Virus record (IMG/VR): IMGVR_UViG_3300017754_002055
Span: 1 to 58,764 of that record
Direction: 5' to 3' (one strand)
Source of the DNA: a virus
Lineage: Duplodnaviria > Caudoviricetes
DNA: 58,764 bases
Shown here: in pieces, positions 1-58,764 of the stretch
Layout: every line of letters begins with the position of its first letter
How positions within the stretch are numbered: position 1 is the first letter of the stretch
The notes under the pieces: model-generated
Database searches by the model: none
Seen by the model: the letters and a program-made list of their open reading frames with translations, nothing else
What the model was told of the DNA's origin: nothing
Position numbers and translations under genes: made by a program

Positions 1-123
1 AGAAAAAAAGCAAAGCCCGACCAAGGACTAATCACTCAGCTTGAGAAGATGATTGCTAGTGGACAAGTTACGTTCGATAATTTTGTGGACACGGGACGGT
101 TCATCAACGAGAAGGAGTTCAGA
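1..123. repeat. Terminal direct repeat, left copy (circular-contig overlap)
   Basis: Bases 1-123 are identical to 58642-58764 and lie inside a CDS that reads through the junction. Confidence 0.95.
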
Positions 124-330
124 AAGAACAATCCAAGAGAGGTATTAGAGGCTGACTGTACCGACATCGTTGTCTATGCGGGTAAATTATACCTACAGGT
201 TCTAAAGTCGGGAAATTACCGCCTAAGAATCGACGAGAGCAAGGGTGGAATCGAGAGTCAGTCACTCGATACAATGGAGCTATCTCTTTGGTCTCTTGTT
301 GCAGATAAACTTTTCAACGATAAGAAATAA
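1..330 (+). CDS. Hypothetical early protein, 3' part; true start is ATG 58609 across the circular junction
   Basis: ATG at 58609 (MRLISKHISSERKKAKPD...) is in frame with ORF 49..330 after circularisation. Confidence 0.75.
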   Translation, partial: RKKAKPDQGLITQLEKMIASGQVTFDNFVDTGRFINEKEFRKNNPREVLEADCTDIVVYAGKLYLQVLKSGNYRLRIDESKGGIESQSLDTMELSLWSLVADKLFNDKK

Positions 331-341
331 TTAATAAAAAA

Positions 342-375
342 TTGTACTACAAATGAACAAAGGTGTTATCTTTGC
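342..375 (+). promoter_or_regulatory. Bacteroidota sigma70-type promoter for the replication operon
   Basis: TATCTTTG at 368-375 (TAnnTTTG -7 consensus) with TTG at 342, 22 nt before ATG 398. Confidence 0.7.
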
Positions 376-397
376 GTCATAAAACAGAAAAAAGTAT

Positions 398-700
398 ATG
401 AAACAGGAAGTTTTTAATCAATATGCAGAGAAAGTTTCTGAAGTTTTTAGAATTGACAAAGAAAGTCTGTTCTCTAAATCAAAGAAAAGAGAGACGGTTG
501 ATGCCCGGTATTTGCTCTACTATCTTTGCTTTCACAGACCCATGCAAGTGGGTTACATTGAGAGGTTCATGAGTGAGAATGGGTACTCAATTCAGCACTC
601 GACCATCATCCATGGAATCAATGTCGTGAAGAGTAAGGTCAGCGAAGACAAGGACTACGAGGCTATCGTAAAGGACCTAGAAAAATCAGTATACATCTAA
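398..700 (+). CDS. DnaA C-terminal-like helix-turn-helix DNA-binding protein
   Basis: Pattern 'LFSKSKKRETVDARYLLYYL...HSTIIHGINVV' resembles DnaA domain IV. Confidence 0.7.
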   Translation: MKQEVFNQYAEKVSEVFRIDKESLFSKSKKRETVDARYLLYYLCFHRPMQVGYIERFMSENGYSIQHSTIIHGINVVKSKVSEDKDYEAIVKDLEKSVYI

Positions 701-713
701 CAATCAAATCAGC

Positions 714-1340
714 ATGTCAGCAACAAATCAATCAGTTTTTTCTACGTTGTCTTCAATCAACGTAAGAGACAAGGTAGAACGTAAAGGGAATCAAGACTAC
801 CTATCATGGGCTAACGCATGGACAATTCTCAAAGCCAATTACCCTAACGCACAGCGCAAAGTGTATGAGTCTGAGCACACAGGCTTTAACTATTTCACTG
901 ACGGGCGCACGGCATGGGTCAAGGTTGGGATAACCATCAACGAACAGGAGCACATTGACTACCTACCTGTTATGGACTTCCGCAACAACGCAGTGCCAAT
1001 TGATAAGGTTACCGCAACGGACATAAACAAAACAATTCAACGTTCAACAGCTAAGGCTATTGCCATGCACGGACTAGGCTTGTCTCTTTGGACAGGAGAA
1101 GACGTGCCCGAGTTGACAACTGAGAAGCCTGCCAAAGCGGAGACGGAAAAGAAAGCTCAAGCAGACTCGGGAATCATTGAGCTCAAGAAGGGCACTGAGA
1201 ATTGGGACAAGGTGGTGAGCTACGTTACAGCGAACAAGGCGCAAGGCTTGGAGAAAATCGGGCAGCAGCTTAATCGTAAGTACAAGATGTCGCCATCAAT
1301 CAAAAAGGAAATCGCTAACATAATTAACTCTGAGGCATAA
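714..1340 (+). CDS. Single-strand annealing protein, Sak3/DUF1071-like
   Basis: Motifs YLSWANAW, YLPVMDFRN and INKTIQRSTAKAIAMHGLGL; adjacent to an exonuclease. Confidence 0.8.
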   Translation: MSATNQSVFSTLSSINVRDKVERKGNQDYLSWANAWTILKANYPNAQRKVYESEHTGFNYFTDGRTAWVKVGITINEQEHIDYLPVMDFRNNAVPIDKVTATDINKTIQRSTAKAIAMHGLGLSLWTGEDVPELTTEKPAKAETEKKAQADSGIIELKKGTENWDKVVSYVTANKAQGLEKIGQQLNRKYKMSPSIKKEIANIINSEA

Positions 1341-2089
1341 TGGAGAATCAATTAGACGTGAGTGTCCTAGAGGTTCTCAAGGACGATAAAGAATACTACT
1401 CGGGTGTCGGAAAGCTATACCTATCAAACTCAGATATAGGTGTGCTGCTATCAAACCCCAAAGAGTTCGGCAAGGCAAGAGAAGACAACAAAGCTTTTGC
1501 TGAGGGCAGATACTTTCATCAGCTATTGATTGAGCCCGACAAGGCAAAGCATACTATGTTCGTGGACGTGAGCACAAGGACGACAAAGGAGTATAAGTCT
1601 TTCTGTGAGTCCAACAACCTTCCGTTCTGTTTGCTACGAAAGGAGATGGACGAGATGGAGAATCTTGCATCAGTAATAAAGGCCAACATTGTATTCTATG
1701 ATGAGATATACAAGCCCGGAAATCAGTACGAGACTCCGGCGGTTGGAGAGATACAAGGCATGAATTGGAAAGGAAAGGCGGATATTATTACTGACGAGAT
1801 TATCATTGACTTGAAGACCACATCAGATATATCAGCGTTCAAATGGTCGGCACGTAAGTACAACTACGACTCTCAGTGTTATATTTATCAGCAGCTTTTT
1901 GGCAAGCCGCTCGTGTTCTTTGTGGTTGACAAGACAACAGGACAACTTGGAATCTTCAGACCGTCTGAGAACTTCATCAAGGGTGGCGAGCTTAAGGTTG
2001 CTAAGGCTATCGAGGTGTGGAAAAAATACTTCGGGCCAAATCCAACTGACGATATAGATAATTACTATATTGACGATACGTTAGATTGA
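1340..2089 (+). CDS. PD-(D/E)XK exonuclease (RecE/DUF3799-like)
   Basis: LSNSDI, GRYFH, KGKAD..IIDLKTT and YDSQCYIYQ motifs. Confidence 0.8.
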   Translation: MENQLDVSVLEVLKDDKEYYSGVGKLYLSNSDIGVLLSNPKEFGKAREDNKAFAEGRYFHQLLIEPDKAKHTMFVDVSTRTTKEYKSFCESNNLPFCLLRKEMDEMENLASVIKANIVFYDEIYKPGNQYETPAVGEIQGMNWKGKADIITDEIIIDLKTTSDISAFKWSARKYNYDSQCYIYQQLFGKPLVFFVVDKTTGQLGIFRPSENFIKGGELKVAKAIEVWKKYFGPNPTDDIDNYYIDDTLD

Positions 2090-2104
2090 CCCCTGTGAAG
2101 GGGT

Positions 2105-2201
2105 AGTCGGGTGGCGGAATTGGTAGACGCACCCAAAAGGATAGTGTTGAGGGTGACATCTCATGTAAATCTATATACAGGTTCGAATCCTGTTCCGACT
2201 A
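2105..2201 (+). tRNA. tRNA-like RNA (Leu/Ser-type D and T arms) with aberrant anticodon region; no anticodon assignable
   Basis: Acceptor AGTCGGG/TCCGACT, D arm TGGCGGAATTGGTAGACGC, T arm ACAGG-TTCGAAT-CCTGT. The about 45-nt middle has no 5-bp stem with 7-nt loop; no encoded CCA. Confidence 0.6.
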
Positions 2202-2202
2202 C

Positions 2203-2560
2203 ACGTTTCAGTTCATCACTGAATAGTATGTCCAATATGATGAGAAGCAGGTTGATTACCTACATGGAACTTCTGATAGGGAAACGCTCTATCCGGTTTG
2301 ACTGACCGCGGGAAATATCAAAGAGAAGCAAAGAACAACGTGCTCTCATAGTCTATTTTATTAAACCACACGTGTAGAGAGTTCGTGCTCTCATAATGAT
2401 GAGTCTGTCTAGGACTCAAACATTAAGTTTTTAATTTTTGTAATCAAGAGACGAAGGAGGATAACGTTTCTCCTTCTCTCTACATGATGTGAGTATCATG
2501 GTGTCTTTAAAGACACACCACCAATAGATGCGTTCAGCCTTAAGGATTCGTCGATTGGTT
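2203..2560 (+). ncRNA. Candidate structured non-coding RNA
   Basis: Run of hairpins (TTCAGT/ACTGAA, AGAAG/CTTCT, GATAG/CTATC, CGGT/ACCG, GAGTC/GACTC, GAAGGAG/CTCCTTC, CATGAT/ATCATG, ACCAAT/ATTGGT) in a gap with no credible CDS. Confidence 0.4.
2501..2516. repeat. 16-bp palindrome GTGTCTTTAAAGACAC
   Basis: Direct read; intergenic copy. Confidence 0.95.
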
Positions 2561-2595
2561 AACAAATAGATTAGGGCAAACAAAACAAAATCAAA

Positions 2596-2895
2596 ATGTC
2601 AGAAGACAAAATTTTTGCAGACGGATTCGTATTCAAAAGAAACGAGAACGCACCGGAATTTGTGATTGGTAGAATGTCAATCAAAATTGAGGACGCACTT
2701 GCGTTCATGCGAGAACACGACAAGGGAGGTTGGATAAACCTTAATGTCAAGCAAGCACGTAGTGGAAACTACTATGTGGAGCTCGACAACTACGAGCCAA
2801 AGAAATCAAACTCTAACAATGGCCCAAGCCAACAGGAGACAACCGATGGGCCCGCTAAAAAAGAGCCGGACACAGACGACGACTTGCCGTTCTAG
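2596..2895 (+). CDS. Probable single-stranded DNA-binding protein
   Basis: Small beta-rich protein with acidic tail ending DDDLPF, located in the recombination module. Confidence 0.6.
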   Translation: MSEDKIFADGFVFKRNENAPEFVIGRMSIKIEDALAFMREHDKGGWINLNVKQARSGNYYVELDNYEPKKSNSNNGPSQQETTDGPAKKEPDTDDDLPF

Positions 2896-2922
2896 TCCAA
2901 GCAGAAAAGGTAGCAAAAGAAA

Positions 2923-2945
2923 GGGGGAAACGTCCCCCTTTTTTT
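2923..2945 (+). terminator. Intrinsic terminator
   Basis: GGGGGA-AACG-TCCCCC followed by T7, downstream of the SSB gene. Confidence 0.85.
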
Positions 2946-2956
2946 AGCAAATTAGC

Positions 2957-3095
2957 ATGACAAAAATGCCAAAGCAACTACCCCTATACTCTCTATATAT
3001 ATTCTTCTTCTTCTTCTTTTTTTATTAATTAAAATATAAAGTAAAAATTGACATAAAAGACATATAGATTGAGAGTCAAACAATTAAGTTAAAAA
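2957..3095. other. AT-rich origin-like element, copy A
   Basis: CCCCTATA, (TA)n, (TTC)n, a T-run, then AATTGACATA-AAAGACATA; directly upstream of the primase-helicase; paralogous to 49526-49655. Confidence 0.45.
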
Positions 3096-3121
3096 AATCT
3101 ATCATAAAATCGTCATACAAT

Positions 3122-4198
3122 ATGCAGGTTACGTTATTTAAAAGCATAAGAGAGACCGATACCCCATTCTTCAGAAGCGTACATGCGGTTTTGAATAGGG
3201 TAAAGGACGGTGCGACCAAGGAATTGGTGAAGAAGATTCGCTCAGAGAAGCGCAAGCCCGAGCGCAACGAGATAAAGAAGCAGCTCCCGGCTATTTGCTT
3301 CAGCGGTACATTCAGTAAGCGAGCAGACTCAGCTATCATGGAGCACTCGGGTTTGATATGCCTAGACTTTGATGGGTACACCAAACAGAAGGAGCTGCTA
3401 CAGGACAAGGAGAACTTTACCAAGAGTAAGTATGTGTTCTCTGTATTCATTTCCCCATCGGGCAATGGCCTCAAGGTTTTGGTTAAGATACCGGCAGACC
3501 CCGACAATCACGCAAACTATTTCAATTCTCTTGAGAAGCATTTCAACTCTCCCTATTTCGACAAGACGTCCAAGAATTTGAGCCGAGTTTGTTACGAGTC
3601 TTACGACCCACTCATTTACGTGAACGACAACTCATCAGTATGGGATGTTATTGAGGAGCCGGAGTATACCGAGGTAAGCAAAGTCAGAGACGCTCCTACC
3701 ATACCCATTACAGACGAGAACAAGATTGTGGAAATACTTGTGAAGTGGTGGACAAAGAAATACCCAATGATGGAGGGGCAGAGAAATCAAAATTGCTACA
3801 TACTAGCAATGGCCATGAACGACTTCGGAATCAACAAGAGCTTAGCTGAATATATACTCAAGCAATACTCTTCAGAAGACTTCAGCCTTCAAGAGATTGC
3901 AACGACTATAAACTCAGCGTATTCAAACACGGCAAACTTCGGTACGAAGTATTACGAAGACGAGGAGAGAATCAATCAAATCAAAGCCAAGCTCAGAAGA
4001 GGCGTGCCAAAAAAGGAGGTGCGTTCTCAACTTCAAGACTCAAACTTAGAGCATGATGTGATTGAGTCAGTGCTGAGCAAGGTAGAGGAAGAGAACGCTA
4101 AGCAAACGTTTTGGACCAAGAACGACAAGGGCGCTATCAAGATAGTCCATATCCTATTCAAGCAGTTCTTAGAAGACAATGGCTTCTACAAGTATTGC
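3122..4198 (+). CDS. Primase-helicase, N-terminal part (BT4734/VirE-N-like primase-polymerase domain plus PriCT-like region); frameshifted
   Basis: KKQLPAICFSG, HSGLICLDFD, FISPSGNGLKVLV, RVCYESYDP and EGQRNQ motifs; the reading continues in the -1 frame at 4198. Confidence 0.75.
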
Positions 4199-5538
4199 CG
4201 GAGGGTGGTAAGAACTACGTGTTTGTCAAGGTCACTAATAATCTTATCGACCATACATCTGAGAAAGAGATAAAGGACTTTGTGCTACAACATCTGCTCG
4301 AGCTAGACGACATATCCGTGTACAACTACTTCGCGGATAACACGAGGTTCTTCAAGGAAGAGTTCCTGTCTATGCTATCAACGATTGACATTTACTTTAT
4401 TGCTGACTCAAAAGACTCAGCATACTTGTACTACAAAAATTGCGCTGTCAAAATAACAAAGAACGCCGTGACGTCAATAGACTACCTTGACCTAGGCGGT
4501 TATGTTTGGAAGGACCATGTGATAGATAGAGTCTTCTCAATGTGTGATGTGACCGGTAGATGCGACTTCAAAAAGTTTGTGTCAAACATAAATGGTGGAG
4601 ACGTAGAGAGGGTTAAGTCTATGGAGAGTACCATAGGGTTCATGCTGCACGGGTATAAAAACCTATCGTATTGCCCGGCCATCATCTTGAACGACGAGGT
4701 TATATCAGACAATCCGGAGGGCGGCACAGGCAAGGGACTTCTTATGAATGCCTTGAGTCAAATGAAAAAGCTAGTGGTGATTGACGGTAAGTCATTTACG
4801 TTTGAGCGAAGTTTTGCCTATCAGTTAGTGTCTGCAGACACACAGATACTATGCTTCGACGACGTGAAGAAACACTTCGATTTTGAACGATTGTTCTCAG
4901 TGGTAACAGAAGGGTTGACCTTGGAGAAAAAGAACAAGGACGCCATCAAGATTCCATTCAGCAAGTCACCAAAGATTGCTATCACTACCAACTACGCAAT
5001 CAAGGGAGCAGGCAATTCATTCGCTCGACGCAAGTGGGAGCTTGAGCTGCATCAGTATTATAGCAAATCATTCACTCCTCTTGATGAGTTTGGTAAGCTA
5101 ATGTTTGGCGATTGGAATGATGATGATTGGTGTGAGTTCGATAACTACATGATAGGTTGCTTGAAGGGCTACCTAAATACAGGGCTTGTTAAATCTAAGT
5201 TTGTCAACCTTAAGATTCGCCAACTATCTGCAGAGACTTGTCATGAGTTTATCGAATGGTGTGGGTTGGTTGATAACCAAGAGAGAAACAATAGTCTATC
5301 ATCCGGAGTAAGACTGTATAAGAATGAATTGTACTATGCCTTTGTTGATGAGTATCCGGACTATGGACCTAAGTCTAAGATGACTATCAGCCGAACTAAG
5401 TTTTACAAGTGGCTTGTATCCTATGCCATATTCAAGGAAGGAGTTATGCCCGAGGAAGGAAGAGACTTGCACGGACGTTGGATTATCATCAGAAAGAAAC
5501 AAGACGCAGAATATCAAAATCAATTAACAACAGATTAA
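4198..5538 (+). CDS. Primase-helicase, C-terminal P-loop helicase part (SF3/D5-like)
   Basis: Walker A GGTGKG, Walker B ILCFDD, ITTN motif; has no convincing start codon of its own. Confidence 0.75.
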   Translation, partial: PEGGKNYVFVKVTNNLIDHTSEKEIKDFVLQHLLELDDISVYNYFADNTRFFKEEFLSMLSTIDIYFIADSKDSAYLYYKNCAVKITKNAVTSIDYLDLGGYVWKDHVIDRVFSMCDVTGRCDFKKFVSNINGGDVERVKSMESTIGFMLHGYKNLSYCPAIILNDEVISDNPEGGTGKGLLMNALSQMKKLVVIDGKSFTFERSFAYQLVSADTQILCFDDVKKHFDFERLFSVVTEGLTLEKKNKDAIKIPFSKSPKIAITTNYAIKGAGNSFARRKWELELHQYYSKSFTPLDEFGKLMFGDWNDDDWCEFDNYMIGCLKGYLNTGLVKSKFVNLKIRQLSAETCHEFIEWCGLVDNQERNNSLSSGVRLYKNELYYAFVDEYPDYGPKSKMTISRTKFYKWLVSYAIFKEGVMPEEGRDLHGRWIIIRKKQDAEYQNQLTTD

Positions 5539-5539
5539 A

Positions 5540-5878
5540 ATGACTGAAGAACAGAAGGTTCATATTGCAATGATTAATTCATTCAATATACTAACAGGAA
5601 AAGTGGACATTGATTTGGTGATGGAGTCAGATGTACCGTACCTGTCATATCATCCATCAGAGTTCATCAATATAAACGCTGCTAAGTTTATCCTGTCCTA
5701 CTTTATGGAGAGGGAAATGTATGAGTATTGCGGAGAGTTTCAGCAGTTCATAGACGACACGTTCAACAAAGACGGAACACTGAAAGAGAAGACGTGCGAG
5801 TGCGAGATGCCCGAGATAAAAGAGTACACTAAAAAAACAACATGTGCAATATGCAATCTAAGACTGAAGATTTGGTAA
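5540..5878 (+). CDS. Hypothetical protein with C-terminal Cys cluster
   Basis: Tightly packed ORF with CECE...CAIC. Confidence 0.6.
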   Translation: MTEEQKVHIAMINSFNILTGKVDIDLVMESDVPYLSYHPSEFININAAKFILSYFMEREMYEYCGEFQQFIDDTFNKDGTLKEKTCECEMPEIKEYTKKTTCAICNLRLKIW

Positions 5879-7341
5879 GCGTATATGACAGGCTTCCCTG
5901 CTATAGCAATGAGATGATGCTTAAGCAGTGCGAGCTAATGCTGAAGACTGTTGAGGCGACCAAGGACGTCAAGGTTAGAAAGGGGCGGACGTTTGTTATA
6001 GAGAAGGTTCCAAGATTTAAGTATCATCCCAACGATGTGGCTATAGCAAGAAGAAGCTACGAGCACTATAAAAAACTTCACGAACAAGACATGGAAAGAA
6101 AAAATAGAGTAGAGTTCAGAGACTATCAAAAGTCAATCATACTTGAGGGCACTAGGAAAATACACGAGCACGGGTTTGTGTATCTAGCAATGGAGGTTCG
6201 CACCGGAAAAACATTGACTAGCTTAGGAATAGCAGAGCAGTTACATGCTGAGACAGTTCTGTTCATTACAAAGAAGAGGGCCATCGGTTCTATTCTAAAA
6301 GACTTTGACCTATTCAAGCCATCGTTCTCAATCTGTGTGATAAACTACGAGAGCCTTCACACTATTGACCACGACATGAATTGGGACTTGGTAATCTGTG
6401 ATGAGGCTCATGGTATGGGTGCGTTTCCAAAGCCAAACAACAGAGCAAAGGCGGTTAGAGACTTGATAAAGAAACATAAGCCAAGGATTATTTTATTGTC
6501 GGGAACGCCGACGCCCGAGTCGTATGCTCAGATGTACCATCAAGTATATAGCATACCCAAGAATCCATTCAACATGTTCAAGAATTTCTACAGGTTCTGT
6601 GACGAGTACGTGAAAGTAAAGCAGAGAAAAATTGGAGGCATGTTTGTCAATGACTACTCAGACGCAAAGGAGTCTATACTTGAGGTAATGCAGCCGTACA
6701 CAATCACCTATACCCAAGCAGCAGCGGGATTTGCAGCGGTAACCACCGAGGAGATTCTTGAGGTAGAGATGAAGGAATCAACCTATAAGTTGATTGACAA
6801 GCTCAAGAGAGACCTTGTGGTTCAAGGAAAGGATGAGACTATACTTGCTGACACGGCTGTCAAGCTTATGATGAAGACCCATCAGATGTACTCGGGGACT
6901 GTTAAGTTTGAGAGTGGAAACTCCATGGTGATTGATACCACCAAGGCTGAGTTCATTAAGGAACAGTTCGACGGGTGCAAGATTGGTATCTTTTATAAGT
7001 TCAAAGAAGAGCTTAACGTTTTGAAGCAGGTGTTTGGAGACATGCTGACTACCGAGCTTAGTGTCTTTGAAGACACCAATAAAAACATAGCCCTTCAAAT
7101 CTTGTCCGGGCGCGAGGGAATATCTTTGAAGCAAGCGGAGTTCTTGGTGTACTACAATATTGACTTCAGCGCCACAAGCTATTGGCAATCAAGAGACCGG
7201 ATGACTACCAAGGACAGGCTTGAGAATAATGTGTATTGGATATTCTCCAAGGGAGGAATCGAGCACGACATATATAAAGCGGTAACAAAAAAGAAAGACT
7301 ATACAGTATCACACTTTAAAAAATTTATCAAAGATGAGTAA
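5842..7341 (+). CDS. SNF2-like superfamily 2 helicase (start uncertain)
   Basis: FRDYQ, MEVRTGKT, DEAH, LSGTP and SYWQSRDR motifs. Confidence 0.85.
   Translation: MCNMQSKTEDLVSVYDRLPCYSNEMMLKQCELMLKTVEATKDVKVRKGRTFVIEKVPRFKYHPNDVAIARRSYEHYKKLHEQDMERKNRVEFRDYQKSIILEGTRKIHEHGFVYLAMEVRTGKTLTSLGIAEQLHAETVLFITKKRAIGSILKDFDLFKPSFSICVINYESLHTIDHDMNWDLVICDEAHGMGAFPKPNNRAKAVRDLIKKHKPRIILLSGTPTPESYAQMYHQVYSIPKNPFNMFKNFYRFCDEYVKVKQRKIGGMFVNDYSDAKESILEVMQPYTITYTQAAAGFAAVTTEEILEVEMKESTYKLIDKLKRDLVVQGKDETILADTAVKLMMKTHQMYSGTVKFESGNSMVIDTTKAEFIKEQFDGCKIGIFYKFKEELNVLKQVFGDMLTTELSVFEDTNKNIALQILSGREGISLKQAEFLVYYNIDFSATSYWQSRDRMTTKDRLENNVYWIFSKGGIEHDIYKAVTKKKDYTVSHFKKFIKDE
7061..7076. repeat. 16-bp palindrome GTGTCTTTGAAGACAC inside the helicase CDS
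   Basis: Direct read; encodes part of SVFEDT. Confidence 0.95.
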
Positions 7342-7537
7342 ACAAACTGCGGTAGAATGGTTGGTCGAGCAGGTTAATGCCGACTGCCTTAACTCAACCT
7401 TCATTAGAAAGGAATTGATTGACCAAGCCAAAGCAATGCACAAGGAGCAGCTTGAAAATGCTTATTTTACAGACAATATGAATGACGAAGAAAGTTTTGT
7501 AGAATACTACAACGCAATATATGGAGGTGACAAATGA
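7334..7537 (+). CDS. Hypothetical phage protein (KQTAVEWL...AKAMHKEQ type)
   Basis: Overlapping start/stop packing within the operon. Confidence 0.65.
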   Translation: MSKQTAVEWLVEQVNADCLNSTFIRKELIDQAKAMHKEQLENAYFTDNMNDEESFVEYYNAIYGGDK

Positions 7538-7842
7538 TAAAGTGCATATGTGTTGACGATAGCGGGAAGCCAAGGGTTATTCCGTCCGAAAGATGGCCAA
7601 AGAAAGAGCAGGAATATCACATTATCTTTGCTAGGCTTGTTCTCCCTCAAAGAGAAATAGCTGTAGAGCTTCAAGAGATTTCGCTAGACGAGAGCTGTTT
7701 GCCGTTTGAATACTATCTAGGGAAAAGATTTGCAATACACAAGAAAGACCTTGAGGCTTTGTTTGAAATGATTAACAGCGCACCGGAAGTCCAAGCTTCT
7801 ATTGCAGAAATATCCAACCAAGTATGGCAGCACACAGACTAG
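7534..7842 (+). CDS. Hypothetical protein
   Basis: ATGA overlap with the upstream gene. Confidence 0.6.
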   Translation: MIKCICVDDSGKPRVIPSERWPKKEQEYHIIFARLVLPQREIAVELQEISLDESCLPFEYYLGKRFAIHKKDLEALFEMINSAPEVQASIAEISNQVWQHTD

Positions 7843-8078
7843 AGAGAGACGTCCAAGCTAAGAAAATAAAAGAACTAGAGTCTCAAGGGTACTACGTTAT
7901 TAAGTTGGTCCGAACAAACAAGAACGGTATACCCGACTTGATAGCTATACCAAAAAATAGTGATGTTATTTTTGTGGAGGTTAAAAGCCCCGGCAAAAAA
8001 AGAAGTCCTCTTCAAGAGTTCCGAGACGATGAGTTGTCCAAGCATGGCGTAGAGGTTCAAGTTTACGATGGCAAATAA
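7824..8078 (+). CDS. VRR-NUC domain nuclease
   Basis: ERDVQ..GIPDLI..FVEVKSPG..SPLQ pattern. Confidence 0.85.
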   Translation: MAAHRLERDVQAKKIKELESQGYYVIKLVRTNKNGIPDLIAIPKNSDVIFVEVKSPGKKRSPLQEFRDDELSKHGVEVQVYDGK

Positions 8079-8086
8079 GTATCAAG

Positions 8087-8275
8087 ATGAGTAAAGACGA
8101 AGAGAACAAAAGAGCCGAACGCATATCATTTAGAATCAGTGAGTATCACTCAGTTTTAGATGACGTGTATGAATGTCTTACAGACAGGCATTTTCAAAAG
8201 GCTGAGACTGACATTAGGTTCTTAATATCTGAGCTTAGAATAACCTTAAAAGCTATGAGTGATGACGATTTCTGA
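8087..8275 (+). CDS. Hypothetical protein
   Basis: Operon packing. Confidence 0.55.
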   Translation: MSKDEENKRAERISFRISEYHSVLDDVYECLTDRHFQKAETDIRFLISELRITLKAMSDDDF

Positions 8276-8678
8276 AACAGAAGAAGACCTTAGAAGGGAA
8301 CGGAAAGCTATAGAAACATTTGTAAAAACATTCGGCGGCTCATTTCAAAAGTTAGACCCGCTTGATATTGACTTCAAGATATTCGACAAGGACAATAAAC
8401 TAATAGCATACGCCGAGGTTAAAGGACGTATAAGGACAATAAGAGATGCGTATCCACTCCCATTAGCTGCTCGTAAACTTGTGAAGCTTATGGACAAGAG
8501 ATTACAGGCGGTGGTTATATGGTCATGTGATGACGGAATAATCTACGGAAAAGCAGACCGACTGATTGGTCAAATCAAATGGGGAGGACGGCCTGCAAGA
8601 CAGGGCGCCTCAAATGATGAGGAGATGATGGTCTACTACGACAAACAGAAAGGGTTTAAATATGTGCGGTTCTCTTGA
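8259..8678 (+). CDS. Putative PD-(D/E)XK nuclease-fold protein
   Basis: E...IDF...AEVK motif spacing. Confidence 0.5.
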   Translation: MMTISETEEDLRRERKAIETFVKTFGGSFQKLDPLDIDFKIFDKDNKLIAYAEVKGRIRTIRDAYPLPLAARKLVKLMDKRLQAVVIWSCDDGIIYGKADRLIGQIKWGGRPARQGASNDEEMMVYYDKQKGFKYVRFS

Positions 8679-8696
8679 TTGAGTCCCGCACATTTT

Positions 8697-11600
8697 TTAT
8701 TCACCAAATTTCTTTGAACCGAATCCCTTAGTAGTTTTTTTCTTGGTTTCTTTTGGCGCCCCAAATTTCTTTGAGCCAAACGACGGCTTGTCTTTTTTGC
8801 TTGGCACATAGTTGTAAAACTCGTCCTTCATCTTCTGCTCAAGGTCGTCCATTTGCTTCTTAATTTCCTTCTTTGCTTGTTGCTCGTCATATCCCGGAGA
8901 CTTTTCTCCAAACGTTTCCTCGTATAGCTCGGGGTCGTATCGCTTCATCTCTGTCTTGTTCTCATAACCCTGCAGCATTTCCTTCTCAGCTTGCTTTTTA
9001 TCTGCAGCTTTCTTGTCTGCATTCTCAAGGTCTTTGTACATATTGGACATCACAATCTTTCTAATGTCCTTATACAATGGGACCATTCCTAAGTTACCGA
9101 GCACCTCTAATGGGATTCTGATTTGACTCTCTTTCTTGTCTCTCTCGATTGCTTCTTCTTCTTTTTTAGGAGCTTCAAAAACTTTTCGTACCGTTAATTC
9201 AAGTGTTTTTAACGCAGGGCCAAACGAACCTCCCATCTGAGTAATGAAGTCGTTTAAGTCAGTCTTCTGCCCCTTCTTTTCTTGTGGTATAATTGAGTAA
9301 GAGATATAGTCCTTATACGGGTCGTACTCACCCTCCCTAAGCGCTGTCAAAAACTCTTCATTTGCTTCCTCTACGCCATAGTTGACTAACGTTTTAGTTG
9401 CATTACCAAAGTTACGTCCCAATATAAGTCCTGTCATTGTAGATGCCAATGACTGACCGAACTTTTGCATGAAAGTTTTCTCATCATCCTCATCATCGTC
9501 GGCAAACATTGACAGCATAGTGCTTCCTAATACGTTTGTTAGCAACGTATAGACAGTCATACGTGTTGCAACCCCTGCGAGTAAAGCTAGGCCTTGTTTT
9601 CTTGTAATCAATCCATTACCCATTGCGGCATAGACACCCTCACGTGCAGTGGTGTATTCGTATATGGCAAAGCGAGTCATAAAGTTATTGAAGTTATTGA
9701 AGCCTCTAGTCAATGCGCTTTGGCCGGGTTTTATTGTGCCCTTGAGAATCCCCATAAATGGATTATCTGTAGCGCCAACTCTGACGGACATTCTATCGGC
9801 AGCATCAGCGGCTTTTTCAATTTCAGCTTTATATTGATTCATGTAAGCCTCATCATTCTCCGCAACCTTTTTAACATCTATCTCTTTTCCCGTCTGTTCT
9901 TTAAATGAATTAGAGTACACGCCAAACCAATATGGACGCATCACAGCTCTGTCGGGAGTGGAGATTAAGGTATCAGCAGTAAGTTCGACAAAGTTTTTAT
10001 ACTTCTTAAGACTGTTGTTGTATATTGTGTTTACCACATTTAAAACATCAGACTTTGCAGAACCCGACACTATACCTGTTGTCTGACGAAGCACAGAAGA
10101 GTCTATGAATTTTCCGGAAAGCGCTTGGCCCCCATACAATCTATTGGCTTGAACACTCTTTGAGTTTTTCATTATCTCTTGAGCTTCTAATGTGCTGATT
10201 TTTCTATACAACGAAACGCCTTTTGCAAATGAGTCGGGGTCAAAAATTACTGTACCAAAGTTTGATGTAAGCTCAGAAATAAATCTTGGAATACTTGCAA
10301 GAATTGCCCGGTATCCTGTCTTGGAAATAAACTGAACCACCTCATCACCGATTGAATTGGTAATAAAGTTGTTGGTCAAAACATTCTTAACGACTTCATT
10401 AAATGCAGAGTTTATAGCGTTGAAAATTTCGCGTTCCTCCTTTGGTATGCGGCCATTCTTTTCTAACTTGGCTTTTGTTGCAGCCAATGTTTTACGTGCA
10501 GTGCGTATAGCCTTTGTCATAGAATAGTCCAACAATACAAACTTGGCCCCACGCTGAGCAGAAGCAAACAAATCAAAGTTTAATGGCGACACAGTGTTCT
10601 TTCTTTCTTCAAGAGATTTTGCACGTGTCGATGGTCTCATTGAATTGTTGTACTCATCAGCGGTCTGTGTCCCTGTTGCGTTCTCATCTGCACTATACTC
10701 ATGCATCACATAGTGGTGAACGTAATTGTTTAATGGAGTAATCCTGTCTCCACGAATTACAGATGCAGTGTATACTGCTTTTTCACGTAATGATTCATTC
10801 GTTTTTTGAATGATGTCAATAGCTTCTTTCTCTGCTGAGTTGAATGAGTCGTATAGTTTTTTAGCGTCAATCTCAATAATGTCTTTACCATTTTTATCTT
10901 GACCCACAACTACACCAAAGTTTGTTAATATACTTTCAAGCCATCCAATCTCTCTTTCTCCATACTTGCTATTGCCCTCATCAATACGCTTGATGGTAGA
11001 TTGAATAACCTTTGCTACGTTATGAACCTGCTTGCTATCGGGGTTGTTTTGATACTCAAGCTGAAGCATATAAGCCATCATTCTATACGAAGAGAACAGT
11101 GTATTGTTTGCATTATTCTTATAAGACGAAGCAACTTTTTGTCTAGCCTTATCCAACGTCTTATTGATTGTGTTCATCTCAGAGTCAAAAAAGGCTTGCC
11201 CCTTTGCGAGTCCTGCAAATACAGAGTTGAATATGTTTTTTGTTTTGAAGTCTCCAAACAGCTGCTCCATATTGTATAATGGACCACGTTCAACCATTAC
11301 AAAATCAGACGAATTCTTAGAGCGAGTCAAAAACTTTTTAATCCTTGCATACGCCTTCTCAAATTTTAAGGCAACACCTGTTTTGATTGACTCTATTAAT
11401 GGTTCTGATTTTTTGAATGAATCAAGTCTCTCAACAGTAAGCTCAGCATAACTCGGAAGATATCCGTTGTTAATGTTGTCTATTAATTTGATTACGTTCT
11501 CTAACTGAGAAATACTAAGTTGATTTAAAAGCGAAGGCACTAGCAATTCTTTGAGCTCTTTTGCTAAGTTTCTTTCGTCTCTTGTTGGAAGATTCTCGGC

Positions 11601-14600
11601 GTTAATGTCGAGCCCTCTAATTGCCGAAATCAATTTTCTTTTTTCTTCCTCAATCTCCTGCTCAGTCATCTTGGCCTTTTCAACCCTTGGAATAATAAGG
11701 CTCTTGTATTTCTTCATCAGCTTCACCTCAGCCTCTGTAATCTCTCCCTCCTCTAACATCTTAATTAGAGTCTCAGCAAAGTCAATCTTTCCGTCTTCAT
11801 CAATTACCTTGTCCTCGTAGTTATCGAACAGGATAGCCAATTCTTCAACCAACGATTCCTCCTCGTTTACTGCATCAAGTATTTCGTTAACGGTAGAGAC
11901 AACTTTATTTGCCTCTTCCAATTTCAATACTGCAGCGTTCTCTCCAAATGAATCTACTAACGCAAGGTATTTGTCTAATACTGAATCGGGGATTAGATTT
12001 GGATTGATTGAGAATAGCTTGGTCAATAGAGGTCCTGCTGATTCAGCAATACCTATTTTAGTCTTGATATTTACCTTAGCTGTTTTTAATTTCTTGCGAG
12101 CAGTCTCTATCTTTTGGTCGTATTCAGCGTCTTCAAATACATTAATCATGTAGTCAACAAACTTGTCTACAGAATCTTGATTGAATACATTGACTGCCGC
12201 AAATCTTCTGATAATACTTGCTACCTGCTTGGTTTTTATTTTACCCGGCAATACTAATTCTTTTATTTGCTTAGCCAACTCAGCTTCAGCTTTCATAAAA
12301 GCAATCTTTGACTGTCTTGCTCCCCGGGCTAGGTCTCGGATTTGTTTCTTAAGCAACTCCTTCTCTGACATTGTGATTCTTTTAATGTCAGCTATATCCC
12401 CAAGCACTAGGCGACCTAGTCCCATAAACACGTCTCTTTCAACTGATGGCGCAGACTTTTGTCTTTTGCCAAACTCAGTTTCTACATTACGAACCAACTG
12501 CTCACGCTGAGAGTCGTTTGCTATCTCATAAACCTTAGACCTAGTAACATACTTCATGACGTTATCCATGGTCTTTGCTTTGTCTAGTCCACGTTTTATA
12601 GACTTCTCAATAATTCCATTGGCAATATCAAGCATACGTGCGTATCCCGGAATGGTGTCTACGTTCTCTTGAAGATTGCCGGCCCCTAGATTAATTCTAG
12701 AGAACTTAGCCTTGAATGGATTGAAGAATTTGCCGTTTGGGTCTAGGATATATACTCCTCCCGGTCTTCCGTTAGCATCGGGCTTAGCTCTCTTAGCTGA
12801 ATAGCCAAAGACATTGAGCTCTCTGCTCATGGCGAACTCATTTACCTGTGCAGGAGAGAAGCCATTATTATTCATGTTGTACCTCTTGGCAACCTTCTGA
12901 ACTTCTTGAAGCGTTCCTCCTCCCTGTGGAGTTTGACGACTTACTCTTGCTCCTCCTCGCTCAGCCCCGACAGTATCAGATTTAGTTCCTCTACTTCTTC
13001 GTCCGACAGTTTCTCCTTCAACATTATCTGTAGTCCCTTCTTGAAGAGGTCCTCCTGCCCAACTTGGGGTTTTGATTCCTCCTGCATACTCTGTGATTTG
13101 ATTTCTTGATTCATCTAATGTGATTTTTTTGTTTACGTAATTTTCTACTATTTGATTGATAGCCTCAACCTTTTTCTTATCTCTTTTAAAATCATCAGTG
13201 AACAAGCCTCTTACTGCTTCCCAAGTAATACTCTGTACTTGACGAGGCAATAGACCTGTTTCTTCTGCGGCTAAATTATATCCTTCGGCAAATGCATAGT
13301 ACAACCCTTTGATTCCAAGTGGGTCTGAGTTTGATGTACCGGTTCCAAAATTAGCTTCAACTTGTTTAGAGTTTCCCGATAAAGGAAGCAATAACGCAGC
13401 GGCTACCGCATGGGTATCCATTGTCACGTCCTTGTCGGGAGACATTGGGTCGATGATATTATTGTAAAAGTTACGAATTTTGTGCATCTCTCCAAGAGTT
13501 CTTGTGATATTCTCTTGGCTTCCATCAAGATAAATTGCAACTGCTTTACCAATTTCAGTATATGAACCCCAAGCGACTTGAGCATTAGAGCCGTCTTTCT
13601 TTTTAGCTATTCCAATTACCTTACCGTCGGGACTTAAAATGTCGTAATCTTTAGTTGTGTTTACCTCGTTGTATGTTCGGGCGTAATATGGTTTAGCGTA
13701 ATTAGGAGCGTCATTCATCTTCGTTCCTATTAGGCCGGTAAGATTTTGCAAAACTATATCGCTTTTTTTAACGGCACTATCATACTTAGCTATTAGTTTT
13801 TTTAACTTGTTAGCATTAGCCTTTGAGCGGCTCTTCTTGTATGCTGCCTTAGCCTTGTTTACCTTCTTCTGCTTACCTTCCAAGCCGATGTTAATGATTC
13901 CTCTCTGATAGTCAACCATCTCTTGACTCATAACAGGATTATCTTTAAATGCCATCATTACCATTTCGGCAAGACGAACATTTTGATACCAATCTTTTTG
14001 AGGAGATAGTGAAGCTATAATACCTGCAGCTTGTTCGGTTGTGATGCCATACTTTTTGCCAAAGTTTTGGGCCAAGATGTTTGCTCCATCATACCACAGC
14101 GTTGCAATCTCTCTTAGGTCTTGTCTAAAGTTATCTATCAGATACTCTAAGTTATCTGCAATCTGACGAGAAAATATATCGTAAACTTCTTGAGCCTGCT
14201 CAATAGTTTTTATCTCATTGAATGCTTTAACTCCTCTAACGATTGGATACTGAGCAATAAGATTGGCATTGCTGATAAATATCTCCGGAGCATTTTCTTT
14301 TACATAAGCAAGTGAAAGTTCCGGCGCTTCTTCTACAATCTTCCGTTTGTTTCTTGTATAGATAGCTAAGCCTTTCGAGACTCTGCTTCCTGCACGGCTA
14401 AGAGTGCGGACAAGTTTTACATCGATGTCTTTGAGGGAAGATGTTTTAGGAGTAGTCTCTTGAAGAGTAGCTACACCCGCTTTCGGTTTTTGAAAAGAAG
14501 TTCTATTTGGATTAGACGCCTGTTGTTGCTCAACATCTCTAAAGAACATTGATATATCCTGTCCCTTAGACATGCGCTCAGAGATAGTTACCATGAACTC

Positions 14601-17600
14601 CAATACGTCCTCCGGTCTAGCGTCCTCCAAGAACATTGGCTGCCCTGTAATCTTTACTGCTATGCCATTGAACAAAGATTTTATCTCATCAAGGAGTGTC
14701 TTTGCCTTTGGAGTTAGATTGTCAGATGTAATTCCTGCTGCAGTAAGCAGCCCTCCAAGTTGAACAAGCCACTCCTCTGCTTGAACGTTCGATTGCTTAT
14801 ATGTTTCTGATTCTGAAAACTCATCAAGCTGATTTGCAATTTCATTGAATCCATTGTCGATAAGGGATTGTCTTACGCTATCTCTGAACTCATTAAACAA
14901 CGCTTGATTATCACCAAATGCCTTGATTAATATGGCATGCCAAGCCTCGTGCGGAAGAGTGGTAGCGTCAGATACTGAGTCGTTAATCAATATCTCAATA
15001 GGCTTGTTGTTCAAGTCATAGATAATCATACCTCCCTCGCCCCCGAGAATCTGACTTGAAAATGAAGCACCAAATCTCTGAATTGCGTAGTCCTTCATCT
15101 CCTGTAATGACTTAAGATTCTTAGTCTTCAAGTCGGGAAATATAGTAGTTAATGAGCGAACAGTATTGGCAAAAATCTCAGCCTTAGTTTTGCCCATTTT
15201 ATTAGCCTTCGAGCTAATGATTTCATTTTTAAAAGCCTTTGCCGTATCTCCGTAAATCGTTAACTTAAAAAGCTTGCCCCCTTCTTTCTTTCCAATAGGA
15301 AGTCCAAGAATTTTTTTTCTTTTATCACTCTGAACCTCCTCTGTAAACTCACGAAGAAATGGTGGTACTTGGTCTATAGAGTCTACCATAAACTCATAAG
15401 TCTCATCATCATTAAGTCCATCAAAAAAACTATCAGACATATCGACAATATTGCCGTTTACAGTTCCGAAAACTCGGCCCTGTCTTGGAGCTTGTTGTTG
15501 TGCTTGCTCTTGTGCTTGCTCTTGAATCTGACTTAATTCCTCATCAATCTGTGTCTTTAAAGACACTTCAACGGCATCAATAACACTTTGCTGTTGAGGT
15601 GTGCGGTCTTGCTCAGACAACTGAGATGCTGTATCATAAAGCTCAGCAAGCATCTTCTCGTTACCCATCACCGAGGTCTCAGTACCATCCTCTTGCTCGA
15701 AGGTGATTGCGGTGCGCTCTTCTGTCGGGAGTTGCTCTAACGCTGCTGTTACAGTCTCCGGACTAGACAACAAAGACGGTCTAGTGGCAGCAGTTTCTGT
15801 AGCTGCAGCGGACCTAGCCTTTTCATTTAGTGCATTTAATTCGTTTTGAGCGTCTTCAAAAGTAATAAGCTCTTCGCCAATTAATACCGATAAGGGGCCT
15901 ATGCCTTCGGGGGCGGTAGATATAGACCGCTCGACAGCCTGTTCAAGAGCAGCCCTTCTCTCTTCTTCCTCGTCTGTTAATATTTGTATTCTATTTCCCG
16001 GAGCTCCTGTAGCAGGCTCAGCGGCAGGCTCAGCGGCAGGACGATTTGATATTGCATCAAGCTCGTCATTGATGTCATTGATACGACTCTTCTGACGTCT
16101 CACTAGCGCCTCATCCTTGCCTTGTATTTGTTGCTCTAGGTCTTTCTTCTCCTTTAGCAAGTTCATTGCCTCCTTGGCGTCTTGAGTAGATAATCCCTCG
16201 GGCACAGAACGGTATAAGCCAACTGAGTTCCTGTAATTGTTCAGCGACTCCTTGGCTTCTGCCATTGTCATATCTCCGGTAGAAGCCAATTGCTTTAGCC
16301 TCACGACATAAGCTTTCTCTATCTCGCTATCATTAGCTGCTTTTCTGAAGAACTCAAACGCTTTGTCATCCATTGACAAGAATCCTTTCTTCGAGTAAGC
16401 AGCGGACACCGCTGATGGTACGCCCAAAACAAAACCACCGACAGCTTCTTGAGCTCCGGCAGTTGCAACATCTTTTATGTATTCAGCAGACAAGAAGTCG
16501 GGAGTTTGGAACATATCCTTTCCCTTCGCTGTGTTGTACATATCTTTTAAAGCATACTCAGAAACCTGTTGTAGAAATCCGGTCTCACCCTCAGCAAGAG
16601 CTGCTCCGCCCACGGTGATAAGACCACGAGCGACCATGCTGTTGACTTCATTTTTAACAAGCTCTCCAAATGTCTTCGCAGTGGTAGTGGCTCCTGCCTT
16701 TCCCATAGCACCTAGGATGATTCGGTTCATCAGACCTTTGTTGGCTATCACGTTCCTAAGACCTATTGACTCTAGGATTGCAGATGTAATTCCTATTGGA
16801 GCTACAACAGATAGCTTTTCACTCTCAGATATTTTGTCAAACTCAGGGTTATTTGACATCTCCTCGTACACGTGGTCTGTAACTTGAGAATACATTTGAG
16901 CGGTTCTCTGTGCCCATCCTATCGGGGTATTACTACCGACCATTGCCGGTAATGACTCTGCGACACCGAGTATAGCTCCTCCCCAAAATCCTTGTTTTTT
17001 TAGTTCAGCCCATTCTACAGTTGTGCTAGGGTCTCCCAATACAATCTCAGCCCCCGTTCTTATAGACGGGAGAAGATTTTTTTTAAATTCCTTTCTTAGG
17101 TCATCATTTGACTTTGCTCTAACAGAATCCTGTTGTTCGTCAGTCAAGCTATTATACCAATCCCTTACGGTTTGCCCGGCCTTGGGCATTGGTATGGGGT
17201 CGGGAGTCCCTATAGGGAGTACAAGAAATTTGTCACCTCTCTTTTTTGACTCTGCAACAGCCTCATTGTAATCTTCATTTATTCTGTAGGCATTAGATAC
17301 GGCAAGGTTCTTCAATTTTATGGTGTCCTCTGATGGAACTCCTGTCGCCTTTTCGTCGGTAAGAGTTTTCTCAACATCTTCGTCTGCACCTAATGGGCCG
17401 TATTCTGAAATAAAAGCATCAATATATGCGTTCACTTGTCCGGCTGCCATTCTTCCTATACCCGTCATGAACCTATCTAACAACCCTCCTGCCCAACCGC
17501 CTTGCTCCTCTTTCATAGCAGTGTATTGGCCGACAGCATATTCTAAGTTCTTTTTATTTAGCCTAACCTGCTCTTCCCGAGAAAGAAGCCCTTGTGCTTT

Positions 17601-18575
17601 TGCTTCTAGTGCCGCTTTCTTTTGAGAATAATCTGCAACTCTTTGCTTGTACTCGGGTGTGTTTCTATTAGCAAGGGGCACGGAATTAAGAGAAGACTCC
17701 TCGTCGTCTATCTTTTTCTTTTCTGACAAGAACATTGTGATGTCATTCTTGAGTGCTGTAGCATTATCGTCAAACGCTTTAAGCTCTGCATCTCTTTGCT
17801 CATCGTTGGCGATTCTCTTGCTCTTTTGTGCGTATTGTTTCTCTAAAGACTTAAGGCCCGACAAAGTAGTATCGGTATTATCGTCGATAAACTTACGCAG
17901 CTTTTTAGCCTCAGATTCAGCTCCAAAAAATGGGTCAAGAGAAAACTCCATCTTCTCTCCATTGGGGGCTGTGCCAATCATGTAGTCTCCCATCACTCCT
18001 GTTTTTTCAAACTTAAATCCAATTGGCCCAAATTGATAGTTCATTTTAGGCACAACAAATTCTTCAGTTGAATTTATTAGGTCGGGAGTTATAATATCTA
18101 GTGAAGACTTATAAGCCTCCGGAGTTGCTGCTTCTTTCTCGGCCCTTGTCTGCGCTATTTTAGCGAAGTCAATATTTGCATTTATACCTAGCTTCTCATT
18201 CTCAGTCTGAGGCTTGGGTATACCACTGAAATCAAACTTCTCCGGCTGTCGAGAAGCCAAAGAAGAATCTGCCGAAGACAATCCCGTAGTAACGGTTTCT
18301 TCTTTTTTTTTTAATTCCTGCTGAGCTTGCATCTGCGGCTGAGCTTGCATCTGCGGCTGAGCTTGCATCTGCGGCTGAGCTCCGGCTCCGCTAACACCCA
18401 TTAGGATTCTGAAAGCGTTAATGTCTTTTCTATATCCTGTATTAACAAAAAGATTATAAGCATCATTGAGAGCCTCGGGAGTAGTGGCCATCAACTGCTT
18501 AAAATCTTCGTAAGATTTTTTATACCCTGTGCCTACAAAAAGGTTGTAGGCGTCTTTGATTGCTTCTTCGTTCAT
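8697..18575 (-). CDS. Giant (3292 aa) internal virion/DNA-ejection protein, polyvalent type
   Basis: Last gene of the structural operon; largely helical; contains a zincin HEAWH motif and an LSPQ..W/NFY.NI/VT.DTHA/QVQSITW domain. Confidence 0.7.
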   Translation of the reverse strand: MNEEAIKDAYNLFVGTGYKKSYEDFKQLMATTPEALNDAYNLFVNTGYRKDINAFRILMGVSGAGAQPQMQAQPQMQAQPQMQAQQELKKKEETVTTGLSSADSSLASRQPEKFDFSGIPKPQTENEKLGINANIDFAKIAQTRAEKEAATPEAYKSSLDIITPDLINSTEEFVVPKMNYQFGPIGFKFEKTGVMGDYMIGTAPNGEKMEFSLDPFFGAESEAKKLRKFIDDNTDTTLSGLKSLEKQYAQKSKRIANDEQRDAELKAFDDNATALKNDITMFLSEKKKIDDEESSLNSVPLANRNTPEYKQRVADYSQKKAALEAKAQGLLSREEQVRLNKKNLEYAVGQYTAMKEEQGGWAGGLLDRFMTGIGRMAAGQVNAYIDAFISEYGPLGADEDVEKTLTDEKATGVPSEDTIKLKNLAVSNAYRINEDYNEAVAESKKRGDKFLVLPIGTPDPIPMPKAGQTVRDWYNSLTDEQQDSVRAKSNDDLRKEFKKNLLPSIRTGAEIVLGDPSTTVEWAELKKQGFWGGAILGVAESLPAMVGSNTPIGWAQRTAQMYSQVTDHVYEEMSNNPEFDKISESEKLSVVAPIGITSAILESIGLRNVIANKGLMNRIILGAMGKAGATTTAKTFGELVKNEVNSMVARGLITVGGAALAEGETGFLQQVSEYALKDMYNTAKGKDMFQTPDFLSAEYIKDVATAGAQEAVGGFVLGVPSAVSAAYSKKGFLSMDDKAFEFFRKAANDSEIEKAYVVRLKQLASTGDMTMAEAKESLNNYRNSVGLYRSVPEGLSTQDAKEAMNLLKEKKDLEQQIQGKDEALVRRQKSRINDINDELDAISNRPAAEPAAEPATGAPGNRIQILTDEEEERRAALEQAVERSISTAPEGIGPLSVLIGEELITFEDAQNELNALNEKARSAAATETAATRPSLLSSPETVTAALEQLPTEERTAITFEQEDGTETSVMGNEKMLAELYDTASQLSEQDRTPQQQSVIDAVEVSLKTQIDEELSQIQEQAQEQAQQQAPRQGRVFGTVNGNIVDMSDSFFDGLNDDETYEFMVDSIDQVPPFLREFTEEVQSDKRKKILGLPIGKKEGGKLFKLTIYGDTAKAFKNEIISSKANKMGKTKAEIFANTVRSLTTIFPDLKTKNLKSLQEMKDYAIQRFGASFSSQILGGEGGMIIYDLNNKPIEILINDSVSDATTLPHEAWHAILIKAFGDNQALFNEFRDSVRQSLIDNGFNEIANQLDEFSESETYKQSNVQAEEWLVQLGGLLTAAGITSDNLTPKAKTLLDEIKSLFNGIAVKITGQPMFLEDARPEDVLEFMVTISERMSKGQDISMFFRDVEQQQASNPNRTSFQKPKAGVATLQETTPKTSSLKDIDVKLVRTLSRAGSRVSKGLAIYTRNKRKIVEEAPELSLAYVKENAPEIFISNANLIAQYPIVRGVKAFNEIKTIEQAQEVYDIFSRQIADNLEYLIDNFRQDLREIATLWYDGANILAQNFGKKYGITTEQAAGIIASLSPQKDWYQNVRLAEMVMMAFKDNPVMSQEMVDYQRGIINIGLEGKQKKVNKAKAAYKKSRSKANANKLKKLIAKYDSAVKKSDIVLQNLTGLIGTKMNDAPNYAKPYYARTYNEVNTTKDYDILSPDGKVIGIAKKKDGSNAQVAWGSYTEIGKAVAIYLDGSQENITRTLGEMHKIRNFYNNIIDPMSPDKDVTMDTHAVAAALLLPLSGNSKQVEANFGTGTSNSDPLGIKGLYYAFAEGYNLAAEETGLLPRQVQSITWEAVRGLFTDDFKRDKKKVEAINQIVENYVNKKITLDESRNQITEYAGGIKTPSWAGGPLQEGTTDNVEGETVGRRSRGTKSDTVGAERGGARVSRQTPQGGGTLQEVQKVAKRYNMNNNGFSPAQVNEFAMSRELNVFGYSAKRAKPDANGRPGGVYILDPNGKFFNPFKAKFSRINLGAGNLQENVDTIPGYARMLDIANGIIEKSIKRGLDKAKTMDNVMKYVTRSKVYEIANDSQREQLVRNVETEFGKRQKSAPSVERDVFMGLGRLVLGDIADIKRITMSEKELLKKQIRDLARGARQSKIAFMKAEAELAKQIKELVLPGKIKTKQVASIIRRFAAVNVFNQDSVDKFVDYMINVFEDAEYDQKIETARKKLKTAKVNIKTKIGIAESAGPLLTKLFSINPNLIPDSVLDKYLALVDSFGENAAVLKLEEANKVVSTVNEILDAVNEEESLVEELAILFDNYEDKVIDEDGKIDFAETLIKMLEEGEITEAEVKLMKKYKSLIIPRVEKAKMTEQEIEEEKRKLISAIRGLDINAENLPTRDERNLAKELKELLVPSLLNQLSISQLENVIKLIDNINNGYLPSYAELTVERLDSFKKSEPLIESIKTGVALKFEKAYARIKKFLTRSKNSSDFVMVERGPLYNMEQLFGDFKTKNIFNSVFAGLAKGQAFFDSEMNTINKTLDKARQKVASSYKNNANNTLFSSYRMMAYMLQLEYQNNPDSKQVHNVAKVIQSTIKRIDEGNSKYGEREIGWLESILTNFGVVVGQDKNGKDIIEIDAKKLYDSFNSAEKEAIDIIQKTNESLREKAVYTASVIRGDRITPLNNYVHHYVMHEYSADENATGTQTADEYNNSMRPSTRAKSLEERKNTVSPLNFDLFASAQRGAKFVLLDYSMTKAIRTARKTLAATKAKLEKNGRIPKEEREIFNAINSAFNEVVKNVLTNNFITNSIGDEVVQFISKTGYRAILASIPRFISELTSNFGTVIFDPDSFAKGVSLYRKISTLEAQEIMKNSKSVQANRLYGGQALSGKFIDSSVLRQTTGIVSGSAKSDVLNVVNTIYNNSLKKYKNFVELTADTLISTPDRAVMRPYWFGVYSNSFKEQTGKEIDVKKVAENDEAYMNQYKAEIEKAADAADRMSVRVGATDNPFMGILKGTIKPGQSALTRGFNNFNNFMTRFAIYEYTTAREGVYAAMGNGLITRKQGLALLAGVATRMTVYTLLTNVLGSTMLSMFADDDEDDEKTFMQKFGQSLASTMTGLILGRNFGNATKTLVNYGVEEANEEFLTALREGEYDPYKDYISYSIIPQEKKGQKTDLNDFITQMGGSFGPALKTLELTVRKVFEAPKKEEEAIERDKKESQIRIPLEVLGNLGMVPLYKDIRKIVMSNMYKDLENADKKAADKKQAEKEMLQGYENKTEMKRYDPELYEETFGEKSPGYDEQQAKKEIKKQMDDLEQKMKDEFYNYVPSKKDKPSFGSKKFGAPKETKKKTTKGFGSKKFGE
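15551..15566. repeat. 16-bp palindrome GTGTCTTTAAAGACAC inside the giant CDS
   Basis: Direct read; encodes VSLKT. Confidence 0.95.
18321..18381 (-). repeat. 18-bp tandem repeat (about 3.4 copies) encoding QPQMQA
   Basis: CTGAGCTTGCATCTGCGG x3 plus a partial copy. Confidence 0.9.
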
Positions 18576-18579
18576 AGCT

Positions 18580-18587
18580 CAAATATA
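18580..18587 (-). promoter_or_regulatory. Possible -7 element TATATTTG just upstream of the giant gene
   Basis: CAAATATA on the + strand, only 4 nt from the ATG, so the transcript would be nearly leaderless. Confidence 0.35.
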
Positions 18588-18596
18588 CTACTATAG

Positions 18597-20417
18597 TTAA
18601 TTTCCATTCCAACTTCCACCAACACCCGATACTGATTCTTTATTAACCCCATTATTTATTAAGTATTTTTGCAGTTCTCCTAACTGCTCTTGATTGTCTA
18701 TGTTAAACTCTTTTGGTTCTCCCACTTTGGGAATTACCGTCACGTAATCGCTTCCATAGTTTGACCTTCCTTGAAATGTAAATCCAAATTTATTGAACTT
18801 ATCACTTAGATGCGCCACTGTCTTATCGGGACTATCCTCACCTATGTACCCTTCCGTGTAAACATATTGGTCATATCCTGTATCGGGTGCAGTAGAAGGA
18901 GTAGCATTATAATCTCTTTTAGACTGAATGCTCTTCTCATAATCTGCAGTACCAAAGCTACCTTTTCCAAATCTATTCAAATCAGAATCAGTTATTTTTC
19001 CAAAGACTTCAGTCCCCGATTTAAACCAATCATCCGGTGTTTTAACAGTGAGGTTGGCGTCAGTAAATGGTATAGACCTATTTTTATTTGGGTCAGCGTA
19101 TTTAAACGTGACTCCATAGGCGTCTTTACCTGTGTTAGGGTCGATGTACTTTCCTCTGCTTATACTTATAAGACCTTCTTCTTTCATCTCGGGCAATCCC
19201 AAGATTGCATCAGTAGCTGCCTGCACCCTTGCATCATCTCCTGTGTAAAGGTCTTGCCAAGATTGGAACACAGTTTCTTTTGTCTGCCTGTTTGCACGTT
19301 CCATAAATTGCCACTGCGCCTCTTGCTGTCTTTCAGAAGCGCCAATTACAGTTACCTTCTCAGTCTTATCATACATAAGACGGGCTTGCGTTTTGAGATA
19401 ATCAAAAGCAGCCTGTCTTTGTTTAGCTCCATTAGCGCCTTCAAAAACAGGAACAGGAAGGTCTGTGTTTGGGTCTGTCTTTAGCAATATGAGATTTGGA
19501 TTTTTCTTAGCTGCTTTTTCATCCCAAGTATATGTGTACTCATTGCCCGTCTCACTTTCAAAGTCTACGTTATTTGTAAGTATAGACGATACGTCGTAAT
19601 CAACAACAAGCATAGAGTTAATCATTTTTCTTTCAGCGTCTTCAAACTTTTGAATACTACCCTCGTCTTCTCCAAAGTTAGTTCGGTCTGTTATGTCAAG
19701 AAACTCAGTAATTGTACCCCTCTGATACTTATTCTTTAGCTCTGTCATCGTCTCTATTTCTTCCCCCAATCCACTCACGAATTTACTGACATTAGCCGCA
19801 ACATCAAACTTATCAAAACTTGACTTTATTCTATTTCTCATAGAATTTATGGTGGCAAAATCATTAGGGTTATCGCTCATTTTTCTAACACCATCCTCAC
19901 CAACTACCATCTTCCCTACGTTTAGGGTGTAGTCTGTTGGATTGATGTAGAGTTTTGTGTTGGAGAAATTTGAAAAGCCTTCAGCTTCTGCCATTAGCCA
20001 AGTCTCTAAGTCTTGTGACTGCCCGGCCTTCATTCGCTCCATCTTTTTCTGATACTCGGTTTGATATTCGTCCATCAAAGAAAACGCAGCCTCTGTTCCG
20101 TCGGTTAGGTTCTGACGCATCACCACATAGTCCTTTAACTTTAGCTGTCCGGACTTCAATAATTTATCTTGCATTAATCTAGCTTGCGACGCATCAGCCC
20201 CATACTCTAATGCCCATTGGTTCATACCTTTATGCTCTCCTTGTGGAGCATTGGCAAGCTCTACTCCGTAATCACGAGAAGCTTTATCTATTGCAGCCTT
20301 TTTTTCCTCACGTATCCGAACCTCTTCCTTGAGCATGTCGGACATGTTCTTCCCTATCTCGGCCCAATTTACTTGACTATCGGCCTCGCGTTCAGCGTAT
20401 TTAAAATATGTTGCCAT
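18597..20417 (-). CDS. Probable internal virion/ejection protein
   Basis: Lies between the tail genes and the giant protein; helical composition. Confidence 0.55.
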   Translation of the reverse strand: MATYFKYAEREADSQVNWAEIGKNMSDMLKEEVRIREEKKAAIDKASRDYGVELANAPQGEHKGMNQWALEYGADASQARLMQDKLLKSGQLKLKDYVVMRQNLTDGTEAAFSLMDEYQTEYQKKMERMKAGQSQDLETWLMAEAEGFSNFSNTKLYINPTDYTLNVGKMVVGEDGVRKMSDNPNDFATINSMRNRIKSSFDKFDVAANVSKFVSGLGEEIETMTELKNKYQRGTITEFLDITDRTNFGEDEGSIQKFEDAERKMINSMLVVDYDVSSILTNNVDFESETGNEYTYTWDEKAAKKNPNLILLKTDPNTDLPVPVFEGANGAKQRQAAFDYLKTQARLMYDKTEKVTVIGASERQQEAQWQFMERANRQTKETVFQSWQDLYTGDDARVQAATDAILGLPEMKEEGLISISRGKYIDPNTGKDAYGVTFKYADPNKNRSIPFTDANLTVKTPDDWFKSGTEVFGKITDSDLNRFGKGSFGTADYEKSIQSKRDYNATPSTAPDTGYDQYVYTEGYIGEDSPDKTVAHLSDKFNKFGFTFQGRSNYGSDYVTVIPKVGEPKEFNIDNQEQLGELQKYLINNGVNKESVSGVGGSWNGN

Positions 20418-20423
20418 TGATTA

Positions 20424-21245
20424 TTAGAATGGGTTAAACGGGTTGTAATTCTGCTGATAATTAGAATTTTGAAACAACATGCGGCGCTGTTCGGGACTTA
20501 AGTTTCTTACAAACTTTCTGTACTCTAGGTTTGACATTTGTCCTATCGTTGAGAAATCTACATTAGTAAAACCCTTTTCTAAATTTGCTTCTGACGTACT
20601 AGGTCCCATGCCAAACTTGACATCTCCAAACTCCTTCATCTGTTCGGAATTCATTTCAACTGTAGATGCTGCCGATTTTTCTGCTCCTATATTTCTGCTG
20701 TACAATGGAGCGACTTGAATAGCTGTTTGAGCAAGTCCTTGGACGCTCTCAAATCCTTGCGCTATAGCTGCAGCCCTTGCTTCTTGAGCATCTCTTGCCG
20801 CCATCTGTGCGCCTGCTGCTTCCTCTAAGTTTATCTGAGCACGTACATCTCTAAGTCGAGATTCTTCAGTTGCGCTAAGTCTTGCTAGGTCTGATAGCTC
20901 TTGACCCATCGCTGTTCTAATGCCTGCTTGAGCTTCGTTCTGCGCCATCAATACGCGACCTGCCGTTGGAGCTACTCCTCTTGACTCGCCTTCTACTCCT
21001 GCTTGAATAGCTTGAGCGCCGGCTGAAAGAAGAGACTCTCTCTCAAGGTCATATTTTTCTTTCTGAATACCAAGCGGGTCGTAGTAATTTACATCGAGAC
21101 CTTTCTTTACTTCTGCCATTGCGTTTTGAGCATCCCTCTCCGCTTCACGCTGAAGTTTCTTTTGCTTATTGGCTTGGGAAAATGACATTCCCACCGATGC
21201 CGCTGTTGCTACTGTGCCAACTACTATTGCTGTTGTTACTGCCAT
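20424..21245 (-). CDS. Probable internal virion/ejection protein
   Basis: Hydrophobic Ala/Gly N-terminus followed by an Ala/Gln-rich coiled coil, typical of podovirus ejection proteins. Confidence 0.6.
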   Translation of the reverse strand: MAVTTAIVVGTVATAASVGMSFSQANKQKKLQREAERDAQNAMAEVKKGLDVNYYDPLGIQKEKYDLERESLLSAGAQAIQAGVEGESRGVAPTAGRVLMAQNEAQAGIRTAMGQELSDLARLSATEESRLRDVRAQINLEEAAGAQMAARDAQEARAAAIAQGFESVQGLAQTAIQVAPLYSRNIGAEKSAASTVEMNSEQMKEFGDVKFGMGPSTSEANLEKGFTNVDFSTIGQMSNLEYRKFVRNLSPEQRRMLFQNSNYQQNYNPFNPF

Positions 21246-21246
21246 C

Positions 21247-21660
21247 TTATAAATTTTTTATCATCTCACTTGTGTACGAATCTCCTTGTGTATAGCCTAG
21301 CTTCTTGTAAGTGTTTATTAGGCCCGGATGTTTTATTAGGGCGTAACAATACTTTGACCCCGCTGACTTGCATATTCCTGTAAGAGAGGAAATCAAAAGC
21401 TCAATAGCTTCTTTTCTTTTAGGCTTATTGATATACTTCTTGTTAGAAATAATCCAATCTACCCAAGCGGCTTTTGAGTTAGTCAAGTACATGAATCCGG
21501 CACAAACAGGAACGTCGCCATCCATAATCATCACACCTCCCTTCCCATTATCGGGAAGGAAATCTAATGAAGGAGGGACCCATCCCCACTGCTCCCACCA
21601 TCCGACCAAGGTCTCATGGTAGTCGTTTTCATTTAAAGCACGTACAACAAGGGAATCCAT
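21247..21660 (-). CDS. GNAT-fold acetyltransferase-like protein
   Basis: About 140 aa with C-terminal 'YKKLGY'; typical position ahead of ejection genes. Confidence 0.6.
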   Translation of the reverse strand: MDSLVVRALNENDYHETLVGWWEQWGWVPPSLDFLPDNGKGGVMIMDGDVPVCAGFMYLTNSKAAWVDWIISNKKYINKPKRKEAIELLISSLTGICKSAGSKYCYALIKHPGLINTYKKLGYTQGDSYTSEMIKNL

Positions 21661-21667
21661 ATACGCA

Positions 21668-21675
21668 CAAAGGTA
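21668..21675 (-). promoter_or_regulatory. Bacteroidota-type -7 element TACCTTTG
   Basis: CAAAGGTA on the + strand in the intergenic gap. Confidence 0.55.
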
Positions 21676-21681
21676 TTAAAA

Positions 21682-22506
21682 TTAAGGGTAACTTTTCATC
21701 ACCTCAGACTCTACAGCAAACAGTTCTATTTTATTTATAGACGAATTTTCGAGAGTGAACACACAATAGTGTCCCAAGACTCCGTGAGACTCGGCTATTG
21801 AACCTTTTATGTACAAGAAATATGCATCTTGTATTGGTATAGGAACAGAGCCGGGAGTGGATGTGTCTATGGTGATTTGATTAAAGCCTTGAGAGTAGTT
21901 TTGATTTACACCCGTTATCTGTCCTGCTAGTTGCGGGCTCGTATATGGAGGTGTAGCGAAGTATAGATAGTCTCCTATACTGACAATGTTCCCTATCTCA
22001 ATGAGTGGAGATATTGAGAAGTCAATCACATCTAATGCGCCTGTCACTTGAAAGCTTCTTCCTATTCCGTTCAGACTTCTAAGCGGATACTCCGCCGGAT
22101 TAGCAGGAACACTTCCGGAGTTTCTTACAAAAGCATACCAAGACTGTTCTTTCTTCTCATACCAACTAGCATTGATGAACCCCGAATACTGAAGGTCTGT
22201 AGTTAGTAGTGTATCCCAAATAGAATCACCCTCTAGGTTGATGGTCTTGAATAGCTTGTTATCAAGGGGAGATGTATTGAATACGCTCTGAAGACTTGTT
22301 GGAGTAAACGCCAAGGCAGGGTCTCCAACCTTTGTCCAATAAGACTCGTAGAAAGTATTTCTTAGCGAGTTTGTATTGTGACGATACAAGTCCCCGCCTT
22401 TAAACGTATACAAGAAGTTGTTCATCCCAATAATCCAATCGGGATAGAAGGAATAAAACGAAGGCCATCCCTGCGCCTGTTGGCTGAATGTAAGTGTGTA
22501 TGTCAT
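21682..22506 (-). CDS. Tail/structural protein
   Basis: TLTFS..GWPSFYSFYPD and KLFKTINLEG resemble a stabilization-protein C-terminal segment; in the tail cluster. Confidence 0.6.
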   Translation of the reverse strand: MTYTLTFSQQAQGWPSFYSFYPDWIIGMNNFLYTFKGGDLYRHNTNSLRNTFYESYWTKVGDPALAFTPTSLQSVFNTSPLDNKLFKTINLEGDSIWDTLLTTDLQYSGFINASWYEKKEQSWYAFVRNSGSVPANPAEYPLRSLNGIGRSFQVTGALDVIDFSISPLIEIGNIVSIGDYLYFATPPYTSPQLAGQITGVNQNYSQGFNQITIDTSTPGSVPIPIQDAYFLYIKGSIAESHGVLGHYCVFTLENSSINKIELFAVESEVMKSYP

Positions 22507-22507
22507 T

Positions 22508-23479
22508 TTACGAGCAGGTATCTAGTATTTCTGTTATTACTCCGTTCTGAACTCTAATGGTATCGTTAGTTCCGGTCAAGTTACTTGTCTTGTAATATCC
22601 ATCAGCCAATATAGCTTGGCCGTATTGGTCTGTAAATATCCAATCGTATAAGCCAAGATAAGGAGCAACTCCATTGACACTTACAAAATAATAAGAATCG
22701 TTTAATGGAAGCTCACAAAAAGCAACAGGGTCCTCCAATGTTTCCACTCCTACGGATGCCTTGAATTTTTTAAGAACAGCAGGGCACTCAATAGAGATGC
22801 TGAATATAGCATCAACACAAACTGAATAGCAAGTTATATCAACAACCGGTGATGCATAGCTTATCTTAGGAATAACCATTACACATTCTCCCGGATTTGT
22901 AGGTGTTGTTTGGTCCTGCGGAGCGGTAACGCTAATTGAAGACGTTCCCCCTGTAGCAACGAATGCTGTTCCATCCCAAAGATAATCTGTCAAGGAGTAT
23001 GGGCCCCCAACCAAAGACCCGGCAGGGCAAGCAGATACTTCTGAGCCTGTTATCCCTAAAAAGGTAGGTTGATTTATAGGAGCCGATAAGTATCCAAAAT
23101 TCTGAGAACTTACCTTGTTGTATGTTACTCCTTGGAAAACAGCTTGTATTCCTTCGGGTACACTTTGAGGTGAGAATCTAATCACAATTGCTCCTACATT
23201 AGCAGGTAATCCTCCTGTATTTATACTTAATTTATATGCTCCACTTACCGACGACACCAAAATCAAACCACCTCCACACGGAACTCCACATGCAGGACAT
23301 GGCTGAACAGGTTGAAGAACCCCATCAATTAGTTGCCTAATAACAGTGCCGTCTGAATACCATCCATTCACTGCAAAAATAGTTAGTGCTGAATTAGTGT
23401 ATATTGAAGTAGAGTCGGACAATGATGTGCCGTTAAGGAAGAATGGTTGCGGGTATTGATTAGGCATTATTAGGAACAA
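22508..23479 (-). CDS. Structural/tail-associated protein, Cys- and beta-rich (start may be MPNQY)
   Basis: NGWYSDG and ADGYY motifs; located in the tail cluster. Confidence 0.55.
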   Translation of the reverse strand: MFLIMPNQYPQPFFLNGTSLSDSTSIYTNSALTIFAVNGWYSDGTVIRQLIDGVLQPVQPCPACGVPCGGGLILVSSVSGAYKLSINTGGLPANVGAIVIRFSPQSVPEGIQAVFQGVTYNKVSSQNFGYLSAPINQPTFLGITGSEVSACPAGSLVGGPYSLTDYLWDGTAFVATGGTSSISVTAPQDQTTPTNPGECVMVIPKISYASPVVDITCYSVCVDAIFSISIECPAVLKKFKASVGVETLEDPVAFCELPLNDSYYFVSVNGVAPYLGLYDWIFTDQYGQAILADGYYKTSNLTGTNDTIRVQNGVITEILDTCS

Positions 23480-26400
23480 TTACATTTAACAAATTCTATA
23501 TCGACGTCTCCGAATGCAACATAGTAGTCGGCGTTTACTATGCATAAATCTTTAACCACTTCTTCGGGGTCAAGGGTCAATGAGACGGGAACCCCGCTAC
23601 CACAAAGCCCTCCCGGAAGATAAACTCCCGCTGTTTCCGTTGCTGAAAGATTCACTATCTCTATTGTAATACATTCGTCTTGACAAATAAGACAATCACA
23701 GCAAAGAGAGGTTAAGCTTTCTTCAGACCCATCATCTGTATAACACAAGCCAAATATACCTGTCTGTCTTAGGTCCCAAATCAAGTACAAGTATTCTCCA
23801 AATGTAGATGATGGAACAGCAAATTGAGCTTCAAACAAGTTGCCTCCTCCCGTAATTGGAGACGCTACTGAAGAAGCTAATAGCAAGTTTAAAATATCAG
23901 TAGGGTTATTTAAGTAAAGCGTAGAGCTTCTTAAATACCTAAACTTATTCCCAAGAGAATTGAACACATAGTTATCGGGGGCTATTTTGTTTGTTTGAAG
24001 TATCACATCGCTTCCATCGGGAGGGAACGAACCTGTTCCTACAAATCCGCTTGTTACGTTATATCTTGACACAAGAGGTGTATCTAGTCCCGATTGGAAG
24101 ACAACTCCATTTGATTGAAGTGGTCCAACGAATGTTCCGTTTGTATATCTAAACTGAGAGTGTATTGTCTTTCCCGCATCAGTGTCGCTTGTCACCACAA
24201 CCTCGATAATGTTTAGCACGTCCGGAACAGGACAGTCAATAAGCATTGTCAAGACTACAGGTCCTGTGTAGGTTATGTTTATTGAGACAGTCCCTTCAGA
24301 CACCAAGTCTTTAAAGAACGTTATGCTACCCGATGAGTTCTGAGGGCCCGAAGACACAGTGGTTCCATTATATGTAGCGCTTACATCAAAGGTTCCTTCA
24401 ACGCTAGATACAATCCAAGACACAGTCGTCTGTCCAACATTAGAACCCAATGACACGCAGTAGTCAAATGCTCCGGCCTCCTCTCCCGATGGTATAAATA
24501 AAGTAAGGGTCTGTGAAACACCACAAGCAAGACACTCGGGATTTACAGGAAGCTCTCTATCATTTAAGGACAACACGTACTCATTCATATAAGGGTCATA
24601 TCCTCCTAGCTTTTGAGTACCAAAAGATTCTATAAACCTATCTCTAAACCATGTACGCATACCCAATTCAGAAACAACATTCAGCTCTTCGTTTGAGCGC
24701 GAGTTTCCGCGCAGCTGAATAACAGCACCTCTTTTTATATCCGTAAAGAATCTGTCATATCCCCACTGAACGTAGCTCTCGGGATTGAAGCTGATTCCGT
24801 ACTTCTCTGTTCTAGCTATCTGAGTTCCTAAAACCTCGGGCACAGAAGATATAGCGCCACCTCCTGTTGAATCAGACAGCAAATTCTTGCCCGCCAACAC
24901 GTAAGATATCTTATCTTCTTGTAAAACAAGAACGTCAGTATCTCTAGCGTCTATTATATATATTCTTCCGAATGAAGTTTCTAGGTTTTTAAAGTTCAAT
25001 AGACCTAAGTTGAACTCGTTTAACTTGTTCACGTTAGTCTCTTGATTATATACGCCGCTGTATGTAATATCAGCATATCTATCAGCTGCTTTATAATCTT
25101 GAGCGGCAACTGATGTCACTCGGTTTCCAAGATTGAATGAGCGTCCAATAATAGAATCTCTAATCTTATAACTCTCGACACCATTTCCAAAAGCAAAGCA
25201 ATTGAAAAATCCGGTTTGAACTTCTCCGGGGATTCCTGCCGCAATATCTTGAGACACGTCTCCCGGTCCATTTCCCGATAGGTGATTTCCCTCTGCATCA
25301 ATAGCAAAGGACAGTTCATTCTCAAAGAATATATCGGGAGGTGTATCGCTAGGAATGGTCTCAAACACAACTAGATTGTCTGCTCTAAACACGGTCACTT
25401 GAGAAGTGATAGATGACCTTCTCTTGTCAGCTCCTATAGCTCCGTTACACCTAACAGTTCCTGTTATTTTTAATACCAATTGATTGTCGCCATATCTATA
25501 GAACTGATAGTAGTTGGTACAAACACTCGGAGTCGGAATGCCTAGCGTTGGAATAAACACGTTTGTTATAGGGCACTCACCATCTCCAACTTCTTGTGTT
25601 CCGTTATTTAAGACAGAAGCTATGTTGTCACCAACCCACCAATCATACATGTTGTCGTAATTGGCAGATGAGGTAAGCGTTACATTCAGCGTGTATATTC
25701 TTCTCTCGCATTTGCCATCTCCACCTCTCGCTCCTAGCCTTTGAAATCTAAACGACATGTTTATACGACTACCTGCAGGAACCGTGTAGTCTACCCATGC
25801 AGAGCCATCCCAAACATTCATCGGATAATCCTGTATAGGAAAGTCACCTCCATTATTTTCGTTGGTAACTATCGTTCCGGGATTGATGATTGAGTTTGCA
25901 GATTGAACCGCTTGAAAAGAAGATGGCTTCATTTTCATGTAAACACCTGCGGGTGGAGCAACGCCTTCTTGGGTTGTAATAAACCCTACCCCTTTCGCTT
26001 CTTTCTCTAACACAGTAGCGTAAGCACACGTAAGTAATGGGCCTCCGGTATCTCTCTTTACAATATATCTGTCTCCATCATCCACCTTACGCATGTTCTC
26101 CCCCTCAAGAAGAAAGTAGACATCGTTTGTTGCCTCTTCAGTAAAGAAGACGCTTGTATATATTGTTTCGTAATTCTCTGCGTCAGCCTTGCATACAAAC
26201 TTATATCTTGTGGCCCATGCCGGAGCTCTTTGTGATGTGGGTATAGTAACTCGTATAGAGTTTTTTGTGGTTGAGTTTCCACACGCAACATGCTCTGTAT
26301 TGAATGGACTAACTAGCGCTGTTGTTGAGCGATTAAACTCATCCATATACACGATTCCTATCTCATAACCCCTATTGCTATGTAGGCTTCTTGGGGTTGA

Positions 26401-28176
26401 TACTTTTTGGAAAAAAACCTCTGCGCTTGCAACTCTGTAATGGTCGTAAATGTTTTGCGTTATAGCGCTCACATCATCAACGTATCTCATTGCAAGAAAC
26501 TGCAATTCAATCACAGTGCTAGATGGAGATGATATTGTTATTGCAATAGGCTCATTTGCCGCAGATATTCCGGCCTCATATTTAGTTACCGTTCCAAAAG
26601 CATTTGGCGTAGCCAAAGTGTTTGGAAGAAGACAGTTCACTTGGTCAGTGAATGTTGTGCCATCGCAAGATGTGTCGTCTCCGGGTATTGGAGAGTACAC
26701 AGGAAGTATATTGAAAGAGGTTCCAATCGCATCTTGAAACTCAACACTTGTGGCCAAGGCATACACGGACGCATAATCGTTTAAAAGCGAAAAAGAAAAG
26801 GTAACCCCCAAGTCAGACACTGTGTCTGTTGGATATGGAGCGTCCCCTGTATAAACAACGTGAGTTAGATTTACCTCTATTGTTATGGAGGCTCCTGCTA
26901 CTAATTCTAATCCTGCTAAATCTATCTGAATAACAGAGTCGTCAATAGCTATACCTGTTCCAAAAAAATAGTCGCCCGATGTGAGTGTATATGGAACATC
27001 TTCAAAACCTATCTCCTCAGATACAAGCTCTGTTTCGTATTCTAGTCTTGTTGGATTTCCAAACTTATCAATCAAGTCATACCCCTCAAGATATGCACCA
27101 TACATAAGTCTATTGCCCATTATGGTTTGAGCCTTAGCGAGCCTAGGAACGTTGTCGTATAATCTTAAGATTTCTCCATCAGATAGTATAGTAAATATCT
27201 TACTGTTATTGAAAGTAAATGTCGCTATGGTGTCATTTGGAATACCCATCTCAGCCTTGTCAAGCTTCTCAATAACCTTGATAATATTATTGTTTGCTTG
27301 CTTAAATAGAAGGTCTATACCAACGACTAGCGGGCCACCCGTGTCATAGGAAACAACAGCTGCATTGAAGGAGTTGGTCATCCCTTCATTAAGATAACTG
27401 TTATTTGTAAATGCAAATTCACTAGGCTCAAAAGCGGGGTCAGACCATTGTGAGGTAGCTGAGTATTCCCCGTCTATATATCTGTATCTATAGGCAAAGC
27501 AAATAAATCTCTCATCTAAATAGGTATTCTCTCCCGGCTGCTCAATAAGCTGAACAGACGGAGCTTCAGCAGGAGGTCTTTTGATAACAAGTATAGACTC
27601 AGCCAATAAAGCAGGGCCGTCCGGAAGACCACCTCCATCTATATTTCCTATTGGGTTTGGATAGTTTCTTGTAACATTTATGAATCTAGGTTGGTTGTAA
27701 TCTTCTGTAAAAAACAAAAGGTCTCCAACTTTATCTATACCTGTAACAAGATACTTTGGATTAAAATTAAGCGTTGTATTCACGCCGCCACCATCGTCTA
27801 TGCTTATCACATGGTAAGTAAGAATATTGGTGATGGTATTAAAAGATACTATCAAGTCTAACTTTCCTGTGGGATTAGGTCCCGAAGAAGTAGCGGTAAA
27901 ATTAGGGTCATGAACAAACCAATAGATTGTTTCATTTGCGCTATCAGCAAAAGCTCCAATACAAACAGCGTCAATGCTAGTCGGGGTTCCATCGAAATAC
28001 GCAAGGGAAGTCAAAGAAAGATTTCCCTTTGAATTTTCAATAACCCCAACCTCAGACTGCTCGGTAGAACCCATACGGACATTCATCGCGTCAATGTATT
28101 CTCCATCGGGAACAAGGCGTTCATCAACAACCTTGTTCATCCTGCCTGCAATAAAGTTTCTTGTGAAGTTTGCCAT
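23470..28176 (-). CDS. Large tail nozzle/stabilization protein
   Basis: Likely start MANFTRNFIAGRMNK..DERL..GEY.DA.N; contains FAYRYRY..GEYS and GNRLMYG motifs. Confidence 0.7.
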   Translation of the reverse strand: MANFTRNFIAGRMNKVVDERLVPDGEYIDAMNVRMGSTEQSEVGVIENSKGNLSLTSLAYFDGTPTSIDAVCIGAFADSANETIYWFVHDPNFTATSSGPNPTGKLDLIVSFNTITNILTYHVISIDDGGGVNTTLNFNPKYLVTGIDKVGDLLFFTEDYNQPRFINVTRNYPNPIGNIDGGGLPDGPALLAESILVIKRPPAEAPSVQLIEQPGENTYLDERFICFAYRYRYIDGEYSATSQWSDPAFEPSEFAFTNNSYLNEGMTNSFNAAVVSYDTGGPLVVGIDLLFKQANNNIIKVIEKLDKAEMGIPNDTIATFTFNNSKIFTILSDGEILRLYDNVPRLAKAQTIMGNRLMYGAYLEGYDLIDKFGNPTRLEYETELVSEEIGFEDVPYTLTSGDYFFGTGIAIDDSVIQIDLAGLELVAGASITIEVNLTHVVYTGDAPYPTDTVSDLGVTFSFSLLNDYASVYALATSVEFQDAIGTSFNILPVYSPIPGDDTSCDGTTFTDQVNCLLPNTLATPNAFGTVTKYEAGISAANEPIAITISSPSSTVIELQFLAMRYVDDVSAITQNIYDHYRVASAEVFFQKVSTPRSLHSNRGYEIGIVYMDEFNRSTTALVSPFNTEHVACGNSTTKNSIRVTIPTSQRAPAWATRYKFVCKADAENYETIYTSVFFTEEATNDVYFLLEGENMRKVDDGDRYIVKRDTGGPLLTCAYATVLEKEAKGVGFITTQEGVAPPAGVYMKMKPSSFQAVQSANSIINPGTIVTNENNGGDFPIQDYPMNVWDGSAWVDYTVPAGSRINMSFRFQRLGARGGDGKCERRIYTLNVTLTSSANYDNMYDWWVGDNIASVLNNGTQEVGDGECPITNVFIPTLGIPTPSVCTNYYQFYRYGDNQLVLKITGTVRCNGAIGADKRRSSITSQVTVFRADNLVVFETIPSDTPPDIFFENELSFAIDAEGNHLSGNGPGDVSQDIAAGIPGEVQTGFFNCFAFGNGVESYKIRDSIIGRSFNLGNRVTSVAAQDYKAADRYADITYSGVYNQETNVNKLNEFNLGLLNFKNLETSFGRIYIIDARDTDVLVLQEDKISYVLAGKNLLSDSTGGGAISSVPEVLGTQIARTEKYGISFNPESYVQWGYDRFFTDIKRGAVIQLRGNSRSNEELNVVSELGMRTWFRDRFIESFGTQKLGGYDPYMNEYVLSLNDRELPVNPECLACGVSQTLTLFIPSGEEAGAFDYCVSLGSNVGQTTVSWIVSSVEGTFDVSATYNGTTVSSGPQNSSGSITFFKDLVSEGTVSINITYTGPVVLTMLIDCPVPDVLNIIEVVVTSDTDAGKTIHSQFRYTNGTFVGPLQSNGVVFQSGLDTPLVSRYNVTSGFVGTGSFPPDGSDVILQTNKIAPDNYVFNSLGNKFRYLRSSTLYLNNPTDILNLLLASSVASPITGGGNLFEAQFAVPSSTFGEYLYLIWDLRQTGIFGLCYTDDGSEESLTSLCCDCLICQDECITIEIVNLSATETAGVYLPGGLCGSGVPVSLTLDPEEVVKDLCIVNADYYVAFGDVDIEFVKCNCS

Positions 28177-28177
28177 A

Positions 28178-29101
28178 TTATTTAATCCACTTGTCCATTC
28201 CACGCATGTTCATTAAGAGTCTGCCCGGATGAATATTGCTCATTCTGATTTTTGCATTTCTCAATAGCGCTGTTCTGTCTTTTCTCGCTCGATTTACAAT
28301 GTACTCTTGAACTCCAAACTTAGAATTTAACAGCTCGTATTTGATTGCGGCATAAATGTACTGCTCAAATAGTTTGTTTACAGTAATTAATGAGTTATCT
28401 CCATTCTCCATTCCGTCCGACACATACTCAAGAATACACGTCTCACCTGCCATGCTTGAGTCAAAGTTAATCACTCCCGCTTTCTTATCAATATTGAACG
28501 TAGGATTAAAGTTTGCAGTCTCAGTATTCAAGCCATAGGCAGCTCCAATTTTATAATCGAAGTACCAATTGCCATCCATACACCATCCTAGGTTTCCGTT
28601 GTAAGGGCTGTTCTGATTAAGATAGATGCTTTTCTTTAGGTTGTTCAGCCTGTCATAATCAATATTTGAGAACTGAGGCTGAAGAATATTCCCATTTATA
28701 TCAAAGAGAATATTGCCGTTGTTATCTTGCAGATAGGCGTTAGAGGATAGCACTTGAATGTTCTCGGTCAATGGCCTTAACCAACCGTCTTTATAAATCG
28801 ATATACGAACCCAATTCACATAATCAGAAGGAAGGACATACCTCAAAGACTCTGTAACATCTAGTTCCAAAACCTTTACTTCCTTAAACGCATCGTAGTT
28901 CAGCTCTTGAATAGCTCGCTTTGCATGGAATAGAATCTTATATCTCTCTTCGTTATTAACCAAAGAGTGATTCCCTGTATGCATCAGCATAAAGTTCGTG
29001 ACAATATCTTGTAAGCTCACGTATTGGTATGAGCCCCAATTCTTGTCCTCGGGCGTATTGCCATTGTTTTCGTAATACTGATATTGTGAAATATAGGCCA
29101 T
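28178..29101 (-). CDS. Head-tail adaptor/ring structural protein
   Basis: Position between capsid and nozzle genes. Confidence 0.55.
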   Translation of the reverse strand: MAYISQYQYYENNGNTPEDKNWGSYQYVSLQDIVTNFMLMHTGNHSLVNNEERYKILFHAKRAIQELNYDAFKEVKVLELDVTESLRYVLPSDYVNWVRISIYKDGWLRPLTENIQVLSSNAYLQDNNGNILFDINGNILQPQFSNIDYDRLNNLKKSIYLNQNSPYNGNLGWCMDGNWYFDYKIGAAYGLNTETANFNPTFNIDKKAGVINFDSSMAGETCILEYVSDGMENGDNSLITVNKLFEQYIYAAIKYELLNSKFGVQEYIVNRARKDRTALLRNAKIRMSNIHPGRLLMNMRGMDKWIK

Positions 29102-29112
29102 GCTCTTTTATT

Positions 29113-30090
29113 TTATTGTTGCTGACTGAATGACGGCTGCTCATGTTGTTCTTGAGCTATACCAAACTGAGTAACTTGTATCTCTCTAATAGACATTCCG
29201 CAATACTGAAGAATCTTCATCACCAATTTGTACTCATCTTCAAGAGGCATCTCGAAGTCTTGATAGTCCGGCTGTGATTGGTCAAACGAAGGCTCTCCGT
29301 TTAGAAGGGTCACATACGTCCACTTTGGTGGCTTAGGGTATCTAAAATATACAGCCCTTACAGCTCCATATCCCGATAGAGATGCAGGGTATGTGCTTAT
29401 AACAGAGTCACTCATTACATACGCAGGGAACTGCAATGAAGGAGACGTAAGCATCGACATGTTGAGCATAGTTATTTTTCCATTGGAAACCTTCTCTGCT
29501 TCTGAATAAGAAGTCGATGAGTATACCGCATATCCTTCAGATACACTTTGGAATATATCTTCAGTAAGAGTTATCGTCTCCTCTGAAACCACTGAAGAGA
29601 CGAGAGCATTTTGATGAGTCGTTGTATTCAATACTATATCTCCAACAGCAACACCATTTGTAATGAAGTTTCCCGGAGACGGAACAGTTAGTACAAAAGG
29701 AGTTGTTATTGTGTCTTGAACTCCCGAAGATAGAAGGCTAGTATAGCAGACCATCTTATTAATCATGTAGAAATCATTACCGGTAGTCACTAAAGACGGA
29801 GTAAAGAATTGGTTTATAGCTGTTCCAATGCCATTAAACACGGGGTACAAAAAATCATTTACTATAAAAATCTCCAACGCTTCAATAAGAGGTTGAGATA
29901 TATCAGCATAATCTGTTCCCGATAGTCGCTGATTCTCCATGTTTACAGTCTTGTTATAACTACTGAAGTATTCTTCATAAAGCTCCATCTGAGCTTGCAT
30001 AGCATACAAGTTGAAATCGGATGGAGAAATATATCCGTAGTTGTTCTTGTTAAGGACAGACAGTACAGTGTTTCTTACCGAGTTTATCAT
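29113..30090 (-). CDS. Head-tail adaptor/ring structural protein
   Basis: LNK.NYGYISP.DFN..A..AQ and YFRYPK.PKW motifs; structural context. Confidence 0.55.
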   Translation of the reverse strand: MINSVRNTVLSVLNKNNYGYISPSDFNLYAMQAQMELYEEYFSSYNKTVNMENQRLSGTDYADISQPLIEALEIFIVNDFLYPVFNGIGTAINQFFTPSLVTTGNDFYMINKMVCYTSLLSSGVQDTITTPFVLTVPSPGNFITNGVAVGDIVLNTTTHQNALVSSVVSEETITLTEDIFQSVSEGYAVYSSTSYSEAEKVSNGKITMLNMSMLTSPSLQFPAYVMSDSVISTYPASLSGYGAVRAVYFRYPKPPKWTYVTLLNGEPSFDQSQPDYQDFEMPLEDEYKLVMKILQYCGMSIREIQVTQFGIAQEQHEQPSFSQQQ

Positions 30091-30103
30091 TGTTTCTTTT
30101 TTA

Positions 30104-30111
30104 CAAATGTA
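30104..30111 (-). promoter_or_regulatory. Bacteroidota-type -7 element TACATTTG
   Basis: CAAATGTA on the + strand, 13 nt upstream of ATG 30090. Confidence 0.55.
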
Positions 30112-30113
30112 AT

Positions 30114-30146
30114 AAAAAAAGAGGGGCCAAAAGGCCCCGTCTCTCC
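30114..30146 (-). terminator. Intrinsic terminator
   Basis: Minus strand GGGGCC-TTTT-GGCCCC-TC-T7 downstream of ORF 30175..30921. Confidence 0.8.
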
Positions 30147-30174
30147 ATCATAACACATGCAGAACAAATCAGAA

Positions 30175-30921
30175 TCAATCTTCTAATGCCATGTCTAACA
30201 TTCTTAAAGAATCAAGGCCTTCGTCACTTTGTAAGAACGAGCCTGCGATGTCTGCAGGTTCCTCTCCAAATGGAACTGAGCACATCTTCTTCTTGTTTGT
30301 AGATGTATTGTACCATATTTCTTTTCCGTTGCTTCTCAAAGACAATAAGCCTTTTTCGAAGAACGCTTGAATTTTCGCTTGGAACTTTAGCTCCGGGTCA
30401 TTGATTGCGTTCATGAATGTGCTTGGGTCATTCTTAGCGAATATCAACAAGTCACGCTTCATCTCTGCTGTAGAAATTGTTGACGGGTCTTTTCCAAATA
30501 GAACTCTAGTGAGCATCTCCATTTGGTCGATAGTCAACTTTCTAGCTTCAATCAATGCATCAACCTCAAGGTTAAGTCCTTCCACTTCTTGCGATGCGTC
30601 TTTCTCTTTGTCAACTTCTGAAAAGACAGAACCGTTGTGAGGATGATAATGCAAGAACTCCTGTAGTACAGGGTTTGTTTTAGGAACTCTTAAAAATCCA
30701 TCTTCAAAAACGATAGGCTCAAGAATGGAGTTACCATCTTGCTCGTCTTCAAATGGAGACTTTTGATTTACCGCATATCTCAATACACGGTTCTGATTCT
30801 TTGACTCATCGTACCACATTAATGGGAATCTAGGATGAGTTCGTGAAGCCAATGTAAATGACAATGGTGCTCCACTGTGTAATTTGTAGACCTTATCTAC
30901 AGGTGCTTTTGCTTTTGACAT
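30175..30921 (-). CDS. Hypothetical protein downstream of the capsid gene
   Basis: Long ORF with an AAATC-rich leader. Confidence 0.65.
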   Translation of the reverse strand: MSKAKAPVDKVYKLHSGAPLSFTLASRTHPRFPLMWYDESKNQNRVLRYAVNQKSPFEDEQDGNSILEPIVFEDGFLRVPKTNPVLQEFLHYHPHNGSVFSEVDKEKDASQEVEGLNLEVDALIEARKLTIDQMEMLTRVLFGKDPSTISTAEMKRDLLIFAKNDPSTFMNAINDPELKFQAKIQAFFEKGLLSLRSNGKEIWYNTSTNKKKMCSVPFGEEPADIAGSFLQSDEGLDSLRMLDMALED

Positions 30922-30950
30922 TTTGATTCAAATAGATTTGATTTAACAAT

Positions 30951-30986
30951 AAAAGAAAAAGAGGAGTGTCTTTGAAGACACCCCTC
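30951..30986 (-). terminator. Capsid-gene terminator built on the 16-bp palindrome (30966-30981)
   Basis: Minus strand GAGGG-GTGTCTTCAAAGACAC-TCCTC-TTTTTCTTTT directly after the capsid stop. Confidence 0.8.
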
Positions 30987-30999
30987 AATTTCAAGAATA

Positions 31000-32430
31000 C
31001 TATCCGTAGCGGAACAACACGAAGTTGTTTGCTCCTAAAGTACATACTGCACGCTCAGAAAGGAAGTGAACCTCCATTGCGTCAAGGTCGCTGTTGTTTG
31101 CACCTCCGGCAGAACCTGTAATCCAAGTTTTGTAGCGGCGGTCTTCAGCCTCACTAGCACGGTAACGTACGTGCAAGAATGGACGCTTCGCGTTTTTACC
31201 CATGATTTGGTCATACACTGAAGTAGAACCTGCAGGAACAAGCATACCTGTTACAGTACCTGTTGCTGTTGCAGCTACGGTGTTCAAACCGCCACGCATT
31301 GTTGGGTCGTTCAAGTATTTCCAATCAGACTTGTAGAAGTCATAACCACGACGGAAACCGCTGAACCCAAGGTTCAATGCCATTTCAACATCGTTGTCAA
31401 ATAGACCGTAAGAAGCTCCGTTTGCAGAACCTGTTCCGTTGTAACCATTCAATGTAGCCAACATGTTGTCGATGTCGAAGCTCAATCCACGGTTAGCAAA
31501 CACAACGTTCTCTTCAATTGCACCTTGCTTGTCCAAGCGAGAAACAATTGTATCCCAATCCGGAAGAGTAGTTGGCGTACCACCACCCCATACGTTACCA
31601 CGAAGATTTACAACGTAGAACACACCTTGAGAACCAACGAATCCTGCTGTAGCAGCACCCGAACCTGCGATTGCAGGAACAGCTTCAATCATTGCAGTCT
31701 CCAAGTAGTCTTCAAAACGAAGACGTGTCTCGTGCTCTGACTTCAAGTACCACAAGTAACCGGTTGCACCGTTCTCTGTAGTAACTTCAACCCAACCGAT
31801 TTGGGCCATGTCAGAACCGTTTACAGCATACTTGTCCTTGATGATGATTGGATTGTTAGAGAAGATGCTATCTTCAGCTTCCAAAGAACCAACCATTCCG
31901 TTTGTTCCCTTCTTGAACTCCGAACCATAAATGAATACAGTGAACTGAGGATTTCCTGCACCTGTACCCGCTACCGCAAGACCGGTTGATTCGTAAAACG
32001 CAACAGTGAATGTTGTAGCAGAAGGAACCGCTGTAACAATTGCCTTGTTGAAGACACCTGTAGAGTTGTCTTGAATCATTACTGTTTGGCCAATGCGGAT
32101 AGCAACGTAAGTAACACCCGAGTCATTCACTTGGAATGTAGCTGTGTTTGCGTTTATTGCTGCCGCCGAACCTACCTGCACATACTTGATGTGTAGACGG
32201 CCTTGTTCTGCCCATTTGATTTGGTCAGAGTTTGAAGGCATTTCTGCACCAACCATACGCAAGAAAGATGCGATGGTACGGTTACCATAACGCTCAAATT
32301 CCTTCTCATAAGTATCCGGAAGATACTGATTGAGGAAGTTGAAGTCAGTGATGTAGTTTGTTGACAACGCAACTTGCTCTGCGGCAGGTTGTAATGCGTA
32401 TGTCGGGTTACTCAAAAGAGCACTTGCCAT
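31000..32430 (-). CDS. Major capsid protein
   Basis: 476 aa, follows portal and scaffold, is followed by a terminator; IKWAEQ and YGSEFKKG motifs typical of Bacteroidota podophage capsids. Confidence 0.85.
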   Translation of the reverse strand: MASALLSNPTYALQPAAEQVALSTNYITDFNFLNQYLPDTYEKEFERYGNRTIASFLRMVGAEMPSNSDQIKWAEQGRLHIKYVQVGSAAAINANTATFQVNDSGVTYVAIRIGQTVMIQDNSTGVFNKAIVTAVPSATTFTVAFYESTGLAVAGTGAGNPQFTVFIYGSEFKKGTNGMVGSLEAEDSIFSNNPIIIKDKYAVNGSDMAQIGWVEVTTENGATGYLWYLKSEHETRLRFEDYLETAMIEAVPAIAGSGAATAGFVGSQGVFYVVNLRGNVWGGGTPTTLPDWDTIVSRLDKQGAIEENVVFANRGLSFDIDNMLATLNGYNGTGSANGASYGLFDNDVEMALNLGFSGFRRGYDFYKSDWKYLNDPTMRGGLNTVAATATGTVTGMLVPAGSTSVYDQIMGKNAKRPFLHVRYRASEAEDRRYKTWITGSAGGANNSDLDAMEVHFLSERAVCTLGANNFVLFRYG

Positions 32431-32447
32431 TTTTTTAAATTTTTAAG

Positions 32448-33563
32448 TTAAACTTTTTTTGCGCTGCGGATTTTCAAGCTTCTTCCCGAGTCGGGGTTTA
32501 TCTCTCTAATCTGCATGCCCTCGGTTGATTTTGCAACCTCCGGCGTTCTTCTCTCAGACATGTTTATGTTTTTAATGTTCTTGAGAGTCCCGTCTGTAGC
32601 GTCTGATAGTCCTTGCTCATAGAAGAACTTAGCAAACCTTTCGGGGTTCATAGCTACTGCTAATGACCTGTGGTATCCTGCCGCATCTTTCATCAAGCCT
32701 GTATTTTCATCCAAGAACTTATTGATAAAGTTCGCGGGTGTTGATTGGGCCTTCTTAAGTTCGGTAGCATCTCCCGGAGAAAAAACAACTTTCTTGTTAT
32801 TCACGTTGAACTCAAAACCTTTGAACTCACTCGAGAACACTTCGCTCGTTTTTTGGTCAAACCATTGACGCTTACGATTTGCTTCCTCTTCAGCGGTCTT
32901 AGCCTGCTTTATATACTGTCGGTACGACTCAAACTCTTCTTTTTCGTTTTCGGAAATACTTGCCGAACTTGACTCAAGTGGCATTTTGTATGTTTCCTTT
33001 TGCTCATTGAAGAATTTCTTCGCCTCGGCAATAGCTTTTTTTCTAGCAATCTTTACCTTCTTTACTGTCGACTCGTCATCTAAGTCTTCGTCGTATGTGT
33101 AATCCTCCATCAACGTCTCGATATCTTCTTTATCGAGTCCCGATTGAGTGGAGTGAAGGTATTCTTTTAGAAGTTGGTCTCCGTCCATTGAGTCGAAGTC
33201 TCTCTTCAACTTAATAAAGTCTTCAAACCCTCTTCCGGTATCCTTTTTATACTTCATGTAAGCAGCTACATCGTCCGGCATTTGTTCTGCCGACTGACGT
33301 TCAGCCATCAACTCATCAAATGAACTGATTTGCTTATTGTATCTTTTACCAATATATGAAAGAACGTCTTCTTCTTTTAGGTCGGGAACATTATTCTCAT
33401 CACCCGTCCCATCATTTGCTCCATCACCTACTCCGTTATCCGGTGCATCCGCTGCATTAGCTGCTGCCTGTTCTGCCTCGTGCTTAGCAAGCAAGTCAGC
33501 TTCTCTTTCAGCAACCCCTTTTACTTCGGAGCCTTCTACTAATCTCACCTTTATATTTTCCAT
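32448..33563 (-). CDS. Probable capsid scaffolding protein
   Basis: Acidic, helical ORF between portal and capsid. Confidence 0.65.
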   Translation of the reverse strand: MENIKVRLVEGSEVKGVAEREADLLAKHEAEQAAANAADAPDNGVGDGANDGTGDENNVPDLKEEDVLSYIGKRYNKQISSFDELMAERQSAEQMPDDVAAYMKYKKDTGRGFEDFIKLKRDFDSMDGDQLLKEYLHSTQSGLDKEDIETLMEDYTYDEDLDDESTVKKVKIARKKAIAEAKKFFNEQKETYKMPLESSSASISENEKEEFESYRQYIKQAKTAEEEANRKRQWFDQKTSEVFSSEFKGFEFNVNNKKVVFSPGDATELKKAQSTPANFINKFLDENTGLMKDAAGYHRSLAVAMNPERFAKFFYEQGLSDATDGTLKNIKNINMSERRTPEVAKSTEGMQIREINPDSGRSLKIRSAKKV

Positions 33564-33585
33564 TTGATTTAAATTTGATTTGTTG

Positions 33586-33593
33586 CAAATTTA
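33586..33593 (-). promoter_or_regulatory. Bacteroidota-type -7 element TAAATTTG for scaffold/capsid
   Basis: CAAATTTA on the + strand, followed on the minus strand by an AAATC-rich leader. Confidence 0.55.
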
Positions 33594-33611
33594 TACAAAA
33601 ATTCTTATACT

Positions 33612-36047
33612 CTATCGAGGTGAGAACTCAGCCAAATCGAAGCCATCTAAACTGTCCTCATTAGACTCAAAATTTACAGCAGGAAGATTGTTCTTTCTTT
33701 GCTCTATTAGTTTTGATTGCTGAGTATTTTGTATGCTTATCCTTTTGTCTTTTGCAGTTTCTTTCACATTCTCCCTTTCTCCTAATACTTGGGAGTTCAT
33801 TTTAGAAAGCTCTTGATTGTAGGCAAACTCTTCAGCCATTAGCTTAGATTTCAAGATAGCTTCTTGTTTCATCTTTTCAATTTCAAATGCCACCTCTGCT
33901 TGTTTAATTTGCATCTTAGCTTGCGACTCCATCTGTATCTTCTGCATAGCAACTTGACCTGCCATCTCTTGAGACTTAAGCTGCTGTTCAGAAACAATAG
34001 CTTGCTTCTGCATAGCCATCTTCTCTTCTCGTTGCTCCTTCTTAGTTCTCTTAAGTTTAAGCAATTGATTCGCAAGTTTAATGTTTCTAATCTCGCGTAT
34101 GTCAATAGCGTCCTCCAAGTTGATGTCTCCTCTTGAAAGAGCCATCTGTATGTTCCCTTCAAGCTGAGCCTTTTGCTCTTCGTCGGGAGATATTTCTACG
34201 AATATTCCGAAGTCATATAGATACAAATCAGAAATATCTGAAAGTATAGATACATTAAACCTGCCGATTTGATTTATAAACTCATCTGTAAAGTCAGCGT
34301 ATTGAAGAATATCCGCAACCCTATATGTAAGGGCTTCTGCCAAAGAGCGATATATGTATAGCCCTGCATCCAAGATGTGTCTTGTTGCTGTATTGGAATT
34401 TAAGGCAGCAAGTTTTTGTAAACCAACCAACGAATTAGGGTCCGGATTAGAGCCGTCACGAGCCTCATTAAGTCCGGTAACAGTTCTAATCATATCCATG
34501 TAGTGGTTATAATTAGCAAGCAACATTTGAGTTTTTGATGCGCCCGAATTAGAAGTGAGCTGAGTTACAGGAACGCGAGCATTATTAAATTCTCCATCCT
34601 GCGTGTAACTTCTTCCTATTACGCTACCTGTTTGAAAGTATAGCCTCAATGCATCCTCGGGATTGTATGCGTTACCTGTCCCCAAGTCAACCTCATTCAG
34701 ACCATCAGCGTCAATAAACACTCCATCGGGGACCACCCTAGCAATAACTTGCTGAAGCTTTAAGTGCGTAATCTGAATAAGGTCTGCAAATGGAATCATT
34801 CTTCTAACCAAAGACTCAATAACACCCTTGTACATTCTTGGAGCGCAAGCAACATACATTGGAAGGGCATGCTGTGTAGCTGATTTTGGTCGAACCATAT
34901 TCTCAGCTAGTTGCCACTTTAAAAGAATGTTTGTTCCCATGACCATAATACCCTCGTACCACACGTCAATGGTTTTTTCAACCCTCTCAAAATTTCCCTC
35001 ATCCATCATTTCTGTGGGAGGATTAAAGTCTTCGTCTTTCTCAATATATCTTACCGAACCATTGTCTAGTTTTTTCTTTTTATATACAATCTTTTTAGTA
35101 GTCTTGTAATTGAAATACATCAATGTGCATGTGTCTCTAAAGAACACACTGTTCTCGTAGAACCTAGCCACATTGTAATAGTCATACCAACCTTGGCTAT
35201 ACTGTGATATTTTTTGAAGGTCTTCTTTGGTTAAGCTTTGGTCTATCTTGTAAAGCTCTGTAAGAGGAAGTGTTTTAATCTCTCCCCAATAGAAGCAATC
35301 TTTGAAGTAAGGGTCCTCTGTATAGCTATAGACAATATTAGCAGGGTCCACGTAAGAAATTTTAACTCCGGCTCCGGGTAAAAATTCATGCTTGGCAACC
35401 TGTATTCCTAAAACAGTTTCATCGTAGTCTAATCTCTTACGCAAGTCCTCATAATGATTAGCATCAAACAATGTATTGATAGCCTCTTCTTCAGCTATCT
35501 CAATAGCGGGCTTATAATTCAATTGCATGTATAGAGACATCTCATCGTCTGTCTCCGGCAATTCATCGGGGTCCATCATGAATGGATTAGCCCCTGTTTT
35601 TTTCTGAATTATTGAGAGGACATCTTTTCCTGCCATTTGAGTTTCAATCATCTCTTGATACTTGTTTCGATTTGATTGAGACATGGCGTCTTGAGCGTAT
35701 GCCTTCACCTTGAATAGGCGATTAGACATTCCATTCACAACAATATCAACAAACTTAGGGATGACCGGAACGGGAGTCCAATCAAGATTCAAATAAGAAA
35801 GGTCCCCATCAATAGCTAATTCATTTTTATATTTAGCTGTTGACTGCTCTCCGCGAGCATAAAGGCGAACACGGTGAAAGTCTCTCCACTGACTGTAGTA
35901 TCTACATGACGTGCCATCTTTTCTAAACCATTCGTACTGAATAGCTTGACCAACCTGTAGTCCGAATGCTTCTGTCGCTTTCTCCGCGTCTGTTGCAAAC
36001 TGACTTGGAAAGCTAGTAGCCGTGATGTCTATTACTATGTCTTTCAT
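33612..36047 (-). CDS. Portal protein
   Basis: 811 aa directly after terminase; PVIPKFVDIVVNG motif; long C-terminal coiled coil. Confidence 0.85.
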   Translation of the reverse strand: MKDIVIDITATSFPSQFATDAEKATEAFGLQVGQAIQYEWFRKDGTSCRYYSQWRDFHRVRLYARGEQSTAKYKNELAIDGDLSYLNLDWTPVPVIPKFVDIVVNGMSNRLFKVKAYAQDAMSQSNRNKYQEMIETQMAGKDVLSIIQKKTGANPFMMDPDELPETDDEMSLYMQLNYKPAIEIAEEEAINTLFDANHYEDLRKRLDYDETVLGIQVAKHEFLPGAGVKISYVDPANIVYSYTEDPYFKDCFYWGEIKTLPLTELYKIDQSLTKEDLQKISQYSQGWYDYYNVARFYENSVFFRDTCTLMYFNYKTTKKIVYKKKKLDNGSVRYIEKDEDFNPPTEMMDEGNFERVEKTIDVWYEGIMVMGTNILLKWQLAENMVRPKSATQHALPMYVACAPRMYKGVIESLVRRMIPFADLIQITHLKLQQVIARVVPDGVFIDADGLNEVDLGTGNAYNPEDALRLYFQTGSVIGRSYTQDGEFNNARVPVTQLTSNSGASKTQMLLANYNHYMDMIRTVTGLNEARDGSNPDPNSLVGLQKLAALNSNTATRHILDAGLYIYRSLAEALTYRVADILQYADFTDEFINQIGRFNVSILSDISDLYLYDFGIFVEISPDEEQKAQLEGNIQMALSRGDINLEDAIDIREIRNIKLANQLLKLKRTKKEQREEKMAMQKQAIVSEQQLKSQEMAGQVAMQKIQMESQAKMQIKQAEVAFEIEKMKQEAILKSKLMAEEFAYNQELSKMNSQVLGERENVKETAKDKRISIQNTQQSKLIEQRKNNLPAVNFESNEDSLDGFDLAEFSPR

Positions 36048-38293
36048 TTAATTAACTGACTTGTTATTCCGTCGTTCTTGTATCTTGCGAAGTTAATACT
36101 AATTTTCGATTCTTTTTTCTCGGGAACGTAAAGGTGCTTTTGATTCGCCATTATAACTAGGCCCGAACTAATAGATGCGTCAAACTTTGTTCTATCATTT
36201 ATATCAAACTTTGCCCAATCTTCAAGGGTTCTAGTGAATGGCATTGTTCCAACTTCGTCTGACTCTCTATATTTTCCCTCTAAGTCAAACCCTACGAACT
36301 TCTCAATATAAGATTCAATTGCAGAAGCATGCGCCTGCTTGACATCCTCTGAAGAGTTGGGTATTCCTCCTAGTTCCTTTTCTGTTTTGCTAAGTTTAGC
36401 ATACGGCTTATCGGGTCTGTTCATAGAGAATCCTCTGTACCCTCTGTTCTTAAAGTGGTACAGCAACCTTGGCTTATTGTTCTCCGCAAGAATCGGCATT
36501 CCATAAAACACACACGCCATCAGTACATCTTCAAAAAATATCTCAGCCGTCTGTGGTCTAGCAATGTACTCAAGGAAGAACTCATTTACCGGAGCTTCAT
36601 CCATGTGAAACTTCGTCATTCCATGAAGCGAGCCGTTAGACCCCCTGCCATCAACTACGGCTGAAATATCATAAGAGTCACAACCAAACGAGCCAAGGTG
36701 CTCATTGCCCGGGAATTTAATCCCATTTCTTATATGCACATTGTTTTGCATGTGTTTCTTCGGGGTCCAACTAACCAAGAATCTTCCCCTTTTATCGGGG
36801 GAGAATATAACCTCAGTATCTTTTATCCCGTCTTTCCACATAAAAGAACCTCGTGTAATGTGATGCTCCTTGATGAGAGTGTCATTATAATCAATCTGCT
36901 GATAAATCTTAGTTAGGTTAAACAGGGCTTGTTTACTCTCATCTCTAAACGCATGTGACTCTGTTCTTGGGAACTGCCTATAAAACTCATTAAGTGCATC
37001 AGCATCATTCTTTAAAGAATCAACTTCTGCCTCCCAATAATCTATTGCACCTTTTGTTATCCACGCTCCGTCCACTCCCTTAACGGGTTCTGCAGGAGTT
37101 CGAAACACAGGCATACCATACAAATCAATAAACCCCTCGAGGTTCCACTCCATTGGTATGAACAACTTGTATAGTCCACTCTTTGTTTGTCCGTTAGCAT
37201 TTCTTGAAGATGTTTTAGAATCCTCATAAATGTCTTTGAAGTTTTGTCCTCCCTTGGCCAATGCATTTGATGTGGACCCCATCATACATTTCCCTATAAT
37301 CTTACTTCCTAATCTCAAACATGTCTTTGTAATCCTCCAATTCTCTTTAATGTTGTTGGGCTTTACCCACTTTCCACTCTCATCATGTACTAAGAGCCTA
37401 AGTTTTTCTCCATCATAAGAGTTGTCCTCTGTATTTCTCCAATCTATTGTGGTGTCCAATCCACTAATAACATTGGTATCAGACATATACATGTTCTTCT
37501 TGGTAATCTTTGAGGCAGGAACACGGAAGGCAAGCTCAGTTTTTGGTTTATCCATACCATCCATTACCGGTTTGAAAAAAAATGGAAGGCGAGTATTTAT
37601 TGGAACCACCTTATCAGTGAACATCTTCTTAGCGTCTCCCCCTGTTTTGGATAGAATGCCTAAACGTGCATCTCTAGCAAGCGTTCCTGTATTGACGCAT
37701 TCAGAAGACGCCATGAACGAGAATCCCGAGCGACGTATCTTAAGGTAGTCCATACCAAAACACCTATTGTCAGCTTTACATGCCTCCCAAAAAAGATATA
37801 AGATTCGATTAGCCTCTCTAAAATCCGGGTATCCAACATCTATACTAGCCCACTGAAGATAGAACCAATGAGACCCGGTGATATAAGTTTTAACCCCATT
37901 GTTCATGAACCAAGCACCCTGTTCCCTGTAGTCAAACTGCTGCTCTATATAGTCTATCCATTTGTTTTTAAACTGAGGTGGCATTTCATTCCACTGAAAT
38001 ATGGATTGAATTTTTGATAGAGGATAAGGAAGCTCTTGTCTTTCCCAATATTGCTCGGATTTAGATGAGTGTCTTTGAAGACACTGCTCGGGCGCTTCCG
38101 GAAGAGCAATAACAATTCCTTCGATACTAATTATTTCTCCAATCTTTCCTGTCTTGGAGATAACAACCATATCGTATTCTTCATTGTATCCGTATATCCA
38201 AGACCTATTGCCGTTCTTTTTTGCAAGTGGGGTCTTTGGAATATAGTCATGAAGAACTCTATATAATATTTTATCTTGAGTTTCTTTCTGCAA
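36044..38293 (-). CDS. terL: Terminase large subunit
   Basis: KIRRSGFS (Walker A variant), LLVHDESGK (Walker B), GST, and RNase H-like GCDSYD...AENN...FDASIS. Confidence 0.9.
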   Translation of the reverse strand: MQKETQDKILYRVLHDYIPKTPLAKKNGNRSWIYGYNEEYDMVVISKTGKIGEIISIEGIVIALPEAPEQCLQRHSSKSEQYWERQELPYPLSKIQSIFQWNEMPPQFKNKWIDYIEQQFDYREQGAWFMNNGVKTYITGSHWFYLQWASIDVGYPDFREANRILYLFWEACKADNRCFGMDYLKIRRSGFSFMASSECVNTGTLARDARLGILSKTGGDAKKMFTDKVVPINTRLPFFFKPVMDGMDKPKTELAFRVPASKITKKNMYMSDTNVISGLDTTIDWRNTEDNSYDGEKLRLLVHDESGKWVKPNNIKENWRITKTCLRLGSKIIGKCMMGSTSNALAKGGQNFKDIYEDSKTSSRNANGQTKSGLYKLFIPMEWNLEGFIDLYGMPVFRTPAEPVKGVDGAWITKGAIDYWEAEVDSLKNDADALNEFYRQFPRTESHAFRDESKQALFNLTKIYQQIDYNDTLIKEHHITRGSFMWKDGIKDTEVIFSPDKRGRFLVSWTPKKHMQNNVHIRNGIKFPGNEHLGSFGCDSYDISAVVDGRGSNGSLHGMTKFHMDEAPVNEFFLEYIARPQTAEIFFEDVLMACVFYGMPILAENNKPRLLYHFKNRGYRGFSMNRPDKPYAKLSKTEKELGGIPNSSEDVKQAHASAIESYIEKFVGFDLEGKYRESDEVGTMPFTRTLEDWAKFDINDRTKFDASISSGLVIMANQKHLYVPEKKESKISINFARYKNDGITSQLIK
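38069..38084. repeat. 16-bp palindrome GTGTCTTTGAAGACAC inside terL
   Basis: Direct read; encodes CLQRH. Confidence 0.95.
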
Positions 38294-38579
38294 AACCTTG
38301 CTTTGTATCTGTTTTACTTGGGCCTTTATCTATCAGCTCCAAGGTTTCTCTTTCTGATTCGATTCTGTTTAGTATTTCAAAAGCATCGAATATAGCTATC
38401 TTTTTTGCAGAGGCTGCATTCTTTAATCGGTCAGCCGCCAACTCTACCTGCTCTCCATCTTCTCCTGCATGCCTTTGAATAACCTTCTCTTCAGCAACTT
38501 CAATCAAGTGCTCAACAGCCTTATACCCCGCTGTAATTATACGGAGCTTCATCTTCCTTATATCGTTTGAAGTGCTCAT
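38271..38579 (-). CDS. Probable terminase small subunit
   Basis: Small helical ORF overlapping the terL start. Confidence 0.5.
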   Translation of the reverse strand: MSTSNDIRKMKLRIITAGYKAVEHLIEVAEEKVIQRHAGEDGEQVELAADRLKNAASAKKIAIFDAFEILNRIESERETLELIDKGPSKTDTKQGFAERNSR

Positions 38580-39049
38580 TTGTCTTTACTTAAAAAAATA
38601 ACTTGCACTAACCTAGAGTCTTCACCATCTCCAAAGTTTTCAAAAATATTTCTTGAATGAGGACACTCAGATGGAAACGCTACCATTCTATTGAACTTAG
38701 AATAGACACGGCATATTGGGTTTTCGTCCTCATCATAAATAGTTGTTCCATCTTCATCGGGATGCTCTTTGCTTAGATACAATACAGCAGTTATATCCCC
38801 CATCATATCATCCTTGTGGATATAGTTTGGTTCCGGTTGCCCAAGTGGAGACTGTCTTACAAAGTTCCAATTTACTTTATGGTTTGGAAATACATCAAGA
38901 ACGAACTTCAAGAACTCATCCTCTCCTCTTGGCTGCATGCCATGGAATGTTTTCTCACTGTCATGAAAATCTTGGAACCCATACAAAAGAATATCTTCCA
39001 CATACTCTTTAGGATTAGCCAATACATTGTCAAATAAAATTACATTCAT
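38576..39049 (-). CDS. 2OG-Fe(II) oxygenase-like protein
   Basis: HxD (HKD), VLYL, GT, NRMVAF, distal H (PHSR) and RLVQV motifs. Confidence 0.75.
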   Translation of the reverse strand: MNVILFDNVLANPKEYVEDILLYGFQDFHDSEKTFHGMQPRGEDEFLKFVLDVFPNHKVNWNFVRQSPLGQPEPNYIHKDDMMGDITAVLYLSKEHPDEDGTTIYDEDENPICRVYSKFNRMVAFPSECPHSRNIFENFGDGEDSRLVQVIFLSKDK

Positions 39050-39609
39050 AATTTGATTGCGATTTGATGGTCAAACATTCTGTACATTTTCTTTCCATCA
39101 ATAGTAAACTCATATTCACTATCGGGTGAGAAACAAATAGGAGTCCCCTCGACAACTCCTCTATCCATAAGGTATTGATTGGGGTATCTCATAATTCCCA
39201 TGAGCGGCTCTTCAGTAAATGGCTTCTTGATGTAAGATTCTGTTGCAGACATAGGCTCTACAAAACAATATCTATCATAAGCGTTCCATCCGCTATCGTT
39301 TTTGTACATAAAGAATTGGTCGTCTTCAATTAAGAATACGTCCTCACGGAAAAAGCTCTTACCGCTTCTCCGTCTTCCTTTCATGTCATTATAGAATTTG
39401 AACGCATTGTGATGTACAACAAGCGTATCTCCGGGTTTGATTGGACCGGCATAACCTAAAGGGGTTTCAATGACAACTGCATATCTGTTTGAGAACTTGT
39501 GGTCCTCTTCAGATGTGCTGACTATAAACTCTATTCCTGCTATGTCTTTTGTGTTGTCGTATCTTTTTCCCTTTAATGGTGTTACAATAAAGTAAAATGG
39601 TGATTTCAT
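39046..39609 (-). CDS. GroES-like tandem-domain protein
   Basis: AVVIETP..IKPGDTLVVHH in the first half and a second GroES-like half ending YRMFDHQI. Confidence 0.5.
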   Translation of the reverse strand: MKSPFYFIVTPLKGKRYDNTKDIAGIEFIVSTSEEDHKFSNRYAVVIETPLGYAGPIKPGDTLVVHHNAFKFYNDMKGRRRSGKSFFREDVFLIEDDQFFMYKNDSGWNAYDRYCFVEPMSATESYIKKPFTEEPLMGIMRYPNQYLMDRGVVEGTPICFSPDSEYEFTIDGKKMYRMFDHQIAIKL

Positions 39610-39839
39610 TAGAAATCTATATTAAATTCAATTGAGATTGGAATCGTTTGATTGAACTCTTTCCAAAGTACCACCTCTTGTTTTGTGTTGATGATGTATA
39701 CTTGAATAGAGTTTGTATCGTTATTTTTAAGGATACGGTATATTTCGTTTGACTCTGATAAAACTTTTTGGCCAACGAGATAATGCATAGCGCCCCCTTT
39801 ATAGTCGGGGCCAACCGATATTTTACGAATATCCGTCAT
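39609..39839 (-). CDS. Hypothetical protein
   Basis: IRKISVGPDYK..AMHY.VGQ; operon packing. Confidence 0.6.
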   Translation of the reverse strand: MTDIRKISVGPDYKGGAMHYLVGQKVLSESNEIYRILKNNDTNSIQVYIINTKQEVVLWKEFNQTIPISIEFNIDF

Positions 39840-41413
39840 ACTTTATTTACTGTAACTATAATACTTGGTGTAGCAGGAGAGGGACCGCTTGCCGCATCGT
39901 GTACTAGAGATATGTTAGTTGACGTAGCCGCAAACATAAGATGAATGAAGTCTCCTGCAGCTACATCTATAAAGTAATTCCAAGCAGCCATCACGTGATT
40001 AGTACTACCTTGAAGTTCTACCTTTCCATTGGTATTCGGAACATTATCCGCAAGTATAAGTCCGTTCTTTCTCAGCCAAAAGCTTGCAGTTTGAGATGAA
40101 CCTGCTGAGTTATCTAATTGAGCTGAGAACACTACGTTATAAACACCTGCGTGAGCAAACGTAATTCTAGTCAGATTAACTCCATCACTAGTGATTGACA
40201 CTCCATTAGTTGCAGCCGCATCAGTAACCTCAAGTATAATGGCTTTCGCTGTATTCGCTGCCGTTAGCGTTTGGTCTACAAGACTATAGAATGAACCTCT
40301 ATATGAAGTAAACGCAGCCTCAGCATCTTCCCAAAGTACATTTCCTCCGGTAGCTGTAAGGACTTGACCGGGAGTTCCTATTGAAGTGTTGCCATCTGTA
40401 ATAGTTCCTAGAAGTTTAATATCGGTATTACAAAGTATGCTATCTACAGTTATAGTTCCTGTAAGATTAATATTTTCAATAGCCGTATTGTTTGCATCAA
40501 GAATCTCTTGAAGACTGATAGTAGTCCATTCAGTTCCTGTGATAACAGACATTAGTAGCTGTCCATTTGTTCCGTAAGAACTAGCAGAATCCTCAAGCGT
40601 TCCACCAACAATAAGAGACTGAGTTGCCTCAACGGTAGGTGCGCTTACAGATGCTGAACCTGTAAGGGATATGCTAGTTGTTGAAGAATTTCCTTGCCCA
40701 AGAACATAATCAAGGTCAACAGTAGTCCAAAGTGTTGTAAGAGTACCACCGGTGGTAACCAAGAGTTGACCGTTTGTTCCGGCAAATCCGGTGGAGTCAT
40801 AAAGAGCAGCCTGTACCCATAAATTTTGAGTAGATATTTGCCCAACTAAGTTTATGTCCTCTGTAGCCGAATTGTTTGCATCAAGAATCTCTTGAAGACC
40901 AAGGCTAGTCCATTTAACTGTATTAGATGCTGTAGCTGTAAGGACTTGACCAAGCGTTCCATTATTTCCTAAAACATCTTTTAAATAAGATGTCAACTGA
41001 ATACCTTGAGTAGCAATATTTCCTTGCCCAAGAACATAATCAAGGTCAATAGTCTGCCACAAAGTAGCCAATCCCACTGATGTCAACACTTGGCCGCTTG
41101 TTCCCGAAGAAGAGGCGCTATCCTTAAGATTAGCTGTTACTCTTAAATTACCAATAGTAGAATTTGCAGCATTTATAAAATTTGTTGCTCCTAAAATAGT
41201 AATATCACCTGTCAAGTAAATGTCTTGAGTTGCTGTATTGCCTGCATCAAGAACCTCTTGAAGTGTATTGGCAGGTGCTAATGACTGAACAAATGCAGCT
41301 ATGTCGCCAAGCGAATAGTTCTTTGTAGCGTTTGCATTGTCAGCATCAGTTCCTATAAGAAGGTCTGAACCGGATAGCGATGAGTCTACGGGATATGTAC
41401 TAATTTTTGCCAT
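39836..41413 (-). CDS. Tail fibre protein
   Basis: Likely start MAKISTYP; repeated LQEVLD.GN.AT and GT.GQVLT units; beta-sandwich-like C-terminus. Confidence 0.75.
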   Translation of the reverse strand: MAKISTYPVDSSLSGSDLLIGTDADNANATKNYSLGDIAAFVQSLAPANTLQEVLDAGNTATQDIYLTGDITILGATNFINAANSTIGNLRVTANLKDSASSSGTSGQVLTSVGLATLWQTIDLDYVLGQGNIATQGIQLTSYLKDVLGNNGTLGQVLTATASNTVKWTSLGLQEILDANNSATEDINLVGQISTQNLWVQAALYDSTGFAGTNGQLLVTTGGTLTTLWTTVDLDYVLGQGNSSTTSISLTGSASVSAPTVEATQSLIVGGTLEDSASSYGTNGQLLMSVITGTEWTTISLQEILDANNTAIENINLTGTITVDSILCNTDIKLLGTITDGNTSIGTPGQVLTATGGNVLWEDAEAAFTSYRGSFYSLVDQTLTAANTAKAIILEVTDAAATNGVSITSDGVNLTRITFAHAGVYNVVFSAQLDNSAGSSQTASFWLRKNGLILADNVPNTNGKVELQGSTNHVMAAWNYFIDVAAGDFIHLMFAATSTNISLVHDAASGPSPATPSIIVTVNKV

Positions 41414-41468
41414 TCTCTTTACATGTTTTGCATAAGCATAAAGCAAATGCTGATTTTCTATACACGTC

Positions 41469-41810
41469 TTACACCAATGTCAATAGGTATAAAGTCTTGT
41501 TTATAAGGGCCAACATTTCATCCATGATGTTTTGAAGCTCTGAAGAATAGTTTGTTCTTTCGCTATCAATAGTCTGCTGCATTTCTCTAAGATGTTCTAC
41601 AGCAGGCGCATTTTTAGACTCCGGAATAACAATCTCAACTCTTTTGTATCTTCCAAAATAAACTTCACTAAACTTGTCCGTCAAGTCAAGTATGCCATCG
41701 TAGTATCCGTTGAGCGCTTTATGCTCAGCAAAAGATGTTGTCTGAAGATGTGCGATATGCATCATGTCTGCCGACTGAAATAGCATTCCAATGAATTTTC
41801 CGGGTATCAT
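41469..41810 (-). CDS. Ferritin/Dps-like four-helix protein (DUF5856-like)
   Basis: HIAHLQT.SFAEHKAL..YYD.I....D.F.E and LINKTLYLL motifs. Confidence 0.6.
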   Translation of the reverse strand: MIPGKFIGMLFQSADMMHIAHLQTTSFAEHKALNGYYDGILDLTDKFSEVYFGRYKRVEIVIPESKNAPAVEHLREMQQTIDSERTNYSSELQNIMDEMLALINKTLYLLTLV

Positions 41811-42049
41811 CCTTGGTTGGGTTTTCTTGTTATTTGTCCTGTTTGTATGTTAATCACAGCATCGACTCCGTACTTCTCAATTAACTTCTTTTCGTTCTCA
41901 GCGAACTCCGTTCTCATTGAGTCAATATGGCTCAATAGGCCGTGCTTTTGTAATTCGATATCTCCAAGAGCTATTTTTGCTCTATTAAATTCAGAGGTCA
42001 TTGTTTGAATTTTTTCAAGTTCCTCTTTCGTTACAACTGTTGCTTCCAT
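41807..42049 (-). CDS. Hypothetical coiled-coil protein
   Basis: ORF with promoter and leader; EKYG...INIQTG. Confidence 0.6.
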   Translation of the reverse strand: MEATVVTKEELEKIQTMTSEFNRAKIALGDIELQKHGLLSHIDSMRTEFAENEKKLIEKYGVDAVINIQTGQITRKPNQG

Positions 42050-42074
42050 TTTTAGATTAGATTTTATTATTCAA

Positions 42075-42082
42075 CAAAGATA
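42075..42082 (-). promoter_or_regulatory. Bacteroidota-type -7 element TATCTTTG
   Basis: CAAAGATA on the + strand, intergenic. Confidence 0.55.
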
Positions 42083-42092
42083 GTAGTTTTTG

Positions 42093-42551
42093 CTATTGAA
42101 TATTTCTTTTGATTGCACTTCCAAAGTAGTAACCAAAAATAGAAAGAACTACACCCTCGGTTATTCCTATTAAGTGTATCCAAATCTCCTTGTTATCCTC
42201 GGGCACTTGTAAAAATGCAATGGCGTATATGATAAACGCAAACGCCGACAGGCCTGTTAAGCCTGTTAGGTAAAACATAAAGTCAAACCTATTCAGCTTA
42301 GCTATCTCCATCTCTCTATTTCTTGCTGAATCCCTGTCTGCCGCTTCTATTCTAGCCATCTCAAGAATCTCTTCAGTCAAAGATTCTTTCTCCTCATCAC
42401 TAAGCTTGTCAGACATATTGATTAAGTTCTTAGCTACACCCAATACTCCATTGTCCGGAAGCAAATCACCTACAACATCCAAAACCTCGGGTGCTTTTTC
42501 TTTTAAGAACTTCCCGACCTTAGTGTCCCTAAACTTTTTCTTGTCTGCCAT
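42093..42551 (-). CDS. Holin-like membrane protein
   Basis: DRDSARNRE followed by two TM helices ending GYYFGS; next to the endolysin. Confidence 0.65.
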   Translation of the reverse strand: MADKKKFRDTKVGKFLKEKAPEVLDVVGDLLPDNGVLGVAKNLINMSDKLSDEEKESLTEEILEMARIEAADRDSARNREMEIAKLNRFDFMFYLTGLTGLSAFAFIIYAIAFLQVPEDNKEIWIHLIGITEGVVLSIFGYYFGSAIKRNIQ

Positions 42552-43018
42552 TATTCTTTGATTTCAAAATGCATCCAATCCATATCTTTTTCTACACCTA
42601 ATGAAACAAATCCATGTTTGTAGAAAATATCTATCATTGGTTTGTATTCTTCATTAGCAAATCTAGCGGTGCGCTTTGTTTCTCTCAAAGTATTTCTTGC
42701 AGGGTCCAAGTCAATAGCAATTCCCCACGCATGTTTTGACCAAGAGCTACCGTTTCTCATCTTGCGGTAAGAAAAACACCCACCAAATAGGTCAATACCT
42801 AAGTCGTGTATCCGCTTATATCCATAATGGCTAAGCAAATCTTCAAACACCGCTTTAAAATTCTCAGCCACAAGCTCATGGCAACGCATTTTCTGAACAG
42901 TAGTGTCTGTATCCCATGCAATACGCATTGGATAGGGTAAATCTATTGTAACCAAATACCCCTTGCCGGTCTCATTTGGTTGACCGTATTTTTTTATGGC
43001 TTGTTGAGTAGTTATCAT
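42551..43018 (-). CDS. Endolysin, M15-family Zn peptidase
   Basis: R..SKHAWGIAIDLD...DWMHFE catalytic pattern. Confidence 0.85.
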   Translation of the reverse strand: MITTQQAIKKYGQPNETGKGYLVTIDLPYPMRIAWDTDTTVQKMRCHELVAENFKAVFEDLLSHYGYKRIHDLGIDLFGGCFSYRKMRNGSSWSKHAWGIAIDLDPARNTLRETKRTARFANEEYKPMIDIFYKHGFVSLGVEKDMDWMHFEIKE

Positions 43019-43149
43019 CTTCCTTGGCCTCTGTATTTTTTCTTATACAATCTGCTTGTTGGTGATGAACTTGTTTTTGTTTTTGCGTGAACACCTTTTC
43101 TGTTCACCTTTCTACTAGTTATCTTTTGAATTGCTATCTGTTTCGCCAT
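43015..43149 (-). CDS. Small basic protein (44 aa, not in ORF track)
   Basis: MAKQIAIQK...YKKKYRGQGR; its stop overlaps the endolysin ATG. Confidence 0.6.
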   Translation of the reverse strand: MAKQIAIQKITSRKVNRKGVHAKTKTSSSPTSRLYKKKYRGQGR

Positions 43150-43333
43150 CTATTCTATTTAATTTTTTTATGTAATAAATTATAGCAAAGACACCTGTTA
43201 TTATTGCGATTAACCCGGAAAATGCAGATATAATAGGTTGAAGTTCTGTTGCTTTTGCTGCAACAGCTGATACTACAGATGTTCCTGCTGTAGCTGCGGC
43301 AATTGAATCGTGTATATCGTTCGTGTTACTCAT
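43115..43333 (-). CDS. Small membrane protein (lysis region)
   Basis: Hydrophobic segment FSGLIAIITGVFAIIYYI followed by KK. Confidence 0.55.
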   Translation of the reverse strand: MSNTNDIHDSIAAATAGTSVVSAVAAKATELQPIISAFSGLIAIITGVFAIIYYIKKLNRIDGETDSNSKDN

Positions 43334-43334
43334 C

Positions 43335-43565
43335 TTAGATAGGCGTTGTCACGTATTGCATTAACGTATTAATATCTGTGAATCTTATGTCGTCGATAAT
43401 CATAGTCAAATCCATCACTATTAGTCCATCCTCCATTTCAAATAGTGCTTGGCTATCGGAAATTTCTTCATATCCTAGTGGAGAAAAGTAAATATAATTA
43501 GAGGAGAATTTATAAAATCTTCCATCTTCGCATAATAGGCCGGCTCTTGTTTTTATTAGGTTCAT
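43335..43565 (-). CDS. Hypothetical protein
   Basis: Operon packing. Confidence 0.5.
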   Translation of the reverse strand: MNLIKTRAGLLCEDGRFYKFSSNYIYFSPLGYEEISDSQALFEMEDGLIVMDLTMIIDDIRFTDINTLMQYVTTPI

Positions 43566-44314
43566 AATAGTTCAATTATAAATCCGCTTTGAATTATTGA
43601 ATCTCCTGCAGCTCCTGCTTGAGAAGTGAAGATAATGTATTGGTCAACCGCCCAATTAATATTTGTAGCTACAGCAGCTTGTGTTGTAGTAACATCATCA
43701 ATTGGCAAGGATGTATTTGTCCATACTGACTCTGTGTTTGTAGCTGTTTTTATAAACAGCTCTCTTTTCATTTGAATATATGGATTTGTTATACCCGAAG
43801 ATGTATATATCCCAAGCTGAGAGGCTCCTGTTACGGAAGATATTGTATTGACATATATACCTCCTGTCATTAACCCTGCTGTTCCTGTCTTACGAAGACG
43901 CTGCCGTATTGTAATTATGTCTCCTACTTGAAATGTTCCGGCAGGAATTAATTGAGAACGAATTAAGGTAAGGGCTGTGCTTCCGGTTACGGCTGCGGTG
44001 TCAGTAGTAGATATATACCGAAGTACATCTCTTGTGGTAGCAACTCCCGAAACATCAGACGCTGTAAGGTTTTTCCAAGTTAGACCGTAATCTGTGTTGT
44101 TAAGCTTTGCAAGCACTTGTCCTGTTGTTCCTCCGGTAAGCATGCCTGCTTTTGAAACGTTTAACGCTCCTGTTATATTATCAAGAGTTAGCGCTGTCTC
44201 CAATTGAGATAGCGTGAATCTTATATTATCATTTAGCACAGAGTCGTACCCCACTATAAATCCTGTTGCAGATAGAGTTGTGGCGCTAAATTGTGAAAAT
44301 TTTACATTTGCCAT
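43562..44314 (-). CDS. Tail fibre/spike-like protein
   Basis: MANVKFSQF anchor, GGTTGQVLAK..NTDY...W motif, beta-rich C-terminus. Confidence 0.65.
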   Translation of the reverse strand: MANVKFSQFSATTLSATGFIVGYDSVLNDNIRFTLSQLETALTLDNITGALNVSKAGMLTGGTTGQVLAKLNNTDYGLTWKNLTASDVSGVATTRDVLRYISTTDTAAVTGSTALTLIRSQLIPAGTFQVGDIITIRQRLRKTGTAGLMTGGIYVNTISSVTGASQLGIYTSSGITNPYIQMKRELFIKTATNTESVWTNTSLPIDDVTTTQAAVATNINWAVDQYIIFTSQAGAAGDSIIQSGFIIELL

Positions 44315-44316
44315 TA

Positions 44317-44460
44317 TTACTCGGGTATCATTAAATTGTTTGTTTCAGTAATTAGCGTGTCTACGCCGTTTTCTTTTATAAGATAATCAACAACAGGCGT
44401 TGAGCCGGAATCAAATCCGGACAACGTGTTTATTATTGCTATAATAAGAGACGACTCCAT
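44317..44460 (-). CDS. Small structural-type protein (47 aa, not in ORF track)
   Basis: MESSLIIAII...YLIKENGVDTLITE; fills the gap exactly. Confidence 0.5.
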   Translation of the reverse strand: MESSLIIAIINTLSGFDSGSTPVVDYLIKENGVDTLITETNNLMIPE

Positions 44461-44461
44461 A

Positions 44462-44944
44462 TTACCAAAGCGCTATAATTCCTGTAGCTGAAGTGTTACT
44501 TGTGTTTACGCCCAATACTTGTATTGGAATAAATTGACCTGCGCTTACAGCGGCCAAATTTAGAGTGTCTCCACCCACTGTTCTCACAGAAAGTGTCCCT
44601 GCTCCTCCAACATAGAGAACACAACCATCGTTGCCATCTCTATCGTATACGAAATACTTCTTTCCCGAAGCAGCAAAGATGGCGGAATTACATACCAACT
44701 GAGTTTCGCTAGTTACAGAAAATACTTTAGCACAAGTGCTATCTGTTGTGTTATAAATAATATCTCCAACAGAAATATTATTGGTCACGAACAAAGCGGC
44801 AGTGTCAATTAAATTGAACCCACCCCCGCCGGTAGATGTGTTTACGCTCTGTTCTTGTTTTATTGCTCCCGGAAACGGAATATCAATAGTGTTGCTAGGG
44901 ATAACAGCCAAGCCTCTTCCTACTTGTAATTTCTGATTTGCCAT
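44462..44944 (-). CDS. Virion structural protein
   Basis: LYVGGAG.L.V...GQFIPIQV...T.ATGIIALW motif. Confidence 0.6.
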   Translation of the reverse strand: MANQKLQVGRGLAVIPSNTIDIPFPGAIKQEQSVNTSTGGGGFNLIDTAALFVTNNISVGDIIYNTTDSTCAKVFSVTSETQLVCNSAIFAASGKKYFVYDRDGNDGCVLYVGGAGTLSVRTVGGDTLNLAAVSAGQFIPIQVLGVNTSNTSATGIIALW

Positions 44945-44950
44945 TTTTTT

Positions 44951-45124
44951 TTATTTTTGATTGTATGGAACAGCTTCGTTGAGAGCCTGCCTGCGAGCTT
45001 CACACCCGCAGTCATCTACACCAACGGCCATGGACACCCCTTTTACAACAGCCTTAATACCTGTGGCTGTAGTGATTTTATCTATGGTGTCTCCAAGACC
45101 TTCGCTATGATACGTTATTTTCAT
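44951..45124 (-). CDS. Small protein (57 aa, not in ORF track)
   Basis: GLGDTIDKITTATGIKAVV...CGCEARRQALN; fills the gap. Confidence 0.65.
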   Translation of the reverse strand: MKITYHSEGLGDTIDKITTATGIKAVVKGVSMAVGVDDCGCEARRQALNEAVPYNQK

Positions 45125-45306
45125 TTTTTAGACATGATGCTTGTGAGTTTTTGCCCAATAGTACGATTAGCAATTGCCTCATCGTAACAGCCATGTCCCG
45201 CATTAGGTGAAAGGATGGCTCCCGGAATACTAAGCAATGCTTTTGCTGTTCCGGAATTTTTTTTGATGGACGAATCCATGCTTGCTTTAGTCATAGACGC
45301 TTTCAT
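45121..45306 (-). CDS. Small basic protein
   Basis: ATGA overlaps on both sides. Confidence 0.5.
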   Translation of the reverse strand: MKASMTKASMDSSIKKNSGTAKALLSIPGAILSPNAGHGCYDEAIANRTIGQKLTSIMSKK

Positions 45307-45458
45307 TTCTTTTTCTTTTTACCGGCAACTGCCATTTCTTGAAATTTCTTTTTACCGTACTTCTCACGGCCAATAGAAGCTGTAATTGCATCAGCACTTT
45401 TCTTGCTAATGCCCTGCTTCTTTTGAATCTTATTGCTTAATTCGCTGAACTTACCCAT
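45303..45458 (-). CDS. Small Lys-rich protein
   Basis: Likely start MGKFSEL; IGREKYGKKKFQEMA. Confidence 0.6.
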   Translation of the reverse strand: MGKFSELSNKIQKKQGISKKSADAITASIGREKYGKKKFQEMAVAGKKKKK

Positions 45459-45483
45459 AAGGCAAAGGTCTGAAATTTTATGA

Positions 45484-45822
45484 TTAGATTTTTGAAACTT
45501 TTCTGCCCATACCAACCCTTGATTTCTCAGCTTTCTTTGCCGCCAACTTAGATGGTGATATTTCACTCTTTGTTTTTGGAGTAGACGCTGATACTTTTTT
45601 GGTTGGTCTGCAATACTCGTTCTTACCACCTGCTCCACATGCCTTACCTGTACGAGTATCGACCCACTTTTCTTTTTCCCAACGCTTGAGAGATGTCCCC
45701 TCCTCTGTCTTTCTCACAGTGCCCGAAGCTTTCCTGCATTTAGCAATAGCTTGAGATGCCCTTGCTGAAGGAAACACCTCGTATTGAGCTTTTACTTTTT
45801 TATAGCAAGCGTCTTTAGGCAT
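45484..45822 (-). CDS. Basic Cys-containing protein
   Basis: DACYKKVK..FPSA.AS..IAKCRK, LKRW.KEKW and TPKT motifs. Confidence 0.65.
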   Translation of the reverse strand: MPKDACYKKVKAQYEVFPSARASQAIAKCRKASGTVRKTEEGTSLKRWEKEKWVDTRTGKACGAGGKNEYCRPTKKVSASTPKTKSEISPSKLAAKKAEKSRVGMGRKVSKI

Positions 45823-45823
45823 A

Positions 45824-45955
45824 TTATTTTTTCTTAATAAGAGCTGATTTCTTTTTCAAAGAAGAATTAGATGCGTTCCCCTTTAAAAACTTCATAGCAC
45901 CATCTAATGATTTCTTAGACTCGTACTTAGCTGCTTTTTTTATTACCTGCTTCAT
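45824..45955 (-). CDS. Small Lys-rich protein (43 aa, not in ORF track)
   Basis: MKQVIKKAAKYESKKS...; fills the gap. Confidence 0.45.
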   Translation of the reverse strand: MKQVIKKAAKYESKKSLDGAMKFLKGNASNSSLKKKSALIKKK

Positions 45956-46245
45956 CAATATTTTCCTTTACGGTTAGATGGGTTTGAGGTTGTTGGGCCA
46001 CCGGGTCCTTTCCAAAGGTACTTACACGACCAATATCTTGGAGTAAGCTTGTCATCTGCAGTATCGCACTTGTGTCGAGCTTTAAAACTCTTGCGAGCAG
46101 CAGCTGAATAGTTATTGCCATATCCTTTTGCGCCAAAGTGGAGGAGCTTTTCCTCCCCATTGGCACAGGCTTTTACCATCATCTTCTTACCGGGACGGTC
46201 AGAAGGCTTTGGACTATTACACTTCAGCTTCTTCTTGTCCGCCAT
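45955..46245 (-). CDS. Basic protein with HFG/RKSFKARH/YWS motifs
   Basis: Motif set recurrent in viral small basic proteins. Confidence 0.65.
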   Translation of the reverse strand: MADKKKLKCNSPKPSDRPGKKMMVKACANGEEKLLHFGAKGYGNNYSAAARKSFKARHKCDTADDKLTPRYWSCKYLWKGPGGPTTSNPSNRKGKY

Positions 46246-46447
46246 CTACTTCAGTTGTAGGAGTTGATACGAAGTCACTTGGAGTGCGTTTAAAATCTCG
46301 GCTATTATGCCCCGGGTCCTCACGAGGAGTTGGCGGAGTATTGAGCGCAACAGATGAAGGCTGAGTTGATGCAGTCTCAACAACTGCTTTCATCTCATTT
46401 TCTACAGCTGACTCTTCCACTGCAGGAGCGATAGTTTTCTTTGCCAT
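46217..46447 (-). CDS. Hypothetical low-complexity protein
   Basis: Operon packing. Confidence 0.5.
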   Translation of the reverse strand: MAKKTIAPAVEESAVENEMKAVVETASTQPSSVALNTPPTPREDPGHNSRDFKRTPSDFVSTPTTEVDGGQEEAEV

Positions 46448-46604
46448 GGTTACTTCATTTTTGTTTTTGTTGCACCCTTGATTTTGCCTTTCATGCCACT
46501 CATTTTAGAACTACCGCCACCGCTTGGCATTTGCATGCGTGAAGAAGCAGGTAGATTTGGCGTGTCTTTTTTGCTTGTTGAATTTTTCATTTTACTGATA
46601 TTGT

Positions 46605-46829
46605 TTATTTGTTAAACTGTCCACCTAAATTTACTCTTAACGATTGGAGACCTTGAATCTTTGCCGAAGAAACTTGACGAGACCCCGACTTTCTTCTGCC
46701 GATTTGGTCTTTAAGCTTTGCATTCTCTTTCTGAAGGGCGCTTATCTTCGCAATCTCATTATTCTTGAACGTGATTTTGTCCAACGTTTCCTTCAATGAG
46801 GGATTCTTTTTGTACTTGTTGTCGTCCAT
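46605..46829 (-). CDS. Small basic protein
   Basis: First ORF after the minus-strand promoter at 46846-46853. Confidence 0.55.
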   Translation of the reverse strand: MDDNKYKKNPSLKETLDKITFKNNEIAKISALQKENAKLKDQIGRRKSGSRQVSSAKIQGLQSLRVNLGGQFNK

Positions 46830-46834
46830 AAGTG

Positions 46835-46853
46835 TAACTTTGTAGCAAATGTA
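46835..46853. promoter_or_regulatory. Face-to-face overlapping promoter pair
   Basis: TAACTTTG (+, 46835-46842) and TACATTTG (-, 46846-46853) within a 33-bp gap between divergent genes. Confidence 0.55.
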
Positions 46854-46862
46854 ATCAAATTT

Positions 46863-47312
46863 ATGGAATTAAAACCTAGGAAGAGCGACTACCTAAAGTA
46901 TTGGAGAGTAATAAGATATTTTGTGAAAGCAAAATACAACCTCACCCAAGCGGACCTTGACATGATTTTGTTTTTATACTCTGAAACGTATTTTGACAAA
47001 GACAAGTTTGATGAGTTTGATGAACTACTCAGTTGGGACCTTCAAAGATTCAATAGACTTCGACAGAACGGATGGATATCAGTCTTCAGAAAGAGAAGCG
47101 GAAAGTACAAAACCCTGTACGAGTTGTCGTACAAGGGTGTTAGGCTAGTGAGCTCCATCTATAAAAAACTAAACGGGGAAGAAATCCCCGCTAGTAAATC
47201 TCAGAACCCAATATTTTTAAAAAATATCCCGTACTCGGATAGGGTCTATCAGACCATGATTAAGGACATGAATACTTTTATTCGACAACAACGACATCGC
47301 GCTCTTGAATGA
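46863..47312 (+). CDS. Winged-helix (MarR-like) DNA-binding protein
   Basis: LTQADLDMILFL...RLRQNGWI...LYELSYKG pattern; the only + strand gene inside the late region. Confidence 0.6.
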   Translation: MELKPRKSDYLKYWRVIRYFVKAKYNLTQADLDMILFLYSETYFDKDKFDEFDELLSWDLQRFNRLRQNGWISVFRKRSGKYKTLYELSYKGVRLVSSIYKKLNGEEIPASKSQNPIFLKNIPYSDRVYQTMIKDMNTFIRQQRHRALE

Positions 47313-47535
47313 TAGTGTATGCACTATCCTTGATGAGCATGGTGAAGCTGTGCGATTTGTCAAAGTAGATTTTATCTCCCTTAGCAATTGCTGCCACGTC
47401 AGTACCCGACTCAACAACGACACCCTTGCGGTATCTGAATTGATTGATGTCGTCTCCCGATAAAATGAGGCCCGAATCTGTCTTGACCTCCTCGTCTGTA
47501 GTTACCACTACAATATATTTTCCAATTGGTTTCAT
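47278..47535 (-). CDS. groES: Co-chaperonin GroES
   Basis: MKPIGKYIVV..EEVKTDSGLIL..GVVV..G..GDKI..IIQERDVV. Confidence 0.9.
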   Translation of the reverse strand: MKPIGKYIVVVTTDEEVKTDSGLILSGDDINQFRYRKGVVVESGTDVAAIAKGDKIYFDKSHSFTMLIKDSAYTIIQERDVVVVE

Positions 47536-47540
47536 TACGA

Positions 47541-47810
47541 TTAAAAATAATTATGGACCCATATAGGAGTTTTATCCCCAACATAAGCTCCTTTAACGTT
47601 ATACTCAAAATGCTCAATAGCCTCCTCGTAGTCCATGCCGTCAAGGCATAGCGTCTCAATGCATCTCTTCTCAGAGTACACAAGTCTCATAGACGCCTGC
47701 TCGACACCAATGATTGCATCGTCAAACCCATCAGCCACAAGAAAACTCTCCTCGGGGAATTGCTCAATGATGCATTGAAGCATGGTCTGTTTGTTATTTA
47801 GATTGCTCAT
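47541..47810 (-). CDS. Hypothetical phage protein
   Basis: ADGFDDAIIG..LVYS..EEAIEHFEYN..GAYVG..TP. Confidence 0.7.
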   Translation of the reverse strand: MSNLNNKQTMLQCIIEQFPEESFLVADGFDDAIIGVEQASMRLVYSEKRCIETLCLDGMDYEEAIEHFEYNVKGAYVGDKTPIWVHNYF

Positions 47811-49419
47811 AGACTCTTGCCATTGTTATGATTGCATTCGTACTAAGGATGGTTGTCGCTACACTCACAGCGTTTTGAAGCGCACTGCGTGTAACCTTAA
47901 GTGGGTCAATGACGCCCATCTCCATTAGGTCTCCAAACCCACCGGTCTTGATATTAAGCCCATGACCTGCAGGGTGCTCATTAAGATAGACCTCCTCTGA
48001 AAGACCGACGTTTTGAAGTATCTGACGAAGTGGAGCCTTGAGCGCTTGTCTCATTATGCTGAACGCACACTCCCACTCAGCGGCATATTTCTCCGGTATT
48101 GACGTTGTTATTAGCTCGTCAATGTTAATCTCATAGAGTGCCTTGCCGGCTCCCGGAAGGACGCCCTCCTCAAGCGCTGAACGAACCGCACACACCGCAT
48201 CGTCAACCCTGTCGTATAATTCTTTTTGCTCTAGGTCAGTATTACCACCAACAAATATGACACCGATGCCACCTGTCAGTGATGCGATACGCTCTAACAG
48301 AAAACTCTTCTCAGACTTTTTAGTTGCATTTTCATAAGCGTCACGCAATTGCTGCACACGCTCGTCAGCCTTCTCTTGATTTGAGCGAACCGATGATTTG
48401 ACAATAATGGTTTTGTCTCTTGACACAATAACCTTTGAGGCATGGCCAAGGTCAGCAGAGCTCATAATGCTCAAGTCGTCACCTGTCTTCTCAGAGAAGT
48501 ATGTTGCCCCAACGCTCACAGCAATGTCATGCATAAGCTCATGCTGCTTGTATCCGAAGTTAGGTGGAGGAACCACGCAAACCTTAAGGTTACCCTTCAT
48601 GACGTTTGCAGCAAGTGTGTTGACCACATTCGCATTACATGGCGCAATGATAAGTAACTTCTTTCCCTCAGTGATGATAGGCTTGAGGATGTTCTCAATC
48701 TGAAGGATATTAGAAATCTCCATGTCAGCCACAAGCACCATAGTGTCTTCAAAGACACACTCGTCCTTCTTTTGCTCGTTGGCAAATAGCGGAGATAGAT
48801 ACCCTCTGTCAAACTTAATACCGTGCGTAGTCTCTGCGTAGGTGTCAGAAGTCTGTGAGCGCTCAACAGTGACAATACCATTACGCCCCACCGACTTATA
48901 GACGTCAGAAATAATACGCCCAACCTCACGGTCATTGTTGGATGAGATTGTCGCTACGTCAAATAGCATTGAGTTAGATAACTTCTTGCTGCGTCGTCTT
49001 AGCTTCTCCACTGCCTTGTCGCTTATGTCCACTAGCGCACGTAGCACCTCAGTCTTGTTCATACTCTCGTCCATTAGCTCAACACCGCTGAGCACAAGAG
49101 ACTCTGTGAGCACAATTGCAGTGGTCGTACCATCACCTGCTGCGGTAGCAGTTTGGTCTGCCGCCTCCTTCATCATGCGAACCGCAAGGTTCTCAACCGG
49201 GTCCATAAGGTCAACTGCCTTAGCAACCGTAACCCCGTCCTTTGTGACGGTGATACCGTGAGTGTGATGTGGAGACTCAATAAGCACCGTATTCCCTCCG
49301 GGACCTAGTGTGCTTTTGACAGCAGAGGCCATCTTGACCACGCCATCTACAAGCTTGTTTCTGCCTGTGTCGCCGAAGTATAGGTCCTTCGGGCTGTAAC
49401 CTTGTTGCATATCTACCAT
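47794..49419 (-). CDS. groEL: Chaperonin GroEL
   Basis: TLGP.G, VTKDGVTVAK, AGDGTTTA, FDRGYLSP, RVDDAV.A and GVIDP.KVTR motifs; lacks the GGM tail. Confidence 0.97.
   Translation of the reverse strand: MVDMQQGYSPKDLYFGDTGRNKLVDGVVKMASAVKSTLGPGGNTVLIESPHHTHGITVTKDGVTVAKAVDLMDPVENLAVRMMKEAADQTATAAGDGTTTAIVLTESLVLSGVELMDESMNKTEVLRALVDISDKAVEKLRRRSKKLSNSMLFDVATISSNNDREVGRIISDVYKSVGRNGIVTVERSQTSDTYAETTHGIKFDRGYLSPLFANEQKKDECVFEDTMVLVADMEISNILQIENILKPIITEGKKLLIIAPCNANVVNTLAANVMKGNLKVCVVPPPNFGYKQHELMHDIAVSVGATYFSEKTGDDLSIMSSADLGHASKVIVSRDKTIIVKSSVRSNQEKADERVQQLRDAYENATKKSEKSFLLERIASLTGGIGVIFVGGNTDLEQKELYDRVDDAVCAVRSALEEGVLPGAGKALYEINIDELITTSIPEKYAAEWECAFSIMRQALKAPLRQILQNVGLSEEVYLNEHPAGHGLNIKTGGFGDLMEMGVIDPLKVTRSALQNAVSVATTILSTNAIITMARVYEQSK
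48743..48758. repeat. 16-bp palindrome GTGTCTTCAAAGACAC inside groEL
   Basis: Direct read; encodes part of CVFEDT. Confidence 0.95.
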
Positions 49420-49438
49420 TTGATTGGATTATTTGAGA

Positions 49439-49446
49439 CAAATATA
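49439..49446 (-). promoter_or_regulatory. Bacteroidota-type -7 element TATATTTG for groEL
   Basis: CAAATATA on the + strand, 19 nt upstream of the groEL ATG. Confidence 0.6.
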
Positions 49447-49525
49447 GTTAGTATTTATGAAAACCAAACATAAAAATTACTCTCGTTTAATTATGGATTA
49501 ATAAAGGTTCAATCCTTTAGATTAT

Positions 49526-49655
49526 TGTCAGAATGTCAATTTCTTCTCCCCTATTATATATATATATTTCCTCCTTTATATATCTTTTTTTTTAATATAG
49601 ATTCTCTTTTTAATTGACATAATCGACATAAAATTAATAATCAATAAGTTAAGTT
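49526..49655. other. AT-rich origin-like element, copy B
   Basis: TGTCAGAATGTCAAT, CCCCTAT, (TA)n, pyrimidine/T-run, AATTGACATAATCGACATA; paralogous to 2957-3095. Confidence 0.45.
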
Positions 49656-49699
49656 ACATAATTAGAAACATTCTCATGTCGAAAAAATACATAATGGAT

Positions 49700-49733
49700 A
49701 AAAAGAAAGAGGGGCCCGTTATAGACCCCTCTC
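49700..49733 (-). terminator. Intrinsic terminator
   Basis: Minus strand AGAGGGGTC-TATAACG-GGCCCCTCT-TTCTTTTT. Confidence 0.7.
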
Positions 49734-49778
49734 TTGAGTTGGTGAATTGCATTACCGTAAACTAACCAAAACTCAATA

Positions 49779-49940
49779 CTACTTCTTTGAAGCGACAGAC
49801 CAAATGCTTCCAACCAAAGTCATAACAGCTCCAATAATGTCAGCAGTTACAGACTCAGCAAGAATACCATTGGCAATCAAGATACCACCTACAAACGTAA
49901 GTGCGTGGCGAATCAGTCCTAGAACTTGTTCTGTTTTCAT
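49779..49940 (-). CDS. Small two-TM membrane protein (holin-like)
   Basis: MKTEQVLGLIRHALTFVGGIL..G...IIGAVMTLVG.IWS. Confidence 0.6.
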   Translation of the reverse strand: MKTEQVLGLIRHALTFVGGILIANGILAESVTADIIGAVMTLVGSIWSVASKK

Positions 49941-49963
49941 TGTAAAAAATATTAGGGGGTTAA

Positions 49964-50212
49964 TTAATCGCAACAGTCCATTCCGCGCATCATCTCATTC
50001 ATCTCACTCATTCGTTCTCCTCTAACATAAGCCTCAGCCTGCATGTTAATCTTCTTTTCAATCTTCATTTGACGACGAGCATTAGCAGCTTGTACAATTC
50101 CCATCTCAGAATTAGGACGGTCATTAATCAATCGTCCATCACGTACAGTAAGACCCGGGCCTCCTCCGTTGTATCCGGATTGGTAGACGCTATTTGAAAG
50201 TTTAAGTTTCAT
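49964..50212 (-). CDS. Hypothetical protein; first minus-strand gene
   Basis: Preceded by TACATTTG at 50237-50244 on the minus strand. Confidence 0.6.
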   Translation of the reverse strand: MKLKLSNSVYQSGYNGGGPGLTVRDGRLINDRPNSEMGIVQAANARRQMKIEKKINMQAEAYVRGERMSEMNEMMRGMDCCD

Positions 50213-50435
50213 AATGTATTGTTTTTATGTGTAATACAAATGTAGGCAAATTTTTAGAACGAGATACATAGGGTGTTGGGGTAATACCACGTCGCACGCG
50301 AGCCGGGCCCCTACCGAAAGCGACCTGCTCCAAAGGGGTGGGGGGTGCAATTCGCCGCCGCCCGTCTAACTTTTTGCCGTTTTTCCTGTGGGCCATTGCC
50401 GCCGCCGCCCTGTAGCACAACAGCGCCGCCGCCGC

Positions 50436-50485
50436 CCTGTTACCTGTTACCTGTTTGCCCTGTCACCTGTCACCTGTCACCTGTT
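50436..50485 (+). repeat. Heptamer tandem array CCTGT(T/C)A, about 7 copies, next to (GCC)n runs
   Basis: CCTGTTA CCTGTTA CCTGTTT GC CCTGTCA CCTGTCA CCTGTCA CCTGTT. Confidence 0.85.
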
Positions 50486-50520
50486 CGCCGCCCATTCGCG
50501 GCCCGTTGGCCCTGTTTATT

Positions 50521-50536
50521 GTGTCTTCAAAGACAC
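50521..50536. repeat. 16-bp palindrome GTGTCTTCAAAGACAC
   Basis: Direct read; in the divergent intergenic region. Confidence 0.95.
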
Positions 50537-50708
50537 TTCGTACAAAGTTCGTCTAAAATTCGTCTACTGATCGTAGAACGTTCGTCTAATAGCAGCCCCA
50601 CCACAAGTACACCCCACAAACTGAAATATTTTTCACCTCTACAGGCCGCACCAAATAAGGCCTTCAAAAAAAAATGAATAAAAACGCAAACTTTTTTTTC
50701 CCTAGGTA

Positions 50709-50738
50709 TTGATTTGAACGAAATTTGAACTATATTTG
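50709..50738 (+). promoter_or_regulatory. Early promoter 1
   Basis: TTGA...TATATTTG (50731-50738) upstream of the first early gene. Confidence 0.7.
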
Positions 50739-50798
50739 TACCGCCAATGAACGAAACAACGGCACAAAATAACATAAACAATTCAAAATCAACAAGTT

Positions 50799-51440
50799 AT
50801 GAGTAATTTACTATCAATTGAGGCAAATTTCCTCAATTTACCACAGGTGAAACAGGGCTTACACCTACAGGAGCTTAACGCTATCAACAAAAAAATGGCC
50901 AAGGCCCACAAACAGCGTTTTATCCATAGCCTAGAGCTAAGCAAGGTAGCTGTTCAGTCTTTCGAGTGGTTTAGCTCGGCCGAGGGACAGGCCCTGTGCA
51001 ACGAAGAGGGTATCGCTTGGAACAGGGAAACCTTTGCCGACAAAGTGTTCGGAGTGAAAAACTCCTACTTTGGCAAATTACTCAAAGTAGGTGGAATGGA
51101 CGCTGTAGTGGTGGAAACGTTCAACACTAAATGTGATGAGGCCGAGGCCAACAATCAAAAGTGTGACCGCAGCGTTGCAGGCCTTATAAACTTTGCGAAA
51201 GCGGGTATTGAGTCTGACGTTGTTATCGCTGAGGCCGAGTCTGAAGGTGATATAGAAGAGACGACAGAAGAGGCCGTAGAGCCAACCACAGACTGTGTAT
51301 TCACAATGACCCACAAGGCCGCGACAGGCAACGTTGCAATGAGTATTGATAGCATGGGCACAATGACCACTGCAAACAGCCGCGAAGAGCTAAAAGAGGC
51401 TCTAAAATTCGCTCTTACTCGCCTAGGATATTCATTTTAA
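50799..51440 (+). CDS. First early protein, possible HTH
   Basis: Long ORF after the promoter; WNRETFADKVFGVKNSYFGKLLK is HTH-like; acidic linker. Confidence 0.65.
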   Translation: MSNLLSIEANFLNLPQVKQGLHLQELNAINKKMAKAHKQRFIHSLELSKVAVQSFEWFSSAEGQALCNEEGIAWNRETFADKVFGVKNSYFGKLLKVGGMDAVVVETFNTKCDEAEANNQKCDRSVAGLINFAKAGIESDVVIAEAESEGDIEETTEEAVEPTTDCVFTMTHKAATGNVAMSIDSMGTMTTANSREELKEALKFALTRLGYSF

Positions 51441-51442
51441 CC

Positions 51443-51458
51443 GTGTCTTCAAAGACAC
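51443..51458. repeat. 16-bp palindrome GTGTCTTCAAAGACAC
   Basis: Direct read, 2 nt after the stop of 50799..51440. Confidence 0.95.
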
Positions 51459-51475
51459 ATAAAACACACACAGCA

Positions 51476-52384
51476 ATGAGCACAGGAATAGTATACACAG
51501 TAACAGGAAACCAAGAACGCGGACAGGTAACACTTTACCACCACAAACCGTATCCGCTTTTCTTGAACAAGACAAAGTACCGTATTGACGTTGCAGGCCT
51601 CAAACCTGTAACAGCACGTGAGGCCCTAAAAATAAACGGAGACTCAATTGAGTCGCGTTTTACGGTAGGCTTTGAGGTTGAGAAAAACCAATTGCACAGG
51701 GGCGCCGTTCGTGAGTATGAGCTGTTCTGTGGTTTCGAGCGCGACAGTTCATGCGGCTACGAGGCTGTCACGCATATTTTGCCGCTGTTGCCGTCGGGCC
51801 TGTGGCGCACAAAAGTGTATGACATGATGTACAAGGCCGAGCGCATAATCGATGACCGCTACAGCCCGTCAAACAGAAATTGTGGAGGCCACATTACACT
51901 AGGCTGCGACGGTTTCACAGGTGATGACCTACGTGAGGCCGTGAGAAAAAACGCGGGTATTGTTTTGGCCCTGTTTCGCAACCGTTTGTCAAATCAATAC
52001 TGTAACCGTAACTTGACCATGTTAAGCAGCTCAGACTCACATATGCATGCAAACGGGTACCACTTCAAGTATCAATTGGCCTTGGTAAAAGGTGATTGCC
52101 TAGAGTTTAGATTGCCGTCAAGGTTTGAGAGTGTTAAGCAAATGATGAGACGTTACGAGCTGTTCTACGAGCTAGTTAACTACAGCGTGAATAAGCCTAA
52201 CGGCACGTTCAAGGCCTTTCTCAAGCATATAACGCCGCTGATAGTGTCCATGTACAATGGCGACGCTGCAAAGGCCGGTAAGGTCATCGAACTAGCAGAA
52301 AGGTTTCAAAAGTTCATCAATACCGGCGAATGGACCGACGAGGTTAGGGCCTACGTGAGCGGCAACACAAGCGGCCTCCTGTAA
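51476..52384 (+). CDS. Putative amidoligase (COOH-NH2 ligase type 2)
   Basis: GFEVE, D.S..E.VT, CGGHI and LEFRLP motifs; ATG start at 51476. Confidence 0.7.
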   Translation: MSTGIVYTVTGNQERGQVTLYHHKPYPLFLNKTKYRIDVAGLKPVTAREALKINGDSIESRFTVGFEVEKNQLHRGAVREYELFCGFERDSSCGYEAVTHILPLLPSGLWRTKVYDMMYKAERIIDDRYSPSNRNCGGHITLGCDGFTGDDLREAVRKNAGIVLALFRNRLSNQYCNRNLTMLSSSDSHMHANGYHFKYQLALVKGDCLEFRLPSRFESVKQMMRRYELFYELVNYSVNKPNGTFKAFLKHITPLIVSMYNGDAAKAGKVIELAERFQKFINTGEWTDEVRAYVSGNTSGLL

Positions 52385-52393
52385 AGGCCTCAT

Positions 52394-52423
52394 GCGAGGG
52401 GTGTCTTCAAAGACACTCTTCGC
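52394..52423 (+). repeat. Hairpin containing the 16-bp palindrome (52401-52416)
   Basis: GCGAGGG-GTGTCTTCAAAGACAC-TCTTCGC. Confidence 0.9.
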
Positions 52424-52426
52424 TTC

Positions 52427-52475
52427 CTGTAACAGGGTGAGTGCCCTGTCTGATGAGCTCAAAAGAGCGAAACAG
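52427..52475 (+). ncRNA. Hammerhead ribozyme HHR1 (type III)
   Basis: CUGUA^ ACAGGG-UGAGUG-CCCUGU CUGAUGA GCUC-AAAA-GAGC GAA ACAG; full core; predicted cut after 52431. Confidence 0.93.
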
Positions 52476-52507
52476 TAACCACAAAACATAATCAAAATCA
52501 AAAAGCT

Positions 52508-52702
52508 ATGTTCTACATTGGCAAAACTTACAAGCATGGTCAACACCAAATGACCCGCGAATTTTCAACCGAGTATTCAGCTCTCAATTGGATTGACGCA
52601 AACTCCCGTCACTATGGATTGCACGTTAGTGAAGACGGTTACAGCGCCTCTTCAGAGGATGACCTCGGGTGGTATTTCGAGATAGAGGAGTGCGAATACT
52701 AA
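52508..52702 (+). CDS. Hypothetical early protein
   Basis: AAATC-rich leader directly after HHR1. Confidence 0.65.
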   Translation: MFYIGKTYKHGQHQMTREFSTEYSALNWIDANSRHYGLHVSEDGYSASSEDDLGWYFEIEECEY

Positions 52703-52717
52703 GCCCTAGTTCGGGCC

Positions 52718-52751
52718 GTGTCTTCAAAGACACACTTCGCCTCCTGTAACA
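52718..52751 (+). repeat. 16-bp palindrome (52718-52733) plus truncated ribozyme-cassette remnant
   Basis: GTGTCTTCAAAGACAC-ACTTCGCCTCCTGTAACA matches the HHR1 cassette to just past the cleavage site, then diverges. Confidence 0.8.
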
Positions 52752-52783
52752 ACAACAATCAGAAACAAATCAAATCAAATCAC

Positions 52784-52915
52784 ATGCGTAAATTAATTAT
52801 CTTCATCATTGCAGCGGCTGTTCTTGCTTCATGTTCTAACAGCGCGAAACTAAGCCATTCACATTACACGAAAGGCATGACCAAAGGTCAAGACGGGTGC
52901 GCTTGGCACAAGTAA
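52784..52915 (+). CDS. Small lipoprotein
   Basis: MRKLIIFIIAAAVLAS-C: basic N-terminus, hydrophobic core and lipobox. Confidence 0.65.
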   Translation: MRKLIIFIIAAAVLASCSNSAKLSHSHYTKGMTKGQDGCAWHK

Positions 52916-52965
52916 GGTTAACTGACGAGTCTTGACTAGACGAAACGCCGTGAGGCGTCTTAACC
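52916..52965 (+). ncRNA. Hammerhead ribozyme HHR2 (type I)
   Basis: GGUUAA CUGACGA GUCU-UGACU-AGAC GAA ACGCC-GUGA-GGCGU C^ UUAACC; predicted cut after 52959. Confidence 0.92.
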
Positions 52966-52981
52966 AAATAAATAATTTATC

Positions 52982-53158
52982 ATGACAACTTACTTCATTT
53001 GCAACACTGACAGCTACGGCCAAAGAACAGGCAGCTATAGCTCTATTCAACTAAGCGAAGGCGATATCAAGATTGATAGCCACGGTAACAAGCTCACACA
53101 GGGCGGCACATTTCTTTACGAGAGCGAGCTAGAAATCATGCGAGCGTGTCAAGGTTAA
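52982..53158 (+). CDS. Hypothetical early protein (58 aa, not in ORF track)
   Basis: MTTYFICNTDSYGQRTG...; bracketed by HHR2 and HHR3; its stop TAA is part of HHR3 stem I. Confidence 0.65.
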   Translation: MTTYFICNTDSYGQRTGSYSSIQLSEGDIKIDSHGNKLTQGGTFLYESELEIMRACQG

Positions 53159-53202
53159 CTGATGAGCCGTTATTCGACGAAACGCCGTGAGGCGTCTTAA
53201 CC
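53153..53202 (+). ncRNA. Hammerhead ribozyme HHR3 (type I)
   Basis: GGUUAA CUGAUGA GCCG-UUAUU-CGAC GAA ACGCC-GUGA-GGCGU C^ UUAACC; one C-A mismatch in stem II; predicted cut after 53196. Confidence 0.87.
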
Positions 53203-53219
53203 ATCATAAACAATTTACC

Positions 53220-53594
53220 ATGAGTACAACAACCCGCGCAATTGGACAGCGCAAATCATTAACGAGAGCCTCAGAGGCAGTGCCATTCAAGACTAACAGA
53301 CTAGAGGTATCTAGACTAGTCAAGGCGCAAACCGACGCGATAACAAGCGGCGTGTGGGATTTCCCAATGGACTACAAATTCGCCAACAGCGGCCAAGTTT
53401 GGGACGCCGTGAACGAGGGCAAGAGCGTGCAAATGTTCGTGCGTCAGTGCATGATTGAGTTCGGCACAATTACAGGAGCTCTTCTAGGTAGTCAGTTCAA
53501 CCACGTATCGCATAGCAGCAAACAAGCAATTCGCAAGGGCGTCATGAGAGCACAGCAATACAAGCAAATTATTGACCAACTAAAACAGAAATGA
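53220..53594 (+). CDS. Hypothetical early protein
   Basis: ATG start MSTTTRA just after HHR3. Confidence 0.65.
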   Translation: MSTTTRAIGQRKSLTRASEAVPFKTNRLEVSRLVKAQTDAITSGVWDFPMDYKFANSGQVWDAVNEGKSVQMFVRQCMIEFGTITGALLGSQFNHVSHSSKQAIRKGVMRAQQYKQIIDQLKQK

Positions 53595-53767
53595 TGACCA
53601 CAAAAATCAAACAGTTCGCAGCGGCGTGCGTGCTAATTGCACTACTTGTCATTGGCAGTTCACTTGACAAGCAAACACAGCTGACTGAGTGCGTACAAAA
53701 CAGCGACGGAACGGACGCACAGTGCGAAGAGTGCTACAAAAAAGTATACGGCGAGTACCCTAAATAA
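53591..53767 (+). CDS. Small membrane-anchored/secreted protein (58 aa, not in ORF track)
   Basis: ATGA overlap; hydrophobic N-terminal segment, Cys-rich C-terminus. Confidence 0.55.
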   Translation: MMTTKIKQFAAACVLIALLVIGSSLDKQTQLTECVQNSDGTDAQCEECYKKVYGEYPK

Positions 53768-53837
53768 TTTAGGGGCCGTAACACGCTGAGAGACAACAGA
53801 TTAACGAGGGTTGAGCTGGAATTGTTAATAACTTTTA

Positions 53838-53880
53838 TTGACTTCGTTCAATTCTCGTTGTATCTTTGTCGAAAATTCGT
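53838..53880 (+). promoter_or_regulatory. Early promoter 2
   Basis: TTGACTTCGTTCAATTCT....GTATCTTTGTCGAAAATT; near-identical to 56008-56050. Confidence 0.8.
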
Positions 53881-53931
53881 ACAAATAAATATAAAACTTA
53901 ATTAGGGGTGCGCCTATAACGCACAAACATC

Positions 53932-54243
53932 ATGAAACAATACAGACACATTGAAGGTAACAACCATTTGAAGATTGAAGTTTACTACAACAAAGGTGGC
54001 ATGAATTATTTTTCGGGAAACACAGACAAGCGCGGGTATTGGCTCAGCATTATAAGGGTAGAGCGAGAGCAAAGCCCCATGGGATACACAACCGAGAGCT
54101 TTACGGTGTTCGGTGGTGGTAACCGTCGCATGTTCTTGCATGAGGTCAAGAGACAAAGCGACAAAGCCTATACTCAAGCGGTGGAGATAGCTAAAGGAAA
54201 GATTGACGAGCTATGCGAGGTGGTTCTTGCAGGGTCGAGATAA
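53932..54243 (+). CDS. Hypothetical early protein
   Basis: YYNKGGMNYFSG...RGYWLS; follows promoter 2. Confidence 0.7.
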   Translation: MKQYRHIEGNNHLKIEVYYNKGGMNYFSGNTDKRGYWLSIIRVEREQSPMGYTTESFTVFGGGNRRMFLHEVKRQSDKAYTQAVEIAKGKIDELCEVVLAGSR

Positions 54244-54302
54244 GAGATAAAAGAGACGCGAGGTGGTAACTCGTTGTTGTGTATGTGTTTTAGCAAAACA
54301 GT

Positions 54303-54326
54303 GGCGGTGTCTTCAAAGACACTGCC
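54303..54326 (+). repeat. Hairpin containing the 16-bp palindrome (54307-54322)
   Basis: GGCG-GTGTCTTCAAAGACAC-TGCC. Confidence 0.9.
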
Positions 54327-54380
54327 TCCTGTCTCAAGGTGTGCACCTTGACTGACGAGCTCCGAAAGGACGAAACAGGA
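54327..54380 (+). ncRNA. Hammerhead ribozyme HHR4 (type III)
   Basis: UCCUGUC^ UCAAGG-UGUGCA-CCUUGA CUGACGA G(C)UCC-GAAA-GGAC GAA ACAGGA; predicted cut after 54333. Confidence 0.9.
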
Positions 54381-54401
54381 AACTAAAAAATTAAAAACAA
54401 C

Positions 54402-54587
54402 ATGGCAAAGTGTATTCTATTTTTCTACATCATTGTCGGCAAGGTTGAGCGAAGCGACAACCTGTACACCATTCATACCGACGGCAAAACCTACGAGCAT
54501 GCATGCGAGGGCGAGACTCTCAATTGGATTGTGACGGGTGAGTTTATTTACGACGACTTCAAATGCGAGTGTAACGAAATCAATTAA
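54402..54587 (+). CDS. Hypothetical early protein
   Basis: A-rich leader after HHR4. Confidence 0.6.
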   Translation: MAKCILFFYIIVGKVERSDNLYTIHTDGKTYEHACEGETLNWIVTGEFIYDDFKCECNEIN

Positions 54588-54590
54588 AAC

Positions 54591-54920
54591 ATGAGGTACG
54601 CAAAACTAATTTCTAACAACGAGGCTACAATTGTCACTGAAGACGGTGGAGTAGCTACTGTACATCACAACGGACAAAACCTAGTCACCACCTACTATCA
54701 ATTGAGGGCCGAGCAGTTCGACGACGACATGTGGGACATGCTCCAAGAGGGTAAGCAATACCTAAAAGATTGGAGGCACAAACAAGAGGTTGACGAGGAG
54801 ACAATTCATGCAGCGCTAGAGTGGCTGTGTCCAACTGAGCGCAATTGGGTCGAGGAGGACTACTACCTGTTTACCACAGAGTTTAATCACCAACAAAATA
54901 AACGGAGGGAAAACCTATGA
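54591..54920 (+). CDS. Hypothetical early protein
   Basis: Operon packing. Confidence 0.6.
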   Translation: MRYAKLISNNEATIVTEDGGVATVHHNGQNLVTTYYQLRAEQFDDDMWDMLQEGKQYLKDWRHKQEVDEETIHAALEWLCPTERNWVEEDYYLFTTEFNHQQNKRRENL

Positions 54921-55201
54921 TGCATGCAACCAAGCTTAAAAAAGCGGGCGGTATACTTGAGATACGCCACAACGACGAGGGCGACGCAGTGTACGTTTTT
55001 ATCAAGAGAAAAAAGGCTAGGGTATTTCCTTCATTAGAGGGGCTAATATCAAGCGTATACTTCGGAGTGGACTCAGAGCATTTCACTTGTCAAGACAGCG
55101 AACTATTCGAGCTGTATGAGGGCGGAGACTATGAGTACAAGAAGCTACGAAACAGAAAAGAAAATCCCGAAAATCCAAACCAATTAAAGTTATGGCAGTA
55201 G
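54917..55201 (+). CDS. Hypothetical early protein
   Basis: ATGA overlap. Confidence 0.6.
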   Translation: MMHATKLKKAGGILEIRHNDEGDAVYVFIKRKKARVFPSLEGLISSVYFGVDSEHFTCQDSELFELYEGGDYEYKKLRNRKENPENPNQLKLWQ

Positions 55202-55434
55202 AACAATTAGCAGCAGAGCTCGAGCTCGAGGGCAAGTATGGGTACTTTGAGTACATCATGGAGAGCGTGTCCAATGGACAGAACAAACAGGCAAGAGAAC
55301 TATACGAGGAGCTCACAATTACTGAGGCGACTGAGTTCTTCGAGTGGGTCGAGGCTAGTTACCATTACGAGGCGGACAGCGACAAGGTTCGCGGCCTTGA
55401 GATGGAGCACCTAAGACTCAAGCTAAGCAGATGA
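55192..55434 (+). CDS. Hypothetical acidic early protein
   Basis: YFEYIMES..NGQ.KQARELY. Confidence 0.6.
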   Translation: MAVEQLAAELELEGKYGYFEYIMESVSNGQNKQARELYEELTITEATEFFEWVEASYHYEADSDKVRGLEMEHLRLKLSR

Positions 55435-55440
55435 ACAAAA

Positions 55441-55466
55441 GCGGAGTGTCTTCAAAGACACTTCGC
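55441..55466 (+). repeat. Hairpin containing the 16-bp palindrome (55446-55461)
   Basis: GCGGA-GTGTCTTCAAAGACAC-TTCGC. Confidence 0.9.
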
Positions 55467-55515
55467 CTGTAGCACGGTGTGCGCCGTGCCTGACGATACC
55501 AAAAGGTTGAAACAG
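55467..55515 (+). ncRNA. Hammerhead ribozyme HHR5 (type III, variant stem II)
   Basis: CUGUA^ GCACGG-UGUGCG-CCGUGC CUGACGA UACC-AAAA-GGUU GAA ACAG; U-U in place of the usual G-C at the base of stem II; predicted cut after 55471. Confidence 0.8.
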
Positions 55516-55536
55516 AAACTAAAAAAACAATTACAC

Positions 55537-55809
55537 ATGGTAAAAAGCACAATGAAATTTATCATTGAAGACAGGGACGGGGAGCTATTCTTTGTCGCGT
55601 CTACAGCGGGCGGCAAGGTATATGAGGCCCATATATCCGACCAAGAGGTTGACATATTCGACTGCATTGAGACGTTCATGAGCGAATACAACAACCTGTT
55701 CAGAGGCAAGAGCAAAGCAAAGACCGACGCATACCACAGAGTGGCGCCGCTGAATAGCACACTGCCGCCTATAGAGAAAATCAAATGGACATCAACAACA
55801 ACAGACTAA
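55537..55809 (+). CDS. Hypothetical early protein
   Basis: ATG start MVKSTMKF after HHR5; the track's GTG start lies inside the ribozyme. Confidence 0.6.
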   Translation: MVKSTMKFIIEDRDGELFFVASTAGGKVYEAHISDQEVDIFDCIETFMSEYNNLFRGKSKAKTDAYHRVAPLNSTLPPIEKIKWTSTTTD

Positions 55810-55810
55810 C

Positions 55811-55963
55811 ATGAGCAACAACATCACACGAGCAAGTCAATTCAACCTTTCAAGGTGCATTTACTTTTGGACAGAACAAACACTCACCAACTGCAAAGAC
55901 AAGGGAGGCTCATTCAACTTAGAGCTATACTTGAGATACTTAGATGCAATACGAAGGTCTTGA
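55811..55963 (+). CDS. Small hypothetical protein (50 aa, not in ORF track)
   Basis: MSNNITRASQF..GGSFNLELY..YLDAI; starts 1 nt after the upstream stop. Confidence 0.5.
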   Translation: MSNNITRASQFNLSRCIYFWTEQTLTNCKDKGGSFNLELYLRYLDAIRRS

Positions 55964-56007
55964 GCTTATTAAGAATCATTATAAGTAAAAAAAAGTTACA
56001 ATAAAAC

Positions 56008-56050
56008 TTGACTTCGTTCAATTCTTGTCGTACCTTTGTCGAAAATTAGT
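56008..56050 (+). promoter_or_regulatory. Early promoter 3
   Basis: TTGACTTCGTTCAATTCT....GTACCTTTGTCGAAAATT; near-identical to 53838-53880. Confidence 0.8.
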
Positions 56051-56106
56051 TTAATTCATCAGAGTTCTGTGTCTATTTAGATGCTGCTCGCAAATCAAAT
56101 CAAATT

Positions 56107-57219
56107 ATGTGCGTCATAATCATCAAACAAAAAGGAATGCAACTTGCCAAAGGAGTGCTAAAAAGTTCAGCCCGTATCAATCCCCATGGACTAGGCGTAG
56201 TGTGGCTTGACACTTTCCAAGTAGAGTATTATGACTCTAAGAAGTACGCGGTGCTGCAGACCGAGCGTCCATTTATAGCACACTTCAGATACGCAACAGT
56301 AGGCGCAATCAACCAAGAGAACACGCACCCATTTACGTGCGGTAAAAATAAAAGTGAGTGGCTCATGATGAACGGGACCATTGCAGGACTAGGCAACAAA
56401 GTCAATTCAGATACCAAGGTATTGGCTGAGAAGCTAGGCGACACGCCTCGTCATACATGGAAAGAACAGCTAGAGAAGTATGAGTGCCGCTTTGTTACAA
56501 TCAACACACGCAACAGGACGTTTCAAGTATACAACCAAGACCTGTGGATACAACGTGACGGTGTGTGGTATTCAAAAGACAACGTGCTAGAAGACCATTT
56601 GGTGGCCGTGTACGGGACACTCAAGAAGGGCAACTCCAACTACTACAACTACCTTACAGGTTCTAAGTACATAGGCAAGGGACATACCAAGGACAAGTAC
56701 CCATTAATAATTGAGGGACTGCCGTACTTAATTGAGAAGAAGGGTGTGGGTTATAACGTGGAGGTGGACGTATTCAAAGTGAGCGACTCAAGACTCAAGG
56801 ACCTAGATAGATTAGAGGGACATCCTAATTGGTACTGTAGAAAGCAAGTGGACATCAAGACAAGCAAGCGCACACTAACATGTTGGGTGTACTTTAACTT
56901 GAGAGAGTTATCCGAGGGCAAGACTTTCCATGAGACCTATACCCAAGAGCAAAGGAAATTTGACAAGTGGTGGGAACAGCCTAAGTTACACACACCAATC
57001 AAGGCGACAAGCGACAAGGCTGTGAAGACAGGGTTCAAGAAGCTAGAGCTGTTCGACGACTACTATGACCATCATGTGAGCGACTCAGACTTTGACGTGA
57101 CAAACGAGAAGCCTATGTGTATCTGTTGTTATCACGACTTAGAGCATGACGGGCACTCTAACTACCATTGCAGTGGGTGTGGTGGGTGGTTCAGTGAGAG
57201 CGAGATTATTGTAGCATAA
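56107..57219 (+). CDS. Class II glutamine amidotransferase fused to gamma-glutamylcyclotransferase (AIG2-like) with a C-terminal Zn ribbon
   Basis: Ntn Cys2 (MC), HFRYAT.G, HPF, NGTI and SDT; then VAVYGTLKKG and LDRLEGHP; CxxC..CxxC tail. Confidence 0.85.
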   Translation: MCVIIIKQKGMQLAKGVLKSSARINPHGLGVVWLDTFQVEYYDSKKYAVLQTERPFIAHFRYATVGAINQENTHPFTCGKNKSEWLMMNGTIAGLGNKVNSDTKVLAEKLGDTPRHTWKEQLEKYECRFVTINTRNRTFQVYNQDLWIQRDGVWYSKDNVLEDHLVAVYGTLKKGNSNYYNYLTGSKYIGKGHTKDKYPLIIEGLPYLIEKKGVGYNVEVDVFKVSDSRLKDLDRLEGHPNWYCRKQVDIKTSKRTLTCWVYFNLRELSEGKTFHETYTQEQRKFDKWWEQPKLHTPIKATSDKAVKTGFKKLELFDDYYDHHVSDSDFDVTNEKPMCICCYHDLEHDGHSNYHCSGCGGWFSESEIIVA

Positions 57220-57232
57220 TCAACCTTTAAGT

Positions 57233-57256
57233 GGCGGTGTCTTCAAAGACACTGCC
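57233..57256 (+). repeat. Hairpin containing the 16-bp palindrome (57237-57252)
   Basis: GGCG-GTGTCTTCAAAGACAC-TGCC; identical to the 54303 copy. Confidence 0.9.
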
Positions 57257-57308
57257 TCCGTCTTAGGGTGTGTGCCCTAACTGAAGAGCGCCGAAAGGAC
57301 GAAACGGA
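57257..57308 (+). ncRNA. Hammerhead ribozyme HHR6 (type III)
   Basis: UCCGUC^ UUAGGG-UGUGUG-CCCUAA CUGAAGA GCGCC-GAAA-GGAC GAA ACGGA; imperfect stem II; predicted cut after 57262. Confidence 0.85.
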
Positions 57309-57335
57309 ATTAAATCAAATCAAATCAAAATCACA

Positions 57336-57743
57336 ATGAGACAAAGAGCCTCAGTAACAGAAAAGAAGTATGCGGCATTTATAAATGACTGCTACGAACA
57401 AAAGACTTTTGACCTACGACAGCTGCTGCAAAAGCACAGGGTTGACGGTTCGCTTATTAGCACCCTATCTTCAATGGACCTTGTTGTGTCGGTAAGAAGC
57501 GGAGTGTATAATTGGGTCGGGGACTTTCCTCTGACACCTAATAGCATTGAGCTTATCATATACAGGCACAGAGAGAGGGCCAAGGCGTACCGATTAAAGA
57601 GAGAAGAGAAGGTTATACTTAGGCGTGTGGGTCCTGTAGCTCCGGGACATCAAGAGCCTACCATCACAGAGCAGCAAGCTGTTGACTTTCTAAAGTCCAT
57701 TGGCGGCTACGAGATTTATAAAGTAGAACGAAAACAAGTCTAA
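57336..57743 (+). CDS. Hypothetical early protein
   Basis: (AAATC)n leader directly after HHR6. Confidence 0.65.
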   Translation: MRQRASVTEKKYAAFINDCYEQKTFDLRQLLQKHRVDGSLISTLSSMDLVVSVRSGVYNWVGDFPLTPNSIELIIYRHRERAKAYRLKREEKVILRRVGPVAPGHQEPTITEQQAVDFLKSIGGYEIYKVERKQV

Positions 57744-57745
57744 CA

Positions 57746-57916
57746 ATGGAGAAGAAAATCAAAGCAGTAATACTGACGTTAGCATTCTTCGGTATAGTGG
57801 CACTACTCATAGTGCTAGTTCTATTCTTTCCAAGAACTATGGGCGGTATAGGCCTTGCTGCGGGCGGGACGGCACTATTCATAGGTTTATACAAAATGTT
57901 TTTAAACTCATTATAA
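57746..57916 (+). CDS. Small two-TM membrane protein (56 aa, not in ORF track)
   Basis: MEKKIKAVILTLAFFGIVALLIVLVLFFP...; fills the gap. Confidence 0.55.
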   Translation: MEKKIKAVILTLAFFGIVALLIVLVLFFPRTMGGIGLAAGGTALFIGLYKMFLNSL

Positions 57917-57929
57917 AAGGAGACGACAA

Positions 57930-58160
57930 ATGATAGACGTAATATTAAAACTTCAAGAGATGGGGTTCAACATGGATGACTTTTACGCCATCACTTATTA
58001 CAGCACAGTAAACGAGATGAACCTACAGGGGAGTTTCAAGGCGGCCATAGCAAAAGAAATGCTCAACAAACAAGGTGTTCCATTAGCAATGACAAGCGAA
58101 GGCTTTGCAGAGGGTCGCATCAAAATCGACGGGCTGACAATCAGAGTAGTATTAACATAA
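57930..58160 (+). CDS. Hypothetical early protein
   Basis: Operon packing. Confidence 0.6.
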   Translation: MIDVILKLQEMGFNMDDFYAITYYSTVNEMNLQGSFKAAIAKEMLNKQGVPLAMTSEGFAEGRIKIDGLTIRVVLT

Positions 58161-58174
58161 AAATTCTAAGCAAC

Positions 58175-58573
58175 ATGCAGATTAAAGTAACGCGAGAAAT
58201 CCCAAGAGAAATCCTTGAGAACGTATTCATCACAGCCCTTGAGGGCGGCAGCAACTATTGGTACTTCATAGGTCGTGACGCCATAAAAATAATAACAGAG
58301 GCCGTGCCTAATCAGAAGGGCTTATCTTTTTCAGAGGCCATCTTCAAGGCTGTCATGGACCATGGGTGTGAGCTACCTATCAGAGATAGTGACGACGCAT
58401 CAGAGGTTATCGGGACACTCAGCGCGAGGACAATGCAAGAGAGACTCCAAGCGCTTTCAGAGAACGAGGACTACTCATGGGTCATAGAAGCAGAGCTGTC
58501 AGAAGAGGGCGACGCATGCAGCAGTGACATCATGTTCCAAGCCATGTGCCTAGGAGAGGTTATATACAGCTAG
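58175..58573 (+). CDS. Hypothetical phage protein
   Basis: TALEGGSNYW ... DA..SDI.FQ...GEVIY motifs. Confidence 0.7.
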   Translation: MQIKVTREIPREILENVFITALEGGSNYWYFIGRDAIKIITEAVPNQKGLSFSEAIFKAVMDHGCELPIRDSDDASEVIGTLSARTMQERLQALSENEDYSWVIEAELSEEGDACSSDIMFQAMCLGEVIYS

Positions 58574-58641
58574 TAAACTAACAATCAATTAAATAACGGA
58601 GGTTCAACATGAGATTAATTTCTAAACACATAAGCTCAGAG

Positions 58642-58764
58642 AGAAAAAAAGCAAAGCCCGACCAAGGACTAATCACTCAGCTTGAGAAGATGATTGCTAG
58701 TGGACAAGTTACGTTCGATAATTTTGTGGACACGGGACGGTTCATCAACGAGAAGGAGTTCAGA
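58642..58764. repeat. Terminal direct repeat, right copy (circular-contig overlap)
   Basis: Exact copy of 1-123. Confidence 0.95.

Follow-up and report, generated by a model that had tools for sequence, protein, structure and literature searches.

The window, which is the whole 58,764-nucleotide stretch of DNA analysed, is a complete phage genome of 58.8 kb that is kin to the Flavobacterium and Cellulophaga podophages. The virus is water-borne and has a bacterial host. The 16 bp palindrome GTGTCTTYRAAGACAC is present in exactly 13 exact copies, all at the positions given in the original prediction, which had been made from the sequence alone (Table 1), and there were no matches to it in 100 dinucleotide-preserving shuffles of the window. 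With the centre left free and up to two mismatches allowed, still only these 13 sites are recovered, against 0.19 expected, and there are no near-misses. The centre varies as had been described, being CA in eight copies (48743 to 57237), TG in three (7061, 30966, and 38069), and TA in two (2501 and 15551); CA is the reverse complement of TG.

The motif is not an artefact. A contig from run X1, possibly the source of the window DNA, covers 50200-58700 with zero differences, and X4, a relative of approximately 95% identity from another study, covers 53594-58699. The 16-mer is also found in at least 162 IMG/VR stretches, among which are contigs with identical slots within the terminase, helicase, and GroEL genes. 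Neither the 16-mer nor the variant 16-mers were found in the literature searched.

Table 1. Palindrome copies in the window and the elements associated with them.
Feature	Position	Strand	Context
Palindrome, centre TA	2501..2516	.	Intergenic, in + strand replication-gene operon, 79 nt 5' of ORF 2596..2895; flanks unpaired
Palindrome	7061..7076	.	Within ResIII/SNF2 helicase ORF 5842..7341; reads SVFEDT
Palindrome	15551..15566	.	Within virion-type ORF 8697..18575 (3292 aa); reads VSLKT
Palindrome, tip of putative intrinsic-terminator hairpin	30966..30981	-	3' of structural gene 31000..32430
Palindrome	38069..38084	.	Within large terminase gene 36044..38293; reads CLQRH
Palindrome	48743..48758	.	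Within GroEL 47794..49419; reads CVFEDT
Palindrome	50521..50536	.	Divergent control region, 278 nt 5' of early1 ATG, upstream of -7-like box 50731
early1, first early gene, 213 aa, proposed dimeric palindrome-binding HTH protein	50799..51440	+	Co-occurrence, fold and dimer models
Palindrome	51443..51458	.	2 nt past early1 stop; next called ATG ORF 17 nt on
Cassette: extended hairpin on palindrome 52401-52416, candidate type III hammerhead 52424-52478	52394..52478	+	Predicted cut after A52431
Palindrome, then remnant hammerhead 5' flank (ACTTCGCCTCCTGTAACA)	52718..52733	.	Ribozyme core absent
Cassette: extended hairpin on palindrome 54307-54322, candidate type III hammerhead 54326-54381	54303..54381	+	Predicted cut after C54333
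Cassette: extended hairpin on palindrome 55446-55461, candidate type III hammerhead	55441..55518	+	Core CUGACGA at 55490
Cassette: extended hairpin on palindrome 57237-57252, candidate type III hammerhead	57233..57310	+	Core CUGAAGA at 57281

Four of the copies are intragenic, and the peptides and genes assigned to them in the original prediction are right. Between them they use all three codon phases, the helicase and GroEL copies being in the same one. The terminase-slot palindrome is exact in 7/7 covered early1-positive genomes of the same motif class and has six mismatches in the single covered early1-negative locus; at this copy a TG or TA centre would create a stop codon. The helicase-slot palindrome is at the exact position in four genomes (G001-G003 and G005) and is shifted by 3 nt in G004, and the GroEL slot reads ECVFEDV in relatives without the site. 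Palindromes are present in the 3292-aa-type gene of relatives too, but their positions vary. The claim that selection acts on the nucleic acid, not the protein, is supported.

Seven copies fall within the early segment (50521-57252), as had been noted, and slot 56069 holds a decayed copy. The parS/matS-like genome-wide distribution that had been suggested does not hold, the copies instead being concentrated at early-gene junctions.

Three candidate binders had been named, and the comparative data single out the protein encoded at 50799, early1. The early1 slot is covered in 29 GroEL-anchored relatives. Ten of these encode early1 (eight by tblastn; L233 and L208 by HMM only), and all 10 have a repeated palindrome of the same geometry. 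The 19 relatives without early1 have no copies in 17 loci and one copy in L198 and L207. When the ORFs of the covered region are compared, only early1 among the fully covered genes is in 10/10 motif genomes and 0/10 motif-less ones. On the GroEL tree, which may differ from the genome tree, 5-6 changes are required to explain where early1 is present, and in each row the motif goes with it. The other two candidates are also in motif-less relatives: the protein at 46863 is found in 10/10 motif-bearing and 10/10 motif-less relatives, and the DnaA-type HTH at 398 in at least 4/10 motif-less ones.

That the reader is a protein of the Bacteroidota host rather than of the phage, as the original prediction also allowed, is very improbable. 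A 56-kb contig with at least five copies is binned in a Cytophagales MAG, as would be expected of a host site, but this contig is phage-like and the other genome stretches among the 124 matches listed are all single-copy; enrichment in host chromosomes, proposed as a check on the motif, was not seen, there being no many-copy chromosome among these matches. A host reader also fits poorly with the motif being present or absent in close relatives along with early1, and with motif variants that differ among closely related phages.

A forward test was made on 76 IMG/VR loci from an early1 profile search, including the profile's own source contigs. In 72 of these such a palindrome is the commonest palindrome, with at least two copies, and the remaining four have 2 to 4 copies each with one arm mismatch permitted. 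The 70 loci with GTGTCT arms have the helix QKS[YF][FL]YK nearly invariant, their proteins sharing 33-60% best-segment identity with early1 of the window. Diverged early1 proteins pair with altered yet symmetric palindromes and an altered predicted recognition helix. MW202828 has 14 copies of the variant palindrome GTGTCGTTAACGACAC and a different predicted recognition helix, and for the variants GTGCACYCGAGTGCAC, GTCTGTTYRAACAGAC, and GAGAGTTYRAACTCTC (8 copies) the helix differs in each genome; this co-variation of specificity spans four variant classes only, in which the proteins are diverged along their whole length. It is most likely that early1 and the palindrome are a matched protein-and-site pair, changing together in related viruses.

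The copies might instead have no trans-acting reader and be either the boundaries of shuffling cassettes, acting as recombination substrates, or a small mobile palindrome, which is judged very improbable. Promoter and stem-loop repeats are recombination substrates in T4-type phages, and here related strains show whole-gene indels beside the repeats, with joints from 52479/52481 to 52768 in X3 and X4. In a minor X1 contig, which ends exactly at a palindrome, the joint runs from 56055 to 57237; the decayed copy in slot 56069 would also suit shuffling. However, the X1 joint is on a 272-nt contig with one side of 22 nt, and shuffling fails to explain the exact conservation at fixed terminase, helicase, and GroEL codons, the YR-only centre, or the concerted symmetric change of the motif along with early1.

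There is no Pfam or PHROG family match for early1, nor a Pfam family for 16 aligned members (E up to 10) or 48 remote members (E up to 0.01), and Pfam searches detected no ParB-type N-terminal (CTPase) domain in early1 or its members. In the predicted fold (pLDDT 83.7) the HTH spans residues 76-98 and is accompanied by an acidic linker and a small domain at the C-terminus, and the protein is modelled as a helix-turn-helix homodimer. The model of the homodimer has a score of 0.74, as against 0.00 for the best control; 20/30 solved homodimers and 1/23 solved monomers reach the former value, a calibration that is only rough because a custom alignment was used for the early1 run. At least 69% of contacts agree between the dimer runs, with pLDDT of at least 80. 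In VIA-align, the KorB DNA-binding domain with its operator is the second-best structural match (1r71_A, Z 5.5, rmsd 4.4, 93 aligned) and Spo0J the third-best (1vz0_A, Z 5.2; also 8qa8_A, Z 4.3), all of these being weak and within the noise range for helical models. Foldseek gave no match at E <= 0.001, and an Atlas search gave leads only (DUF3102, 0.91; ParB, TM 0.31). Most likely, early1 is a previously undescribed early protein and the palindrome its DNA docking site.

A site for a dimeric DNA-binding protein, as put forward in the original prediction, is the best reading of the palindrome, and its interpretation overall is partly supported; the roles it suggested, DNA entry, localisation, protection, or packaging, are hypothetical. 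The computations made here establish the motif and that it is conserved, show that it occurs and varies together with early1, and give a model of the protein's fold and dimer; from these we infer with rather better than even probability that the 16-mer is bound as the double-stranded DNA operator of the phage-encoded homodimeric HTH protein early1, with a regulatory effect. Each early1 subunit would read one half-site GTGTCYTY, and the conserved half-site cores lie approximately 10 bp apart, one turn of B-DNA. Host-type -7 boxes are found ahead of early1 and two more early blocks. A site is present within 600 nt upstream of early1 in 54/66 related loci, in 51 of these 54 at -205 to -300, and in the 76 loci 43 sites are directly 3' of the early1 stop. 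It may be that early1 is made first, from the host-type promoter, and then occupies the site upstream of its own promoter, as well as most early-gene junction sites and a few tolerated late-gene sites. Such occupancy would control the early operon, the likeliest role of the pair, and the likeliest mode would be roadblock or silencing with autoregulation.

Phage N4 has a virion-carried RNA polymerase with hairpin-type promoters, and the palindrome could be imagined as a hairpin promoter or terminator of this kind, with the 3292-aa protein as the N4 counterpart. The giant virion-type ORF, the sites ahead of most early genes, and the hairpin-like geometry would agree with this, yet little credence can be given to it. 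No polymerase signature was seen in the 3292-aa protein, for which Pfam gave only DUF7178 and the PHROGs are of unknown function; it matches no PDB sequence and lacks a D[FYVIL]DxD motif. At the corresponding position elemoA and phi38:1 also encode very large structural proteins (3694 aa and 1691 aa), but neither has the palindrome family. The motif follows early1, not the giant gene; the -7 boxes are of host type; and the sites are symmetric and occur in late genes too, in both orientations.

The window holds six candidate hammerheads in total. Four of its palindromes are the tips of long hairpins adjoining candidate type III hammerheads, which had been overlooked in the earlier reading. These four + strand elements all have the CUGANGA ... 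GAAA core and an NUH cleavage triplet in the correct order. Across 56 hairpin-hammerhead cassettes the hammerhead core columns are conserved, and the number of sequences with both sides of a pair changed is 12-33 for stem I (outermost 0), 4-19 for stem II, and 0-27 for stem III; the ribozyme stems covary freely, while pairs 9-13/20-24 of the palindrome core are invariant in 56/56. The RF00008 scores are below the gathering threshold of 48.5 bits for 52424-52478 (37.5, E 1.6e-4) and 54326-54381 (35.1, E 7.8e-4), and the other two were not listed by cmscan. On the core and the compensatory stem changes, all four are candidate type III hammerheads. The 30966 copy sits at the tip of a hairpin (-21.1 kcal/mol, z -6.2), after which comes the T run UCUUUUUC, and the flanks pair in the sense strand only; with a stable GC-rich hairpin and a U run at a gene end it is probably an intrinsic terminator, as had been predicted. 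This slot is kept in relatives, and in elemoA and phi38:1 it is taken by a generic GGGG..CCCC hairpin. A second, RNA layer exists, made up of the hammerhead-adjoining hairpin tips and one terminator stem.

The 106 sites in seven genomes comprise 27 intragenic and 79 intergenic ones; of the latter, 62 are plain, 8 precede T runs, and 9 precede hammerheads. Mean flank pairing before hammerheads and T runs is 5.3 and 5.1 bp in the sense strand against 0.4 and 1.75 bp in the antisense, with 16 and 6 G.U pairs in the sense flanks and 0 in the antisense. This sense specificity would be expected if the functional form were the RNA hairpin GUGUCUU-YR-AAGACAC, recognised by early1 or another factor and controlling, for example, how hammerheads cleave, how stable mRNA 3' ends are, or how the next gene is translated. 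Orientation independence alone is compatible with RNA recognition, because a palindrome yields the same RNA stem from either strand. The centre has a sense-strand bias (TCAA 197 vs TTGA 63 overall; 63 vs 2 ahead of hammerheads) that is unpredicted by a symmetric dimer and counts against it, TTGA being nearly barred before hammerheads (2/92). The extended hairpin also meets stem III without a spacer in 2/4 cassettes (54300-54383 and 57230-57312; minimum-energy fold), and the next start codon is a median of 35 nt downstream of intergenic sites. In early1-positive loci the core precedes 93/131 hammerhead-like motifs, and no hairpin-hammerhead cassette was observed in 18 early1-negative loci, so there may be a functional RNA link. 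The 38 motifs without the core in the same phages, by eye mostly type III after other GC-rich hairpins with several of type I, indicate that an RNA role needs no such sequence.

An RNA hairpin as the functional form is nevertheless considered unlikely. The core alone folds weakly (-5.6 kcal/mol), and the 89/106 sites that are plain intergenic or intragenic have little flank extension (means of 1.1 and 0.3 bp). The centre is YR in 311/331 early-operon sites, and hemi-variants are equally common on the two sides (19 with T>C at position 6, 17 with A>G at position 11), so that C.A would be as frequent as U.G in the sense RNA; this pattern of variation appears to fit double-stranded DNA half-sites GTGTCYTY better than an RNA stem. 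Upstream of the early promoter box, in a region not expected to be transcribed, there is a conserved site, and the early1 model is a classical helix-turn-helix. With early1 reading DNA, hairpins that serve an RNA purpose may have acquired or retained sites at their tips, namely the capsid-module terminator and the long hairpin before each type III hammerhead, because the transcribed palindrome is also an RNA hairpin. That the element is dual, with early1 binding DNA and also, or instead, the RNA hairpin stacked on stem III, is doubtful indeed. If it were true, a protein would control ribozyme cleavage, and with it what becomes of each early mRNA, gene by gene, in a natural protein-responsive hammerhead system with the first early gene product as master switch.

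The ParB/parS and Noc/NBS systems have palindromes of 16 bp and 14 bp, respectively, read by HTH dimers, with several per replicon that may be intragenic. The palindrome described here is similar in length, in its several copies, and in the intragenic location of some, and Spo0J is among the weak structural matches to early1. However, the sequence is unlike parS, no ParB N-terminal domain and no ParA or SMC link were seen, and the copies cluster in the early operon, not around an origin.

Plasmid RK2 has 12 O_B sites, and its KorB consists of a DNA-binding domain, a flexible linker, and a C-terminal dimer domain. KorB is described as a ParB-family dimeric HTH protein that reads the multi-copy O_B palindrome and acts on promoters near and distant (PMC11790492). 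The likeness lies in many short palindromes on one replicon with a proposed dimeric HTH reader, in the modelled layout of early1 (DNA-binding domain, linker, C-terminal domain), and in the weak structural match. The differences are that neither a ParB N-terminal CTPase domain nor any Pfam family was detected for early1, that the site sequence is not the same, and that the replicon is an apparently lytic podophage. The sites here occupy gene junctions as well as the interior of RNA hairpin and ribozyme modules.

Hammerhead clusters flanking genes in phage and prophage operons were described by Perreault et al. in 2011 and are thought to split a long transcript into gene-length mRNAs (PMC3088659). 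Several hammerheads between genes are likewise seen here, but with a long hairpin whose invariant 16-mer tip is tied to a phage protein, for which no counterpart was found in the available portion of that paper.

The stoperators of cluster A mycobacteriophages are present in dozens of copies, mostly in short intergenic gaps, and are read by one phage protein of the L5 gp71 type that stops elongation, the specificities of site and protein coevolving (PMC9283540, PMC6550527). The many, mostly intergenic copies of one site resemble these. Stoperators are asymmetric, monomer-read, and orientation-dependent, and serve prophage immunity (PMC9283540), whereas the site here is palindromic, with both centre orientations and a modelled dimer, no integrase was noticed among the 23 large ORFs scanned, and the putative reader of the site is the first early gene product.

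The original prediction placed 13 copies of a 16-bp palindrome in the window, and an exact count of GTGTCTTYRAAGACAC found those 13 and no others, with a match in none of 100 dinucleotide-preserving shuffles. When the two-base centre was left free and up to 2 mismatches were permitted, the same 13 sites and nothing more were returned, against an expectation of 0.19, confirming the enrichment over background. The centres are CA (8), TG (3) and TA (2), CA and TG being reverse complements. Four copies lie within genes, where they have the predicted readings and use all three codon phases, and seven of the 13 are within 6.7 kb of early operon. It had been considered that the motif might be an adapter or an assembly artefact. 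A contig from dataset X1, possibly the source of this DNA, matches positions 50200-58700 with zero differences and a relative that is approximately 95% identical, from a separate study, spans 53594-58699; the motif is therefore neither. Restriction-site avoidance was rejected as its meaning, as the motif is over-represented rather than avoided, and so was CRISPR-repeat mimicry, as the spacing of the copies is not array-like. A decayed palindrome (GTGTCTATTTAGATGC, 5 mismatches) is found at 56069-56084, between a promoter-like block and a GATase/GGACT gene, and the site in this slot is intact in three related genomes (G002, G003 and G005).

At 58,764 bp the window is an entire virus record, classed in IMG/VR as having terminal repeats. 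In a comparison of 87 records, the large terminase shares 77% identity with that of an uncultured podophage (GenBank MW202828.1), approximately 45% with those of Flavobacterium Elemovirus phages, and approximately 38% with those of Cellulophaga phages, phi38:1 among them. For the 1577-aa ORF, the crAss muzzle protein was matched at 25.6 bits, below the cut-off of 27. Positions 2105-2201 on the plus strand match the Rfam tRNA model at 37.2 bits, which exceeds the gathering score, with a 40-nt insertion replacing the anticodon and variable region. ARAGORN found no tRNA there; a tRNA with a long arm or an intron, or else an element resembling a tRNA, would be possible readings. Positions 50240-50600 hold a GC-rich repeat tract, atypical of a genome of 41.7% GC, made of (CGC)n runs and CCTGTCA/CCTGTTA repeats. 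The tract ends at the palindrome at 50521, after which come three to four copies of TTCGTCTA. G/C tracts adjoin this palindrome slot in relatives too, and the tract may be an origin or genome-end region. Contigs of strains in datasets X3 and X4 omit 52479-52768, including the small gene 52508..52702, and one minor X1 contig omits 56055-57237 with the GATase/GGACT gene, its joint ending exactly at the palindrome at 57237, hinting at the gain and loss of cassettes at repeats.

Gene blocks, large ORFs and hammerhead motifs of the window
Feature	Coordinates	Strand	Remarks
Early and replication genes	50.8 kb through record end to 8.7 kb	+	Small early genes first, replication genes after (Sak, PDDEXK nuclease, primase, ResIII/SNF2 helicase)
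Structural and lysis genes, GroEL	8.7-49.4 kb	-	
3292-aa ORF	8697-18575	-	Pfam DUF7178 only; PHROGs of unknown function
1577-aa ORF	23470-28203	-	Strong PHROG structural match
Type III hammerhead	52424-52478	+	Rfam E 1.6e-4, below gathering score; predicted cut after 52431
Type I hammerhead	52916-52965	+	Intergenic, no palindrome ahead; Rfam E 0.054
Type I hammerhead	53153-53202	+	Intergenic, no palindrome ahead
Type III hammerhead	54326-54381	+	Rfam E 7.8e-4, below gathering score; predicted cut after 54333
Type III hammerhead	~55466-55516	+	Predicted cut after 55471
Type III hammerhead	~57256-57309	+	Predicted cut after 57262

An exact scan of IMG/VR identified at least 162 stretches with the 16-mer. 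Five records have 13 to 21 copies each with up to 1 mismatch; four of these are 99-100% complete and one 68%. As the original prediction had asked of homologous genes, the same coding slots recur in relatives: the terminase N-terminal codon block, the helicase C-terminal block and the GroEL block. Outside coding sequence, the recurrent slots are mainly the spaces separating early genes, along with the tip of the hairpin that follows the capsid-module gene. In GroEL the general form ECVFEDV is ECVFEDT or ECVLEDT in the site-bearing genomes, thus a residue has been altered to complete the palindrome. Palindromes of the same geometry and different sequence are present in other relatives: GTGTCGTTAACGACAC in MW202828 (14 copies, 12 of them within 43.7-51.8 kb), GTGCACYCGAGTGCAC, GTCTGTTYRAACAGAC, GAGAGTTYRAACTCTC (8 copies) and, with the centre free, GTGTCT-NNNN-AGACAC. 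No such palindrome family was found in elemoA or phi38:1, which are relatives in culture. Contig WTJX01000555.1 (56,458 bp; loci L349-L352 and L399) contains at least 5 exact copies and is probably a phage of this clade; its binning in a Cytophagales MAG is a weak hint of the host group.

Three helix-turn-helix-like proteins, at 398, 46863 and 50799, or else a host factor, had been put forward as the reader of the palindrome. The window genes were scored for tracking of the motif over 51 loci anchored through GroEL, and only the candidate at 50799 held up. This gene, early1, is the first early gene (50799-51440, plus strand, 213 aa), present in 10 of 10 well-covered motif-bearing genomes and 0 of 10 motif-less ones, and it is the sole window gene so distributed; ORF 49..327 is likewise in 0 of 10 motif-less genomes but is situated where coverage of the region ends. 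All 10 genomes of both groups have the candidate at 46863, and that at 398 is in 9 of 10 and 4 of 10, respectively. A host factor, with enrichment of the motif in host chromosomes, was unsupported among the 124 matches listed.

Matches to an early1 HMM built from 13 sequences are confined to genomes with a palindrome family, those with variants included (MW202828, 1.6e-31; G001, 3.6e-27; L233, 1.1e-20; L208, 2.7e-6). Of 29 loci covering the early1 slot, all 10 early1-positive loci have a repeated palindrome, while among the 19 negative loci 17 have none and two (L198 and L207) a single copy. The copy in L198 is exact, at position 2118 in the early region, and may be what is left of a system since lost. 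In a 37-row GroEL tree, which may differ from the genome history, early1 presence requires 6 changes, at least 5 forced by well-supported branches, and the motif goes with early1 in every row.

The association was then tested forward, with 76 IMG/VR loci identified by means of a profile made from 11 early1 sequences. This set of loci includes the source contigs and several loci sharing contigs with earlier ones; all are fragments, none longer than 21.6 kb, and the scripted ORF calls on them are crude. In 72 of the 76 the commonest palindrome has at least 2 copies, with arms of GTGTCT (70), GTGTCC (1) or GAGAGT (1); allowing one arm mismatch gives between 2 and 4 copies in each of the remaining four. 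Across the 70 GTGTCT loci, QKS[YF][FL]YK following a conserved FG is nearly invariant, at a best-segment identity to the window early1 of 33-60%. The segment after FG differs in the variant-motif genomes, each having its own sequence, although the variant classes are few; the L321-type protein is paired with GAGAGTTCAAACTCTC. Single-protein scans with three diverged early1 proteins returned only their own contigs. An AT-rich TTTACA..TGTAAA repeat is present in L212, in which no early1 homologue was found.

The early1 family comprises 365 representative clusters at 50% identity (E up to 0.001). No family was found for early1 in Pfam and PHROGs, and no known family among 16 aligned and 48 remote relatives; a DUF3102 lead from the Atlas was dropped because Pfam did not reproduce the match. 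In the model, at pLDDT 83.7, early1 comprises a helical domain whose residues 76-84 and 88-98 form a helix-turn-helix, an acidic disordered linker at 145-162, and then a small beta-beta-beta-alpha domain. Foldseek against the PDB gave no match at E <= 0.001 and the HMM had a single match among PDB sequences, at E 1.3. With VIA-align, the KorB DNA-binding domain with operator ranked second (Z 5.5) and Spo0J third (Z 5.2), values within the noise range for helical models. A two-copy model, run on our own alignment, scored 0.74 against 0.00 for the best control. In calibration, 20 of 30 homodimers of solved structure and 1 of 23 such monomers reached that mark, figures that hold only approximately for an alignment of our own. 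At least 69% of contacts agreed between runs, with pLDDT of at least 80. The modelling supports early1 being a homodimer.

The early region of the window contains six hammerhead motifs, four of type III and two of type I. Both type I copies have the pattern GGTTAA-CUGAYGAG...CGAAAC...GUC-UUAACC, and many loose ends from other contigs (X1/X2) fall at their places, like a repeated element. Every type III copy is preceded by a palindrome whose flanks pair in the sense strand only, the extended hairpin and ribozyme together being termed a cassette. Nine such sites in seven genomes have a mean extension of 5.3 bp with 16 G.U pairs in the sense strand, against 0.4 bp and no G.U in the antisense. The extended hairpins fold at approximately -21 kcal/mol, and in two of the four window cassettes (54300-54383 and 57230-57312) the hairpin directly abuts stem III in the minimum-energy fold. 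The palindrome core precedes 93 of 131 hammerhead-like motifs in early1-positive loci; by eye, the other 38 are mostly type III after other GC-rich hairpins, with several type I. In L321 the ribozymes come after its own GAGAGT palindrome. No cassette was seen in 18 early1-negative loci, which have only a few type I motifs. For the terminator after the capsid module, elemoA and phi38:1 have a hairpin of generic GGGG..CCCC type, whereas in the motif-bearing phages the 16-mer is at the hairpin tip. Where the window has hammerheads, some relatives have tRNA-like minihelices after the palindrome, with an acceptor-like stem and a GGTTCGAnTCC T-arm (G004 57126-57400 and 58248-58330; G005 55128-55200; G002 20192-20260). 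This suggests that minihelix and hammerhead are interchangeable RNA-cleavage modules, of RNase P type and ribozyme type.

Between RNA and DNA as the form in which the palindrome is read, comparison of the sites favours duplex DNA with two half-sites, GTGTCYTY. Of 106 sites in seven genomes, 89 are plain intergenic (62) or intragenic (27), with a mean flank extension of approximately 1.1 and 0.3 bp. The arms are exact at 285 of 334 sites, and the commonest single changes are T>C at position 6 (19) and A>G at position 11 (17), so that C.A in the sense RNA is as frequent as U.G. Alignment of 56 cassettes shows heavy covariation in the ribozyme stems, yet the five inner core pairs do not vary in any of them. 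A site is present within 600 nt upstream of the early1 start in 54 of 66 distinct loci, 51 of them at -205 to -300, and in 34 of the 54 a -7-like box, the consensus of which we take to be TAnnTTTG, is between it and the ATG; being upstream of the box, this site is probably not transcribed. The centre is YR in 311 of 331 early-operon sites, and the conserved arm cores would be approximately 10 bp apart, one turn of B-DNA. Counting against a purely symmetric reading are the sense-strand bias to CA centres (TCAA 197 vs TTGA 63; 63 vs 2 before hammerheads) and the fact that either strand of a palindrome gives the same RNA stem. The palindromes in RNA elements are taken here to be binding sites that settled in places able to accommodate a palindrome. 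There may be a functional link between the early1 protein and the ribozyme. The putative binding of early1 to the palindrome has comparative or modelled support throughout.

The concentration of copies in the early operon of both the window and MW202828 makes control of early transcription the most economical role. It is proposed that early1 is transcribed first, from a host-type promoter with its box at 50731, and that the dimer would then occupy a site upstream of its own promoter, one just after its own gene, and the junction sites. Control could be by roadblock or silencing, with autoregulation, and the sparse late-gene sites may extend that control or serve another purpose. Near-identical promoter-like blocks at 53835-53895 and 56003-56060 (TTGACTTCGTTCAATTCT..GT..CTTTGTCGAAAATT, with a TAnnTTTG box) precede genes 53932 and 56107; added to the box at 50731, they point to three early promoters of host type. 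The idea of a promoter for a crAss-type virion polymerase was dropped, the phi14:2 preprint reporting no shared motif upstream of early transcripts.

An uncharacterised protein family thus gains a concrete proposed function and a defined 16-bp target, with at least five natural specificity pairs (such as the MW202828, L321, L208 and L233 types) for decoding how early1 may read DNA. A regulatory grammar is outlined for aquatic Bacteroidota phages of roughly 60 kb, a widespread clade whose regulation is not known to have been described. Candidate protein sites are built into terminators, into ribozyme modules and, where the codons tolerate it, into essential genes, which is direct evidence of selection for site number. 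The cassettes also provide a well-populated, covarying set of phage hammerheads missed by the Rfam threshold.

Clustered hammerheads between phage genes have been described, as far as the available text of one report goes (PMC3088659); the literature searched yielded no instance of such ribozymes paired with an invariant palindrome linked to a protein. The main texts of the literature searched contain none of four 16-mers, and no such motif for Elemovirus/Pervagoviridae. Membership of the early1 protein in the ParB family could not be demonstrated, and stoperators are unlike the 16-mer sites in symmetry. Going by the available portions of their descriptions, the two closest working analogues are KorB with its palindromic operators on RK2 (PMC11790492) and the stoperators of the cluster A mycobacteriophages (PMC9283540, PMC6550527).

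What the first reader, a model, noticed from the sequence alone, without database searches (positions are those of the whole stretch)
52394..57308. Repeated two-part cassette: palindrome hairpin fused to a type III hammerhead
Seen in sequence: all four type III ribozymes start 0-3 nt after a hairpin whose core is GTGTCTTCAAAGACAC, with variable but paired extensions (52394-52423, 54303-54326, 55441-55466, 57233-57256). Neither type I ribozyme has this hairpin. Inference: cleavage would leave the upstream mRNA ending in an 11-14 bp hairpin plus a short cyclic-phosphate tail, and the downstream mRNA starting with a 5'-OH directly on stem I. Both new ends would be structured, making a natural insulator or processing part. 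About 80-nt near-repeats between small genes could also act as recombination joints for gain and loss of early genes. I do not know of this fused module being described.
Basis: partly seen in the sequence, partly recalled or inferred. Interest (0 to 1): 0.85.

Follow-up and report, generated by a model that had tools for sequence, protein, structure and literature searches.

The report
Hairpin-capped hammerhead ribozymes between phage genes
In this Flavobacterium-type phage, four self-cutting RNA motifs between small early genes each sit directly against a stable hairpin, a layout shared by dozens of related uncultured phages that probably cuts long messages into separately stabilised pieces.

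Summary
Four type III hammerheads (cleavage after 52431, 54333, 55471, 57262) each follow a hairpin at the stated coordinates. The ribozyme needs a hairpin, but the hairpin does not need a ribozyme. GTGTCTTCAAAGACAC occurs 13 times in this complete 58.8-kb phage genome. Only 4 copies are ribozyme-linked. The others are a canonical terminator, bare intergenic copies, and copies inside the terminase, helicase, GroEL-like and giant-protein genes. In six related genomes, 16 of 16 type III hammerheads have an abutting 5' hairpin, two of them with unrelated hairpin sequences. A hairpin-blind scan of viral contigs found 99 type III hammerheads. Of these, 76 have a stable hairpin ending within 3 nt of stem III, against 5 of 99 in shifted controls. 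The junction is usually 0 nt. The hairpin usually starts 6-9 nt after an upstream stop codon, and the next ATG lies about 24 nt downstream. All four cassettes lie inside three predicted host-type operons. Most likely this is an RNase-independent intercistronic processing module in which the hairpin caps the new 3' end. No RNA data were available, so cleavage and stabilisation are inferred. I found no published description. The in-gene copies of the palindrome remain unexplained.

The parts
52394..52423 (+). Hairpin 1: the 16-mer core plus a 7-bp extension that includes two G-U pairs. It starts 9 nt after the stop codon of gene B (51476-52384).
52424..52478 (+). Type III hammerhead 1. Cleavage falls after A52431. 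The next ATG is at 52508.
   Evidence: 37.5 bits; 74.9 bits with own model
54303..54326 (+). Hairpin 2: core plus a 4-bp extension. It abuts stem III with 0 nt between them.
   Evidence: centroid
54327..54380 (+). Type III hammerhead 2. Cleavage falls after C54333. Stem II has a bulged C. The next ATG is at 54402.
   Evidence: 35.1 bits; 65.4 bits
55441..55466 (+). Hairpin 3: core plus a 5-bp extension. It starts 6 nt after the stop codon at 55434.
55467..55515 (+). Type III hammerhead 3. Cleavage falls after A55471. Positions 10.1 and 11.1 form a U.U mismatch. Rfam misses this copy.
   Evidence: 68.7 bits
57233..57256 (+). Hairpin 4: identical over 30 nt to hairpin 2. It lies 13 nt after the stop codon of the GATase/GGACT gene.
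   Evidence: (the MFE structure shows a 0-nt junction)
57257..57308 (+). Type III hammerhead 4. Cleavage falls after C57262. The next ATG is at 57336.
   Evidence: 25.3 bits; 67.5 bits
52711..52751 (+). Relic cassette. The 16-mer core is perfect, the extension no longer pairs, the 5' strand of stem III (CCTGTAACA) is kept, and stems I and II are missing.
   Evidence: family D6, 82% over 51 nt
52916..52965 (+). Type I hammerhead with no upstream hairpin. Cleavage falls after C52959. Its own stem III hairpin would end the upstream product.
   Evidence: (25.8 bits against a gathering score of 34)
53153..53202 (+). Second type I hammerhead, 89% identical to the first. Stem II has a C.A mismatch. 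Cleavage would fall after C53196.
   Evidence: family D5
50709..50738 (+). Bacteroidetes-type promoter candidate (TTG-N-TAnnTTTG) for the first early operon.
53838..53868 (+). Promoter candidate for the second early operon. It is part of a 43-nt repeat.
   Evidence: (family D2)
56008..56038 (+). Promoter candidate for the third early operon. It is the second copy of the 43-nt repeat.
30961..30986 (-). The same 16-mer used as the top of a canonical intrinsic terminator (11 pairs followed by TTTTTCTTTT) after the major structural gene.
51443..51458 (+). Bare 16-mer between early genes A and B, 18 nt before the ATG. No extension and no ribozyme.
38069..38084 (-). 16-mer inside the terminase large-subunit gene, in the sense orientation, where it encodes CLQRH.
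7061..7076 (-). 16-mer inside the DNA helicase gene, antisense to it.
48743..48758 (+). 16-mer inside the GroEL-like gene, antisense to it.
50521..50536 (+). Bare 16-mer in the divergent control region, between CCTGTYAC repeats and TTCGTCTA repeats.

Best explanation
Each cassette is an intercistronic RNA-processing module inside a polycistronic early transcript made by the host RNA polymerase. The hammerhead cuts itself co-transcriptionally. The upstream message then ends in a stable 10-14 bp hairpin plus a 5-8 nt tail bearing a 2',3'-cyclic phosphate. That tail is too short for 3' exonucleases to engage. The downstream message starts with a 5'-OH on stems I and II of the ribozyme, followed by an unstructured A-rich leader and the next start codon about 20-30 nt on. 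The hairpin also stacks end-to-end on the short (4-6 bp) stem III, which should help the ribozyme fold.

The hairpin's sequence is not part of the mechanism, since any stable hairpin serves. This phage lineage simply uses its all-purpose 16-nt palindrome, which it also uses in terminators and elsewhere.

What is shown: the architecture, its conservation, the covariation and the gene context. What is inferred: cleavage in vivo, stabilisation of both products, and stacking.
For: 1. Real ribozymes. Covariation is strong: 97.3% paired, 12 of 14 pairs with double changes, 0 of 500 shuffles.
2. Real RNA hairpin on the sense strand. The extension arms covary: 93.1% paired against 83.8% in shuffles, and 38 double-change cells against 13.8, with 0 of 500 shuffles. 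There are 26 G-U pairs but only 2 U-G pairs, and G-U pairs would be A.C mismatches on the other strand.
3. Dependence of the ribozyme on a hairpin. All 16 of 16 type III hammerheads in 347,295 bases of six genomes have one, including GAGCGG-GAAA-CCGCUC and GGUGU-AUCUC-ACACC variants.
4. Hairpin-blind sample. 76 of 99 have a hairpin of -8 kcal/mol or better ending within 3 nt of stem III. Controls give 5 of 99 (shifted), 0 of 99 (downstream) and 115 of 990 (shuffled). Of the 70 that lack the 16-mer, 50 still have a hairpin. There are 74 unique hairpin sequences in 38 apical clusters.
5. Geometry. The gap is 0 nt in 65 of 78, stem III is mostly 4-5 bp, and the tail is 5-7 nt in 73 of 78.
6. Gene context. 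52 of 58 hairpin-bearing modules follow a same-strand ORF of at least 60 codons, against 4 of 69 in a shifted control. The stop-to-hairpin distance is 6-9 nt in 32 of 52. An ATG-led ORF follows at a median of 24 nt in 62 of 69.
7. Operon position. Three Bacteroidetes-type promoters (50709, 53838, 56008) put all four cassettes inside operons.
8. Not terminators. None of the four is followed by a T-run, while the same core at 30961-30986 is.
9. Topology argument. Type I hammerheads leave their own stem III hairpin at the new 3' end and lack an extra hairpin: 0 of 2 here and 1 of 7 in the blind sample.
10. A hammerhead in the 5' UTR of a first gene, with no upstream cistron, in the cultured Flavobacterium phage elemoA has no hairpin.
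11. Cassettes without an upstream ORF are commoner among hairpin-less ribozymes: 4 of 11 against 6 of 58, Fisher p=0.046.
Against: No RNA evidence exists. No RNA run holds this sequence, so cleavage, product ends and half-lives are untested.

None of the four reaches Rfam's gathering score. One has a U.U mismatch at positions 10.1/11.1, which may slow catalysis.

7 of 11 hairpin-less type III ribozymes still follow an ORF, so a hairpin is not obligatory.

Stem III is no longer in hairpin-less copies (5.0 against 4.7 bp). This neither supports nor excludes a folding role.

The 0-nt gap is partly favoured by the folding algorithm itself.

The blind sample covers one stem II subfamily, and many members are related phages, so the counts are not independent events.

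Exonuclease tail-length limits are recalled from E. coli work, not from Bacteroidetes.
Confidence: 0.55

Rival explanations
1. The hairpin is mainly a folding aid. It stacks coaxially on the very short stem III and shields the ribozyme from the upstream coding sequence and the terminating ribosome. Protection of the 3' end would be incidental.
For: The junction is 0 nt in 65 of 78 modules and stem III is only 4-5 bp. The MFE or centroid folds show the hairpin directly abutting stem III. Any stable hairpin serves. The hairpin starts 6-9 nt after the stop codon, within reach of a terminating ribosome.
Against: About 18-23 of 99 related type III ribozymes lack the hairpin, and their stem III is not longer. 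A conserved group has only a distant terminator hairpin 22-24 nt upstream. The elemoA ribozyme has none. A 0-nt gap is equally expected if selection favours the shortest 3' tail.
Confidence: 0.2
2. The 16-nt palindrome is a recognition site for a phage or host factor, on RNA or DNA. In the cassettes that factor would gate ribozyme cleavage or product fate, giving regulated rather than constitutive processing.
For: The core is letter-perfect in 11 of 13 copies here while its flanks vary. There are 9-15 copies per related genome. It sits at the same place inside the terminase and helicase genes in 6 of 6 genomes. In the terminase it uses identical codons for CLQRH in 18 of 47 relatives, and one relative carries a compensatory synonymous double change. 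The relic cassette keeps a perfect core after losing both its extension and its ribozyme. Bare copies lie 15-23 nt upstream of start codons.
Against: 50 of 70 ribozymes without the 16-mer still have an abutting hairpin, including GNRA and UUCG tetraloops, so the module works without this sequence. The orientation of the central CA can be inverted. Pfam and PHROGs identified no candidate binder. Two relatives, at 77% and 45% terminase identity, have no copy at all.
Confidence: 0.1
3. The hairpins are weak or factor-dependent transcription terminators or attenuators. The ribozyme would only tidy up read-through transcripts.
For: The same core tops a canonical terminator at 30961-30986 and in many relatives. 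The hairpins sit just after stop codons.
Against: None of the four is followed by a T-run, and none is called on the + strand by the terminator scan. Genuine terminators in the same genomes do have T-runs. The ribozyme begins where the U-tract should be.
Confidence: 0.05
4. The main role of the cassette is on the downstream gene. Cleavage would create a new structured 5'-OH end close to the start codon, freeing the A-rich leader for SD-independent initiation or protecting the 5' end. The hairpin would be secondary.
For: An ATG-led ORF follows at a median of 24 nt in 62 of 69. The 36 nt after the ribozyme are unusually unstructured, with a mean of -2.15 kcal/mol against -5.14 for shuffled upstream segments. 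Ribozymes that promote translation initiation are reported for RNA viruses (PMC13725137, abstract only).
Against: It does not explain why a 5' hairpin is conserved with a 0-nt junction, or why type I copies lack it. It is compatible with the best explanation rather than exclusive of it.
Confidence: 0.1
5. The roughly 80-nt near-repeats serve as recombination joints for shuffling early genes.
For: Cassettes bracket a hypervariable block. The cassette after gene B is syntenic in 6 of 6 genomes and the one after the GATase/GGACT gene in 4 of 6, while most genes in between have no homologue. Cassettes 2 and 4 share 30 identical nt. The phage encodes a Sak-type annealing protein.
Against: No recombination breakpoint was mapped to a cassette. 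The covariation shows selection on RNA structure. Most cassette pairs are only 63-75% identical.
Confidence: 0.05

Closest known systems
Multiple hammerhead ribozymes flanking genes in phages and prophages (Perreault et al. 2011, PMC3088659; passages read)
   Same: Several hammerheads lie close together between single genes or short gene blocks of phage origin, and the proposed role is processing long transcripts into gene-length mRNAs.
   Different: In the passages I read, that work describes no conserved hairpin fused to stem III. Here the abutting 5' hairpin is the rule for type III copies. The spacing to the stop codon and to the next ATG is tight.
RNase III processing of phage T7 early mRNA
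   Same: A polycistronic early transcript is cut between genes, and each upstream mRNA is left with a hairpin at its 3' end that protects it from exonucleases.
   Different: T7 relies on the host enzyme cutting within a long hairpin. Here the cut is made by the RNA itself, next to the hairpin and not in it, and leaves cyclic-phosphate and 5'-OH ends.
RiboJ and similar synthetic ribozyme insulators (recalled; papers using RiboJ seen only as a search listing)
   Same: A hammerhead plus an added hairpin is used to standardise mRNA ends and decouple neighbouring parts.
   Different: In RiboJ the extra hairpin lies downstream of the ribozyme and serves the following RBS. Here it lies upstream and would serve the preceding gene. 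This module is natural and conserved.
Intrinsic (Rho-independent) terminators
   Same: A GC-rich hairpin lies just after a stop codon, and the same 16-mer core tops real terminators in this genome.
   Different: There is no U-tract. A ribozyme occupies its place, so the 3' end would be made by cleavage and not by termination.
REP/BIME-type intergenic stabiliser hairpins (recalled)
   Same: A repeated palindromic element is scattered through a genome, and its intergenic copies can stabilise upstream mRNA.
   Different: This 16-mer also occurs inside genes at conserved positions and is fused to ribozymes. There is no evidence of mobility.

Membership tests
Hammerhead ribozyme type III (Rfam RF00008) | Conserved catalytic core CUGANGA ... 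GAAA with an NUH cleavage triplet | tested here: met
   All four have the core and a GUA or GUC site.
Hammerhead ribozyme type III (Rfam RF00008) | Three helices around the core, with stems I and II closed by loops and stem III open | tested here: met
   97.3% of cells pair, 12 of 14 pairs have double changes, and 0 of 500 shuffles reach this.
Hammerhead ribozyme type III (Rfam RF00008) | Score at or above Rfam's gathering threshold (48.5 bits) | tested here: not met
   Scores are 37.5, 35.1 and 25.3 bits, with no hit for the fourth. The shortfall reflects the long loop 1 and short stem II of this subfamily. Relatives score up to 47.6 bits.
Hammerhead ribozyme type III (Rfam RF00008) | G10.1-C11.1 pair closing stem II | tested here: inconclusive
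   Present in 11 of 16 aligned copies. The other 5 have U.U or A.A, including the window copy at 55467.
Hammerhead ribozyme type III (Rfam RF00008) | Self-cleavage activity | not testable with these tools
   No RNA run holds the sequence.
Hammerhead ribozyme type I (Rfam RF00163) | Core with stem I open and stems II and III closed | tested here: met
   52916-52965 scores 25.8 bits, below the gathering score of 34, but its MFE structure is the hammerhead fold. 53153-53202 has a stem II mismatch and an alternative MFE structure.
Intrinsic terminator | Stable GC-rich hairpin | tested here: met
   The hairpins have 10-14 bp.
Intrinsic terminator | U-tract immediately after the hairpin | tested here: not met
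   There are 2-4 T in the 8 nt after each of the four, and none is called on the + strand. The copy at 30961-30986 does meet this feature.
N4-type hairpin promoter for a virion RNA polymerase (considered because of the 3292-aa protein) | Hairpin forms on the template DNA strand and transcription starts just downstream | tested here: not met
   Pairing is kept on the sense strand, with 26 G-U against 2 U-G. Host-type promoters lie 0.4-1.7 kb upstream. The giant protein has no match to any solved polymerase.

The most novel reading that the evidence does not exclude
The 16-nt palindrome is the cis-element of a regulon that runs through this phage lineage and is read by a dedicated, still unidentified factor. 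The same recognition hairpin would be built into terminators, 5' leaders, sites inside the terminase and helicase genes, and the foot of the hammerheads. Ribozyme processing of early mRNAs would then be switched by that factor, making this a protein-gated natural hammerhead.
Probability: 0.12. Interest if true: 0.85.

Novelty: new variant of a known kind. Interest (0 to 1): 0.62.

Why it matters
What hammerheads do in bacteria and phages is still described as open (PMC6765202, passages read). A hairpin welded to stem III, placed a few nucleotides after a stop codon and about 24 nt before the next start, in about 80 distinct natural examples, gives a concrete and testable design rule. The ribozyme would punctuate operons and the hairpin would cap the new 3' end, without any host RNase. 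If confirmed, this would be a natural counterpart of engineered ribozyme insulators. It would also supply compact parts for Bacteroidetes, where expression tools are scarce. Separately, the palindrome kept letter-perfect inside essential genes points to an unrecognised layer of control in a large group of aquatic Flavobacteriia phages.

Tried and rejected
- RNA evidence: no RNA holder listed for window 51300-57400.
- Named phages, cassette: megablast of the early region and blastn of one cassette gave nothing relevant.
- Named phages, terminase: the closest cultured relatives are the Flavobacterium phages of genus Elemovirus, at 45.5% identity. One of them has a single hammerhead and no 16-mer. 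The uncultured record MW202828 (77% terminase identity) has neither.
- Type I hammerheads in five relatives: none by Rfam at E up to 1 or by a core-motif scan.
- N4-like hairpin-promoter idea: rejected, as set out in the membership test.
- Strand polarity: the idea that the 16-mer points towards the genome ends fitted the window (3 minus-strand copies on the left, 8 plus-strand on the right). It failed in the relatives.
- Search for a binder: Pfam and PHROGs over 72 ORFs gave only a DnaA-C-like HTH (398-700), VRR-NUC, PDDEXK and Sak. None is an obvious palindrome or hairpin binder.
- Literature: searches found no description of a hairpin-fused phage hammerhead. The 16-mer string occurs in 0 papers. 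Subscription journals and PDF supplements, for example the Perreault 2011 alignments, were not visible.
- My first crude regex flagged 16 of 167 sites as ribozyme-linked. Of these, 10 were true cassettes and 6 were false hits in coding sequence. A stricter pass gave 12 true cassettes in relatives, including two that the first regex had missed.

Full report
WHAT THE WINDOW IS. The window is a complete virus record of 58,764 bp with direct terminal repeats, and the repeat is 123 bp. Genes on the minus strand from about 8.7 to 49.4 kb include:
- the terminase large subunit (36044-38293)
- the portal (33612-36047)
- a major structural protein (31000-32430)
- a 1577-aa virion protein
- a protein with a crAss-type muzzle C-terminal domain
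- a 3292-aa protein of unknown function
- a GroEL-like chaperonin

The plus-strand block from 50.8 kb to the right end holds about 19 mostly small genes of unknown function. By terminase, the closest cultured relatives are Flavobacterium phages of the genus Elemovirus (45.5% identity), then Cellulophaga phages. DNA holders are freshwater metagenomes.

THE OBSERVATION. Rfam reports none at its gathering score. It reports three at relaxed thresholds, at 37.5, 35.1 and 25.3 bits against 48.5. I aligned the four with twelve cassettes from relatives (alignment A1). The hammerhead fold is strongly supported: 97.3% of cells pair, 12 of 14 pairs carry double changes, and 0 of 500 shuffles reach this, while slid controls give 36-49%. 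A covariance model built from A1 scores the four window copies at 65-75 bits. Two type I hammerheads flank the small ORF 52982-53158 and have no hairpin. The second has a stem II mismatch.

THE PALINDROME IS NOT RIBOZYME-SPECIFIC. GTGTCTTCAAAGACAC has 11 exact and 2 one-mismatch copies in the window. Matches number 28, counting both strands and up to 3 mismatches, against 0.80 expected, and 0 of 100 shuffles reach this. The copies are:
- Four ribozyme-linked copies.
- One (30961-30986, minus strand) is the top of a canonical terminator with five extra pairs and a T-run.
- One (52718) is a relic cassette that kept the core and the first nucleotides of stem III but lost the ribozyme.
- Three are bare intergenic copies (2501, 50521, 51443).
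- Four lie inside long genes: terminase (sense), helicase (antisense), GroEL-like (antisense) and the giant protein.

Five related genomes fetched whole carry 9-15 copies each at up to 1 mismatch. The terminase and helicase sites are present in 6 of 6 genomes.

Among 164 non-redundant sites:
- 16 are ribozyme-linked, with a mean of 4.4 extra pairs.
- 16 are strict terminators, with a mean of 5.6 extra pairs.
- 131 are "other", with a mean of 0.98 extra pairs, about the level expected by chance.
- One is an inverted terminator.

Extended arms therefore mark the copies that work as RNA hairpins. Their covariation is significant: 93.1% paired against 83.8%, and 38 double-change cells against 13.8, with 0 of 500 shuffles. 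The 26 G-U against 2 U-G pairs place the structure on the sense strand.

THE RIBOZYME DOES DEPEND ON A HAIRPIN. The hammerhead-only model found 16 hits in the six genomes (347,295 bases), and all 16 have a hairpin directly 5' of stem III. Three hits were not in the training set. One has a one-mismatch core, one has GAGCGG-GAAA-CCGCUC, and one has a stem with the apical sequence replaced.

To remove ascertainment by the palindrome, I scanned viral contigs with a pattern covering only the core and stem II. That gave 119 stretches, 111 non-redundant ribozymes and 99 type III by explicit stem tests. Results were:
- 76 of 99 have a hairpin of -8 kcal/mol or better ending within 3 nt of stem III. 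Controls give 5 of 99 for segments shifted 40 nt upstream, 0 of 99 downstream and 115 of 990 shuffles.
- Only 29 of 99 carry the 16-mer at up to 2 mismatches. Of the other 70, 50 still have a hairpin.
- With the ribozyme constrained, 78 of 99 have a hairpin (-6 kcal/mol or better) within 10 nt. The gap is 0 nt in 65, 1 nt in 6, 2 nt in 5, 3 nt in 1 and 7 nt in 1. Stem III is mostly 4-5 bp, and the tail left on the 5' product is 5-7 nt in 73 of 78.
- The hairpins are diverse: 74 unique sequences and 38 apical clusters. Loops are UCAA in 25, GAAA in 9, UUAA in 6, GCAA in 3, UUCG in 3, and many singletons.
- Of the 11 hits that failed my type III test, two are type III with imperfect stems. Seven are clear type I, and only one of those has an upstream hairpin.

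CONTEXT. With 900-nt flanks (flanks were fetched for 80 loci), 69 type III ribozymes had at least 600 nt upstream. Of 58 with a hairpin, 52 follow a same-strand ORF of at least 60 codons ending within 70 nt, against 4 of 69 in a shifted control. The stop-to-hairpin distance is 6-9 nt in 32 of 52 and 5-11 nt in 38 of 52. Of 11 without a hairpin, 7 follow such an ORF (Fisher p=0.046). An ATG-led ORF of at least 40 codons follows in 62 of 69, at a median of 24 nt.

In the window, the spacings across the four cassettes are:
- Stop codon to hairpin: 9, 59, 6 and 13 nt.
- Ribozyme to next ATG: about 30, 21, 21 and 27 nt.

Only three matches to the Bacteroidetes promoter pattern TTG-N17-21-TAnnTTTG occur on the plus strand of the early region, at 50709, 53838 and 56008. 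Each sits at the head of a gene block. All four cassettes are therefore internal to predicted operons, and the hairpins would be transcribed. The sigma-70/terminator scan calls none of the four as a terminator on the plus strand, but ranks the 30961-30986 copy first in its region.

SYNTENY. Early genes A (50799-51440), B (51476-52384), the GATase/GGACT fusion (56107-57219) and 58175-58573 are conserved. Most genes between B and the fusion gene have no homologue in the five relatives. A cassette follows gene B in 6 of 6 genomes; in one of them it carries the GAAA-loop hairpin. A cassette follows the fusion gene in 4 of 6.

MECHANISM. The best-supported reading is an RNase-independent punctuation mark. 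Self-cleavage separates cistrons. The hairpin becomes the 3' cap of the upstream mRNA, with a tail too short for 3' exonucleases and blocked by a cyclic phosphate (recalled from E. coli enzymology). The ribozyme body becomes a structured 5'-OH cap of the downstream mRNA, ahead of an unstructured leader.

Four observations favour capping over a purely structural role:
- Type I copies, whose own stem III would end the upstream product, lack extra hairpins.
- A hammerhead in the divergent intergenic region of the cultured phage elemoA, with no upstream cistron, has no hairpin.
- Hairpin-less ribozymes are somewhat more often without an upstream ORF.
- Hairpin-less copies do not compensate with a longer stem III.

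None of these is decisive, and a dual role with coaxial stacking is likely. Cleavage in vivo, stabilisation and stacking are inferences.

WHAT REMAINS UNEXPLAINED. It is unclear why this lineage keeps one exact 16-mer. In the terminase it encodes CLQRH in a variable linker. Among 47 anchored relatives, 18 have the exact 16-mer with identical codons, 5 have 1-2 mismatches, and 24 have a different peptide. One relative has GTGCCTTCAAAGGCAC, two synonymous changes that preserve the palindrome. The central dinucleotide varies (CA, TA, CG) and the element can be inverted. This fits either a symmetric binding site or a bare stem. No binder was identified.

KNOWN WORK. Multiple hammerheads flanking phage genes, and the processing hypothesis, are in Perreault et al. 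2011 (PMC3088659, passages read). A 2019 review calls the function open (PMC6765202, passages read). I found no description of the fused hairpin and no paper with the 16-mer. Comparisons with T7 RNase III sites, RiboJ and REP elements rest on recall.

VERDICT. The module is a new, widespread variant of phage hammerhead usage. The palindrome is a separate, lineage-wide element.

Noticed in passing
window 38069-38084 (-), and L308-L387: The 16-mer inside the terminase gene encodes CLQRH in a variable linker. 18 of 47 relatives have it letter-perfect with identical codons. One relative (L375) has two synonymous changes that keep the palindrome. This points to selection at the nucleotide level inside a gene.
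   Followed up: partly
window 7061-7076 and 48743-48758: The 16-mer lies antisense inside the helicase gene (same site in 6 of 6 genomes, reading VFED on the sense strand) and antisense inside the GroEL-like gene (3 genomes).
   Followed up: partly
window 50400-50600: The control region between the divergent gene blocks has about six tandem CCTGTYAC units, then a bare 16-mer, then three TTCGTCTA units. It may be an origin or an operator array.
   Followed up: no
window 2105-2201 (+): Rfam calls a tRNA-like element (37.2 bits) with a 40-nt insertion in the middle. ARAGORN finds no tRNA anywhere in the window.
   Followed up: partly
window 3122-4273 and 4111-5538 (+): Two overlapping ORFs match the N-terminal and C-terminal halves of a single 804-position PHROG (primase/helicase-like). 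This could be a frameshift, a programmed shift or an assembly error.
   Followed up: no
window 47794-49419 (-): A phage-encoded GroEL-like chaperonin (PHROG E=4e-134).
   Followed up: no
window 8697-18575 (-) and 21682-22506 (-): A 3292-aa protein (DUF7178) has no match to any solved structure. A neighbouring protein has a crAss-type muzzle C-terminal domain, and the gene order resembles crAss-like structural modules.
   Followed up: partly
L204 and L225 (viral contigs): Hammerheads of a non-type-III topology sit a few nucleotides after the 3' end of a tRNA gene. This suggests ribozyme-made tRNA 3' ends in other phages.
   Followed up: no
alignment A1; window 55490-55513: 5 of 16 hammerheads replace the usual G10.1-C11.1 pair by U.U or A.A, while their stems covary normally. 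This natural core-adjacent variant is of unknown kinetic effect.
   Followed up: no
window 52766-52789, 56091-56114, 57311-57334: AAATC-repeat leaders (CAAATCAAATCAAATC) lie directly upstream of start codons and recur in relatives. They may be SD-independent translation leaders.
   Followed up: no
L212, L273, L287, L289 (viral contigs): A conserved group of type III hammerheads has no abutting hairpin. Instead there is a T-run terminator 22-24 nt upstream.
   Followed up: no

Follow-up and report, generated by a model that had tools for sequence, protein, structure and literature searches.

In the early polycistronic mRNA of phage T7, host RNase III cleaves inside a double-stranded hairpin to give 5′-phosphate and 3′-OH ends. 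Processing of long phage transcripts into shorter mRNAs by RNA itself has been proposed for prophages in which several hammerhead ribozymes (HHs) border individual genes or short runs of genes; in the portion of the 2011 survey drawn on here, such clustered HHs cleaved in vitro, and the genes that they flank were not constant (Perreault et al., 2011; PMC3088659). The same portion describes the HH of haloviruses HF1/HF2, which precedes the start codon of an early gene by 13 nt; a transcript 5′ end has been mapped close to its cut (PMC3088659). Self-processing of polycistronic phage mRNA is plausible and, having been proposed in 2011, is not a new idea (PMC3088659). The clustered arrangement itself is likewise known, and the locus described here adds to it a conserved hairpin fused to the type III copies.

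The window, i.e., the whole 58,764-nt stretch of the IMG/VR record IMGVR_UViG_3300017754_002055, is the genome of a 59-kb lytic-type podophage with a Bacteroidota-type host. It harbors six HH motifs on the + strand, four of type III (HH-A, HH-D, HH-E, and HH-F) and two of type I (HH-B and HH-C), which span 4.9 kb and are positioned at ORF boundaries between small genes, all on the coding strand. The preliminary description had reported six such elements, and each was found where it had been placed. HH-A (52427–52475; predicted cut 52431/52432) has a full consensus core and a stem III of just 4 bp, and was identified by Rfam (RF00008, 37.5 bits, E 1.6e-4), by our own descriptor, and in alignment A1. 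HH-D (54327–54380; predicted cut 54333/54334) was identified by Rfam (35.1 bits, E 7.8e-4) and the descriptor, HH-E (55467–55515; predicted cut 55471/55472) by the descriptor and alignment, and HH-F (57257–57308; predicted cut 57262/57263) by Rfam in a region-only scan (25.3 bits, E 0.04). Among the type I copies, HH-B (52916–52965; predicted cut 52959/52960) was detected with RF00163 at 25.8 bits, and its stem I sequence GGUUAA begins directly 3′ of the upstream stop codon. HH-C (53153–53202; predicted cut 53196/53197) was recognized by the descriptor, by its repeat relationship to HH-B, and by alignment; the stop codon of the ORF upstream of it (53156–53158) falls within its stem I.

The CUGANGA, GAAA, and UH elements were present in all six HHs, with the conserved core positions intact throughout. 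All four type III copies contain C3-U4-G5-A6-N7-G8-A9, G12-A13-A14, A15.1-U16.1, and an H17 that is not G, and the type III core columns are invariant in alignment A1. In both type I copies, the core is consensus, stem I is open, and stems II and III are closed by loops. Stem III is only 4–6 bp long. From HH-A to HH-F, the 3′ end of the element is separated from the next ATG by an A-rich leader of 33, 17, 18, 22, 22, and 28 nt, respectively; this range of 17–33 nt is in agreement with the earlier statement that a start codon follows each element within about 15–35 nt. The stem I pairs, the UGNGYR loop I, and the RAAA loop II reported previously were also correct on re-inspection.

A scan of the whole window with Rfam on both strands (E ≤ 10) returned three HH matches (E 1.6e-4, 7.8e-4, and 0.054), all on the + strand in the cluster. 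The region-only scan added 57255–57310 (E 0.04) and a misregistered match at 53143–53188. HH-C was seen by Rfam only as a misregistered type III (18.1 bits), with no type I call, and HH-E was reported in neither the whole-window nor the region-only scan. None of the six HHs reached the Rfam gathering score: the type III matches scored 37.5, 35.1, and 25.3 bits against a cut-off of 48.5 (RF00008), and HH-B scored 25.8 bits against the type I cut-off of 34 (RF00163). The both-strand Rfam scan suggested in the preliminary description thus agreed with it as to the confinement of matches to the cluster, and fell short in the sub-threshold scores, the unreported HH-E, and the misregistered HH-C. In related loci, 13 type III matches in 12 loci scored 34.1–47.6 bits against the same 48.5-bit cut-off. 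The subfamily lies systematically just below the curated threshold and is therefore missed by routine annotation.

The descriptor recovered five of the six HHs on the + strand, with no match on the - strand or elsewhere. A looser descriptor gave four matches in the real sequence versus a mean of 0.37 per simulated genome on both strands (100 Markov simulations, with a maximum of four matches and at least one match in 30/100). With a covariance model trained on the type III copies and their relatives, nothing in the window beyond the four training copies scored above 15 bits. The absence of HHs from the other modules of the genome, as claimed earlier, was upheld by Rfam, descriptor, and covariance model alike, none of which revealed a comparable element elsewhere on either strand; equally good matches scattered over both strands, which the earlier description had named as evidence against its reading, were not seen.

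Support for the secondary structure came from viral metagenomes. The type III alignment comprised 18 sequences, namely, the four window copies and 14 relatives, and 95.6% of its cells were paired (100% for stem I) as compared to 35–46% in slid controls. Compensatory change was observed at 13 of the 15 type III pairs, and the observed score was matched by none of 500 shuffles. Covariation hence backs the type III architecture, in which stems I and II are loop-closed and stem III is open. In the type I alignment (20 sequences), 99.7% of the cells were paired, the sole unpaired cell being the C.A of HH-C; covariation was found at five of six stem I pairs and three of four stem II pairs, and stem III, being fixed by the search pattern, is uninformative in this respect. 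As the alignment rows were preselected by descriptors demanding paired stems I and III, with stem II left free, the pairing values for these two stems are inflated. The covariation claimed previously from the window stems, which differ and yet pair, is borne out by strong compensatory change among the relatives in all variable stems. Their core sequence, their architecture, and the covariation seen among relatives mark the motifs as genuine-looking hammerheads, for which cleavage is predicted. No RNA run was found to contain this sequence.

The elements are not free of imperfections. The stem II of HH-C has a C.A mismatch, that of HH-D a bulged C, and that of HH-F a bulged C plus G.A, while HH-E has a U.U at 10.1–11.1, adjoining the core, where HH-A, HH-D, and HH-F have a Watson–Crick pair. 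A U.U of this kind next to the core would fail the rules of the 2011 survey as given in the portion consulted (PMC3088659). The minimum free energy (MFE) fold is the hammerhead for HH-B, HH-D, and HH-F only; HH-A and HH-E come near it, and HH-C folds otherwise. Such defects, in the stem II of three HHs and beside the core of one more, would be expected if the motifs were inactive or near-inactive relics of duplicated cassettes, with no present role. A seventh unit at 52711–52751 (+ strand; repeat families D7 and D13) points the same way, as it contains a hairpin core (52718–52733) and CTTCGCCTCCTGTAAC, is 82% identical to the upstream part of unit A, and clearly lacks a ribozyme body. HHs are altogether absent from MW202828.1, the closest relative in GenBank (77% terminase identity). 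Against this, the core positions are intact in all six, the stems vary among copies while pairing is kept, and the non-canonical 10.1–11.1 variant recurs in 6 of the 18 aligned members, which argues for tolerance. That the motifs are relics of this kind is regarded as quite unlikely.

Other relatives gave one type III match each in a 61-kb viral contig and in the elemoF phage, only a weak type I-like match in phi18:3, and no HH match in phi38:1. The presence of HHs is therefore patchy among relatives and the elements are dispensable; their copy number also varies strongly between related phages. Conserved placement, proposed earlier as a point to survey, was thus confirmed in part: positioning close to a start codon recurs in many lineages, but the nearest relative and phi38:1 are devoid of HHs.

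The two type I copies form a direct repeat with an offset of 237 nt; they are 89% identical over 53 nt (repeat family D5) and have the same stems I and III. This organization raises the possibility that HH-B and HH-C jointly excise 52960–53196, and that rejoining by the ribozyme or an RtcB-type ligase yields a circular RNA or a spliced transcript without the 58-aa ORF. The expected 5′-OH and cyclic phosphate ends would suit such a reaction, and the possibility was raised for clustered hammerheads in 2011; the same survey, in the portion consulted, looked for these molecules with a negative result (Perreault et al., 2011; PMC3088659). Moreover, adjacent type I pairs on other contigs (L193/L194 and L224/L225) differ in stem I, and the GGUUAA stem I is common in the subgroup (7 of 38 unique relatives), so that its identity in HH-B and HH-C need not be meaningful. 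Excision is considered very improbable.

The most informative mechanistic clue, overlooked in the preliminary description, is a stable RNA hairpin that precedes all four type III copies and shares the core GTGTCTTCAAAGACAC. Hairpin A (52394–52423, + strand; core 52401–52416) carries a GCGAGGG/TCTTCGC extension with two G.U pairs, giving an MFE stem of 13 bp. The corresponding + strand hairpins D (54303–54326; core 54307–54322) and F (57233–57256; core 57237–57252) have GGCG/TGCC extensions, and hairpin E (55441–55466; core 55446–55461) has a GCGGA/TTCGC extension. The gap between hairpin and stem III is 0 nt for HH-D, HH-E, and HH-F and 3 nt for HH-A. Genome-wide, 13 copies of the 16-mer core were counted, with 0.07 expected. 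The association extends beyond this genome: when type III ribozymes were gathered independently, by the ribozyme core alone, 29 of 44 unique sequences had a hairpin (≥7 bp, ending ≤3 nt from stem III) as compared to 523 of 7830 control windows (6.7%), and for hairpins without the 16-mer the proportion was 23/36. A hairpin was present in 42 of 56 unique HHs, with a gap to stem III of exactly 0 nt in 37 of the 42.

One copy of the hairpin has the appearance of a terminator. It lies on the - strand at 30947–30986, between two virion-protein genes, and consists of GAGGG-core-TCCTC followed by TTTTTCTTTT. This U-run form was found in 33 of 165 unique copies of the hairpin family, a few of the 33 being false by eye. 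No U-run follows any of the four HH-linked hairpins, which therefore do not qualify as intrinsic terminators. In both HH-linked and U-run-linked copies, the stem extension is 4.2–4.4 bp when G.U is allowed and 1.8 bp when A.C is allowed, with G.U:A.C counts of 16:6 and 24:3, respectively. This bias points to a structure of the sense-strand RNA, common to the HH-linked and terminator-like copies.

Hairpins can also act in DNA. N4-type promoters consist of a short-stemmed hairpin in the template strand with a 3-nt loop, and the virion RNA polymerase encoded by the phage starts transcription ∼11 nt downstream of it. If the present hairpin were a promoter, for example of this DNA-hairpin type and served by a phage-borne RNA polymerase, transcripts would begin a few nucleotides downstream of it, and the type III HH would trim a triphosphate leader of 8–12 nt to give 5′-OH mRNAs. 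In favor of this, the 16-nt core is invariant at its 13 window sites and across at least 162 viral loci, a pattern suggestive of a protein that recognizes the sequence specifically; several copies lie ∼20 nt upstream of an ATG with no extended stem; and the phage encodes a virion-type giant protein of 3292 aa with no assigned function. However, this protein has no match to a polymerase family and no sequence match to solved structures, and the palindrome is of even length as compared with the 3-nt-loop hairpin of N4 type. The G.U pairs of the HH-linked extensions can form in the sense RNA only, which implies that the hairpin is itself transcribed; a hairpin followed by a U-run resembles a terminator; copies within genes occur in both orientations; and in other lineages the hairpin sequence differs while the structure and the 0-nt spacing are kept. 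A promoter function is thus unlikely.

The genomic context is compatible with transcription through the cluster. A promoter-like 43-nt repeat (53838–53880, + strand; repeat family D2) contains TAtcTTTG, which we take to reflect the Bacteroidota-type promoter consensus, and is the candidate start of the HH-D/HH-E transcription unit; a second copy, 91% identical (56008–56050, + strand), is the candidate start of the HH-F unit. No convincing + strand intrinsic terminator was found within 52.4–57.3 kb. The location of the motifs between genes, in coding orientation, fits intercistronic self-processing. The earlier proposal of a self-processing early polycistron thereby holds as to placement, but the idea is not novel and the "early" timing of this small-gene region is deduced from gene content only.

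It is reasonably probable that the six HHs function in polycistronic + strand transcripts of this small-gene, probably early, region and separate its cistrons, and the best reading of the type III units is a module that cleaves instead of terminating and leaves hairpin-capped 3′ ends. Transcription, probably by the host polymerase, would begin at promoters of Bacteroidota type close to 50731, 53861, and 56031, and each ribozyme would fold and cut after H17. At type III sites, the hairpin adjoins stem III, which is short and open, on the side of its 5′ strand, and probably stacks on this stem and aids its formation. The upstream mRNA would then end in the hairpin and a 5–8 nt tail with a 2′,3′-cyclic phosphate, resembling a terminated transcript while transcription continues; the downstream mRNA would start with a 5′-OH, followed by the ribozyme body, an A-rich leader of 20–33 nt, and the ATG. 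At type I sites, the closed stem III of the ribozyme itself would cap the 3′ end of the upstream mRNA, and the downstream mRNA would have a short unstructured leader at its 5′ end. The net effect would be separated cistrons, each with its stability and translation determined by its end structures. The motifs, their architecture, covariation, and placement, and the hairpin association are observed; in vivo cleavage, transcription as a polycistron, stabilization, and early timing are inferred.

The HHs could alternatively serve mainly as insulators on mobile small-gene cassettes, the cut freeing an SD-less leader from upstream structure and from ribosomes that translate the preceding gene, to the benefit of downstream translation rather than of upstream mRNA stability. 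The short A-rich leaders before each ATG, the like placement in relatives of many lineages, and the strongly variable copy number among related phages would all suit this role, as would the weak similarity between the genes after HH-A and HH-D (E 0.003 in a single comparison) and the inconstancy of flanked genes (Perreault et al., 2011; PMC3088659, portion consulted). It retains a small probability; it mostly overlaps the cleave-instead-of-terminate reading without excluding it, and it leaves unexplained why a hairpin abuts the upstream side of stem III in 37 of 42 cases.

The present elements share with the Rfam families RF00008 and RF00163 the catalytic core, the three-helix junction, and the open-stem topologies. 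As in the prophage clusters of 2011, several HHs of more than one type occur near one another on the gene strand of a phage genome and flank single genes or short blocks of unrelated genes. Unlike the triple arrangements given as examples in the portion of the survey consulted, six are found here within 5 kb of a lytic-type Bacteroidota podophage, and a fused upstream hairpin is not mentioned for those clusters in that portion; those clusters cleave in vitro, whereas the present elements are known from sequence (Perreault et al., 2011; PMC3088659). The HF1/HF2 "HHphage" is similar in that, in a lytic virus, it precedes by a few nucleotides the start codon that opens an early polycistronic unit, but it belongs to an archaeal virus and is a salt-dependent, single-copy element with a variant core, as described in that portion, whereas multiple copies with consensus cores occur here (PMC3088659). 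Similar to intrinsic terminators, the type III units have a G+C-rich hairpin followed directly by a pyrimidine-rich stretch; in the HH-linked copies, however, the 5′ strand of stem III takes the place of the U-run, and cleavage rather than polymerase release is expected. The likeness to T7 lies in intercistronic cuts after which the upstream message ends in a 3′ hairpin while transcription goes on. In contrast to T7, the RNA is predicted here to cut itself 5–8 nt past the hairpin, generating 5′-OH and 2′,3′-cyclic phosphate ends.

The whole record is one contig of 58,764 bp and represents a tailed phage. Its genes code for the large terminase, the portal, virion proteins, proteins like GroEL and GroES, a Sak-like annealing protein, a primase, and an SNF2 helicase. 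The terminase shared 77% identity with that of the uncultured podovirus record MW202828.1, 45% with Flavobacterium phages of the genus Elemovirus, and 38% with Cellulophaga phages. The leaders 5' of the start codons are A-rich and devoid of a Shine-Dalgarno sequence, which fits a Bacteroidota host. The hammerheads are located in a block of small + strand ORFs without known function, which spans 50.8-58.7 kb and runs on into the replication genes (0.7-7.3 kb, same strand); the label 'early' for this block is suggested by gene content only. The DNA of the hammerhead region showed no match to GenBank phages with blastn, and the small-gene region therefore lacks conservation in its DNA. The sequencing runs listed as containing 52300-57400 are DNA contig runs, with no RNA run among them. 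The 3292-aa ORF (8697-18575, - strand) matched only DUF7178 (Pfam) and PHROGs of unknown function and had no sequence match to any solved structure (PDB); its candidacy as a virion RNA polymerase, as in N4-like phage, was therefore dropped. Two overlapping + strand ORFs (3122-4273 and 4111-5538) correspond to the first and second halves of the 804-position, primase/helicase-like phrog_28855, so that by its sequence this gene is split, frameshifted, or recoded. Rfam called a tRNA with a 40-nt insert at 2105-2201 above its cut-off (37.2 bits), and ARAGORN reported no tRNA in the window. A stretch of ∼1.4 kb without a long ORF (49420-50798) separates divergent gene blocks and is a candidate for an origin or a control region, with repeats of the CGCCGCCGCCC type at 50353-50463 and, beside a hairpin copy, iterons resembling TTCGTCTAA at 50538-50589.

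Six elements with the hammerhead core had been proposed in this block, and reading of the sequence confirmed all of them on the + strand. Four are of type III, namely, HH-A (52427-52475, predicted cut at 52431/2), HH-D (54327-54380, 54333/4), HH-E (55467-55515, 55471/2), and HH-F (57257-57308, 57262/3), and two of type I, HH-B (52916-52965, 52959/60) and HH-C (53153-53202, 53196/7). A start codon had been placed about 15-35 nt downstream of each; the measured distance from the 3' end to the next ATG is 33, 17, 18, 22, 22, and 28 nt for HH-A to HH-F, i.e., 17-33 nt in six of six. At gathering thresholds, Rfam reported no hammerhead in the window. At E≤10, the scan of both strands of the whole window gave three (37.5, 35.1, and 25.8 bits; E 1.6e-4, 7.8e-4, and 0.054), all on the + strand of the 52.4-57.3 kb region and none elsewhere in the window. 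A scan restricted to the region additionally recovered HH-F (25.3 bits) and a misregistered match over HH-C, and HH-E was reported in neither scan. A strict descriptor found five of the six elements on the + strand, with zero matches on the - strand and zero elsewhere in the window, and the background of a looser descriptor was 0.37 matches per simulated genome (100 Markov simulations). A covariance model of the type III copies returned nothing above 15 bits in the window beyond these four. The scans and simulations indicate that the cluster is not due to chance. In the both-strand Rfam check suggested in the preliminary description, which had seen none in the replication or late modules, the hammerhead matches were confined to the + strand of the small-gene region.

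All four type III copies have GTGTCTTCAAAGACAC on their 5' side, a feature on which the preliminary description was silent. The genome contains 13 copies of this 16-mer (0.07 expected), and the element takes the form of the hairpin GUGUCUUCAAAGACAC. The palindromic sequence, GTGTCTT(CA/TG/TA)AAGACAC, was located at window positions 2501, 7061, 15551, 30966, 38069, 48743, 50521, 51443, 52401, 52718, 54307, 55446, and 57237. At the hammerhead sites, the stems are lengthened by 4-7 pairs (GCGAGGG/TCTTCGC in unit A, GGCG/TGCC in D, GCGGA/TTCGC in E, and GGCG/TGCC in F, a unit being hairpin plus hammerhead), and the gap between lengthened stem and stem III is 0 nt in D, E, and F and 3 nt in A. At 30966(-), between two virion-protein genes, the core is lengthened by GAGGG/TCCTC and followed by TTTTTCTTTT, which is the form of an intrinsic terminator. 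A pseudoknot of loop I with the 3' arm of the hairpin was rejected, as it fitted, by eye, unit A alone and not D, E, and F. Some copies of the 16-mer are intragenic (terminase N-terminus, SNF2 helicase, GroEL, and the 3292-aa ORF), and many divergent viral contigs have a copy at the same intragenic positions despite variation in the flanking codons. The possibility of a host repeat was discarded, as the at least 128 cellular loci are almost all single copies in unrelated taxa, as chance predicts (an estimated ∼280 in 596 billion bases). Among the matches listed, only two cellular contigs (a Cytophagales MAG and a Flavobacteriaceae MAG) carried several copies, and both are probably phage contigs. 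A search of the open-access literature for the 16-mer found no paper.

Searching IMG/VR with the hairpin core gave at least 162 loci, in which the descriptor identified 14 distinct type III hammerheads, 12 of them with the hairpin directly 5'. These were aligned with the four window copies (18 rows, after removal of two duplicates differing only in GAAA choice). In these rows, which were preselected for pairing in stems I and III, the structure was 95.6% paired with compensatory changes in 13 of 15 pairs, and all six pairs of stem I covaried with zero unpaired cells; in stem II, the unbiased part, 90% was paired and three of four pairs covaried. The covariation score was reached by none of 500 shuffles, and slid partners gave 35-46% pairing. 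For type I, the stem III motif was present at a minimum of 126 viral loci; among the 126 listed, 50 were type I by the rule used and most others type II. The 18 of 38 unique relatives that were exactly 50 nt long, aligned with the two window copies, showed 99.7% pairing and covariation in five of six pairs of stem I and three of four of stem II, stem III being set by the search pattern and hence uninformative. The stem III hairpin CGCC-GUGA-GGCG is common to type I and type II hammerheads (loci L164-L288) of phages whose leaders are clearly of different types, some having a Shine-Dalgarno sequence and others not, and this half of the ribozyme seems to have been exchanged widely. By every sequence criterion applicable, the window elements are hammerheads.

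Defects were observed in stem II of HH-C (a C.A mismatch), HH-D (a bulged C), and HH-F (a bulged C and G.A), and HH-E has U.U at 10.1-11.1. This non-canonical pair adjoining the core (U.U or A.A; alignment columns 32/44) recurs in six of the 18 type III members, i.e., HH-E (window 55493/55505) and loci L073, L117, L120, L121, and L149, and may represent a variant that is tolerated or that serves to slow the ribozyme. Decay does occur in this genome: a seventh hairpin unit, at 52711-52751, shares 82% identity with the upstream half of unit A and still contains CCTGTAAC, but its ribozyme body is gone, so that it resembles a decayed module. That all six motifs are likewise inactive relics is nevertheless very unlikely in view of their intact cores and maintained pairing.

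To avoid circularity, type III hammerheads were also gathered by the core and stem II pattern alone, giving 50 loci with 44 unique ribozymes. The hairpin criterion was a stem of ≥7 bp, an energy of ≤-8 kcal/mol, and an end no more than 3 nt from stem III; 29 of the 44 had such a hairpin, as compared to 523 of 7830 control windows (6.7%) tiled over this genome. It was also present in 23 of the 36 ribozymes without the 16-mer; in these, the hairpin sequence is lineage-dependent, with the GUGUC...GACAC apex kept in many. In the pooled set of 56 unique type III ribozymes, 42 had the hairpin, which ended exactly at the first stem III pair in 37, the upstream segment having been folded alone such that a hairpin overlapping stem III would also score 0 nt. 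The printed folds of the independent set are complete, symmetric stems. This position of the hairpin end puts the cut 5-8 nt past the hairpin.

The 165 unique hairpin copies (window plus 162 loci) were classified as hammerhead (17, of which one, L103, is false by eye), U-run (33, a few false by eye), and neither (115). The stem extension in the hammerhead and U-run classes averaged 4.2-4.4 bp with G.U allowed versus 1.8 bp with A.C allowed, the G.U:A.C counts being 16:6 and 24:3, respectively; the remaining class showed no extension (0.66 bp). Since G.U pairing works only in the sense strand, the hairpin at hammerhead and U-run sites is an RNA structure transcribed with the upstream gene. The sense-strand G.U pairs speak against the hairpin being a promoter whose leader is trimmed by the type III hammerhead, as do the terminator-like copies, the lineage-specific hairpins, and the lack of a detectable phage RNA polymerase. 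The invariance of the 16-mer and its copies ∼20 nt 5' of ATGs favor such a promoter, which we regard on balance as rather improbable.

Promoters of two small-gene units are likely to be represented by a 43-nt repeat (53838-53880 and 56008-56050, + strand; 91% identical, only two copies in the genome) containing TTGACT and a TAnnTTTG box. Another TAnnTTTG is present at 50731, and this box and those of the repeat are putative Bacteroidota promoter motifs. With 31 and 42 occurrences on the two strands of the window, the box is too common to define transcription units and serves as a hint only. No convincing terminator was found on the + strand of 52.4-57.3 kb. From the motif, its placement, and its hairpin association, all directly observed, we infer the following course of events. 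Transcripts probably start at the promoter-like sites, each putative unit holding one to three hammerheads. In the emerging RNA, the hairpin would form first and the ribozyme next, and the hairpin could stack on stem III, which is short (4-6 bp), aiding its closure. After cleavage, the upstream mRNA would keep the long hairpin, followed by a tail of 5-8 nt with a cyclic phosphate, and the downstream mRNA would start with a 5'-OH. RNAs ending in hairpins are in general resistant to 3' exonucleases, and the capped upstream end should be so too. In type I (and type II), the capping role would fall to the closed stem III just 5' of the cut. Type III alone has no hairpin of its own at this position, and it is type III alone to which one has been added; this we consider the strongest argument for selection of a hairpin-capped 3' end. 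It is fairly probable that the hammerheads self-process the + strand phage mRNA, type III yielding hairpin-capped 3' ends.

Insulation of the downstream leader within mobile gene cassettes, which overlaps with this explanation and leaves the upstream hairpin unexplained, appears unlikely; a 25-residue match between the genes after HH-A and HH-D (E 0.003, one comparison) is suggestive at best of paralogy. HH-B and HH-C lie 237 nt apart and are 89% identical with identical stem I. Excision or circularization between these repeats is a remote possibility; such products were sought by Perreault et al. (2011; PMC3088659), who found none. The stem I of both type I copies is GGUUAA, whose TAA is the stop codon of the upstream ORF or directly follows it (52913-52921; 53153-53158), an arrangement also seen at loci L169, L214, L246, L251, L260, and L268. 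Terminating ribosomes would therefore sit on the type I ribozyme, and translation-coupled control of its cleavage is conceivable.

Among relatives, type III hammerheads are sporadic (five records scanned). One match was found in a 61-kb viral contig, which also carries 13 copies of the 16-mer. Flavobacterium phage elemoF has one at NC_055853.1 17867-17919 (- strand; 40.7 bits with our own model), 15 nt 5' of an ATG and with no obvious hairpin. Cellulophaga phage phi18:3 gave no convincing type III match and one type I-like motif (NC_021794.1 21916-21958, - strand; 18.9 bits), and MW202828.1 and Cellulophaga phage phi38:1 gave zero type III matches. The 16-mer is absent from all four GenBank phages (elemoF, phi18:3, MW202828.1, and phi38:1). 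The candidates in elemoF and phi18:3, both cultured phages, are unannotated and lie just 5' of start codons. Rfam gave thirteen type III matches on 12 related loci, at 34.1-47.6 bits and all below the 48.5 cut-off; the practical point is that the hammerhead subfamily of these phages falls just under this cut-off and is missed by routine annotation. No paper was found in the open-access literature for 'hammerhead' with 'Flavobacterium phage.'

Multiple hammerheads in prophages flank single genes or short gene blocks, three tandem arrangements cleave in vitro and one in E. coli, and in haloviruses HF1/HF2 a hammerhead lies 13 nt 5' of the start codon of an early gene, a 5' end having been mapped close to its cleavage site (Perreault et al., 2011; PMC3088659). 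The proposal that the six hammerheads process early mRNA in the manner of T7 without a host enzyme is reasonable but restates the processing hypothesis published there. A 2019 review repeats that hypothesis, calling the function open and most hammerheads functional orphans (PMC6765202). A small phage genome with six copies, two topologies, and putative operons is a compact case that carries a built-in clue. A terminator-type hairpin joined to a ribozyme points to a concrete, testable function, 3'-end formation without termination, and its stacking on stem III is a structural hypothesis. More tentatively, and with somewhat less than even confidence, hairpin and type III hammerhead may constitute a composite RNA module in its own right, found widely among phages of the Bacteroidota type. 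In this module, a terminator-style stem-loop would stack coaxially on the short open stem III, the ribozyme would replace the U-run ("cleave instead of terminate") while the polymerase reads on, and the invariant GUGUC...GACAC apex, kept also in terminase, helicase, and chaperonin genes, would be the binding site for a putative phage factor reading all of these sites. New here are the composite of hairpin and ribozyme and its resemblance to a terminator: in an intrinsic terminator the hairpin is followed by a U-run, whereas here the type III ribozyme stands in its place.
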